Translations under genes and position numbers: made by a program
Notes under the pieces: generated by a model
What the model was told of the DNA's origin: nothing
Database searches by the model: none
The model's input: only the letters and a program-made list of their open reading frames with translations
In this document: one piece after another, positions 1-64,000 of the stretch
Numbering within the stretch: the stretch's first letter is position 1
How the letters are laid out: each line of letters opens with the position of its first letter
Origin: Cycas panzhihuaensis
Taxonomy: Eukaryota > Plantae > Cycadophyta
Reading direction: 5' to 3'
DNA length: 64,000 nt
NCBI GenBank assembly: GCA_023213395.1
Contig: CM041465.1
Coordinates: 130,393,741-130,457,740, forward strand

Positions 1-1025
1 CAATTCTTCCATTACTCCATAACAAACAAAGTATGTAAAGAACTTATTGACCAATTTGGAATGGAAAATTGTAATAATGTTAGCACACCAATGGAAACAG
101 GAGTCGTGTTAAATACAGAACATGATGCAGCTTCGGTTGATGCCACACAATACAGACAACTGGTTGGAAGCTTAATCTATCTCACAGCCACACGACCAGA
201 TATATCGTATGCTGTAGGGTTGATTTCTAGATTCATGGAAAACCCTAAAATTCCACATCGGAATGTTGCAAAGAGAATCTTGCGTTACTAAAAGGAACCA
301 TGGACCTTGGCCTAAGATATAATAAAGAAAACAATACAAAATTAACAGGTCTCTACGATTCAGACTGGGCTGGAGACAAAATAGATAGAAAGTCAACATC
401 AGGATATTGCTTCTTCCTTGGAAATTCCTTGATCTCCTGGAGCAGTAAAAAGCAGATCAGCAGTTGCATTATCCTCAATGAGCGAGAATACAAGTCGTGA
501 TCAACGCCACTTGTGAAGGAATATGGATTAGACAATTGTTGAAAGAACTAGGAGAAGAACAAACAATGTCTACTCGAATATTTTGTGACAATCAAAGTAC
601 CATAAAAATGACGAATCCTGTTTTACATGCTAGAACAAAGCATATCGAGGTACATCATCATTTTATCAGAGAAAATGTACAAAATAAAGAAATCAAACTT
701 CAGCATTGTCCGTTAGAAGATCAGATTGCAGATATACTCACCAAACCTCTTGGAAAAGAGAAATTCAGTTTCTTCAGAAATTTACTAGGGTTAAGATAGG
801 TAAAACATTAAGAGGGGGTGTAAAAGGTAATGTTTTACCTTAAGTTATAATGTTTGATGTAAGGGTCATGTACCACTTTCTTCTCCTCTCTTTAGTTGAC
901 AAGTGGCATTACCTGGTTGAGCGGTTATTATTTGTACCCACCTTGTACTTGTATATATACATGAATCATCAATAAAGAAATCATCGTGTGAGAGTGAATT
1001 TATTCCTCACTAAGATTTTGTTACA
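1..1025 (+). mobile_element. 3' end of a Ty1/copia retrotransposon (decayed RT/RNase H, PPT, 3' LTR 819-1025); 5' part lies outside the window
   Basis: ORFs YRQLVGSLIYLTATRPDI, DSDWAGDKIDRKSTSGY and HARTKHIEVHHHFIRE are broken by stops and frameshifts. PPT AGAGGGGG is at 811-818, followed by TGTAA...TTACA. Confidence 0.93.
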
Positions 1026-1203
1026 TTAAATACCAATGCCATGCAAGCCCCCTTAAAGTTAAGACAAAATCTAAATCCCATCGATCTTTATTAGCCATTC
1101 TCTTCTTGATCAAATATTCCATACATTGGACAAGTGAGTAGTGCCATACAATTGTTCCCCAAAGAATGGTTTTACATAATCCCCAATAATTGGACCAAGG
1201 TTT

Positions 1204-4200
1204 TGTTAATATGGCAGTTGTTTGTTAAGCCACTAGTTAATGTTAATGTGGTGGTTTAACTTAATCATGATCAATGAAATGGTGTAAGATATGCGGAGGG
1301 TCGCAACCCTTGTCGGGTGACACCTCTTGGAAGGATATAAAATCCTAAGAGCCCTTGTATATTCAATCAATCAAGCAGGTGGTAATCAATGTGATCTATT
1401 GATCTTTGTGGTGGGTTTTTTTCTAAACGGGTTTTCCACGTAAATCCTGTGTACTATGTATCTATTTTCTGTGTATATCTTGTTTGCTTGTTGTGTATGG
1501 TAAAAGATTCTATGAAATATAAACATGTATGTATGCATTCATGTTCCTTAACATGGTATCAGGCCATAGGGTTCTACACAACTGAGGCCGGAGTTGGGTG
1601 GAGTGGTGAGATTGTTAGTTGCCAGGTGGTGGCGTCATAACCGAGACATTTCTTGAGGATCCATCTACTCTAATGACTTACAGGAGCAAGCACAGTGATC
1701 AATGGTGGTTGAGGAGGTGAAATTCACCTATCAACGAGGCAAAGGCACAATTGGAGTCAGAATTCAGACATGCAGGCCATATCCGTGGTGTGAGTTGGAT
1801 CGCTGGGGGTCATCCAAAGCTGGTTGGTGATCTATAGCAGTGATTGAAACCAGTGGAGCATGTTCTGATGTTGTTTCGGCTGTGGTAAGGACAACCATGC
1901 CTATATGCAAATAAGTTAGTTTTACTCTTAATAGAACACCATAAAATTCAATATATAAATAGCCTTTTGCTATCAAACTATGTATTTCTCATCTAAGAGC
2001 AAGATTGGAGCCTCGGGTTGGTGTTTTCTGCTCTTGATATGAGTGTTAGACAGTAGACATAGCTGTATTAGTGACCATTTGATGAGTTTTGGCTGTATGT
2101 TGAGTTGTGGCGTCATTGCTTGAGTATTTGGTGCTTCGTTCACATCCATGTGTGTGAGTAACTAAAGCTGGAGCAACTATATTAGACACTGGCTAGGCTA
2201 TGTATTGACGTCCCTACCAGTTGCAAACAGTCATAAGTCGACTTCCATATGTATTTAGGTGTGGGTCAACTTACAAAGTTTGCGACAGTTGTGTCCCTAT
2301 ATACTTATCATTGATGCGTGGAGATCTTAATTGGTACATTTCATATTAATTTTAGTAAGTTTAGAACCTTAGTAAATCAATTTAATCATGTGCTTTGAAG
2401 ATTTAGTCACATGCGTTAAGTTGTGGGCGAACAGACATATATGAAAAGTTGCACTTCTAGGAATATGCCTTTTAGTATATTCTCATTATAAATTGACTTT
2501 ATAAAAAGGCCTTTGAACCATTGATATTCGATATATTTTATTTGTGAAGTGTTGTGAAGCATTTTGGAGTGATATATGATCATTTTTTGAGCCATTTGTT
2601 GTGTGGATCTGACTTGGAAGATTGCACACCTTGTACTGTGTTGAGACTCCTCTACTTTTAAGCATATTCTAAGGCATCCTAAGTCCTTTTTAAGCCTTTT
2701 TTGAGTATTGAGGATGTTTTTAAGAGCTTGTTAGTGAGGGGTGAACAGTTGGTGAGCCATTCTAGGCATGCATAGTCATTGTTCTGCATTCCCTAGTGAG
2801 TATGCTTGAGATGGAGGTGATCATAGTGGTGTAAGTTTTGTTTGGAAGACTATAACTTTATTAGTATGCTGATATTAACTCATGTGTTGAGGCTCATTTC
2901 TCAAGATGGAACATGCATTGCCCAAAGTTATCTTTAACGGTAACAATTTCAGTGAGTGGAAGGCCAACATGGAGTTAGTGTTGATGGTGAATCAATTTTG
3001 AGCAATTACTAAGGCAAAGGTGGACGCGATCCCACTTGACTATAAAGAATGTGTGTGACTTGAGGAGAAGCAATTTATGGCCGCCAGATTGTTGAAATTG
3101 TCACTGGTGCCAGACCAGAGGGCTTTGATTTATAACTTGGAGCAATTAGATGAAATCTGGGCAAAATTATGTGAAACATTTGAGAAGAAGAAGATGAATG
3201 GACGTCTGGCCTTGTTGTTGGAGCTTCTCAATTCTAGAGTAGAAGATGAGACTAACATAAGTTCTTGCCTAAATAAAATCACTAACTTGAGGAATAAGCT
3301 AGAAGAGTTAAAGCCAAATTTGATTAATATTGTGCTTTTGTTTGCAATAATCATGTCAAAGTTGCTAGTTGCTTTTACCACTTTTTAGACCATTTATGGT
3401 AGAGACAAGGTGATGGAGGCAAAGACATTTGATGGCATAAAGAATCTTATTCTAGAGCAAGATGCCAAGTTAAAACATTATGGAATGCTTGGAGGTTCTG
3501 AGTCAAGTCAGGCCTTAGTCATGTAGATGCAGAGGAGAGAGGCCATTTAGGAGAAGTTCACACATAGATCTAGGGACGACTCTTGGGAGAAGAAGAAATT
3601 CAATGGTAAATGTAACTACTGTAAGAAAGAAGGCCACAGAGAAAAGAATTGTTGGTTCAAGAGACAGGACAAACGCAAAGTTAGCCAAGATGACAAAGGG
3701 AACAACGTTGCAACACATTGCGTCAGAGTGTCAGCCTTGTCAGCTGAGTCAAATCAGAGAGACTATTGGATTTTGGACTCTAGAGCGTAGAAGCATATCT
3801 CTTTCCAGAAGCATAACTTTGATAGATGGAGTGAAAATCATAGTGGTGCGGAGATCATCCTTGGAGATGCTCGCGTGTTGTTGATGGAAGATGTTGGCAA
3901 AGTTTCCATGGCAGATGGTAAGTTTACAGGGGTCTATTATGTACCCAAGATGCAATTGAATTTACTTTCATCCCGAGAAATCTGCAAACACAGAATGAAG
4001 CTGAATCTTTATCATGATAGATGTCTAATTAAGGATCCTAAGCAGAATTTCTCTGTCATTGCTACTGGGAAGGTTAGAGATAACTTTTGGGTGTTTGAAA
4101 AGTTTCAACATTAGAAGAAGTCTTTTGTTGCCAGCACAGATGATGTGAGCAAGCTGTGGCATGGTCGCCTAGGTCACCTTAATTACAAAAGCATCCCATT

Positions 4201-7200
4201 GCTGAAAAGGTTGAAAATGGTAGAAGGGTTACCATCTGTTTCATGTTCAGATGGTGTTTGTGCAGGATGCATGTATGGGAAGCATCATCGCTATCCTTTT
4301 GCTTAGGACAATGCCTGGAGAGCCAAGAAGAAGCTTGAGCTTGTGCATAGAGATGTGATGGGTCCATTCCCAAACCCTTCAGCTTGGTGCACCTCAATAT
4401 TTGTGGACGATTACACTAGGAAGGCCTAGGTATATTTCCTGAAGAACAAGTTAGACGTGTTTGATTGCTTCCATGACTAGAAAGTGGGAGTAGAGAATGA
4501 AAGTGATAAGAAGATTAAGACATTAAGAAGTGATAATGGCAAAGAATACAACAATCATACGTTTAATTGATTCTATTGGGATCATGTTATAAAACTGAAG
4601 TTTATTGTCCTATATACCCCACAACAAAATGGTGTCGCAAAAAGGAAAAATCGTACCATGATGGAGATGGCAAGGTGTATTATGCACTCGAAAAACTTGC
4701 CACCAATGTTTTGCGCAAAAGTTGTGGCGGCTACTATTTACATTATGAACTGGGTACCCACTCAAGCAGTTTGTAGCATGACCCCCAAAGAGAAATGGAC
4801 CGGTTATAAACCTGTCATTAGCCATTTAAAAACATTTGGGTGCATTGGATATGCGCATATCGCAAACAAAAATCATAAAAGACTGGATTGCAAGAGTTTG
4901 AAGTGTATTTTTATGGGGTATTCAAATTAAAACAAAGCTTATAGACTATGGGATCCATAGGAGAGAAAGATTGTGATTAGTGGGGATGTCAAATTTGATG
5001 AGTTATTGATGTATCATGTGGAAAAATCATCAGAAGAGCCTTTTTACCCCTACTATTTCCATTTCTAGATTCATCAGCTGAAAAAGACGGTGAGTCAGTC
5101 GTTGCAATTGAAGAGGAAGCCAGACCAAATGGAGAGAGTAATACCATCATGGCCAAGGAAGACAATTGAGGATTCTAGAGTGACGATGCATACCCTTTCT
5201 AATGAGAGGAGAATAAGAAGTCAACATGCTATTCGAACTCTACTGGTAGATACCAACAACTCCAATGATCTTGATTCATATGATGAAGTGAAAGGTGATC
5301 CATGATGGAGAGCTGCAATAGAAGAGGAGTATGGTTCACTCATGAAGAATGACACATGGGATTTGGTTATGCTCCCTTCGACCAAGAACCTTGTTGGATG
5401 AAAGTGGGTCTACAAGACTAAGTTCTACTCAGATGGAGAGGTGGACAAGTACAAGGTCAAACTTGTCGCTCAAGGATTTAAGCAAAAAGAATGAATTGAT
5501 TATGAGGAGACATTTGCACCAGTCTTCAAGATAATGATGGTCTGTTTGATCATTTCCTTAGCAATTGCTTATGGTTGGGAGTTACACCAGATAGACATCA
5601 AGTTTGCATTTCTTAATGAGGATATAAAGGAGGAGATTAACACGTTGTAGCCTCTGGGATTCATTAAGAAAGGCCAGGAGCATCTTGTGTGCTGTTTGAA
5701 GAAATCACTCTATGGCCTGAAACAAGCACCCCATGCTTGGTATGAGAAAATTGATGCTAAGTTGAAAGCTGAAGGATTCATTGTTTTTTATCTAGACCCA
5801 AATCTATATGTGAAAAGGAGAGGGACCTCAATAGTAGCTATTGTGTTGTATGTGGATGATTTACTCATCGAAGGCAACTGTAATAAGACTATTGTAGGTG
5901 TCAAGTCCAATTGGGGAGCTACCTTTGACAAACCTTGGGAGACTTCACTACCTCTTGGTTATTCAAGTTAGGTAGATGGAAGATTAGATTATGTTGTTGT
6001 AGACATAGTATGTGAAGAACCTATTGGAGAAGTTTGGGCTATAAGATTGCAAGTTGGTTGCAACACCATGTGCTAAAGGCACAAGACTGCTGAAAGATAT
6101 GGCCAAACCTTCTGTAGATGGAACAAAGTACCATCAATTGGTAGGAAGTCTAATCTATTTGACTCATACCAGACAGATATCACCTATGTTGTTGGATTGG
6201 TTTCTCGATATATGCAGAATCCTTAAGAACCACATTAGGTTGCAATGAAGCGGATTCTAAAGTACTTGAAAGGGACACTGAATCTTAGTCTTGAACACTA
6301 TCGTGGTGAGGAGATAAAGTTGTATGGCTACACTGATGTTGATTGGGGAGGAGACTCTTGTTGGGACATATTTTATTTTGATTTGAGACCCTTGAGAGAA
6401 GACGGGAAGGCAAGGGAGGCAAATGGATGCACAGCCAGAAGAATGTAAAAAGGTTGCAGTGAAGGAAGGAAGCGAGGTACCTGGCAGTGATGACACGTAT
6501 CCGCGGAACGTGCGTGTCGGATCATACGGAGCAGGCGGAACATGTAACGACCCACCCTAACGAGACGCGCGACAAGACCAGGCGGGAGGAAACACGGCAT
6601 GCGAAGATCTGGAGAGACAGACATTAGTTAAGTGTATAACTGTATAAGTTAAAGTTAAAAACAATAATTAGGTAAAAAAATATGGTGTTGACCTTATGAC
6701 AAAAGATCATCAAAAAGCAGTTAAGACACATTTAATATGGTGTAAAGCTGAGGACCATTCCGTGATGTTATTTATCTTATTCATTCCTCCATCATAGGGA
6801 GGAGCAGGAGAGGAGATCATCAATGAGCCAAGGAGTGCGATGACGATGATGTCACCAAGCATGCATGATGTATGATGACATGAGATGCGTATATGTAAAG
6901 GGTGCATGATAATATGTATTCGAGTTGCAATGCTATGAGGATCCATATTCCGTGTGAATGAATAATTGAAAAAATAAAGAGAAATGAATAAAAAATGTAT
7001 TAATTCTTGCATTATATGTTGATAATGTTGATGTGATGTATATTGTGAATTTAATGTATGTATTGTTCCATGTGAATTATATATATATATATGGAATGTG
7101 GGAATGTATGTGAAATAACCATGTTGAGTTGTCCTAAAAACTAGACTATGTTTTGTGTAACCTTGACAGTGCATTGATTCCACGAAGGGTGTGGAATCTA

Positions 7201-8083
7201 TAAGTCAACAACTCGATGATCAAAAATCCATTGCCGGATACATCTTTGGTGTCAGTAATGGATTTGTTTTGTGGTAGTCGAAGAAGCAACAAATAGTGGC
7301 ATTGTCTTCTACAGGGGCAAAATATCAAGGACTCAACGTTAATGCGAAGGAAGATGTATAGTTGCAAGGTCTCTTGGAAGTTCTTGGAGTTTCAAATGGG
7401 CATCTGATTATTTTCATTAATAATTAGAGTACTATTTGCTCATCCAGAACTTGCTTGTATGAAACACATTGAAATACAACACCACTACATCTGTGAATAG
7501 ATCAGGTTAGGGAAGCTATAGGTCAACTATTATCCGAGTGAATATTAGCTTACGAACGTCTTCACCAAAGCACTTACTGAAGATCAATTCACAAAGATGG
7601 CTATCAAATTAGGACTCTTAGATGTTATCCTTGAAGGAGGATGTATCGACAAGCATAAAGAAGTAGGATAGTCCCATTCTTCATGATAACACATTGTTGT
7701 AGGTTGCAGGTTCCCCACATTCACATTAAGGAGGGATCTTATCATGGCTACTATTTGTTAAGCCACTAGTTAATGTTAATGTGGTGGTTTAACTTACTCA
7801 TGATTAACAAAATGATGTGAGATATGCAGACGGTCACAACCCTTGTCAGGTGAAACCTCTTAGAAGGATATAAAATCCTAAGAGCCCTTGTATATTCAAT
7901 CAATCAAACAAGTGGTAATCAATGTGATCTATTGATCTTGGTTGTGGGTTTTTTCCTAAAAGGGTTTCCCACGTAAATCCTATGTATTGTGCATTTGTTT
8001 TCTATGTATATATTGTTTGCTTGTTGAGTTCGGTAAAAGATTCTGCAGTTAAACATGCATGTATGCATTCATGTTCCTTAATA
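1204..8083 (+). mobile_element. Full-length decayed Ty1/copia element A (LTRs 1204-1553 and 7737-8083; ~1.35-kb leader; gag ATG ~2906)
   Basis: Two ~350-bp direct repeats. PBS TGGTATCAGGCC at 1554, PPT AAGGAGGGA at 7728-7736, TSD GGTTT/GTTTT. Gag-PR-INT-RT-RH remnants are in copia order ([19 protein letters not shown]). Confidence 0.95.
6359..7210 (+). mobile_element. Solo LTR (~850 bp) of an Athila/Tat-like gypsy family, inserted in the RNase H of element A
   Basis: Termini TGTTG...CAACA with flanks ACTCT/ACTC(G). It interrupts DWGGDS|xDxKS, which is contiguous in sister element B (~20700). Its 3' end (TAAGTCAACA) resembles the LTR ends at 32343 and 46542. Confidence 0.85.
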
Positions 8084-8088
8084 GTTTT

Positions 8089-8880
8089 CTATCCTTAGGA
8101 ATGGCTATACGGTTCCTTAAACAAGGTCTCAAGAAATGTTTTCTGCAAATCTCTTTTCCTTTGATGATTCAGTACCCATGGGTGATTTGTCTTCTGAGGA
8201 AGAGGTCTTAATGCTCGATGGGTGCACTTCAAGAGAAAAGGAGGAAGGATTTCCTTCCTCAAAAGGTTGTTAAGGTAGGGGAGGGTTTCTCTATCTCTGA
8301 ACCCACATTAGAGATAGAAGGGAAACTAGGGCTAGGGAAGGGTAAGGGATTGGGTTCAGGATGGTTGTTAGGGTTAGGGTTAGGGAAAAGGTTAGGGTTT
8401 TGATCTAGGGTTTGAACTACATTAACACTTAATACATCATTCATACATTCATCTACTACATTAACTATTGTCGTATTATTATAATCACTAGAATACTCAA
8501 AAGAATTAGATTTATTAATGTTATTAGTAATACATTTGAAAAGTAGGTTGCATCGATAAGATGGGCGGTTAATCTCATACTACTCCTGCAACTAGAAATC
8601 AATGAACTTTCATATTCCCTCATCATCTGAGGAGTTGTACAATTCTCTAAAGCAATTCAGTTCAGTTTCTTGCGAATTGATCATGTTGGTAGGTTCTTCC
8701 ACTGGAAGGTATAGATTAGTCTCTTCAAATGAGGATGATGTTTCTTTGCTAGCAATTGTTGTACTTGAAGCATTGTCTGGAATCATCTCAATTGACTATT
8801 TCCTGAGCATCAAAAGGACTACTTCACATTTCCCATCTGATAACAGGAATGTTACAATGATTTCCAATGATCCTTGAAGA
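8089..8880 (-). other. Degenerate low-complexity coding-like remnant (Pro/Asn-rich), identity unknown; continuous with 1026-1203 before element A inserted
   Basis: Minus ORF NPNLFPNPNPNNHPEPNPLPFPSPSFP. No diagnostic domain recognised. Confidence 0.3.
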
Positions 8881-9399
8881 TTCCATACAACCTACTTATT
8901 TGCTTAAAATACACATAACCACCACACAAATACTAGCAACATAGGATGTGATTTCATAAAAACCAAAAAATAACTCTCTCATCAAACATTTTTAACCAAT
9001 ATGGGTTCTTTAGAGCCTAAAAAACTCTGAGCTTATACTTAAGCCTACTTTCCTTGATTAAAATTTGCCTAACATTAAACTCAAAGATGTCATATCATAG
9101 CTCATTTTGACCACGATGAAATAACGAAGCCAATGCGCCTAACGGCACCTCAATCTAATATTCCAATGATAAAATATTGAGAAAACACTATCAGTAAGAT
9201 TATCACAAAAGTAAAATTGGGCAAAATAAAAACAATAAGGATAAACCCATTTTATTTCCAGCCCTTGGTCACATTATAATCTCCATATGTCCATCTAACT
9301 TCGCTAAGAAAACTTGGGTAGTAGACCTCACACAATATTGAAAAACAATTAAATGTTATAACATAACATTATAACCTAAAAATAATTCTTCCTTCAATC

Positions 9400-9770
9400 A
9401 TTTCTCATTGTGTGGCGGCAAATTCCTCATTCCCCTGATCAGATTTCCACTCAAGTAAAGATAACGTAGGCCACCAAGACTACAAAGAACCAACGGAATT
9501 CCACTGGATGAATTATTGTCACTCGAGTCCAACTCCAATGCCTCCAAATGTAGGAAGCTACTGGGAAACAAATCGTGCATACAACTGAAGCTGAGGTCAA
9601 GCTTTGACTAATTGGCGTTCTAATCCATAGTTCTTTCAACTTCCTAATGCCAAAAGGAATCCTCCTGCTGAGATTGTTATGGCTCAAAACTAGTTGTCGA
9701 AGACCTTTTAAATCCCTAATCTAGACTGATATATTGCCACAAATGTAATGCATTGAATGAGCCTTACCCA
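9400..9770 (-). pseudogene. Plant extracellular-type LRR (RLK/RLP-like) gene fragment, frameshifted
   Basis: Minus-strand pieces GLRQLVLSHNNLSRRIPFGIRKLKEL and LEALELDSSDNNSSSGIPLVLCSLGGLRYLYLSGNLI match LxxLxLSxNxLSGxIP and are split across frames. Confidence 0.8.
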
Positions 9771-11118
9771 TGGTCTAAGTGGTGCATACATTTTATGATT
9801 GGTCTCCCATCACACGATTGATGTCACATAGTCAATGTAACCAGGGTTCGGACCCCACTTTATTCTATGAAAGGTAGATCGAATATGGGCATCGAGGTGG
9901 AGAAATAAGTGTAAATCTCCTCTACTAGTTTGGAGATATATGTTAGAATTTATAATTGCACTATGATATTGTAGTAGAAATGTAGAGTATAACACACAGC
10001 GAAATATAATATGCATATGTAATGACTAAATTATCTCATGAGTTATGTACACAAGTAAAGAATAAACATTAATGTAAAGTATCAAACATCATAAATCACG
10101 CATCAAGCAATCACCACAAGGGAAGCAATAGATTTATACATGAAAAACCCTATGTGGGAAAAACCATAAGAAAAGGTGGAGTTTGGAGCTCCGTAGCTAT
10201 TAACGTGGTAGTTGTTTGTTAAGCCACTAAGTTAATGTTAATGTGGTTTAACTAATGGTGATAGCAAAAAGGTGTGAAAAGTTTGGAGGGTCACAACCCT
10301 AGTCGGGTGACACCTCTTGAAAGAATATAAAAGCCTTGAGCCCTTGTGTATTCAGTATATTAAGTATCAAATCAGTGTGGAATAATCAATGTGATCCAAA
10401 AGGATCTTTTGTGATGGTTTTTTTCCCAAAAGGGTTTTCCCACGTAAATCCTGTGTACTGTGCATCTATATTCAGTGTGTATTTTATTTGATTGTTGTGT
10501 AAGGTTAAAGATTCTGCAGATGGGAACATATTTGTATGATTTCATGTTCCTAAACATGGTATCAGAGTCGTAGGGTCTTACATAGTTGAGGTCGAACGTT
10601 GGGCAAAGTGATGAGATTGTTGGTTGTCAGGTGAAGCCGTCAAACCCAAGACTTGTCTTGAGGGTCCATCAACTCCACCAACGTGCAGAAGTAGGCACAA
10701 CAAATTAGTGGTGGTTGAAGTAGTGAAAATCGCTATTTAACGAAGCATAAGGGTCTATTAGAGTCAATAATTAATCGTGAAGGCCACATTTGTGGTTTGA
10801 GTTGGCTCATCGAGGCCATCTGAAGCATGTTGATGATCTGTAAGGTTAATTCAAGCCAGCGAAGCATATACTGATGGTGATTCAACAACTATGAGGACAA
10901 CCATCTATGTATACACGTAAGTTGGTTATTTACTCATCAAAAGCACTATAAAACTAAACAAAAGGCAAGCTTTTTCTGGTGTTACATACATTTTGTCTGT
11001 ATCAGGGAGAGATTGGAGCCTATTTAGAATGTTTTTGCCCCTCTATACTGAGACTAGACTGAGTATATAGTAGAATAAAGAGTTATTTGCTGAATCTTGA
11101 GTTGTAGTGCCTTTATTT

Positions 11119-12939
11119 TGTTAGGGTATAATGTTTTATCCTAAGTAAATAAAAGGGTAATGTTGCACACCCTCATTTAGTAACTGACACTAGATATTGT
11201 GACACATCTCACCTCAAGAAAAGTTAGTTACAAATCAAGTTGTAATGGCCATAACTTTGATGTATATTTATAGAGACCAAGTCTCCAAAGGAATACAAGT
11301 TCTTCTATTCATTCCTAAATACATTCTTGTTTGTTTTAACATGGTATTAGAGCAGGTCTGATTGCTCGTTTGATCTGGAGGAGAGAGGATTCATTTGTCT
11401 AAGATTCATTCTACAAACTCAAGGGATTCAAAAGGAGGGAGACTGGAAATTACCTGAAAGGAGGTTTTTTTACAAAAGTCATTGTACAAACCTGTACAGA
11501 AATTGTGCTGACAGAAAAAATTTGAAGTTCTCAGATTCTAATGAAATTTGACGTGGAGATAGATCTCATCAAGAGCGTCCTTTTTCCCTTCTGGCCTGAC
11601 TTCATCAGAGATCATTTCAAGGTACTTTTGACCTAATTTTTATCCACATAGGTTTGGAGATATTTTCTAGAAAAATTTCTAGATTTTCAAGTTTTTAGTG
11701 AATAAAATCTGTCATAAAATCTCTATCTTGATGATTAAAAGACATTTGGACCAATTTCAAAGTGAATTGAAGGATTTTTCTAAGGATTTGAAGCATTTTT
11801 CTTAAAAACCCTAATTGCACCTCCTCGGTTTTCGGGTTGATTATCTGCAAACTGAATGACTGTTTTGAAAAACTAACCTTAGATCTGAAATCAAGGTTTG
11901 AAGAGTATCCTTTTGAGGTATACTTTGTTTGTGTCTATACAGTTAGGGTTTCGTATGGAATTCCATACAGTTGTACGAATAGACTACCATAAACACTTCA
12001 TTGTTGTCATTAATGGCTTCTCCCATTTTAGGACTGCCAAATCAGGATAAACTCACTGAAACAAATTACTATGTTTGGAAAATAAAAGTGGAGACCCTTC
12101 TAAAGGCAAGAAATGCCTAGAAAATTGCAAATGGTACTGAGGCAAAACCTATTAATACTAGTTCTACTTTGGCTGACTGGTTGGAAAGAGACAATTTAGG
12201 AGTAATCATTCTAAAGCTCTCAGTCTCTAATCTGCTTTTGGTGTATGTGGAAAGATTGAATTCCACTTCTATAATTTGGAAATATTTTCAAAATCTCTTC
12301 GGGCAAAAGAATAAAGGCAGAATAATAGCTTTGAAGGAGGATTTGTACAAGCTGCACATGAGAGAAAATGACACAGTAATAGAATTTATGCACAAAGTTA
12401 TTTCACTCAGAAGTAAACTTTTGAGTGTAGGAGATGATATCACAAATGAAGAATTGGTTGAAATGGTAGCTAGCAAGTTGCCAAAGCCCTTTGATGTTAC
12501 TATTAATTCCATAATAAATAATAATCAAATTGATACAATGACACTTGATGAATTGATTGGCTTGCTACTAAGATAAGAACAAAGAAATAGACAATATGAA
12601 GAATCATTAGAATTGGAGGAAGCCTTTGCTTCCAAACTTAGTTTTGGACCTCGATGACATAGCCAGGTATGAGGAAGGGGATGTGCTTCAGACATCAGAA
12701 GTCCTGCTCATGGTCGTTGGTAAGATACCAAAGGATGTGGATGTGGTAGATACACTAGAATCTGCTTCAGTTGTGGCAAACTTGGACATTTTGCCAGTTC
12801 CTGCAAAGTCTTTGATGTGTGTTACCACTATGGTCAACCAGGGCACTATCCTTTTCAATGCCCACAAAGAAGAGCAGACATCCAGAGAGGGAAGCATTCG
12901 ATTGGCAGCTACAACAAAGAGAAAATTAAAGAAGAAGAA

Positions 12940-12985
<46 letters not shown>

Positions 12986-15900
12986 CAACCTTCATTGCCA
13001 CATTGTCAGCAGGACTTAAAGAAGGAGATACATCGTACATAGATTTGGGAGCATCGCGACACATGACCAACCACGAAGATTGGTTTGAAACCTTGAAGCC
13101 CTATAGCTTCAACAAATCAATTGAATTGGGAGACAAATACCCACTTAACATAAAAGGGGTAGGTACCCTTGTAATTAAATTACATGGAGATGTAAAGAAA
13201 ATTGGAAATGTGTTGCTAGTTCCTGACCTAAAAATGAATCTTCTGTCTGTTTTGTAACTTAGTAAGAAAAGACTAAGGACAATGTTTGACAAAGAAGGTT
13301 ATTGTCACATTTTAGATATGAAAAATAATGGGAATCCAATAGCCAAGGGGATAAGATATGATAATATGTACAAACTGATATAAGATCTTGTGACTCCCAA
13401 TTTGAACATGAAAGTCTGCACTGTTGCAAATTCTGATAATAAAATGTGGCATTTGAAGTATGGACATCTTCCCATAAACACTTTAAAATTGATGGAAAAA
13501 TCAAGAATGGTAAATGGGTTACCTCACCTCTCCTCTGATGATTTCTTTTGTAAAGGTTGTCAATTTGGCAAACAACATCTACTTCCTTTCAAAGAAAGTG
13601 AATGACGAGCTCAATCCAGGCTAGAATTAGTTCACACTGATCTTTATGGTCCACTCACACCACTATCAATCAATGGTTGCAGATATTTTATCACTTTCAT
13701 TGATGACTTCACTTGTAAGGTATGGGTGTACTTCTTCATAACAAATTGGAAGTTTTTGAAGCCTTCAAGGAATTTAAAGCAGAAGCAAAACTAGAATCAG
13801 AATCAAAGATAAAATGCATTAGGTCAGATGGTGGTGGTGAATACATCTCAAAGGAGTTCCTGAACTTCTACAAGTTGAATGGGATACACAAACAATTCAC
13901 AACTCCTCAGACACCTCAGTCCAACGGAGTTGCCGAAAGGAAAAATATAACTCTAATGGAGATGGGACGCAACATGTTATACAGATAACAAGTTACCAAA
14001 TCAGATTGGGTAGAAGTTGTAAGTATTGCCTGCTACCTAATAAATCGAAGTCCAACAAGAGCATTGGAGAACATCACTCTTGAAGAAGCATGGTCAGGTA
14101 AGAAACCCAATGTCAGTTCTCTCAAAATTTTTGGTAGCCAAGCTTTTGTTCATATACCTGATAAAAGGAGGTCGAAACTTGATGCAAAAATCATAGAATG
14201 TATTATGATAATAGGGTATAGTAAAAATTCAAAGGCTTACAAATGCATAGATCCAGAAACAAATAAGATCTATGTAAGTAGAGATGTTGTCTTCAATGAA
14301 GAAGATAATCAGGAAGTACAGTCACAAATACAAATAGTTGAAGCTGAGGCAAAGAAATCAGAACCTGAAACTATCCTAGAAGAAGTTTCAGAAATCACTA
14401 CAGAAGAAATGCCATTAATAGAATCGTCTTCTCACATAGAGACAACAGAAGGAGAAAGCTCATCTACAGATCAACCAGCATAAGAATTAGAGGTCAAAAA
14501 AGAAAAAGAACTACCAAAATGGCTCATCAGAATAATTGAAGAAGGCAAAGGAGATGTGTTCGAACACAAAACAAGAAGTCAAAAGCCCAAAGCACTACTG
14601 AGTAGAGTTGAACCACAATCATTCCAAGAGGCCAGACACCAATCAAAATGGAGATTAGCAATGGATTCTGAAATGGACTCGATAATCAAAAATCAAACAT
14701 GGGAATTGGTAGAACTACCTCCAAATAAACTAGTGGTCAATTGCAAATGGGTCTTCAAAATCAAAGAAGGAGCAAATGGAAAAGTGGAAAAATACAAAGC
14801 TCGCCTTGTTGCAAAAGGATATACACAATCAACAGGTGTTGATTTTGAAGAGACCTTCTCTCCCGTGGCCAAAATGGATACGGTAAGGACAATTATTGCC
14901 TTGGTAGCTTTGAATAATTGGAAAATTTTTCAGTTTGATGTAAAAGTGCTTTCCTAAATGGAGAACTAGAAGAGGAAGTTTACATGGCACAACCCAAGGG
15001 GTACATCAAAGAAGGCTAAGAACATTTAGTATGTAAATTGAAAAAGGCTTTGTATGGGCTAAAGCAAGCTCCTCGAGCCTGGTATGCTAAACTAGATCAG
15101 CATCTATGTCAAAATGGGTTCCAAAGATGTAGCTCTAACTCAAGTTTATACACAAGGAAAAGAAATGGACTAATCACAGTTATTGTTGTTTATGTGGATG
15201 ATATGATTCTTACAAGAAATGATGAAGAATCAATCATGAGCATAAAAAGAGAACTCGAAAAGAAATTTGAAATGACAAATTTAGGCCTCGTAAACTATTA
15301 TTTGGGACTAGAAGTAGATCAACAACAGAATTGTATTTCTCTATCTCAGAGAAAATACATAAAGGATCTGCTAATAAAATTCTAGATGGCAGATTGCAAT
15401 CCTTGTGCAACCCCCATGGAAGTCAATTGTAACGTAGTAGCAGACAAAGAAGAACAAGCATCAGATGCTACATTGTACAGGCAACTTATCAGAAGTTTGA
15501 TATATCTTATAACCACTAGGCTAGATATATCATATTTAGTAGGATTGGTCTCGAAGTATATGCAAGGACCCAAAGCAAGACATTGGAAAGCAGCTAGAAG
15601 AATATTGAGATAGTTTCAAGGTACGAAGGATCTAGAATTGGTTTATACCAAAGGACCAACAACTTTGATAGGATACTGTGATTTAGACTGGGCAGGAGAT
15701 AAAGAACAAAGGAAGTCCACAAGTGGATATTGCTTCTTCCTGGGATCAACTGCAATTTCTTGGTGTAGCAAGAAACAACCTACAATTGTGCTTTCATCAA
15801 TTGAAGTTAAATACAAGGCTGTTGTAACTACAACATATGAAGCAGTTTGGCTACAACAACTTCTAGCTAAAGTAGAACAACAACATGATCAAGCAACAAT

Positions 15901-16368
15901 TCTATATTGTGACAATCAAAGTGTCGTTCAGTTAACCAAGAATCCGATTCTACATGCCAGAACAAAGCATATAGAAGTACACCATCACTTTATAAGAGAA
16001 AAAGTTCACAAGAAGGAAATTGAATTGGAATATTGTCCTACCATAGAACAAATAACAGACTTGATGACAAAATCTCTTGGAAAGGATAGGTTTCAAATTT
16101 TAAGAAATAAAATAAGACTAAAAGAGATAAAACATTAAGAGAGGGTGTTAGGGTATAATGTTTTATTCTAAGTAAATAAAAGGGTAATGTTGCACACCCT
16201 CATTTAGTAACTGACATTAGATATTGTGACACATGTCACCTCAAGAAAAGTCAGTTACAAATTAAGTTATAATGGCCATAACTTTGATGTATAATTATAA
16301 AGACCAAGTCTCCAAAGGAATACAAGTCCTTCTGTTTATTCCCAAATACATTCTTGTTTGTTTTAACA
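11119..16368 (+). mobile_element. Decayed Ty1/copia element C with 223-bp LTRs (11119-11341, 16146-16368), inserted in the leader of B
   Basis: TSD TATTT/AATTT, PBS TGGTATTAGAGC, PPT AGAGAGGG. Gag with two zinc knuckles, PR (IDLGASRHMT), INT, RT, RH. About 12 LTR differences counted by eye. Confidence 0.96.
12931..12984 (+). repeat. (GAA)n microsatellite encoding poly-Glu between the gag zinc knuckle and the protease of element C
   Basis: About 18 GAA/GAG triplets, in frame with ORF 12817-13257. Confidence 0.95.
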
Positions 16369-16438
16369 AATTTGAGAGTGTGACCCCCATATCTCAGCCA
16401 TATGCATAATTTGAGCCCGTATATGTGTGTTAGGAGTT

Positions 16439-16530
16439 GGTTGGGCTGCTTTTGTGCTGATTTGGCGCTCTTAAGAGGTGGTTGGGCATGTTTTGTGCTG
16501 ATTTGGCGCTCTTAAGAGTCGGTTGGGTGC
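16439..16530 (+). repeat. ~41-bp tandem duplication in the leader of element B
   Basis: TTTTGTGCTGATTTGGCGCTCTTAAGAG occurs twice, plus a degenerate third GGTTGGG unit. Confidence 0.85.
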
Positions 16531-19500
16531 TTGTTTATGTTGGTTGGGCGAGTTATAGCGTTGGCTAGGCAATGTATTAGCATCCTTACCAGCTAGAAGT
16601 TAGCCGCAAATCAAGTTTAGAGGCCAATTGGTCTGTGTGTTAAGGCACAGGTCTGGTTTGACGTGGGCAGGTCTGCACGGACTGATTTGTTGATATCATG
16701 ATAGCCACATCTTATTCTTCACTTTGGGAGATTTGAAAGGTTAATTTTTGATAAAATTTAACCTTTGCTACCTTAATTTGGTATTTAGCATATGTGATTA
16801 ATGTTATTTACCATGTGCGTTAAGTGAAAAAGGCGCAGGTCATATTAGAAAGTTGTGACTTTTGGAATATGCCTTTTGGCATATTCTTCTTATAATTCAA
16901 CATTATAAAAGGACCCTTATACCATTGATTTATTATATTATTGTATAGTGTGAAGTACTTTGTATATATTTGGAGCATTCTTGGCCCGTTTTGAGTGAGG
17001 ATCATGGAGATTTTTTGTGAGTTTGACTTGGAGATCGTACATTACTGCCTTGTGGAGTCGTCGTCTGTTATTGCAGCACCTTTTTAAGTGTCTCAAGGGT
17101 TGCTTTGAGTATATTTAAGGACATTTTTTGGCCATTTGAGAAGGGAAAACAGTCAGTGGGCCGCCTAGAGCATGCATAGTCGATGTTTGGAGTACCTCCA
17201 AAGTATGTGTCTGAGCCAGAGGAGGACACAATGGTGCTTTTTTGTCTAGGAGACAATCGTTTTGGTGTCGTTTGTCATGTATTGAAGCCTGTTTCTCGAG
17301 ATGGAGTGCATTATGCCCAAGGTTATCTTCAATGGTAACAATTTCAGCAAGTGGAAGGCCAATATGGAGCTTATTTTGATGGTAAATCAACTTTGGGTTA
17401 TCACTAAGGCTAAGGTGGACGCGATTCCATTAGACCATAAAGAGCGTGTTCGACTCGAAGAGAAGAAATTCATGGCTATGGGATTGTTGAAACTATCACT
17501 AGTGCTAGACCAGAGAGCCTTGGTTTACAATCTAGATGAACCAAATGAAATTTGGACAAAACTGTGTGATACCTTTGAGAAGAAGAAGAGAATAGATGTC
17601 TTGCTCTGATGTTGTAGTTACTCAATTCGCGTGTGGAAGATGAGAACAACATCAACTCCTACATGAACAAGATCACAGACTTGAAGAATAAGCTAGAAGA
17701 ACTATAGCAGAACTCGATCGATGATGCCTTGCTGTTCGTAATAATCATGTTGAAGCTGCCAGCTACATTCACCACTTTCCAGACCATTTATGGTAGAGAT
17801 GAGGTGATGGAGGCAAAAACTTTTGATGGGCTTGAAAACCTAATTCTAGCAGAGGATGCCAAACTAAAACATCACGGAATGCTTGGAGGTCCTGAAGCAA
17901 GTCAAGTCCTAGCCATGAAAACTCAGAGGAAGGAGACTATCAAGCAGGAGAAGATCACATAGAGGTCAAGAGAAAGTTCATAGGAGAAGAACAAGTTCAA
18001 TGGAAAATGTAATTACTTTAAGAAGGATGGTCACAAAGAGAAGAACTATTGGTTCAAGAGACGTGAGAAGCGCAAAGTTAGCCAGGATGATAAAGGAAAG
18101 AGTGTTGTTGCTCATTACATCTGATCAAAAACCTTATCAGCCGAGTTAGATCAGAGAGATTACTGGGTGCTTGACTCTAGAACCTAGAAGCATATCTCTT
18201 ACCAGAAGCATAACTTTGATACGGTGAACAAAAATCATAGTGATGCAGAAATTGTCGTTGGAGATGCTCGCATTTTGCGAGTGGAAGGTATTGACGAAGT
18301 ATCCATTATAGGTGGTAAATTTATCAGGGTATACTATGTACCCAAGATGTAGTTGAACCTTCTTTTAGCCTGGGAAATCTGCAAACAAGGTATGAAAGTG
18401 GATCTTTACAATGATAAGTGCTTGATTAAGGATCCGAAGTAGAACTTCTGAGTCATTGCTACTAGAAAAGTTAGGGACAACTTCTAAGTGTTTGAGAAAT
18501 TTCAATCTCAGAAGAAGTCTTATGCCTTTGTTGCCAGCGCTGATGACGTGAGTAAACTTTGGCACAATCGCCTAGGACACCTTAACTATAGGAGCATCAC
18601 AATGCTAAAGAGGTTGAAGATGGTAGAAGGATTGCCATCAGTTTCTTGCTCAGATGGTGTCTGTGAAGGGTGTATGTATGGCGAGCATCACCACTACCCT
18701 TTTGCTTGGGATAATGCCTGGAGAGCCAAAGAGAAGTTGAAGCTTGTGCATTTAGATATAATGGGACCGCTTCCAAACCCTTAAATATCAGGAGCATGTT
18801 ACACCCTTATGTTTGTAGATGATTACACTAGGAAGGCCTGGGTATACTTTCTCAAAAACAAACCAGATGTGTTTGATCGCTTCCGTGATTAGAAAGCGAT
18901 GGTGGAAAACGAAAGTGATAAGAAGATTAAGTCTTTAAGAAGTGATAATGGCAAGGAATACGACAATCATACATTTAATCAGTTCTGTCACAATCATGGT
19001 ATTAAGTGAGAATTTACGGTCCCGTATACCCCATAACAGAATAGAGTTGTTGAAAGAAAGAACCGTACCATGATGGAGATGGGCGAGGTGTATGGTGCAC
19101 GCTAAAAACCTACCACCAATGTTTTGGGTAGAGGTTGTAGTGACTGTTGTGTATATTTTGAACGGGGTACCCACTCAAACAGCTCGTGGCATGACCCCTA
19201 AAGAGAAACAGACCGGTCAGAAGCCTTTCATTAGCCATTTGAGAACCTTTGGGTGTATTGGATACACCCACATCCCAGATGATACTCACAATAAGTTGGA
19301 TTGGAAGAGTTTGAAGTGTATATTCGTGGGATATTGTGATCAAAATAAAGCTTACAAACTATGGAATCCATAGGAGAAGAAGATTTTGGTTAGTCAGGAT
19401 GTAAAATTTGATGAGTCATCAACATGTCATGTTGATAGATCATCAAAAGAGCCCTTTTACCCCCCCTACTCCCATTCCCAGATTCATCAAGCGAAGAGGA

Positions 19501-22181
19501 CAATGAGCCAGTCACTAGAATTCATGAGGAAGCAGGACCAAGTGAGACGAGTAATAGTGAGAAGTTGTCGTGAGAAGTACCTCCAGCAATGGGTCCTTCT
19601 ATACCATTATGGGCAAGGAAGACTATTGAAGATTCTGGTGTGGGTGATGCATACACTTGCTCATGATAGAAGAACAAGAAATCAACATGCCAGTTGAACC
19701 CTGCTAGTAGACACCAACAACTCTAATGATCTCAATTGGTTTGATGAGGCAAAAGGAGATCCACGATGGAGAGCTGCGATGGAGGAAGAGTACGGTTCGC
19801 TAATGAAGAACAATACATGGGATTTTGTTCCGCTTTTCCCAATAAAGAACCTTGTTAGATGCAAGTGGGTCTATAAGATGAAGTTTCGCTCCGATGGAGA
19901 GGTGGACAAGTACAAGGCTAGACTTGTTACTCAAGGTTTCAAGTAAAAAGAAGGAATTGACTATGAGGAGACGTTTGCACCAGTCTCGAAAATGATGACG
20001 GTCTGATTGATCATTCCTTAGCATTTGCTTATGGTTGGGAGTTACACCAGATGGACGTCAAGTTTGCATTCCTTAATGGAGATCTAAAGGAGGAGATTTA
20101 CATGTTGCAGCCTCTAGGATGCATTAAGGAAGGCCAGGAGCATCTTGTTTGCCGGTTGAGGAAATCGATCTATGGCCTAAAACAAGCACCCTGTGCTTGG
20201 TATGAGAAAATGGATGCCAAGTTGAAAGCTGAAGGTTTCAAGATTTCAGAACTTGACCCGAATTTGTATGTAAAAAGGAAGGGGACTTCAATAGTTGCTT
20301 GTGTGTTGTATGTGGATGATTTAATCATTAGCGATAACTGTGGCAAGACTATAGCAGAAGTCAAGTCCAATTTGGGAGTTTCTGTTGACATGATAGATCT
20401 CGAGAGACTTCACTATTTCTTGGGAATTCAGATCAAGCAGATGGATGATCGAATTGTGTTGTTCCAGTCGCAGTATATGAAGAACCTACTAGAAAAGTTT
20501 GGGATGCAGAATTGCAAACCTATTGCAACACCATGTGTAAAGGGCATAAGGTTGCAGAAGGATATGGCCAAATCCTCTGTAGATGGAGCAAAGTATCACT
20601 AGTTGCAAAGCAAATTCTGAAATACCTGAAGGGGACAATCAATCTTGGTCTCAAATACTGTCGAGGTGAGGAGACATGGCAACACGAATGCTGATTGGGG
20701 AGGAGACTCTAATGATTGGAAGTCCACTACTAGATACATATTTGGTGTCAGTAATGGATTTGTTTCATGGCAGTCAAAGAAGCAACAAATAGTGGTATTG
20801 TCTTCTACAGAGGTTGAATACCAAGGACTCAGTGCTGGTGTGAAGGAAGCAATATGGTTGTAAAGTCTCTTAGAGTTTCCAATGGACATCCAATTATCTT
20901 TGTTGATAATCAAAGTACCATTTGTCTATCAAAGAATCTAGAGTTTCATGTGTGTATAAAGCATATCAAGATTCAATACCACTACATCCGTGAATAGATC
21001 AAGTCAAGGACGCTGCAGGTCGACTACAGTTCGAGTGAATTCCAACTTGTGGATGTGTTCACCAAGCCACTCACTGAAGATGAATTCATGAAGATGTGTA
21101 CCAGATTAGGAATTACCAATGTTATCCTTAAGGGAGGATGTATCAACAAAGATAAAGAAGCTACAGGATAGTCCTAGCCTTCGTGATAACACAACTGTTG
21201 CAGGATTCAGGCTCCTTACATTCACATTAAGGGGGGATGTTAACGTGGTAATTGTTTGTTAAGCCACTAAGTTAATGTTAATGTAGTTTAACTAATGGTG
21301 ATTAGCGAAAAGGTGCAAAAAATTTGGAGGGTCATAACCCTAGTTGGGTGACACCTCTTGAAAGAATATAAAAGCTTTAAGCCCTTGTGTATTCAGTGTA
21401 TCAAGTCTCAAATTATTGTGGAATAATCAATGTGATCTAGAAGGATCTTTTGTGGTGGGTTTGTTTTTTCATGAAAGGGTTTTCCCACGTAAATCTTGTG
21501 TACTGTGCATCTGTATCCTATGTGTATTTTCTTTGCTTGCTATGTATGGTTAAAGATTCTGTGGATGGGAACATACCTGTATGATTTCATGTTCCTGAAC
21601 ACTAGCGACAAGATTTGCTTGGATTCAAATTATCTGTTGGAAAGGACTCTGAATAAAAATAATACACAGCAAGTGATAACAATACAACAATAAATGAATG
21701 ATAAAGAGGCTGCTCAAGTTGCTAAGTAAATGAGGAATGAATGCGCAAAATATCACCAGATATAGGGTAATGAAATCTCAGTTAAGCACAGGATAGGAGC
21801 CGAAATAATGCTCCCTTTTCAAGTCGAGGTAGTCTCCAAATACTGCTACCCAAAGGCCGAAGTAATGCTACCTTAAAGGCCAAAAATATCTTGCTAAACC
21901 AGCGCTAGATTGGTTGGGAATGAAGCCCCTGGGTCCCTTATATAGTTGGATTCTACCTCCATATAGAGGTCAGCCAAGGCAGGGTGAAATACTGACTTGA
22001 ATAACACATATAAGTCAGCCAAAACAATGCTTCTAAGTCGGCCAAGATTGAGTAATTTGGTTTACTACATGCCCCACCCCTCGAAAACATGCTTTTCCCT
22101 CAAAGCATGGTAAATTGGGATGTTGTTGCATCCATGCTTTAGACTCCCAAGTCGCATCCTTTATATCTAGAGTCTTTCTTT

Positions 22182-22245
22182 TAGAGCATAGTTCTCTCAT
22201 CCTTGTCTCTCATTCTTCTAGAGCATAGTTCTCTCATCCTTGTCT
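22182..22245. repeat. 27-bp direct repeat disrupting the chromodomain region
   Basis: TAGAGCATAGTTCTCTCATCCTTGTCT occurs twice, about 37 bp apart. Confidence 0.85.
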
Positions 22246-25200
22246 GTAAAATCCCTCTAGGTTCAATAGTCATCTTCCCCTCTTCGTCTAATTCTAGACT
22301 TGTTGTTTGAGGAGTTATCTTCTCACCTATCTTCTTTTTCAAATAGGACACATGGAAGACGTTGTGAATTTTGCTTTATGGGTTTAGCGATATGCTACTT
22401 TCCCGATCTTTTCTCTAACTTGGTATGGTCTGTAAAACAACGGTGCTAATTTCTATTTGTTCATTTGCCATATAGATACTTGTTTATAAGGTTGAAGTCT
22501 GAGAAAGACCTAATCCCCTACTTTAAAACTCCTCTCTGTTCTTTTTGCATCCGCTTGTTGTTTCGTCCTATTCCTTGTGGTATTTAGATTATCTTTTAAT
22601 ATTTGTATTGTTCACTCTACCTACTCTTGTTGTTCACAGACTGGTTGAACCTGTGATACTTTTGTCTAGGCAAATATAGATGGGGGTTCATATCTATATA
22701 ATGCTTGGAATGGCATCATTTTAGCTGACATATGGTATGTGGTATTATACCTCCATTTTGCTAATTGGAGCCACTTATGCCATTGGTTTTGTTTGTATGA
22801 GGAGAAGTTTTGCAAGTATCCTTCCAAACACTTGTTTACTGCCTCAGTTTGCCCATCCATTTATGGGTGAAAAGTAGTACTCATATGTAATCTTCTTCTT
22901 GCCAACTTGAACAGATCTTGCCAAAAATGGCTGGTAAATTTTGGGTCTCTGACTTGCCTTTTGTCATAGTTTGCGTCTCCCTAAAGTACGCATATTTCAT
23001 AAGTTTGCCTGCTACTACAAAAATAGCATCCTTTCCTTCTGATCGTGGGAGCCTTGTAATGAAATCCATAGAAATTTCTTCCCATTTTTGGGTTGGGATA
23101 TGTATAGGTTATAACAATCTCGGTCTTTCACACATTTGCCTTTGTTACATTGACAAATGTCACATTCTGATATCCTTTTTAGGATATTTGTTTTCATTCC
23201 CTTCCAGTAGAAAGAATTCCTTATTTTTTGGTAGTTTTTGTCAATTCTTGTGCATCCTCCTGTAGATGCTGAATGAGTCTCACCTACTAAGACCTCCTTT
23301 ACTTTGGACGTTGTTGGGACAAATATCTTTTCTTTTCATAGAATCAAATCTCCATGCAAATCACACTTCGACTTCTTTTGGATCCGTTTATCTTCTAACA
23401 CTTTCTATGAGAATGGGTTGCCCTTGTATTCTATAATCAAATTCCTAAGTCCAAATAAGGGTTGCTACTGTTACTACCTTGAGAGATATTTCCCCATTGT
23501 TCTCCTCAAGTAGCCTTGACAAGGCGTCTGCTATGACATTCTCCTTTCCTTTTTTGTATTCAATACTGAAATCGAATGTCTGTAGCTTACTCACCCATTT
23601 TTGTTGTTTGTTCGATAACATTTTCTAATTTAAGAAGTATTTTAGGCTTTCGTAATCTATTCAAACTATGAATTTGTTTCCGAGTAGATATTACATCCAT
23701 TGCTGAATCACATGCATAATTGCCAACATCGTTTTGTCATATATTGGTTTTAACTTCTCTCTGTTGTTCAGCTTCCTACTTTCATATGCTATCGGCCGAC
23801 CCTCTTGTATTAGAACAACTCCAATCCCAAATCCAAAAGTATTGAATTCTAAGGTAAATGGTTGAGAAGAGTCTAGTATTTCTAGAACCAGTGTTGTAAC
23901 CATTGCTCTTCGGAGGTCTTCGAAGGCTTTCTCTACTAATGGGTTCCATCTGAATGCATCCTTCTTCGCAAGATTTGTCAGTGGTGCTGCAATATGGGCG
24001 TATCCCTTAATAAACTTCAAAGGAACCCTGCTATTCCTAAAAAGCTTCTTATCCCTGTCATATTCTTTGGCATTGGCCAACTGACAACAGCTTGTGTCTT
24101 CTTCGGATCTATCTTGATTCATTCCCTGGTAATTGCATGCCCTAGATATTCCAACTCTTCTTTTGCAAAGGTGCATTTCCTCATGTTCACATATAATTGG
24201 TGTTTTCCAAGATCACTAAAATTGCCCAGATATGGTCTAAGTGTTCTTCGCAAGTTTTGTTGTATATCAAGATATCATCAAAAAAGACTAGTATAAATTT
24301 CTGTAATAGTGGTTTGGGTATTGCATTCATGGTACTTTGGAATGTAGCTAGGGCATTCGTCAATCTGAACGACATAACTTTGAACTCAAACAGCCCCTCA
24401 CGGGTGCAGAAAGCTATTTTGTAAATGTTCTCTTCTTTGACACGGATGTGATAGTACCCAGATTTGAGATTGATCTTCGTGAAATATCTTGCTCCATGAA
24501 TCTCGTCAAGCAAATCGTCTATCCTAGGGATGGAATAATGATTCTTTACTACCATTTCATTTAATCCTCGATAGTCTACATACATCATGTAGGATCCATC
24601 TTTTTTGGGGTTGACCACCACTGGTGATGCAAACAAGCTTGTACTATTTGCTATTTATCCCTATGCTAGGAGTTCCCTTGTGATATTTTCAATCTCCTTT
24701 CTCAAGTGATAGGGGTGTTTGTATGGCCGTATGTTTACCGATGTTGCTCCTGATACCATCTCAATAGCGTGTTGATGTTCGTGTTGGGGAGGGAGCCCTT
24801 GAGGTTCCTTAAATACTAAATTGTGCTCATTTAAGATTTCTTGTACTTCGAGTGGCACATCTTCTACTGCTATTTTATAGCATGTTAATATGTACATCGA
24901 AGGATTTTCTTCAGTATTTTCTCCATCTAGTACGAGGATACCAACTATATCGGTGGTGAAGTGGGTGCTTGAAGCTTGTACTTTTGTCCTTTCTAGTAAA
25001 AGCACATGAATTGTGTCATATAGTTTGTAACTATATTCCCTAATGTTTGTAACCATTGAATGCCTAAGACTGCATCCATGCCTCCAATCAGCATCGCAAA
25101 CATGCATGTGGTTATTGAATAATCCTTGATTTGTAAATTTATGGACTTGTAATACCCTCCATATGGGGAAGTTTTTCCATTTACAATGGACACTTGGAAT

Positions 25201-28200
25201 GTATTTAATGGTTGGATTGCGAATCCCAACTTCTTCGCTATGGCTCGGTTGATAAAGTTATGGCTACCACCACTATCTACTAGAATTGCCACCAAAGCTC
25301 CTTTATCATCCATTGGAACCTAAGGGTTTGAGGCGTAACTTGCTGCCTTATAATGGCTTGTAAGGAAATTCGCACGTTCTCAATATCCACTTCCAAAAGT
25401 TGGTCTACTTCGACTTCTTCTTTTGGAGTTTGCTCAATCTCTTCTTCTTCTGGGATTTCTCCATCTTTGTTGCTAATTATGAACACCCTTTTTACTAGGC
25501 ACTAGTGTTCTCGATTCCATTTTCCCCCCCACTTGAAGCATGTCCCCTTTTCGAGATGTTCATCTCTTGATATTCTATTCATATCACTTGAATTTCGTAC
25601 TACTAATTGTGGGTACACGTTTGTACTTGACTTTATCCAATTTGGGTTTGACCCTTAGTACCGATATGTATATGGCTCATATCTGTGCGTAAGTTTTGGT
25701 TGACTCTCCTTGAATTCTGCTTCGATGTTTTTGGCCAATTTAATCACGTGTTGAATATTTATTGGACTCATGGACTTGATGCAGAACCTAATTGGTCCCT
25801 TTAAGCCACTGATGTAAGTTTCCATGAGACATTTTGCCGGTATTCTCTTTGAAACAAGATATGGAAGTCCCTGAAATTGCTCTGTGTATTTTTGTATTGA
25901 TCCTATTTGTTATAGTTGCATTAGTTGGGCAAAGTAGTCTATGTTCCATGAGTCTTCGTACTGATTAATCAAGCCTCTTTACAAATAGTCCCAAGATCCT
26001 TGGACCCTTGCATTGATCTTCTTCAAAACCATTGTAATGCTCTTCCATATAAGTGAAGTGTTGTTGTTTAGATCTTATCCTTGTCGTCTAATCCATAAAC
26101 CTTGAAATATGTCTCTGTCTATAGTAACCAGCTTTTGATATCCCTTCATCTATCTAGATCAAACTTTTCCAATGAAAGTATAGTTGCTCTGAGTCCATGA
26201 TCTGTCTATGTGTTTTTTGGTCCTCTTCTCTCAAATGTTATCCCTTTGTATTTGTTGGGATTTTCTTTGTTGGTCGGTTCATCCAGGGTGTCATATTTCC
26301 CTAACATCTTTATGCCCAATGAAGCTCCTTCTTCCATGGTTATCCCAGATCTACAAAACTGAGTCTCTTTGAAGGTTTTTATCCACCCTCTTATTTGCTC
26401 TGCAAGACTTTTTATGTTGTTGTTCAATTCATCTAGCTTCTTATATGTCCCCTCAGTCTAATTTGGGGCCTAATTCACCATCTTGTTGGTGAGGCTTTTT
26501 TTCAACCTAGGTTTCGTCTCTTGGGGGTGGCGAGGGGGGGTGAATTTGATTACTGATTTTTATCTCTTCCCTTTGAATTCCTGCTTCGAAACGAAGCTCT
26601 GATACTGCTTGTAGTAACAAGATTCCCTTGGATTCGAATTATCTATTGGAAAGGACTCTGAATAAAAATAATACATAACAAGTGATAACAAAATATGATA
26701 ACAATACAACAATAAATGAATGAGAAAGGGGGTTGCCTAAGTCGCTAAGTAAACGAGGAATGAATGAGCAAAATATCACCAAATATAGGGTAATGAAATC
26801 TTAGTTAAGCACAATATAGGAGTCGAGATAATGCTCCCTCTTCGAGGCGAGGTAGCCTCCAAATACTGTTGCCTAAAGAGTCAAAGTACTACTGCCTTAA
26901 AGTCTGAAAATATCTTGCCAAACCAACATTAGCTTGGTTGGGAATCAAGCCCTTGGGTCTCTTATATAGTTGGATTCTGCCTCCATATATAGATCAGCCA
27001 AGACAGGGTGAAATACTGGCTTGAATAACACATTTAAGTCGGCTAGAATAATGCTTCTAAGTTGGCCAAGACTAAGTAATTTGGTTTACAACAAGCTCCT
27101 CTTAATGATCAGAATGAACACACCTCCAAGTCTTGGACCTTTCTTAAGTTCTCAAGTGGTGTGTGTACATATTTATATCAATATTCATCTCATGAGTAGC
27201 CTATCATGTTTCTTGAGCCTTTACATCATCCAAGAGGATTTTTACATGGACATGTGTGCATCTCACATATCTCAATGTATGTGAATGGTGGGATTGTGTA
27301 TGTGTTCATTACACTAACATTAAACATTACATATGTGATTAAATCACATATTCCAACATTCCCCCTTAATGTTTAATGTCTTTAAATTTTTGTCTTCAAG
27401 TCTTCATCCCTTGGTCTTCAACCTATATGTTGAATCCTGTATCTTGTATTTGTATCTATGTCATGTTGCATCACTTGTAACCTATAATCTATCATATCAT
27501 CTATATCTGTCATTTATCATGCTTGTCTCCTACAAGCATTAACCTGCATAAAACCTGTAATCATCAACCTGTATCAACCTATTTGTAGTAAACCTATAGT
27601 CATCTGTGTACCTTAGTGACTAACTATGAACAACCAACCTGTAAATATGAACCCTTGTTATTCACCATTATATGAAATGTTTTCCTAAACATTTTCATAT
27701 CTTCACTTGTAAAGCTACTTTCAAACATCATCAATCAATCAACCAATCATCAAATTAACAAACAAACAAATTGATTTTTAAGTCCATATAAAACAATAAC
27801 CATCTACTAAAATACATAGATAACCACTCTGGGTAATTGTTTTAGATACATGGTTTATCAGCTTTCAAATTGCTTGTACAAGAGTAGCATAATCTCGCCT
27901 CTTGCGTACAAGCTAGAACAACACAATCGAGTGTGTTGTGCAAGAGTAGCTTGTCAAATCTTTACTTGCCTCTTGCGAACAATATTTATTTTGTATGCTT
28001 CCTTACTTGCACATTTTTGCAGCTTTCTTTTGGCATCCATTTATCACTTCATCGACAAATCACTCACCCAAAACAACTAACTCTGAGAACAAGTCAAACT
28101 ATTTGGCCAAGACAAGTTAGATGTAGTAAGGTAGCATTAACAATGTATTTCCATACCTCTTGTCATACATGGCTAGTTAGATTTTTCACTAACAAACACT

Positions 28201-28503
28201 TATCATCTTTTATCTTTCAGCTAGACAACCTCAACAGATCAATATTAGTTGGATAACGTCAACAACTAATTTGGTATGCCAATTAATAAATGTATGAGAT
28301 TTTTCTTTGTCTCATTAACAAGTGTAATAGTCTCATGTCCTTATCTCTCCATCATCAAAAACAAACTGAGCCCTTTATGAAATATCATGTGGTGTCATTT
28401 TGATCAAACAGCTGTCATTCATTCATCAAAAGCTATTCAAATATATCATTTGACCAGTGACGTGCACTTCACTAAGCTAAATGTAATTTTCCAAGGGGGA
28501 GTT

Positions 28504-31380
28504 TGTGAGATTCAAGGATCAAATATGGAACTAATAAGCAACACTCAACAATGGCAATCCAATCATCAAAAGGACACAAGAGATACTAGGTAGAATTATT
28601 CTACCTTTGAAAAATTTTCATTCATTCAGAATGATCTCTCTCACTCTCTCTCTCTCTCTCCATCCAATCATCACATATTGTATACATTAATATATACATT
28701 GGTTTAGTTACGGTCCCAACAAGATATGTAACTGACTAACATTCATTATCACCCTATGAAGGACACTAATAACTCCTCATTAAGGACTCGCCTATCCAAT
28801 ATGACCATTAATCTAACACATCCTTTTAATGCTTATATCATGGGTTTTAATAGCAATACAAAATCTAAATTTATCAAACTTATCCTTGGATAGAGATGTG
28901 GTAAATATATCAACAATCTACTCCTCTATTGGTCGGTATAGAATATCAATGTCTTCATTTTGGATCTGTTCCCTGATAAAATGATGATGTATCTCAATGT
29001 GTTTGGTGCATGCATGGAATACCAGATTCTTGGCAATCTTCAAGGTACTTTGATTGTCACAGTACATAGTAGTTGCCTCTTCCTGATGTAGTCCCAAATC
29101 ACCAAGCAAGTAGTTGCAACTGCAGTTTTATACTCTGCCTCAGTAGATGATAAAGCAAGATTAGGTTGTTTCTTACTACTCCAAGTGACAACAATAGAAC
29201 CCAAACTAAAGCAATAACCTGAAGTGGAACTTTTGCTATCTTCATAGCCAACCCAATCATAATCTGAATATCCTATTAGCTTAAAATTATCATTTTGGCT
29301 AAACTTCAATCCAAATTGTAGTGTTCTCTGCAAATATCTCAGGATCCTCTTTGCAACTTTCCAATGGCTCTAGTTTGGTTCAGCCATGAAACTTGGCACC
29401 ATATTGACTGCAGTAGAGATATCTGACCTAGTAGTACTTAAGTAAATTAAACTACCAGCTAGCTGTCCGAACAATGTGCCATCAACTCACTCATCATCAT
29501 CATCTAGAGCTGTTAGCTTTAAACTTGTTTCCATAGGGGTATTAATAAGTTTACAATCCTCCATTATGAATTTCTTTAGAATTTCCCATGCATACTTAGC
29601 CTATGAAATAAAGGTTTCTCTAGGCTTTTGCCACACTTTCACTCCCAAAAAATAGTAGAGGAATCCAAGATCTATCATTTCAAATGTCTCTTTGAGATCA
29701 TTTTTCAATCTTTCAACCTTTGAGGTGTTGTTCCTTGTGATTACTAGATCATCTACATATAGTACCACAAACATAACTGAACTTCCTTGAACTTTAATGT
29801 ATAGGTTTGGATCTGTAAGTGATCTCTCAAACCCATTGTTTAGGAAATATTGATTGATCTTGGAATACCAAGCTCTTGGAGCTTGTTTAAGACTAAATAA
29901 AGCCTTCTTCAAGTGACATACTAAGTGCTCTTTGCCTTCAACAACATAGCTCGATGGCTGCTCCATATAGACCTCTTCTACAAGATCTCCATTGAGGAAA
30001 GTGCTCTTGACATCAAGTTGGTGTAACTGCCATTTGAACTGAGCAACTATTGCTAGTATCAGTCTAATTGTTACCATCTTTGCCACTAGAGCAACTGTCT
30101 CCTAGTAATCAATACCTTCTGTTTCCTTGAACCCTTTGGCTACCAATCTGGCCTTATTTTTATCAATTGTGCTATCTGATTTAAACTTGGCCTTGTAGAC
30201 CCATTTACATCTAATTGCCTATTTGCCTAGTGGTAATCCAAACAAATCCCAAGTTTCATTTTGTTCGATGACATGGATTTCAACATTCATTGCTATCTTC
30301 CACTTCTATTGTTGGTTGGCTTCTTCAAAACTTGAAGGTTTATCAACATCTAATGCATCTGCCATCAAAGAAAAATTAACTGCATCTAGTCTCATCTTTG
30401 ATTTGTGTTTGCCCTCTGTCTCGAGTAACTAAGCTTTAGTCATCGTTCTCAAATACCATTTAGGAAACTTTTTAATAGGTGGAGCAACCTTAGGTTCTAT
30501 TTGTGTTTCGTGAGCATGTTCAAATTTCCTCCTTTTTGTGTTCTGTTCTAGGCTCGATAAATTATTGTCTCGAAGAATTCGTATTAGGTTGTTCCTTGAT
30601 CTGGTTCCCTTTGTCTTGCCAAATCTTCAGAGTATCTTATTCCTGAATTTGTTCTGAAGCTTGTTCTTCTTCAAAGATAACATCCTGAGTAGTATGCACC
30701 TTTTTAGATGTCAATTCATACATCCTGTAGGCTTTTCTTTCCTCACTGTAGCCAACAAGAATACACTTGGAATTTTTATCATCAAACTTTTGATGTTTCT
30801 CTTTTGGAACATGGATATATGTAGTGCTTCCAAAGATTCTAAGATGACTAATTGTCAGCTTACGATCAAACCATGCTTCTTCAAGTGTTTTATTCCTTAC
30901 AACTTTAGTAATGCTCCTATTTGTCAACTAAGTTGTTGTACATATTGCTCCTGCCCAAAAGATTTCTGAAAGATTCTTGGCTTTCATCATCAACTTAGCC
31001 TTGTCAACCAACGTTCTATTCATTCTCTCAGCAATTTCATTCTGCTGAGGAGTATATGTAGTCGTTAACTGTTTCTTTCTGCCATGATTTTTGCAAAACT
31101 AGGCAAATTCTTTGGAAGTATACTCTTCCCCATTATCTAATCTCAGTATTTTGATTCTTTGTCCACTTTCGCTTTGAATTCCTTAAATATGTCAAATGTC
31201 TGAGACTTTTCTTTCAGTGGATAAACCCAGAATTTTCTTGGAAAGTCATTAATTAAAGTTAGAAAATACCTTGTTCCTCCAAACAAAGTGGTTGGCATAG
31301 GAGCACAAATATTAGAGTAAATTAGGCTCAATTTGTTAGTCACTCTCCAAGCCTTTTGTTGTGGAATAAAATGATGAAAA
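28504..31380 (-). mobile_element. 5'-truncated Ty1/copia element D (INT-RT-RH; 3' LTR ~28504-28818)
   Basis: Minus ORFs for RH (CDNQSTLKIAKN), RT (LYVDDLVI) and INT. The LTR begins TGTTAGATTAATGGTCATAT on the minus strand, contains a (CT)n tract and resembles the LTR at 58931. Confidence 0.88.
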
Positions 31381-33935
31381 CAACCAGAAATAGTCAAAAT
31401 GGGCCCAAAAGCAGCTAGAATGGCTCAAAACCAACCTGAAATGGGCCCAGAACGGCCATAATGGCTCAGAAATGACCAGAAATGGACCTAGAACAGCCAG
31501 AATGGTCCCAAAAATGACTAGAATGAACCCAAGAACAGTACTAGGTACCCAATATAGGGTACATACCTCTCGGGTATGCTAATAGACAAGAACATACCAG
31601 AACGGTATGCATGACAAGAATGGACTCAAATGCGCATAGAATTGATGATGTCAATGAGAAGAAATGTACATACAGACATACAAATAGAAAAGACATTGAT
31701 TACTAGTGATAATTATGTATTAAGTGAAAAGGCGCATGTGTTCTGAAAATGAATGGTTATGACCACGGGTCATAACCATTCACCCAAAGGCACCAAAATA
31801 GGTATTTAATGGTACTTTTCTCACCATTCCAGCGATGAGAGCTGAGCCAATGAGTCTTGTGATACATTCTCAAGGATTAGAGTCGAGCATTCATTCTATG
31901 ATACATTCCCATGGTAAGGATACTAGCCAAGCAATACAAATATATGATTCAGCAAATGCATTCCATGTTGCATTCCCTTTTGGAATGTATGTAATAGTGC
32001 ATTGTGTATATTGTTGGAACGTATGCAGGATACATTCCAAAACTAAATGTATTAGTGTTATTACTTAATAAAGTGAAAAGTTACGTTGAATATTGTGTAC
32101 TATACATATTGCAATACTTATATGACGAATGTATGATGATTGGTGTACTACTGTGATTAATTAATATTGGTGATGTTATGAACCAATGATGACTTTGTGA
32201 TGATTTATTCCTATAATACTATGTACAAAGTATAATAATTAATGGAAACATAAGTATGTTGACTATATCCTAAGCTAGACTACCAACTAGTGATCTCTTG
32301 ACAAGTGCATATCTCACAAGTGTAGTGAAATTCTAAGTCGACATTGGTCCCGTTGCCTACATCCACAGAGGAGGGGCTAGGCCAGGAGTTTCACAAGAGG
32401 AGTATGTTCAAAGGACAAGGAACCCAGGCTATCATCATGATGACAGGCTATAACTAAGCCTCTGATAGCCAGGGGTCCTTCCAATGCCACCTAAGAGGCC
32501 TTCGAAGGTAGGAGAGCCACAAAAGGGTACTTCACCTAAGGGAAAGAAATCAAGCAAACAAGGGGCACTATGATTGTCAAAGGAATCTAAATTAAGAAGG
32601 GCAAGGAGATTAAGCCTAAACAATAACAAGACTAACAGACAGTCCGTTGAAGAATCTGAGGCAAGTGGAGTCCAAACACCTCAAGAACAGGGGAAAGAAA
32701 GAAGTGGGGAACAAATGGTACTAACACCTGCCTCAATTGGATTTGACCTTATATGCCCAAAAAAGGAGGAGAATTCACAAGGAAATTTGAAACAATGTGA
32801 CATTACAAATGAAAAAGAAACCCTAGGGAAGGAGGAACATATAAATGTGGATCATACCCCGAAGGACCTAAGTGATAATGAGGAAAAGGCAGAGGGAAGG
32901 TCCCTCGACATATTGGAAAAACAAATTAACAAGGCAACTATTTGAAGACTCATCAGACAAGGAGTCCAAACAATCATATTTAGTGGTCATACCATTGACG
33001 ATACAAGTGTCAGAAGTACCCAAACCTATTCATTTAAAAATTCCATTTCAAAACCCTCTATTTAGGAGAGATAGTGTTGCACCAAGCACACCGAATACAT
33101 CACCCAAACTGGGCAGTGGGGAGAAGGGAACAAAATCTTTAAAGGAGTTAGATTCAGAGGGAGAAATATCACCATCACTAGGAGGGACACCAGTGCAATC
33201 ACCAAGGATGGACGACACAAGGGAATTTGGGAAGTTAATCTTCAATGATACATTTGATGTTGCATAACATGTGTATTTATTTTAGAATTTGATTAATGTG
33301 AAAAGAATTATGGATGAGCAGGAGATAAAGGCAAGGTTTGCTTGCACTTTGAGGGGAGTACCATTGCCATGGTACAAACTGGTGGATCAAATAAAATCTT
33401 GGGCAAATATAAAAAAGTTATTTGAGGAAAGATTTCAAAATTTCCACAACAATGAGGCTTTCGAAATCGCCCTAAGGGAAATCAAACAAAGTCTTGACGA
33501 ATCAGTATTAACTTATATTAGCCACATGAAGATAATTGCCACCAGTATGGTCAAGCAGACAATGACAGACCATAATATGAAAAATTATTTTGTTAGAGGG
33601 TTGAATGAAAAACTGAGATCCATGATGCACGTACATCCCCTAAAGTATTTCAAGAATGCACAAGAATTGGCCCTAGATTTTGAGGCCAAAATGGATGCCC
33701 AAGCCAGAGGGCATGATCCTTTATTACTCAGATTACAAGATGAAATAAGGGAAATGACAAGAACGAGCCCAAGAACAATTCCAGATATGCAATACAAGGT
33801 ATATACCTTTCAGGTACACTAGTAGATAGGAACATACCAGAACGGTATGCGTGACCAGAACAAACTCAAATGTGTCCAAAATTAATAATGTCAGCTAGAA
33901 TAAATGTACATATAGATATACAGACAGAAAAATGG
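31381..33935 (+). mobile_element. Truncated Athila/Tat-like gypsy fragment: partial LTR (~31381-32343), tRNA-Asp-type PBS, broken gag, second LTR fragment (~33751-33935)
   Basis: LTR end TAAGTCGACA followed by TGGTCCCGTTGCC (compare Athila TGGCGCCGTTGCC). ORF 33289 is retrotransposon gag-like (FACTLRGVPLPWY..WANIKKLFEERF..IKQSLDESV..FVRGL). 33751-33935 resembles 31512-31695. Confidence 0.8.
31385..31540 (+). repeat. Degenerate ~21-bp tandem array inside the Athila-like LTR
   Basis: Recurring AATGG(G/C/A)CCCAGAAC/AAATGACCAGA units. Confidence 0.7.
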
Positions 33936-34074
33936 TGTTGTAAGTGTGAAAGGCATAAAAAGCAATGATCTATATAGATTATTTTCTAATCCTATAATTG
34001 CCAATAAGGATGTAAAAACATCCACTACAACAAAGATTGATAATAATAAATTGTGGCATTTGAAGTATGGGCGC

Positions 34075-35298
34075 TATTAAAAGATAATGTTTAATGTCTT
34101 AATGTCTAAAGGATTTAGGTGAATGTCATATCTAGGAGTCAATAGTATAATGTTAATGTAATGCACATATGTGCAAGTAAGTGGTCATTAGGTTATTGGT
34201 CAATAAATAGGTGATATGTCATTGGTTATGTTAAAGGTCTTTTGCCCCATATGTAACTCAAGTCCTCTTACTGCCTCTCACTTATGATGTATAAACAAGT
34301 GTTTGAGGTAGAGTAACAAGCATTGAGTCAAGATGGAGTTCTTTATGATATTGTTATTGTTAAGTCATTGTGATGTAATCACTTTCATTATGAGTTAATG
34401 CTATCATACTATGTTCATGATATTTGTTCTATTGTTTTTAAATATTGAATGATCTCTTTGACTATTTTGACATGGTATCAGAGAGGGACTATTTCAACAT
34501 AGTATATTGAAGACATACTTAATGTACACCTTCAAGATGTTTTTGATGAATACATATAGGATCACCTAACAGATCTACACTAAGCTCAAGTTGGTTCAAC
34601 CATGGTCTGCTACACCTTCTACATGATGAAGGATTCATTCTTGCACATGAAGATGAAAAAAGTCAAGTTCAAGGACCATCAATCTAGAAGACTACTTCAA
34701 GGACAACACTGCAGGAATCAAGATGAAGATCAAAGTGAAGATATTATTTTCAAGACCATTCCAAGATTAAAGCATTGTAAATTCAAAACAATGCCTCATA
34801 TAGAGTCATATGTCAGTTTTAATCATTCCATAGTTCCTAGTATCATGATGTCTTTAATATTCAATTTTTGTAATCTTGACATTAAACATTAAGGGGAGGT
34901 GTTAGAAGATAATGTTTAATGTGTAAGTGTCTAAAGTATTTAGGTGAATGTCATATCTAAGAGTCAATATTATAATGTTAATGTAATGCACATTTGTGTA
35001 AGTAAGTGGTCATTAAGTTATTGGTCAATATATAGGTGATATGTCATTGGTTATGTTAAAAGTTCTTTTGTCCCACATGTAACTCAAGTCCTCCTACTCC
35101 CTCTTGCTTATGATGTATAAATAAGTGGTTGAGGTAGAGTAGCAAGCATTGAGTCAAGATGGAGTCCTTTATGATATTGTTATTGTTAAGTCATTGTGAT
35201 GTAATCACTTTCATTATGAGTTAATGCTATCATACTACGTTCATGATATTTGTTCTATTGTTTTTGAATATTGAATGATCTCTTTGACTATTTCAATA
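34075..35298 (+). mobile_element. TRIM-like non-autonomous element (LTRs 34075-34472 and 34900-35298; ~430-bp internal region)
   Basis: ~398-bp direct repeats, PBS TGGTATCAGAG at 34473, PPT AAGGGGAGG. TSD GGCGC/GGTAC, consistent with CpG decay. Confidence 0.92.
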
Positions 35299-35473
35299 GG
35301 TACATCTCCTTAGATAGATTAGACTAGCTGCACAAATCAGAAATGGTTGATGGACTTCCAAATATTATATTTCATCATTTTGTTTGTAAAAGTTGTTTGC
35401 TTGGAAAACAACATCGTCTTCCTTTTAAGAAAAATGAATGGCAAGCTCAAAATAAATTAGAATTGATACATAT

Positions 35474-38400
35474 CATTAGAATGGTATTAATAACCACTTA
35501 CTAACTAATGTAAAGTGGTGTAATATTATACGAATATTAATTGATATAAATATGTGATATATGTGAGTCAACAAATGTAAATCCAAATATTAATTATTCG
35601 AGGCACTTACGATCTATAAATATAGATCAAAGTCCATTGTATCATTACATGATAGATTTGCAAAAATGCAATTATATTATTTTTGTGGTGGGTTTTTTCC
35701 CAAACGGGTTCCTACATCAAATCTGTCTATCCCCTATGCGTGTTCTGTTCAAGTCTATTGTGTTCATAAACAATTTTGTCATGATGTTTACATATATGGT
35801 GTTTCCTAACATGGTATGAGAACAGTAGGAGGTGCACAATTAGGCATATGTTGTGGGTAGATCATTCGATCATTGGTTGCCAGGTCATGTTGGCTCACCC
35901 TTTGAGGATTGACTTGTTCGATAACCAAAAGATCAAGCCATGAAGGTGCAATGATTGCGTGTAGATCCCAATGCCTTCTGTTTTCTGTTTTGTGGGGATT
36001 CTATGGTCCTCGGAGGTGTACAGATGAGTAGAGGGTGTTGTTTTGATTTGTGTAGGTGTTGGTGCCCTCATTTTTTAATTTGTAGCCCCTGATTACTCTG
36101 TTGCCAGTCGTTTGTATCCATTTTGAGCCTGTAGAAGGTGCCAAGTCTTTTATTTGAGTTGCCACTGAGTTTGCCATGGAAAAAATATCTGAGGTGAATC
36201 GTTGCTAGTTAGGTGGAGAGGTTGATTGCCAAACTTTGAAAAGAAAATCATGTGTATGAGCAGAGTTGGCTAGCAAAAGAGTTGTTTGACAATGCAGACA
36301 CTCTATGCAGTAGCTAGATCTATGTTTGACTCCGGAACCTGAGATCAAAGCCCACATTTTTCGAGGAATTTGCAGAACCATGGAAGATAGTATGTAGCTA
36401 ATATATGAAGGTATTCTCTGAATTTATTACTTGTGTTGATTTCTATTTAATCGCATTTGCCATTTTGATTTATATAAAGCCCGTCGTGGATTATATTTTA
36501 TCGCCCGTAATATTTTTAAGGTTGCATCGATATGTAATCATTTGATTAAATATATTTATATAGCCACTCGATTGATTTATGAAGTTGTAGTCGCAAAATA
36601 TTTGAAATATTTAGTTGCCCATGATATACAATAGTTGTTGGTTTAATATTATTGCAACAGTTTTTTAATCATTTGAAATATTTAGTCGCTCGCGTTGAAT
36701 ATTTCATTGCTTAATTATTAAATATTAATCGTTGTTTGACACTCGTTTTTTGATGATGTTCGATTGCCATACATATTTTCTTGCTCACGCCATTGAAATA
36801 TATTTAATCGACTATTTGATTTATTTTATCAAGTCACCCATTGAAATATATTATTATTTCGAATTGCCAATGTTATTGCCGTTTGATTGCCAGATATTGG
36901 AATCGCCCTTTGCATGATTTGATTTATTACACTTTAATATATTATGATGCCCTTTTCTTTAAGATTCTGGCCTTTATTTTATTAAGACATTCCTTTGAGA
37001 TCATTGGATATGGCACTTTATGAAGGTGGGCATATATATGTGGTGTGATGTATTTTGGGGATTCATTGTTGGTGATATAAGGTGTGCATATGGTGATACA
37101 GCGAAGTGAGTGCTTTGGGCACACTTTGTTGGTGACTTGTTGGCGATATGAGGTGATGTGAAACTCTTCTTGCATGTGGTTACATGAGAGAGTTTGTTGG
37201 GCGAGTTATCAAGGTAGTGAAGTTCACTGATTGATAGAAGGGAGTAATTAATGGGCGAGTTATCTATTAATGTCAGTATGTGTTCATTGATTGATAGAAG
37301 GGCGAGAAGGGTGAGTTGTCTGGAGATACTAAGCTATAGGGCATGCAAACAATGTTGTTGTGGTATTGATTATTGCATTCATTATTAAAACTGTGATTTA
37401 TTTATTATAAAGTGATAGTGTTTTTCAGTGTTTTTACATTAGATATACGAGGTGAAAGTGGTTCAAAATTGCTATTTTTGTGGCCTGTTTGTATAAGTGG
37501 TTATCAGTTTGTGGTGGACCGCTATACCTTCGGTGGTTGAATTGATGTTAGCATGGGGTATATTACCTGTTGGATGCTGGTTCAACATTTGTGCATATTT
37601 GAACAAGCCTGATGTAGATCTGATAGTGTGTTTATAATGAAATTGAAGTGATAATGGAAAGGTCTATGACGAGAAGCCTTAAAATCAATTCTGCCTTTGT
37701 CATGGTATAAATGGGAGTTGGTTGTCTTATGTACCCCTTGTAGATTGTGTTGTAGATGAAGAATGGTACCATGATGGTGATGTGGAGGTGTTTGGTGCAT
37801 TGTAAGAGTTTGCCTCCCGAGGTGTTTGGTGCGTTGTAAAAGTTTGCCTCCTATATTTTTTGCAAATGATGTTGGACTGTTATTTCACAGGACCCTTGTT
37901 AAAGTTGTTCATGGCATTAAGCTCGTATTATATTAGACCGATCAAAAGCCTTCCATTATGTATTTAAGTGCATTGGAGTGCACACATCTTAGACGTAGAT
38001 CACAGCAATAGGATTGCAAGAGTTTGAAATATATTTGTGTGGGGTTTGAAACAAAGCTTACAAACAGTGTGATTTGCAAAGGGAAAAGCATTGCAATTAG
38101 TCTAGATGTCAAGTTTGAAAAGTTTATGATGTATCATGCTGAGGTGTCACCTGAATACAAGTTGTATCCTTCATTTCTTCGCTTTTAGAGCCATGGTTCA
38201 GCAGATGTAGATGTAGAGGTTTATGTATCTAACACTATGTTTGAGACAGAAGCAAATCCTAGTGGGAGTGATGATGAGGAGTTGTTGTATGAAGAAGCAC
38301 AGATTGCAACACGTATTTCATTGTGTGCTAAGAGAACCATTGATGACTCTAGTGTGACAGTTGAAGACCTAGAGGATGATTGAACAATGAGGATCAACAT

Positions 38401-39425
38401 GCTAGTCAAACTTGTGGTAGACACCAATGATTCCAACGAAAGGAAGATTCGCAATGGAGAGTTGCATTGTTGGAGATGTGTTACATGTGGGATTTGGGTC
38501 CCTTACCTCCCTCATGGAACCTGGTCAATTTGCAAGTTGGTAAGATTTGATGCGTAGGATTTATTACAGGAAGAGGGAATCAAGTATGAGGAGACTTTTG
38601 CACTAGTCTCTACGTTGATTATGGTCCAATTGATCCTTACTTTGGCAGCTTCATATAGTTGAGAGTCACATTAAGTCAGCGTTCCTTAACAGAGACTTAA
38701 AGAGGAGATTCACATGGCTCAAGTGGCTCAACCTCTTGGTTTAGTGAAGGAAGCAGGTTGAGTTCTATGAACTGAGTATCAGTGCGAGAGAAGTTGTATG
38801 GTTGCAGGGACTATTGGAGTTGCTTCCAAAGAATCATGCACATATGAGACATAACACCATTACACTCGAGAGGAGATCAGATCAAGGAAGATGCAGGTTG
38901 AGTTTTGTCCAACTAAGGATTGACTTAAGGATGTGTTCACCAAGCTCTTACTAAAGATTGCTATATCAACGTTCATGCATATTTGGGATTCAGTGAGGTT
39001 ATCCTTGAGAGGGGATCTATCGACAAGGATAAAGATAGACCAAACCCTGGGAAGACTTCAAGACTCCACATTTACATTAAGAGGGGTTGTTAGAGTGGTA
39101 TTAATAACCACTTACCGACTAGTGTAAAGCAGTGTAATAATGTACGAATATTAATTGACGTAAATATGTGATATATGTGAGTCGATGGATGTAAATCCGA
39201 ATATTAATTATTCGAAGCACTTATGATCTATAAATATAGATCAAAGTCCATTGTAACATTACATGAGCGTTTTGCAAAAATGTAATTATATTATTTCTGT
39301 GGTAAGTTTTTTTTCGAACATGTTCCTACGTCAAATTTGTCTATCCCGTGTGCATGTTCTATTCGAGTCTATTGTGTTCATAAACGATTTTGTCATCCTA
39401 TTTGCATATTTGGTGTTTTCTAACA
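35474..39425 (+). mobile_element. Non-autonomous copia derivative G of the A/B lineage (LTRs 35474-35811 and 39088-39425)
   Basis: TSD CATAT/CATAC, PBS TGGTATGAGAAC, PPT AAGAGGGG. 37640-39080 is a deleted patchwork homologous to A/B INT-RT-RH. No gag found. Confidence 0.9.
36450..37320 (+). repeat. Degenerate tandem repeats in the internal region of G
   Basis: Recurring ATTTGAAATATTTAGT(T/C)GC-like units at 36450-36950. Duplicated GGGCGAGTTATC...TTCA(C/T)TGATTGATAGAAGGG at ~37198-37320. Confidence 0.65.
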
Positions 39426-42400
39426 CATACTGACCTATGTGGACCTCTTTCTCTTTGTTCAATCAATGACTCTAGATATTTTTTAACATTCATTGATGAC
39501 TTTTCTAGGAAAGTATGGATTTATTTTCTCTACAATAAATCAGAGGTCTTTGAAAAGTTCAAAGAATTTAAGGCCGAAGTTGAGCTAGAATCTAGATCAA
39601 GAATAAAATGTATCAAGTTAGATGGTAGAGAAGAATATATTTCGAAAGAATTTTTGAATTTTTGCAAGGCACATGGAATACGTAGACAATTTACAACTCC
39701 TTACACACCACAATCTAACGAAGTTGTTGAACGAAAGAATAGAACAATCATGGAGATGGCTCGTAGCATGATTCAAGACAGGCAAATCTCAAAGACTTAC
39801 TAGGTAGAAGCAGGAAATACAGTTGGTTACCTCATAAATCGAAGTCCAACAAAGGCCTTGGAACAAGTTACTCAACATAAAGCTTGAACTAGGCATAAAC
39901 CAAATGTGATTAACTTGAAAATTTTTGGATGTTAGGCTTTCATTCATATACCGGCCAAAAGGAGATCCAAACTTGACTCTAAAAATATAGAATGCATAAT
40001 GATAGGCTACAGTAAAAATTCAAAAAGCCTATAAATGTATAGATCCAAAAACTAACAAGAACTATATAAGCAGAGATGTCATATTTAATGAAGAGGATAT
40101 CATTGGAAATACTCCAACTCCTCAAGTAATTGAAGAAGCACCAAAGAAGATATCTCAAGAAGAACCTCTTGCAGAAGAAATCTCTGGAGTTACTTCAGAA
40201 GATACAGAACTTGATGACATAGAAGAATCAAAGAGGGTGCCATTTTCTCATGAAAGCTCGACCACTGAGGAAGAAGAATTATCTCCCATAGGCTCAATCA
40301 CTGAAAAAGAAAAGAAGAAAAAAAGGGTACCAAAATGATACCTTAAGACAATTGAAGAAGGGAAAGGAGATATGTTTACATACTGGATGAGAAGCCAAAG
40401 GCATCAAGCATTGCTCAACAACATAGAACCAAAGTCCTTTGAGGAAGCAAAGGAACATGAAGAATGGCAAGCTATAATGGATGCTGAGATAGAATCAATC
40501 TCCAAAAATCAGACCTAGGAATTGGTCAATTTGCTTGTCAGCGAGCCTATGGTCAATTGCAAGTGGGTATACAAAATAAAAGAAAGTGATGATGGCAGAA
40601 TAGAAAAACACAAGGCCAGACTTGTAGCAAAGGGCTATACCCAGACAGTCAGGATAGACTTCGAAGAAACATTCTCACCAGTAGCCAAATTAGATACTAT
40701 GAGAACAGTAATTGCTTTAGCAGGTCAACACAACTAGAAAATCTATTAGTTGAATCTAAAAAGTGCCTTTTTGAATGGGAAGCTCAAAGAAGAAGTCTAT
40801 ATGAAACAACCAAAAGGATATGTTCAAAAAGGCCAAGAAAATCTTGTATGCAAACTAAAAAAGGCACTATATGGGCTAAAGCAAGCCCCAAGAACCTAGT
40901 ATGCCAAACTAGACAAATATCTCACTCAGAATGGTTTCCTGTGATATAGCTCAGACTCCAATTTATATGCCAAGAAAAGAAATAGGTTGATCACCATAAT
41001 TATGGTATATGTGGATGATATGGTTCTCATAGGAAGTGACACAGAATCAATGTCAAATATAAAGGCTCAGTTGGAAAATGGCTTTGAGATGACAGACTTA
41101 GGACTTCTAAACTATTATTTGGGAATAGAAGTCAATCAAAAGGAAGATTCAATCATATTATCTCAAAGTAAATACATCAAAGATCTGTTGACTAGATTCA
41201 AAATGGAAGATTGCAACAATTGTGCAACTCCAATAGAAACTAATTGTGACCTGGTTCCAGTCAAAGGGGAAACTACAGTTGATGAAACACTATATAGGCA
41301 ACTAATTGGAAGCCTAATTTATCTCACTGCAACTAGACCTAACATCTCATATTCTATGGGTTTAGTTTCTAGATATATGCAAGATCCAAAGACAAGACAT
41401 TAGAAGCCTGCTAAAAGCATACTTAGATATCTAAAGGGAACAACTAATATGAAATTCACTTATCCAAAAATGAAATTAGACAAGTTAGTTGAATTTTATG
41501 ACTCAGACTGAGCAAGAGATAAAGAAAAGAGGAGTTCAACAAGTGGGTACTACTTTTCTCTGGGGTCAGCAACTATCTCTTGGAGCAGCAAAAGGCAACC
41601 TACAGTTGCTCTCTCGTCCACTAAAGCAGAATACAAGTCAGTTGCTAGTGCCTCATGTGAAACAATCTGGCTGAGACAACTTCTGTTAGATCTAGATCAA
41701 CAACAACAAGGGTCAACAACTTTGTTTTGCAACAATCAAAGTGCCATCAAATTGACCAAAAACCTTGTACTCCATGCACGAACAAAACATGTTGAGGTGC
41801 ATCATTATTTCATACAGGAAAGGTGTAGAACAAGGAAATTGACTTGGCATATTGTCCAACAAATGAGCAACTTGTAGATATCTTAACAAAGCCACTCAAC
41901 AAGGACAAATTTCAAATCCTTAGAGATAAAATATTAAGAGAGGGTGTTAAGATATAATGTTTTATCTTAGGATTAATTAAGGGTAATGTCTTAACCCCTC
42001 TTTATGTAACTCTTTATATAACTTAGACATATGTCCAACACATGTCATCAAGACACACAACGGTTACAATTCTTCATGTATATTTAAGGAGATCTTCTCT
42101 CATATAATAGATCATAAGTCATTCTTCAATCTGTATCTAAATTGTAACAAGGCATTTTTCTCCACATGCTTTAGGTGTTAGATCTTTGTGGGCGGCTCGT
42201 ATTACTCTTACGAGTAGCTTGCATGGTCATTGCCACCACCTCCAATGCCAAGACTTGCTCAACAGTCACCACTTGGAACAATAGGCCTTGAAAAGGAAAC
42301 AAGAAGGAATCAAAAGAATGGTCTTCTTCATGGCCGATTCATCGCCATTTATTCATGCATAGATGCCTCCTTTTGCATGTCTGATACAGGCAATTGGATA

Positions 42401-44149
42401 GATCCTCACATACTTCAACTCTCTGCATCCCTCAAACTGCCCGTCTGTCACAAATGCTTGCCATGTCTATGACCTACGATGTCTTTGATTGTTCCCTGTC
42501 ATCCTACAATGTTGAACCACATTGCCCAAGAATTCACAACAATTGCCTTTTCGACCTGAATCATTTGCATCCTCATCACGACTTTCATTTTGCTCCGGAT
42601 TTGCTACCCCTTGGCAACCACCAAAATTTTACAAAGCTTCTCTATTGGGATTTGCCCTTAAACTGTCAACTGCTACTTAACATTTAACTGTCCCATATGA
42701 TTTATAATATGCCACATAGGTCATCATGCATCAACAATTTATGCTCTTATAAAATTGCCCTCATAAATAGTTTCATCAAGCCATTTAATGCCATGTAAAC
42801 CATGCTTATGCTACCATAATATTTTCATTAAACCATTTATAATGCCACAAAACTATTTCAAATGTGCCCTTTTAATATTCTCATCATAATACCATACATG
42901 TGCCACATACGTGTCTATTTTCTATCAAATATACCTATACCTGTCTCTGTTTGCCACTCATCATTTTGTATAGGCCTTTTGCCTATTTGTTGTCTTACTA
43001 ATGGGGTACTGGCTTCATTCTGGCAACGAATGTCAGTTTGAGATGCTCATAAAAACCTCTAGAATGATTCACTAGTGACAACAAATTTTAAAATAGGACA
43101 CTCGCAAAAGCCTTCACTAATGAAGATCATATCTTCATGTCATATCTAGTGGATTGTTTTGAATACCTGCATGCTTCGAAGAATATTGACATCAACATAC
43201 TAAAATAATATGTCCACATAAATTTAAATTAGCATACCATTAGTATCATTATTCTGCTTCATCATGCGGTTTTGTATATGGCTTCATCTCCTCTGTATGT
43301 GAATCTTCATCCCATTCATCTGGCCTCTAAATCTTAGTCATATGTCACTAGCAAAACTAGCATATTTAGATTTTGGCCCATCAAATTCACCTCATATCTG
43401 GCTCCTGTTCTAGCTCTATCATTGGCTCATCAATCAACTCTATAGGCTTTTTCTTGCTACATAAGATCTCTCCACTAACCATGGCTTTGATACCATGTTA
43501 GAATTTATAATTGCACTCTGATACCATATTAGAAATGTAGATTATAACGTAGCAGAATATAATATGTATATGTAATGACTAAATTTTCTCATGAGTTATG
43601 TACATAAGTAAAGAATAAACATGAATGTCAAGTATCAAACATCATAAATAATGCATCACCACAAGAGAAACAATAGATTTATATGTGGAAAACTCTATGT
43701 GAGAAAATGCACGAGAAAAGGTGGAGTTTGGAACTCCTCTTAATGATCAAAATGAATACATCTCCAGGTCTTAGACCTTTCTCAAGTTCTTAAGTGGTGT
43801 GTGTACATATTTATATCAATGCTCATATTATGAGTAGCCTATCATGTTTGTTAAGCTTTTACATCATTCAATAATATCTTTGCATGGATATATGTGCATC
43901 TCACATATCTCAATGTACGTGAATGGTGGGATTGTGTATGTGTCCATTCCACTAACATTAAACATTACATATGTGATTAAATCACATATTCCAACAATAT
44001 ATGACGTAATAGAGTGAAGGATTACATGCAGATGATGCAATGACGTATAGAGGTGGCCATCTTCCTTAAAGATTTATTGGTTTGCTCTTTATCTATGGAT
44101 AATTGATTTCTACCCTATAATCTCTTTCTTAAACAGATGAAACAACAAC

Positions 44150-46482
44150 ACGATCAAGGAGATTCCCTACTAGCTCACTATATGCAAATCTTGGTTGCAA
44201 GAGACATTATGAATTTCTCCATATTAAATGTGGCTGTGTAACCTGACCATTTCAGCCAATAAAACCATAGAATTTTGCCCAAAATAAGCTATCAAACCCT
44301 TAATTCTTTCTTGTAGAAGATAATAGTTGCCACAATTTTTGCATAGTAATATCACCACTAACCTTTGGATAGCCAAGGCTCAACATTTTAATTGCAACAT
44401 GCAATACTACAATAGAAAACCCATTGGCTTGCATGTAGCATAGTACATCCAATTAATTTAACTCAACAATGCCATCAATAAATCACAATAGGAAATGAAT
44501 GATTTTTGTGGACTCACCAATTTCTAGCTTACATGTTTAATATAGGAGCTCCACATTGTTAGGATGTAATGTTTTCATCTAGGATTATGTACACTTGAGG
44601 GTCACATTCCCCCTTTATGTATATCTAGACATGTGTAAGACACATGTCACTTGTACAAGAGTCGGTTACATTATACAACTTGTATATATATGTACTCAAT
44701 CCATGATATCGATAAAGACTTCATTTTTCTGATTGTTCTTCAGGTTGTTCTACATGGTATCAGAGTTGGTCTATTTGGCTACCTAGCTAGTTTTCTGAGG
44801 ACTGCTCAGACTCTCTTAAGTCATTTTGTGATTGAATCAAGGCAAGACTCAAGGATTAGAAGAAGAGTTCAATTTTTTAATATAAAGAAGAAGTTATCTG
44901 CAGGAAATTCTCTTCCGTACGGATCAGTACGGACTTGTACGGTCACAAATTTTTTGACCATCTCAGATTAAGCTCAAATTTGGTCAAGAGACTCATCTCG
45001 ACACGCAGATCACTTCTCTCCACTAGCTCAAGTGCATCTAACACCGTTTTCGAGGTCATTTCCCCTATTGATCAGTTGCGCTAGTTTGGACACAAAAATC
45101 CAATTTTCTCTTCGATTTTCTTCAGAAATCCGGGTAAACAATGATCAATACTCCTTATCAGCTTGTAATCGAAGTCTTAAAAGCATTTATTGTGATCATT
45201 TCAGCTTATTTGAAGAGTTTTTTACATTTTGAGCAAAAACCCTAACCACCCATTATTTGTTTTCAAGCTTGATTTCTCCCAAGTCTGAATGAATTTTTGA
45301 AATCTGGTACCAATTTTGGAATCCCCTTGAAAAGATCTTTCGTTTGAGTCCATTTTCATTCAAATCCGTACACTTTCAATTTTGTACGAAATTCGTACGG
45401 TTGTACGGACAACCTTTGTTCAAAATCTTGTCTGCATTTATTGACAGTCTCTTCTCAAATCTTATCTGTGTTTATCAATGGCCTCTTCAATCTTGGCCCT
45501 GTCCGAGCAAGATAAATTATCATGTGTGGAAGATCAAGATAGAGACCCTCCTTAGAGTTAAAAATGCTTGAAAAATTGCAACTGGAAAGGAGAAAAAACA
45601 TGATGATAATGACTTGAAATTTCCCAGTTGGAAAGAAAGGGACAATGCAGCCTTAATCACATTAAAACTCTCAATTTCAGACCCCCTACTCGTCTATGTG
45701 AAAAATATGAACTCTTCTGCAGATGTTTGGCAATTGGTTGAGAACATGTATGGACAAAAAAACAAAGCCCAGATCATAGCACTAAAAGAGAACCTCAGGC
45801 AACTCCTATTTGACTTGGATCAACCACAAAAGGGACCAACAACTTTATTCTGTGACAATCAAAGTGCAATCAAACTAACAAAGAATCCAGTTCTACGCGC
45901 TAGAACAAAACACATAGAGGTTCAACATCACTTCATAAGAGAAAAGGTTCAGAACAAAGAGGTGGATTTGATATACTATTTGACAAATGATCAAGTTGCA
46001 GACATCTTGACAAAACCTCTCAATAGAGACAGGTTCCTAATTCTCAAAAACAAGTTGGGATTCAAAGGATGAAACATTAAGAGAGGGTGTTAGGATGTAA
46101 TGTTTTCATCTAGAATTATGTACACTTGAGGGTCACATTCCCCCTTTATGTATATCTAGACATGTGTAAGACACGTGTCACTTGTACAAGAGTCAGTTAC
46201 ATTATACAACTTGTATATATATGTACTCAATCCATGGTATCAATAAAGACTTCATTTTTCTGATTGTTCTTCAGGTTGTTCTACACACGTGCAAATAAAA
46301 GTACACAAACTCCAACTCACCAAAACTTCCAATCTTTAACTCTAGCTCATTTTGGTTCTTTCACTGATGTCCTTATGTCACAGTCACTTCTTCTTATTAC
46401 TGTAGGCTAACCTTGGCTCTTCAATCTTCTTTGATCTAATCTTATCTGATCTACAGGAACTTAGTGTCCTACTCTAATGCCA
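44150..46482 (-). mobile_element. Possible very old copia integrase remnant, interrupted by element H
   Basis: Only short minus-strand motifs: KWSGY, AKIVATIIFY, CTMLHA, and WH*..GH near 46460-46482. Confidence 0.35.
44557..46285 (+). mobile_element. Internally deleted copia element H (198-bp LTRs 44557-44754 and 46088-46285) carrying a gag-RNase H fusion
   Basis: TSD CACAT/CACGT, PBS TGGTATCAGAG, PPT AGAGAGGG. Five LTR differences, all transitions. ORF 45614-46072 joins gag (IIALKENL) to RH (RQLLFDL...RTKHIEVQHHFIRE). Confidence 0.95.
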
Positions 46483-48407
46483 TGTTAGAAAATATGCATA
46501 GACAAGGGCGAGCCTTAGTGCTAGTGAATAGGTATGATTTCTGTTGACTTCTCTCATTACCCTTATGAGACTACAATTGTTAAGGGATCACTAACCGATG
46601 GTCTAGTTACGACTTGGTCAACATAGTCATATCATCACTTTCTCATACAGTTATCATAACAATAAAACATCATAACATCATCATTATGCCATATACTAGT
46701 CAATAATTCAACATACATTTACCATGAAATAACCATTATGTACAAGATACTCAATATGCCATGTAACTCATTATTATATTAAGCAATATCACTACCAAGT
46801 ATCCTTATATCACTGAAAATGGATGCATCCTACATGCGTTCCACCATGATCATAGCATATGCTTCAATATTCACTCTTATACACATAGGAATGTATCACA
46901 AGACTCAATGACTCGACTCTCCCATTAGAGAACATATCACTTGACTCATTAACTCATCTCTCACCCTTAAGAGTATGACATAAGATCAAATAACTTGACT
47001 TTTGCAATAAATTAGTGGAACAAGCCCTAGTAAATATCAATTACATGCCTTTTGGGGGAATGGTTGTGACTTATGGTTACAACCGTTCCTTTATATAACA
47101 AAGTGACCTTTCACTTAATCTTTCATTACAATCACTTAAGTAATATACATTCCGTCCATACGACCGTACGTATGTATGACCATGGATGATGCCATCACAT
47201 TTGGAATGTGCAGCTCAATTCTAGGCATGCGTTCCATGCATTCCGCATGCGGTCTTATCTGTGTACATTTCTTTCGAAAACGTACCCTATCATGCATTCC
47301 CCAAGAGTTGTCTTTTGGCTTTCTCTGTGGTTTTCTATCATGCATTCTCGCGGACATCCCTTTGGTGATGCATTCCTGCATTCCTTATGTTAAAATAAGC
47401 ATACGTTCCTACTTTTCCATGGTTCAAAATGGCCTAAGTACTAGATTTTGCCCCAACAATTTCTCTCTAGATTTTTAATGGTGGGCTTGTAAGAGAGTGA
47501 GCATGTCTTGTGTGGATTGTAAGGCCTTGTTTGATGGATTCAATGGATCGAATCCACCTTGGAGCTCTGATGGATTAGACTCCATGGATGAGATTGTTAG
47601 ATATGATTGATTGGATCCCCCATAGAGATCTAATGGAATGGATCCTATAGAGGAGGCATCCCATAGCTAGGAATATGGCCTAGACCCATGTTAGATGTTA
47701 CAGATAACCAAGTATCCATTGACGTAGTAAGTTGTGTCCACTTATCTTTAGTCACCACCACTTGGATATGCATATGGCTAGTGCACCCAGGATGAGCCAA
47801 AGAGCTAAAGGATAGTCCCTTCATGGGATTAATCTAAGGGAGGATGGATGGATTGATCCTGTGCCTAAAAATGAAGTCGGGACACCATTTCCTTGTTGAC
47901 CTCAGTGGGAGTATTACTCAATGGAGGGGGCCATTGTAGAGAGTGGTAGTGATGAAACAAGTGGGTGGGCACTTATTTCAGTGATGGACTATTAGGGTCA
48001 ATGTGCATGCGAATGCTTGATGGTGGGTTCAAGGAACAACACTTGTGCCGTTCTGATTCCTGCAAGTTCACTGGGAACACTCTTACCTAGATTGGTATGA
48101 TTAATGGATTGTTTGATTGTAATTGACGAATGCTAATGTATGATGATTATGCCATGTATATTGAAATGGAGGAGCCCCATGTATATGGGACACTCATCTT
48201 GGTTATGTATGGAAAGTTATTGATGATAATTGCCATTCAAGTAAATAGTGGAAAAATAATTATTAGTTTATAATAATTCACTTGGATATTAGTTAAGAAG
48301 AGAGGGTCTCTTGTGATATATATGCAATATAATTGAAATGAGAATACTACATTTAGTAGTAACTTCATTCCTATGTATGGATAAGTTTGTAATAGATTTT
48401 CACAACG
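46483..48407. mobile_element. Probable older solo LTR (~1 kb after removing the nested insertion)
   Basis: Termini TGTTAGAAAA...TTTTCACAACG, flanks TGCCA/TACCA, no coding content. Confidence 0.6.
46542..47458 (-). mobile_element. Solo LTR (917 bp) of the Athila/Tat-like family
   Basis: TGTTG...CAACA with perfect TSD ATTTC (46537-46541, 47459-47463). The reverse complement resembles 31700-32343 and 6359-7210. Confidence 0.92.
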
Positions 48408-49993
48408 TACCATGGGTCCACGCACCCCATCAAGTATTCTTTTCTTTTTAGACAGACTGGAAAGGCAAAGATATCATCCCCATATTTTAACATCTGCTTG
48501 TGACTTAACCTGTTTCATCAATACGGCTGACTCTATGCAAACACATCATTTCCAACATTCCATTCATGCTTTTCAACTTAACTTGATGAGGGGATGCAAA
48601 TATTGACCATCCTGCTGTTGTGATGAAACCTATACTTAGTCTCTGTGCCAGCTTCTAAAACTCAGGGAAGGGATCTTCTTGCACTTTTGTTGGCTTATGC
48701 TGTAAGATACTGATGAATGTAGTGTGGAAAACTTCTAACTAGTACTATGAAAAAAAACGTACAACATTGTTGACATATAATGTTCTCAAGGCTGATCTGT
48801 ATCTGATCAGATGGAATGCATGTGGCTAACTTTTCATCCACATTGGTTGTAGAGGACATACTGTAGCTTCTGATGAAGACAATATTAGAAGGCTACTGAT
48901 TTATAGAGGCCATATTTGAATGATGACACCCAAGATCGGTGCTATTTGATTGAATTACTTAAGCCAACAATAACTAACTATGCTGGTTTATGCTATGTGA
49001 TGCATCTCATGGATTGATGTCCATGAATGTCTTTTTTCTAGGGCTGAAATGCCTTTATGTAAAAATTTGCATTAAATTTGGCATAAAATTTAGCACAAAA
49101 CCTGTTAATAACTACATAAATTAGGCTTTTCCAAGTAATGTATTGTTTGCTTGAACATAAGCCCATGGATACTAAAGATTATACCTCTTTACATTACTGG
49201 CGTACATCTTTGGACAGAATATATGTCTCTGCATCTTTGAATGTATTTAGTACTTTTGATTGCATCATTGGAGGGTGGGGAGTTCAGTGAAAGGGACACA
49301 TTCTCAGTTTGATTTTCTGAAGAGTCAGTAAGTCTTGGATTTTTCACAAAGGTTAAAACATAGATGCTGTGAGGGTGGATTGGAAATGGCTAAGCAAATG
49401 CAGTTGCCTTCTTGCTAAACATATATTGGTTACATCTGACTTTCTGAAACTTGCAATTCTATTCATTTCACAACGAAGTGAATCTTGAAATACAAGCCAA
49501 TGTTTCCTTTTCTGAGTTGACGGGGCTTCCTCTATTGCATCCTTAGATACATCTCCCATGGAATACTTTTTTGCTGGTTACCAGAAGTCTTTTGTGTTAC
49601 CAGAGATGCATATTTAGCCCACTGTGCGATACCATTGTGGTCTGCAAGATTTTCTTCCAACTACAGGCTTAAGCCCTAGCTTCAGTCTCTGGGGGGTTGC
49701 ATGTGTATGGGGAGGTGTGTTAATGGTACCTATCACCTTGGCAACATGGAAAGAGTCCCTGGCATAAAGGGGTCTCTTAAAGTATCAAGGATAAACCTTG
49801 GGTTTGCCTCATAAAGCATTGCTTGGGAAGAAAATCAGTTGTGGTTGAAATAAGAGTTCCTATTAATAATTCTCAGCTTTGCTTGTAGCTTCGCCCTAAT
49901 GTTGAGTTCCACAACAGATGTTTGATTTTGGTACTATAATTATAAGTGTCTATTTTTCTTTTTCTCTGACTTGTGTTTCATGTTTTCTTACAG

Positions 49994-50049
49994 AGAAGAC
50001 TACCCCATGAATCTGTTTATATCGACATTCAAGATTCTACAGCGGGATG
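49994..50049 (+). CDS. Candidate 56-nt internal exon of an unidentified host gene
   Basis: Branch-like CTGAC, long pyrimidine tract, acceptor TTTTCTTACAG|, donor ATG|GTAAGC and U-rich flanks in non-TE DNA. Two open frames: RRLPHESVYIDIQDSTAG and EDYPMNLFISTFKILQRD. Confidence 0.55.
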
Positions 50050-50748
50050 GTAAGCTTTTGTTACATCCCTTTCAATAATTATTTCTTTTCATTGCGTGCA
50101 TCTCTTTATTTTTCCTCTTTTGTTTCATAAAGCAAGTTATGTTTGTTATATCTAGAAGAGTTTTGTTTTCTTTCTTTTGAATATGATGTGCTTATACAAG
50201 GACAACTCATATTGCTTACTGTACATTTTGCATTTGACAGTCTCATTTGTTTATTCCTTTTATAAATTTCCTCTAGTTTTGATGTACAACATGGAAACAT
50301 AGTAAACAGACAAGCATTCTCATGAACAAAATATTTTCCATATCCAATATTGCAGAGTGGCAGGCAAAATCACGAGAAGAAGAATGTTGCAGTTATTCAG
50401 AAGTTTGAATACCTACATGCACAACCCTTTCCAATTTGATGGGAATAAAGATTTAGAATTTGCATTCAAACTGGCTGGCAATCCCACTTTTGACAAGAAA
50501 AGTTCAATTTTCCTGCATACATGTATCTCTGAAATGAGCAAGGCTAGTCCAAATTTCCATGTGCCATTCATTTAAGTGTTACCATCACGATAAGTCATCA
50601 AGAAAAGTGACTTGCTTGGCAAGTCAAAATAAAGTGACCTGTGTGACAAGACATTAAATAAAGTGACTTGTTCATCATTTCAAAAGGTTTAGTGCTACTT
50701 CCAGTAATTAAACAAATGAGGATCCTTTTTGTAAGCATATGTACTAAC

Positions 50749-53700
50749 TGTTAGAATTGATGTTCATATTAGGACAAATTTGTAATGGTGAGTAGTCAAG
50801 GCATCATTAGCTTGATGACATGTGTCATAGGAGTTAGAAAAGTCCTAAATGGACTTGTGACATGTGTCGAGGCAATTACAAGTTCTTATTTATGTTAGAA
50901 TATAATGTTTAATGTTGTGTATGGTTAAGTAAAGTGTGTCCTAGGATTAATAGTCATAGTCCTAAGTCTTAGTCCAAAAGTCATTATAATATTGTGTGAG
51001 AAGATAGAAGCTTATTGGTCAAGTTAGTTGGTGTAATGTCATTGGTTATGACAAAGGTATTTGTCCCACATGCATTAACTGTCTTGTATGTCCTCCCACC
51101 TCTTTTGTATATAAAGGTGGTTGAGGTAGTATATGTCATCAAGTCATCATGGAGACTCATATTGAGTCTATGATGCATCATTGTTATGCTTATGTTAATT
51201 GAATGCAAGTTATACTTTGGTTATCAATCTTGTAGTTGTATTTGAAGTTAGATGCTCTCCATGTTAAAATTTAATATGGTATCAGAGCAGGTTGTGTGTT
51301 GAGGATGTTGTGGTGCTGGGTCACCAAGTTTTAGTCAAGGAAGGAGGTAGCTCTGTTGAGTCAGCAGCCAAATTGAGGATTCAAATTGGGAAGGTGAGAT
51401 CCCAAGGTCATCAATATTGCAAGGTGTGTATTGTGGTGATACAAGGCACATTTTTACCAGGTAACTCTACTCCTATAGCTTGTTAGGGTTTGTCCCTTGA
51501 AGAAAGTGGAAGTAATATATGATAACTGTCTTAAGGTGAAGGCTGGGTTGTGATGATATTATACCTAGAAGATCTATTTAGGGTTTGAAATATTAAAGAC
51601 CTGGTGGTGGAAATTGAAGGAAGTTGTCAAGGTTCGGTTCTTCATAAATTCTGCATTGCAGTTACTCATATTATCTCGCGTGCTTAAACATAATAGACTT
51701 CTGTGTTGGAAACTGTATAGGACCTATGGTAAAACCCTAGTTAGAACGGATTGAATCGTTCTCTAGGCTAGTACTGGAGATAATCACTACAGAAACTATA
51801 GTTGGGCTATTCCATACATGAAATTTGTAGCAGATGATCGGACAATGGCAAACAGTGTTGCAGTAGCCTCTTTGGCAACAGTGAAGCAGATGTTTGGTCT
51901 ACAAGTATTTGGCCCTATATTTTTTTTGTTGAGTTTTGTAGTTGATGAAGAAATTATAATAGACAAGTCGTCTGAAGCTTGGAGTTTTTTAAAGGACATC
52001 GAATATGATTTGCATGACATCTGGTAATCATTTTACAACTCAGTGAATTCTTGTCATTCCATCATTATTGTGATTGAAATAGAGGGAAAGAATTATGTGG
52101 CAAAGAAGCCTATGTTTGCTTCTGTCTTTGAATTGACCTAGGAGTCACAATAAGAAATGGCACAATTGTGGCAAACTGTAGAAAGTATAGCATGAAGGCA
52201 TTCAAGGCTGCTATACATCCAGTCGAACAAGTTGCACCAGGTTTTCCAGTGGGCTCTTGAAGAACATATCTGGAACAACTGTGGAGGGACACTAGTCTAG
52301 TTCCAACTAATCATCTCTTTCTTTCTATTATCAAACCACATCACAAATCTCAACCTCTGGCAAATTCTTTCAGAGACGAAGGCTGCGATCAGGGTTTTCT
52401 TCGTTCCACGGGCCTGGAATTGGTAAAAAATTTAGGACCTGGGGATGCCTTGACCAAAATAGTGTGATTTTAATCCAAGATGATCCGTCAGAGGAGCAGT
52501 TGTTAGAGGAGTCGTAGCATATGCCATCACTTCAGAAGATCACAGATTTTGGTCTATAAAGTACAGAAGGTTACAAAGGCACTATAAGATTTGCAATAGT
52601 CGATACTAACATCTTGAATGAAGCATGCAATGACCTTGATTTGATTTATACAAGGAATGCAACAAATATCTGTATCACATTTTCTGCAACTTGACGTTGA
52701 CCGTGACACATTTAAGTCAGGACGTGTGGGTCTTTAAGGTTCGTGTGAATGGTGTGATCGAATAATGCCTTGACTTGTCATCGCCGCACGTGGTGTTATG
52801 ACCTCAGATGACAAGAGGCATCGTCATCAGGCATACCTAGCAATCAATATAACAGGAAGAGGTGGTAACTGGTAGCACTCACAGGAACAGACCTAAGGAC
52901 AAGCAGTACAACGAAGTCCTAAGCCAAAGCGCATATGCATGAATGATTTTGGAGTTGAGGTTCAAAGTTCAAATGCTACAACCAACACTTGTAGCAGTAA
53001 TGTATCGATAGTGCATCCTGATCATTGGTAACAGACCCACATCCAGGGTGAGGTTTTTGGATGTGTCGCATAGTAGAAGGAATTTAGGGATTGCTAGGAA
53101 AAGATACACATCTGAACAGAGGGTTCTGAACAGGTTGTACAGTGGATTCACAATCGCTATCAAATGGCTTGTCTCCGACTAGAATATTTATTTTCTTTGT
53201 GCCATTTTTCATAAGTCTTTCATCAGTTGCTAGTGTTCATAGACAGGATATCTGTTTTCTTTGAGAAGGGCAAGTTTTGGGCTAGAAGTCAATATTGAGA
53301 TTTGTTTGGTGAAGATACCTTGTTTTGACACGGTTATGTTGGTGTGAAATGAACACATAATCTTAGGTAATATTTCTCTTGTTCAATCCAATCATACAAT
53401 ATGGAGTTGAGCGACGTCGTAGTTTTTGTGCCTAAAAGAAAGGAATACTGGTTGATAGATCTCCCTTTTCCTTTACCCAAATATGTCGGCACTAATTTTC
53501 GAATCTGGAAAATTAAGATGGAGTGCATATTCAGGGCAAAAAAACTTTGGAAGACAATTATGGGTACTGAAATGGCTCACGAAGAAGGGGAGGAAACTTT
53601 CAAAAAGAAAAATAGAATAGCCATTAATGTAATACTTGCAACCTTTGATAAGGATAATCTTCCTTCTTCCTATCACTTCCTCGTCCAGACTCTTCAAAAT

Positions 53701-56700
53701 ACCAAGTCAGCTAAGGACACCTAGAAACTGCTGGCAGAAGTACAAGAAAAGGGACCTGAAGAAGTACAAAGGAGTATCAAAAGGACAAATAACCAAAGGA
53801 AGAAGTTGAAAAGGAAAGCTAAAAATCAGCTTGATTCTGGTAAGAACAATCCTCACCTAGATATTACGAAAGCAAATGAACGGGAGTCTGATAATCTTTG
53901 CCTGAGCCTCACCAAGATGACAAGAAACCTTACACCTGGGTTTGATAGAAAAATGGAAATTGAAGAACCTGAATTTCAACCTCTATAGGTAATTCTTCAT
54001 GGAAACACAAACACCCTGAACGAAGGTATGTGCAATATTGTCCTAGTTTGTATTGAAAGATTTGTAGCCAGGATTCAAATGAGGTTGAGATACACATCGA
54101 TATGCACATGTTGGAGACTATCTATGATTACACTCAATTCAGTCACATCTTCTATCTTCATCTTTGAAAGAATCCAAATAGTGGCAGCGTATCTTACAAC
54201 AACTCTAAAAGGCTCTTTTAAGGAAGGAAGGATCATAGGAAAGATACTATATGATCAAAATCTTGGTTGTGAAGATCATATTATATTTTGGATAGGCTAC
54301 TTGATCATAAGGTTCAATCATATTAAAGTAATGCTCCATTTTTGTATAACCATAATCAGGAAGTATGTACATGTAGTCATCATGGAAATACTCATTATAC
54401 TTGGTTCAAGGAATTTCCTGGGTGATATGGAGAAAACAGGGCATCTTGCTAGTCATGCACATGTAACTAAACAGGCTACAGGTAACTATGATGAAGCAAT
54501 TGAAACTCATCTTAATGAATTCATTGCTTCAGGGGAGGATGACGTTGTCTCACCACTTGATGACTTATTGTCATATTTGGATATTGGTGATATTGTCAAC
54601 TTATCTAATTGTTGACATTTATTTGTTTGATTGCTCACATGCTAAAGAAAGTGGAAGCAAACAGGCAGTAACTAGAATTCTGGTGGAAAATATATTTGAT
54701 GTACAACCTAAAGATACCTTTGATAAGTACATGCAGAAACACTTGATAGGTCCTCACCAAGCACAAGTCAGCTCAAGCTTGATCTACTACACATTTTGTG
54801 TAATAAAAGGTTCCCAATTGTGCATGAAGACAAAGTTCAAGAACTGTCACTCTAAAGGACTACTCCAAAGGCGACATTGCAGGATTAAAGACCAAGATCA
54901 AGTCCAAGACATTGTATTCAAAATTTTTCCAAGATCAAGACGATGTACATTAAAAAAAAAATGCAAAGTACATGTTGATCAAATTAGAGTCCATTGGAGG
55001 TCATTTTTAATGTCCTAAGTCCATTGTCAAGTGTCATGTTAGTCTTTAATATTCAGTCACTTTTTGTAGTCTTGACATTAAACATTAAGGGGAGGTGTTA
55101 GAATATAATGTTTAATGTTGTGTAGGGTTAAGTAAAGTGTGTCCTAGGATTAATAGTCATAGTCCTAAGTCTTAGAGTCCAAGAGTCATTATAATATTGT
55201 GTGAGAAGATAGAAGCTTATTGGTCAAGTTAGTTGATGTAATGTCATTGGTCAGGACAAAGGTATTTGTCCCACATGCATTACTTGTCTTATGTGTCCTC
55301 CCACCTCTTTTGTATATAAAGGTGGTTGAGTTAGTATATGTCATCAAGTTATCATGGAGACTCATATTCAGTCTATGATGCATTAGTGTTATGATTATGT
55401 TAATTGAATGCAGGTTATACTTTGGTTATCAATCTTGTAGTTGTATTTGAAGTTAGATGCCCTCCATGTTAAAATTTAACAATTTGGACCATTAACAATC
55501 TTGCTTATATATATAAATGTATAGGTTTATGCATTGTATTGATTAGATTCATTCTTAATGAATGAAGAAAAGATTTTAAGATAGACCAATTCTACCTAAA
55601 AACTATCTTGTTATTTGTGCATTGGTTCCATTTGATCTTATCCCAATTGTTTTTATTTGGTATCAGGGCAATTATCATGGGTTTTTGATTAAATTTTCAA
55701 CCAGTGGTTTATGGAACCAATCGATGACCAGGTGGGTGGTGTAAATACCAGGTATGTTGTGTGATCAAGGGCACTTAGGGCATTTGTCTAGTGAGATATG
55801 AATCAAAATTTTTTGGCTCCTTTGTTAATAATTGGGCAAGTTGCAATGTTATGGTCACTATATTGAGTGACTTGAGAAGCTTTTTCAATCAATGGAAGGT
55901 CAATGACTATTAATTAAGCATTGTAAATAGTGCATATTTAAAGTTTCTATTTGACGACCATTTCTCTCTATGTTTCAGAACACTGCAGTGTGTTTTCTAT
56001 GCATCTGGTGATGTGCCTTTGTGGTGGAAGTATTTAGATAGGATTGTACCATCTGTGCCAAAATTTGATTGCTATAGATCATAAGAAGTCAAGGAAGGGC
56101 ACTTCATCTTTAAAAATTAGAGGTCATTCTATCAATTTACCCCTTATTGTATTCTATAGTATCCCACATAGTAGTTGTTTCAGATGGTTTCATATGTAAC
56201 AACTGTCCAAGTGAGATTAGACTCTTTGTTTCAGAAGAATAATTTAGTACATAGCCATCTGATTTAGACTATTGACTTTTTTCTTTTTTTATTTTTTTGT
56301 ATTTGATCCTTTATAGGTATGTAGAATTTGTTTGGGCATTAGATCGAAGTAATTTGGTGACTATACAACGGTCTAGAGTTGCATTGTATCTGTGAGTTGT
56401 TATACATACATATTGAGATTGCAGGGTGGAGTCGAGCAATGAAAGAAGGCGCCGTTGTCATGAATAGCCTCTACATGCGAAGATATTAGCAGTCTACAAA
56501 CTATTTTTCCACATAACTAAGAGGCCAAAATGGAGGATACACCATCACACACCAAGCCACCAACACCCAACGAAAAAATGAAGGGAGAAGATTGAACGAC
56601 GAGCCTTATGATGTTGAATCAAATCAATTGATTCAAGATCGTCCAAGTTGTTTTATAATGCTAGATTGCATTAAACCCTTTTCAATTGTGTTTTGAAGTT

Positions 56701-59242
56701 TGGTTTTTAGCCCCTAAGTGTGTTATCCCCTAGTCACATAGAACATAGGGTGCTAAGTGATTTTTTGGTCTAGTGAAAATCCCAGTGTAGATTTTGAAAG
56801 TACATTTGTATTGCACTTTTTCATGCTCTTTTTTTTTTAAGTGTGTCCATATGATGTTTTTCCAACTCCCTGTGTGGTGTTCGAGGAATTTTGTGTTTTG
56901 CTAGTGCTCTGCATAGCGACCGAGGACTCTACAGTTGAAATTTTTAATAAAATACTATGTGTTGTGCCAGGGCTATTAACACTCATTTTTTTGTATAATT
57001 TTGTGTTATTTTTCACATTAGTTATGGGTGGACATCTATTTTCCTATTCCAATAAGCTATCCCAAAAGACATGCTATCACTCCAACAAACTAGGTCATTT
57101 TAAGAGTAATTGTAGGTTGTTACAGGCTAGTTAGCAGTAGCACAAGGGTAGTCAGTAGAATGTGGTCGGTTAGCAGAATATGGGAATTTCTCAAATATGG
57201 TACATCGACTCAAGTGCTTCTAGGCACATGACTGGCAGATTTGAATGGTTCGGGAAGTAACTGGGTATACTGTAACTCTAGGAGACAACAAAGTCTTAGA
57301 TGCTAAGGGCATAGGGAAGGTCCCATTCATAGCACTAGATGATGAAGATTACCACATCAATAATGCGATGCATGTAGTAGGACTGAAGAAGAATCTAATT
57401 TTAGTTAGTCAAATTGAAGACAACAATATGAGTGTTTTCTTCAAGGATGGGAAGGCCACTATTAGTGATTGTGAAGGGAAACAATCACAGAAAGTATTAG
57501 GAAAGGTGGTCTTTATAGACTTTTGGTAAATCTGTAACCCAAAGAGCATTGACTGTAGATGCATTGAGCAAAATTCATTTGTGGCATGAGAGATTGGGGC
57601 ATTTACACTTTCCTATCCTACATTTGATACATAAGTTGAATATGGTGCATGGTCTCCCAAAGTTCAAAGCAAAAAAATGCATTATTGAACCCTATATTTT
57701 TGAGAAACAATATAGGAAAAAGTTTGCAAAAGGCAAGCCTTCGAGGGCGACTAAAAGGCTAACCCTAATCCACTCAAATATCTTTGGTCCTATGCCAACC
57801 ACTTTGCTCAAAGGTGCAAAATATTTCTTGACTTTCATTGATGATTTTTTGAGAAAGGTTTGGGTGTATCCCATAAAGGAGAAGTCCTAAGCATTTGACA
57901 TCTTAAAAGAATTTAAGGTGAAGGGGGAAAACAAAAGTGGTCAAAGGGTGAAAATACTTAGATCAGGTAATGGGGGAGACTACACCTCCAATGCCTTTGT
58001 CCAATTCTATAAGGACCATGGAATTAAGAAGAAATTGATGACAACATACACACAGGATGAACAGGACATTGGTAAAAAAGGCCAAGTCGATGATGAATGT
58101 GAAGAAACTCTCAGACATTTTTTGGGTTGAAGTTGTTTATATAGCAACGTACCTGACCAACAATAGTGCTACCAAAGTTGTTTGGGATGTAACACTTAAA
58201 GAAGTATGGTCAAGACGAAAACCTACAGTAATCCATCTAAAAATCTTTAGAAGCATGATGTATATGCATGTTCCCAAAGAGAAACAAAAAATATTTGATG
58301 ACAAAAGTTCCAAGTGCATCTTGATGTGATACAATAAGTAAAGAAAAACATGTCGGCCAGGGAGGTACACACAACTCAGGACATCATCTTCGAAGAGGTT
58401 GATAAACAGGTCATAGATCAAGATCTGGACTTGGACACTTTGAAGATTTGTCAAGACAAAGGGAAATAGATCAAGGAACAACTTGAATGTAGTAATTCGA
58501 GATAACAAATTGTTGAACCAAAAACTAACCCAAAGCAGGAAGAAGAAGATGAAGAGGAGTATGAAGACACCTAGGAATCTTAGCCAGAAATGCAACCTGT
58601 GCTCGCTTCACTTGCCAAGAAATTTTCCAAATAGTATTTGAAAACCATTGTAGAAGCTCAATTGCCCAAGATAGAAGGAAAATACAAGTTGAGGATGAGA
58701 CCTAATATGATCAATTTTGCTTTGATATCAAATGTTAAAGAGCCTTCAAGTTTCGAGGAGGCTTGTTAGAAATAGAAGTGGAGAACAACAATGGGTGCTA
58801 AAATTTATGATGTTGAGTAGAACAAAACTTGGGACTTGGTTTGTTTGCTAGCAGGTTAGCAAGAGATAAATTTGATAAATTTAAATTTTGCATCAGCATT
58901 AAAGCCAATGATATGACCATTAAGGGAGAGTGTTAGAATTAATGTTCATATAGAACAAATTTGTAATAGTGAGCAGTCAAGTCATCATTAGCTTGATGAC
59001 GTGTGTCATAGGAGTTACAAGAGTCTTAAATGGACTTGTGATATGTCTTAAGGTGGTTATGAGTTTTTATTTGGACTATTCTCGATCTCGCTTGTATATA
59101 TAGGTGTATAGGTTTATGCATTGTATTGATTAAACTCATTTTTAATGAATGAAGAAAAGATTTTAACATAGACCAATTCTACCTAAAACCTATTTTGTTA
59201 TTTGTGCATTGGTTCCATTTGATCCTATCCCATTTGTTTTTG
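50749..59242 (+). mobile_element. Deleted copia element I (5' LTR 50749-50892 plus 55487-55655; 3' LTR 58931-59242)
   Basis: TSD CTAAC (50744-50748, 59243-59247), PBS TGGTATCAGGGC at 55658, PPT AAGGGAGAG. Zinc knuckle, PR and INT remnants at 57050-58400. RT/RH are mostly deleted at ~58860. Confidence 0.88.
50893..55481 (+). mobile_element. Non-autonomous TR-GAG-like element J (LTRs 50893-51276 and 55096-55481), inserted in the LTR of I
   Basis: TSD ATTTA/ATTTG, perfect PBS TGGTATCAGAGC, PPT AAGGGGAGG. Copia gag N-terminus (GTNFRIWKIKMECIFRAKKLW) at 53401-53724. No INT or RT. Confidence 0.92.
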
Positions 59243-59251
59243 CTAACATGT

Positions 59252-61652
59252 TGTTATAAGCCAAGCTAATGTAGTATTGTTATTGGATGTGTTGATTAGT
59301 TGTGTCTCACCAATGTGACTATCATAATGCACATATATATAGATCATCAATTTTGTATGAGGACATTAGATATCATTTCTTAATTCATAGTTTTTAGACA
59401 ATTTTATCAAGAGCTTGCTTTTGGAGATTGGCCCCCTTTGATCAACCAAGCACTCTAAATACAAGTGGTTGTTCGTAAGGAACACCAATGCAATTTTTTT
59501 CATGAAATCTATCTTTCGACTTCATAGGTTTTTGAAAGTCATTGTTAGCAATTGTGATTCAAAAATTACGAGTAATTTTTGGAAGGAGTTATTTAAGCAA
59601 GTAGGTACAACCTTGATAGTGAGTGTGACCTACCACTCGCAAATTGATGGTCAGATTAAGGTAGTAAATAAATGTTTAGAAGGATATTTGCGTACATTTG
59701 CTTTTGAAAAACCCAACCCATGGCATTAGTGGCTTCACTTAGCAAAATGATGGGATAATACAACCTTCCATGCACCCATTAAAATGGCCCCTATTACAAT
59801 ATTTTATGGATATGACCCTCCCTCCTTGTAGCAATATACTTTGTTTTACAATAAAGTTCTAGTAGCACGAGACTTCCTCCAATAATTGTAGAAGCCCATA
59901 CAAGTTCTCAAGGAATGATTGGAATCTGTTCATACTAAAATGAAATTCCAAGAAGATCAACATTGATTTGACCAGGAATTTTAGGAAGGAGATCAGGTTT
60001 ACATTAAACTCCAATATTACAAACAAGAATCTTTCAAGAATTCGGTTAAAAGGAAACTAGCTCCCAAATTCTATGGACCTTATCAAATTTAGCAGAAAGT
60101 TGGTGAAGATGCTTACACATTAGATTTACCTAACAAAGGAAGGGTTCACAATGTTTTTCACGTGTCGTGTTTTAAGCGGAAGATAGGGGATGAAATACCA
60201 CAACAAATGGAAATACTGGAAACAAATGATGAAGGAAAACTAATCTTAATTCTAGAAGAAATTTTAGATACACATATAAAAAATTTATGCTTGATACAAA
60301 TCACAGAATATTTGGTTAAATGGAAAAACCTACCACTTGAGGATGCTCCTTAGGAATCTAGTGAATTTTCCAACATTATCTAGCTTTGGAGATGCTTCAA
60401 GGGCAAAGTATTTTAAGGAGGGGAGTATTATTATAAGTCAAGCTAATTAATTAGTATTGTTATTAGGTGTGTTGATTAGTTGAGTCTCTTCAATGTAACC
60501 CATCGAATCCCAACTTATATATCAAAATGGTTGGTCTTGATATTTTGATTATAACATTATGTGTTGATGATCTATTGTACATAGGAAACAATTAGTGACT
60601 ACTTCAATGCCATATTTTCTTTCGAATTTTAATGGTATATAAATTATTTTACATCCTATTTTGTTTTTTTATGTTTTGGGGATTTGAGATGATTATACCA
60701 TATCATGAAATAAAACATAAATAAGTAAAACATATAATGTGTGCTAGGTAGGGTATTATGAAGCACCATTTTACAACTGTTCTATAACTAATAAGTTATG
60801 TTTCATTTGTGTGAATACCTATACTTATAGGGATGGGATTATCTTTCGTGGTAAACAATGTGGAATGTTTGGGAGTGGATCTTTTGGATATATAATCTGA
60901 TTTGGGAGTAGAGTTACAGGAACAACCGGGTGATAAAGTTTTAATGTTGGACAAAGATTGAAAGAAATTGGGTGCTCACAAGAAATTTGACTACTTATGG
61001 CCAGGACCATACTAGATCATTGAAGCAATTGAGCTATCATGGGCAAAAGTCCATCCAAGAACTATCTTAGAGTTTATTGACATGGATGGATGATGTTTGT
61101 GATAACTGATTTGTTCTCTTGTGACATGGCACTATGTTTGGACGGATTCTTTTATTACCATCTAAGAAGGATGGCTCTTATAGAATGTGTGTAGACTATA
61201 GACCACTAAATAAGTCCTCCATAAAAAAATAGTTTATAATTTCACACAACAATGATCTATCAGACGAGTTAGATGGGGCCTAGGTTTTTTACCAAGGATG
61301 ACCTAAGATCTGTGTATTACCACAACACACTAAAATATTGAAAATAAGTGATGAAGGAAAACTAATCTCAATTCCAGAGGTAATTTTATATACACGTATA
61401 AAAAATTTACACTCAAGACAAATCACAGAATATTTGGTTAAATGGAAAAACCTACCACTCGAGGATGCTTCTTGGGAATCTAGTGAATTTTACCAATGTT
61501 GTCCAACTTTGGAGATGCTTTGAGGGCAAAGCATTTTAAGGAGGCAAGTATTGTTATAAGCCAAGCTAATGAAGTAGTATTGTTATATTGTGTGTTGATT
61601 AGTTGTATCTCTTTAATATAGCTATCATAATATACATATATCTATCTATCTA

Positions 61653-61699
<47 letters not shown>

Positions 61700-61843
61700 T
61701 CAATTTTGTATGAGGTCATCAAATATCATTTCTTAATTCATAGTCTTTAAACCCTTTTATCAAGAGCTTTCATCTTGGAGATTGACCCCCTCTAATCAAT
61801 TGAGCACTCCAAATACAAGTGGTTATCTATAAGAAACACCACA
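59252..61843 (+). mobile_element. Rearranged chromovirus derivative K with three LTR segments (59252-~59487, ~60428-60505 partial, 61552-61843)
   Basis: Perfect TSD CATGT (59247-59251, 61844-61848). INT C-terminus, two chromodomains (EYLVKWKNLPLEDA(S)WE) and an RT fragment (KKDGSYRMCVDYRPLNK). Confidence 0.88.
61635..61697. repeat. (TATC)n(TA)n microsatellite within the 3' LTR of K
   Basis: Read directly; the 5' LTR has only a short TATATATA at this position. Confidence 0.95.
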
Positions 61844-62394
61844 CATGTAAAGTACAAATTTCCACTAACCTAACCTTGTAGGAAGAAAGAAAACTAGTGG
61901 CACAACTTTAGTCCAAATTTGTAAGATGCAGGAAATAGAGGGGAAATTTTGGCTCAAGGAACAAAATTATAGTAGGTCATAGAAAGAGATTTTTTATAGC
62001 TAGGTTGATTGAAACCTAGAAATAGATACATGTTTCCTATATAATGTGATTTTGGAAATGGTAGTTCTAAAATTTCTCAAAAATTAGGAAACAAAAAAGT
62101 AGGGATTAAAAGGTATTATGAAACATATAATTTCAAGACAATTACCCACCCATCAAATTCTTGTTAACTTAATAGAACCCATACCTTGATACTAGGTAAT
62201 TCATACTTTAATAACATAAACAAGAATGACAAAAGCAATGAAACTTGAGCTAATCATCAAAATCTACACCTTCATCATCACCATCATCAATATTGCCTAT
62301 ATTATTCTCATTTGAAAAATAGGATTCGTCCTAGCTATAGGAATATGATGGTCATTGTCAAACTAGAAGGCTCTTTGAGACAAGAAGCAAGTGC

Positions 62395-62760
62395 ACATAT
62401 CAGGGACGTCAAATTCAAACTAGCAAAAGTTGATGTGGACATGCCCAAATTGCTCTATTTTGCCTTCATATATCAAAACTATTAGGCCCTCTATGGTACT
62501 CTTTGTAATAGAGAAGGTGAAGATTTTGAGTGTATACTTTATATTTCACCTTCTTCGAAGCCATCTTGTTTTCTTTTATTGAGTGAATGAGGATGTGAGA
62601 TGTCAAATTCAAATTAGTAGAGGCTAGCAAGGACATGTTCAATTTGCTCTCTTCGGTATTCATATAGCAATACCATTAAGATCTTGCATAGCATGCTTTG
62701 CAATAGAGAAGGGGAATGCTCAAATGAATGTACACAATATATTTTGCCCTTTCAAAGTGA
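62395..62760. repeat. Diverged ~195-bp tandem duplication
   Basis: GTCAAATTCAAA...GGACATG..CAA.TTGCTCT...CTTTG.AATAGAGAAGG occurs twice. Confidence 0.7.
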
Positions 62761-62935
62761 AGGTGTATTTGATTTGATTCCTCTCTAGGAAAGGAAAACC
62801 TTGGCAAATTTACTATTGCACCTTCCTAGTGCTAGTTACCGACTGCTTTCCATAGACACTGACCATTTCTATGGCTCCAAATGGCCTCTATAGCTTCTCT
62901 ATCCAATCCTACCCCTAGGTTTCCAATACACATAA

Positions 62936-63085
62936 GGATATCCTACAATTCTGCAGTTAGAGGGGTTCTTGCATTTAGCAATCAAAGGGGTTCCTACAAC
63001 TCTTCAATAAGAGGGGTTCCCTTATTTCAACAATTAGAGAGGTTCTTGCAACTCAATAGCTAGAGGGTTCTTGTTGTTGCAACCT
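62936..63085 (+). repeat. ~26-bp minisatellite, about 6 degenerate copies
   Basis: Recurring AGAGGGGTTC(C/T)T(A/G)CAA units. Confidence 0.8.
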
Positions 63086-64000
63086 TTCTAATGATGGACA
63101 AAGAGACTTTAGAACCCTACAAATGTCACCATGAAATGCTCTCAAAGCGTATAATCACCCTAGAAATAGCAATAGGAGAAAATCCCTCCATTCAACCTAA
63201 AATGACAACCCTTAAATAAGAGTTTTTAACCTTGAAAATGGTATTACAACACATCAAAGTAGAGAACACTCGTCTTCAACAAGCCCTCAATTTCTTAAAA
63301 GTAGAGATTGAGAATCTTAAGATGATTTAAAGGGAAGAGACAACAAATAAAACAATGGAGCACCTTAGAATCCTACATGATACAATCTAGTAGGAACTAT
63401 TGACCAAGCACACAGCATTAGAATAAAAAGTAAACATGCACCAATCTTGTGTCTAGTTGTTAAAGGAAAGAAACCCCCACCCATCATTGAAACTGCAATA
63501 CAAACAACTTTTGATGAGGTAATGCCTTAACCTTAGAGTTTGAGGCTTGTCAAAGGTTGAAGATCCTACATCAAGTAGAAAATTTTATTTCCAATGCCTT
63601 AAAGTTGAGTATTCACCCCAAATCAACAAGATATTTTTGGGATTCCATGCTTTTGATTAAATTTAAAAGTTCAATGGACAAATTGCAAATCCTATAGCTT
63701 TGTAAGCTTCTTTATTCTCTTCCCGAGAAAATTTGTCTTGATGAAGACTGTAGTTAGATGCAATAGAAAGAGTTAAACAAAGTAAGAGAGCAAATCATAA
63801 TATTTCATAAAGTACGTAAATGGGCTATAGTATGAGATGACCAAGCATGGATAAGAGATTTCCCTTTTGATGTTTTGAAAGGAGAGTGGTCTAAATCAAC
63901 TTGACACCAGTAAGACTCAAGAGAACTTCATTCACGTCTCCTATTATAACTACAATGGCATAATATGGTCCCCCCTAAAAATAGTCAAGACATGGTGAAT

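Follow-up and report, generated by a model that had tools for sequence, protein, structure and literature searches.

The window, the whole 64,000-nt stretch of Cycas panzhihuaensis DNA analyzed here, is a nest of decayed LTR retrotransposons, in which Pfam searches recovered copia domains (Retrotran_gag_2, Pol_BBD, rve, and RVT_2) as well as separate gypsy pieces. Self-comparison and inspection of element ends yielded LTR pairs for nine copia-type elements (B, C, D, F, T, G, M, N, and O), each with TG...CA LTRs and a TGGTATCA-type PBS (tRNA-Met), while three further elements (A, H, and K) are represented by their 3' ends, with no 5' LTR located within the window. LTRs are about 200–500 bp long (198–400 bp in seven measured pairs), and all copies are old, with 86–97.5% identity within these seven pairs; the LTRs of B (1204–1553 and 7737–8083) are 88.2% alike, those of C 89.4%, and those of D 94.6%.

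Coding content is uneven across the elements. B, C, and D have Pfam matches in the Ty1/copia order gag, protease, integrase, reverse transcriptase (RT; RVT_2), and RNase H, those of D comprising gag, protease, integrase, and RT, and copia-type pieces also occur in H, the K/G region, M, N, and O. T and F have no coding match in Pfam and were assigned to copia through the similarity of their junctions and tails to N; an RNase H remnant was not found in T, F, or N. T is only 1.2 kb long with a non-coding interior of 425 bp, and M is a deletion derivative of 1.7 kb. The end of pol falls inside the left arm described below, or shortly ahead of it, in A, D, and M, and the RNase H-type frame of A (482–799) stops where that arm begins. 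Among named RNase H relatives, the best is a protein labelled Ginkgo (54%) whose tail, NIKGECWNI, is codon-compatible with the junction of element F and would fit a gymnosperm host. A quick RNase H tree was mostly unresolved, with B and C filling less than half of its columns; the REXdb lineages Ivana, Ale, and Gymco I–IV are described in the accessible part of PMC6317226. No copia relative was found among viral contigs, the junction pattern itself gave eight IMG/VR matches, and no Rfam family matched anywhere in the window.

Some of the insertions lie within LTRs. The 3' LTR of F is split (9940–10192 and 27096–27358) by C, which itself contains D, and by a gypsy element, and the 5' LTR of O is split (50749–50891 and 55482–55654) by the insertion of N. 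Two PBS-like motifs, 31 nt apart, lie at the end of the F 5' LTR (43495–43526, minus strand), and element D has a GAA repeat expansion encoding a poly-Glu run between the zinc knuckle and the protease (12930–13005, plus strand).

At the 3' end of every copia-type element, a short arm just upstream of the PPT is complementary to a second arm inside the LTR (Table 1). The PPT purine run adjoins the LTR directly or with one intervening base, and the left arm borders the PPT, ending 8–9 nt before the LTR in 12/12 junctions. Arms are 8–15 bp long with 0–2 mismatches. A preliminary description of this DNA had placed the right arm 9–35 nt inside the LTR; the upper end of this range holds, and the true start is from +8. 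Among 24 stems scoring at least 8, the left arm ends 8–9 nt before the LTR in 21, and the loop measures 14–19 nt in 14, being longer in B, C, F, and G. The CATTA/TAATG core, earlier said to be constant apart from the 3' LTR of G, has both halves intact at 10 of the 12 junctions; the left arm of K reads TATTA and the 3' LTR of G reads TAGTG, the G core being intact solely in its 5' LTR counterpart, near 35506. The right arm of H pairs perfectly with the left arm of O (cross score 14).

Table 1. Copia 3' junctions and upstream PPT-like junctions in the window
Feature	Span (strand)	Left arm	PPT	LTR start	Right arm	Pairing and remarks
A 3' junction	798–840 (+)	798–810	811–818	819	828–840	13/13 pairs
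B 3' junction	7715–7784 (+)	7715–7729		7737	7770–7784	14/15 pairs; C-T mismatch common to C
D 3' junction	16127–16166 (+)	16127–16137		16146	16156–16166	Left arm comprises the final pol codons and stop
C 3' junction	21217–21285 (+)	21217–21230		21238	21272–21285	
F 3' junction	27317–27379 (-)	27379–27367		27358	27329–27317	
H 3' junction	28799–28838 (-)	28838–28826		28818	28811–28799	Decayed; 11/13 pairs
T 3' junction	34879–34922 (+)	34879–34891		34900	34910–34922	
G 3' junction	39066–39128 (+)	39066–39079		about 39088	from 39120	Full pairing with bulge
K 3' junction	41924–41967 (+)	41924–41936		41945	41955–41967	One T-G core pair
M 3' junction	46068–46110 (+)	46068–46079		46088	46098–46110	One bulge
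N 3' junction	55075–55118 (+)	55075–55087		55096	55106–55118	
O 3' junction	58911–58951 (+)	58911–58923		58931	58939–58951	One C-T mismatch with both LTR copies
G upstream PPT-like junction	38999–39032 (+)	38999–39007			39024–39032	Perfect 9-bp repeat, non-CATTA, 16-nt loop
B upstream PPT-like junction	7625–7658 (+)					Arms 8/9 complementary (from alignment with G); not significant alone
C upstream PPT-like junction	21122–21155 (+)					Arms 7/8 complementary; score 5, not above background alone

We scored each junction against an anchored ungapped stem score computed at 3000 random window positions (mean 5.35, 95th percentile 8, 99th percentile 10). Nine of the 12 ends stand individually above this background (A 13, B 12, C 11.5, D 11.5, F 13.5, T 13, K 13, N 14, and O 10; background fraction ≤ 0.012), whereas G and M (both 8.5; background fraction 0.04) and H (8; 0.06) are weak, the pairs first proposed for M and G requiring a one-base bulge and those for H including two internal mismatches. 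All arms quoted in the preliminary description are present where it placed them, and its claim of a repeat at all 12 ends thus holds for presence (12/12), if not for individual strength.

The pairing is confined to 3' ends, as had been proposed. For the nine elements with a 5' LTR in the window, host flank scored 5–7.5 against the 5' LTR, compared with 8.5–14 for the internal left arm against the same LTR. It is also kept in elements without coding capacity, namely T, F, and N as well as the deletion derivative M. The gypsy PPTs of the window show no such stem above background, in agreement with the earlier reading: three junctions, from at most two families, scored 5.5, 6.5, and 7.5–8, none exceeding the 95th background percentile. 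The three gypsy 3' ends have short hairpins of another kind (22088–22109, minus strand; 61515–61534 and 60392–60411, plus strand), which lie entirely upstream of the PPT and do not enclose it; these have predicted energies of -6 to -13 kcal/mol, with eight perfect pairs in the one at 61515.

The outer arms change in a complementary manner between families, which was the central observation of the preliminary description. Across the 12 ends, own arms score 11.4 on average against 8.6 for swapped arms (p = 2e-5), and when one member was taken from each of five families, the true matching ranked first among the 120 possible (p = 1/120) in all 48 choices. In the eight short-loop ends, 93.3% of cells are paired, compared with 79.5% in shuffles, and 0/500 shuffles reach the observed score; sliding the partners against each other lowers pairing to 36–47%. 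Six of the 13 pairs vary on both sides in these ends, a count reached by 22/500 shuffles; the test as a whole is uncorrected for kinship. Contigs aligned on junction M differ in letters that are unlinked and have no bearing on covariation. Taken as a pairing constraint, the inverted repeat is real and well supported.

The five core pairs, out of 13 in the stem, are constant and uninformative on structure. Because these pairs are invariant or nearly so, the core may instead be a primary-sequence signal, made up, on one side, of a T-rich box ahead of the PPT together with end-of-pol codons and, on the other, of LTR-end sequence, with outer pairing that is secondary or weakly selected. The left arm of D, encoding the final pol residues and the stop, would fit such a signal, and T-rich boxes ahead of the PPT are important in Ty1 and lentiviruses. 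We nevertheless consider this reading distinctly unlikely, given the double-sided change in the outer pairs and the fact that other families, the upstream module of G, and 14 published classic elements have arms of different sequence in this position.

We extended the analysis to 126 copia RNase H loci from public contigs (80 + 46), calling junctions by a PPT rule blind to the arms. The final rule called 78 of the 126 loci, which form 48 clusters (hereafter families); 46 loci had no PPT call within 400 nt, Sirevirus-like ones with a long linker among them, and two were too short. The rule was tightened once, after its output had been seen, and the outcome was the same as with the first version (77 called, 50 clusters, 13 above the 95th percentile, p = 5e-5), which included several miscalls. 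Across the 48 families, own arms pair better than swapped ones (6.71 vs 5.16; p = 5e-5, with or without G-U pairs). Fourteen families exceed the 95th percentile and nine the 99th, and 14 beat their own shuffled LTR at p ≤ 0.05. Stems scoring at least 8 are concentrated at the junction itself (14/48), compared with 7/46 at +10 nt and 1–4 at other offsets.

Most arms in these families differ in sequence from those of the window, and one (L009) shares the CATTA core, so what recurs, in a minority of families, is pairing and position and not sequence. The other 34 of the 48 families have no significant arm; the hairpin is therefore not essential to copia replication generally, and the selected structure of the preliminary description stands as a pairing constraint, borne out by swap tests, pair counts, and other families, but neither as a general copia feature nor as an undescribed one (see below). 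Sirevirus-like loci repeat the published pattern, with an arm at the terminal octamer and weaker scores at upstream octamers. Relatives of copia RNase H are also encoded on 46 contigs in prokaryotic genome assemblies (L089–L134), where a PPT and the start of an LTR often come next; these contigs are likely eukaryotic contamination of bins.

Three window elements, B, C, and G, have a second PPT-like junction at the end of pol, 75–100 nt before the working PPT (Table 1). Its flanks are conserved in all three, and the spacer behind it diverges; in the upstream region of B, a different 8-bp stem scored higher (7) than the one aligned with G. This upstream module is likely a relic of LTR exchange, with coding constraint on the pol tail as an alternative.

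Which nucleic acid strand forms the stem was addressed by structure prediction. Folded as minus-strand DNA, the stem appears in 12/12 MFE structures, with z ≤ -2 in seven; folded as plus RNA, it appears in 8/12, none of which reaches z = -2. Mean pair probability over 20 junction stems is 0.82 on the minus strand vs 0.37 on the plus strand, compared with 0.63 and 0.60, respectively, for 48 chance stems, and forcing the PPT to remain unpaired brings plus-RNA pair probability up to 0.75. Because the minus-strand advantage is largely due to mispairing of the G-rich PPT on the plus strand, it is no proof that the minus strand is under selection. A G-U pair immediately flanks the stem on its outer side in 11/24 junction stems vs 8/48 controls (p = 0.012; six of these 11 come from window elements that are related and non-independent), an excess that points to RNA. 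Internal mismatches show no clear difference (six A-C and one G-U in junction stems vs 13 A-C and seven G-U in controls). The strand tests are thus in conflict, with folding favouring the minus strand and the outer G-U pairs favouring RNA.

From the arms themselves, their position, their complementary change, and their retention without coding capacity, we infer a function in plus-strand priming, and we give an even chance to the proposal that a hairpin around the PPT helps define the start of the plus-strand primer. RNase H cuts the PPT only after the PPT is in an RNA/DNA hybrid. An RNA stem would be unwound before the PPT is copied, and since the PPT must first be copied into hybrid, such a stem cannot offer the PPT to RNase H directly; for these reasons new minus-strand DNA would be the likelier working form. 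Its arms could snap together and strip the RNA just 5' of the PPT, leaving a PPT hybrid of roughly 8 nt in the 14–19 nt loop. Along an alternative route, the RNA stem would serve as a pause site for RT, and between these two forms we incline only slightly toward minus-strand DNA.

A different role for an RNA hairpin is that it was selected in genomic RNA for another step, for instance to give the 3' end the shape needed in packaging or in first strand transfer, or to prevent the G-rich PPT from mispairing. Both arms come together solely at the RNA 3' end, and the enrichment of outer-end G-U pairs would suit such a role. The 3' region of Ty1 containing PPT1 is well structured in vivo according to the available part of PMC7969010, and a PPT hairpin is said to exist in HIV RNA (PMC3601003, in part, citing Watts 2009). 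Plus-RNA pairing is, however, often outcompeted in prediction (mean 0.34–0.37), and the close alignment of the left arm with the edge of the PPT is more in keeping with primer definition than with a general signal for packaging, making this role rather unlikely in our view.

The repeat could also have arisen without any function, as a mutational by-product of nascent DNA folding back during reverse transcription, with one arm copied from the other. Minus-strand DNA is predicted to fold back readily, and fold-back copying would likewise yield complementary change between families. Pure copying is disfavoured by mismatches that stay uncorrected, namely the C-T mismatch common to B and C and to both LTRs, the mismatch of O with both of its LTRs, and the bulge of M in both LTRs. 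Copying alone also leaves unexplained why, in distant families, the arms lie precisely against the PPT rather than at neighbouring offsets, and we judge this origin very improbable.

Primer definition by the hairpin might be combined with the tandem junctions of B, C, and G. In such a scheme, a minus-strand snap-back clamp would define the plus-strand primer, and left arm, PPT, and LTR would move as one exchangeable cassette; because they move together, B, C, and G would still carry the old cassette with its own stem 75–100 nt upstream of the new one, possibly providing two priming sites. We regard this combined scheme as unlikely.

The question served here is how the plus-strand primer is chosen in copia elements with a PPT of only about 8 nt. 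The window supplies short perfect stems and natural variants for functional study (an uncompensated mismatch, a bulge, and a tandem module), and the arm could help annotate copia 3' ends.

Neither the inverted repeat nor the RNase H/PPT hypothesis is new. In the sections available to us, Bousios et al. 2010 (PMC2829016) describe an inverted repeat that occupies a precise position around the junction of PPT and 3' LTR; all Sireviruses except three have it, as do nearly half of classic copia elements. They list 14 classic elements (supplementary file 2) and propose that the stem-loop exposes the PPT to RNase H. The accessible part of Benachenhou et al. 2013 (PMC3601003) restates the repeat, adds HIV, and calls a systematic search warranted. 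Because the feature was already published, our analysis is mainly confirmation, and the window elements are new examples. We identified no covariation analysis, functional test, or gymnosperm case among the papers listed by a search of the open literature, which included parts of PMC4032725 and PMC2665208, and the strings 'covari' and 'compensat' are absent from the main text of PMC2829016. What is added is covariation and null-control support, apparently lacking in the available sections of the 2010 description, along with pairing that is kept where coding capacity is gone and, in three elements, a second PPT-plus-repeat module in tandem.

As in the classic copia repeat of Bousios et al., the left arm in the window borders the PPT and the loop contains the PPT and the LTR start. 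The right arm lies on average 18 bp inside the 3' LTR in their classic elements, according to the sections seen, and 8–35 in ours; the left arm may fall in pol coding sequence in that type, as it does in element D. Arms of 12–14 bp in Copia, Art1, Tpv2, and Ta1-3 (PMC2829016, in part) are comparable to those of the window; the two arms are about 88% alike in the published type and differ by 0–2 mismatches over 8–15 bp in the window. Unlike that set, the window elements belong to different families, and the CATTA/TAATG core is absent from the 14 arms listed in the available material. Non-coding elements are not treated in the sections of PMC2829016 seen, whereas the window has the repeat in such elements; upstream Sirevirus PPTs are described there as lacking the repeat, whereas the upstream junction of G has one. 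The PPT hairpin that the available text of PMC3601003 merely notes for Sire LTRs and HIV-1 resembles that of the window, in that U3 pairs with sequence upstream of the PPT and the PPT lies in the loop.

The SIRE PPT junction of Sireviruses has the same hairpin geometry as the window junctions and was recovered as a positive control at L058, L060, L061, and L070. Other Sirevirus features differ. Sireviruses have multiple AGGGGGAG octamers in their linker, whereas none occurs at any of the 12 window junctions; their PPT is followed by AT/TG, 10 bp before the LTR, whereas the window elements have no AT spacer; and their linkers and LTRs average 1.5 kb and 1.28 kb, respectively, whereas both are short in the window. 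The sole exact AGGGGGAG octamer of the window lies at 28494–28510 on the plus strand, is followed by TT/TG, and has no inverted repeat (score 5). Lacking these three Sirevirus features, the window elements are not Sireviruses and fit the classic copia type.
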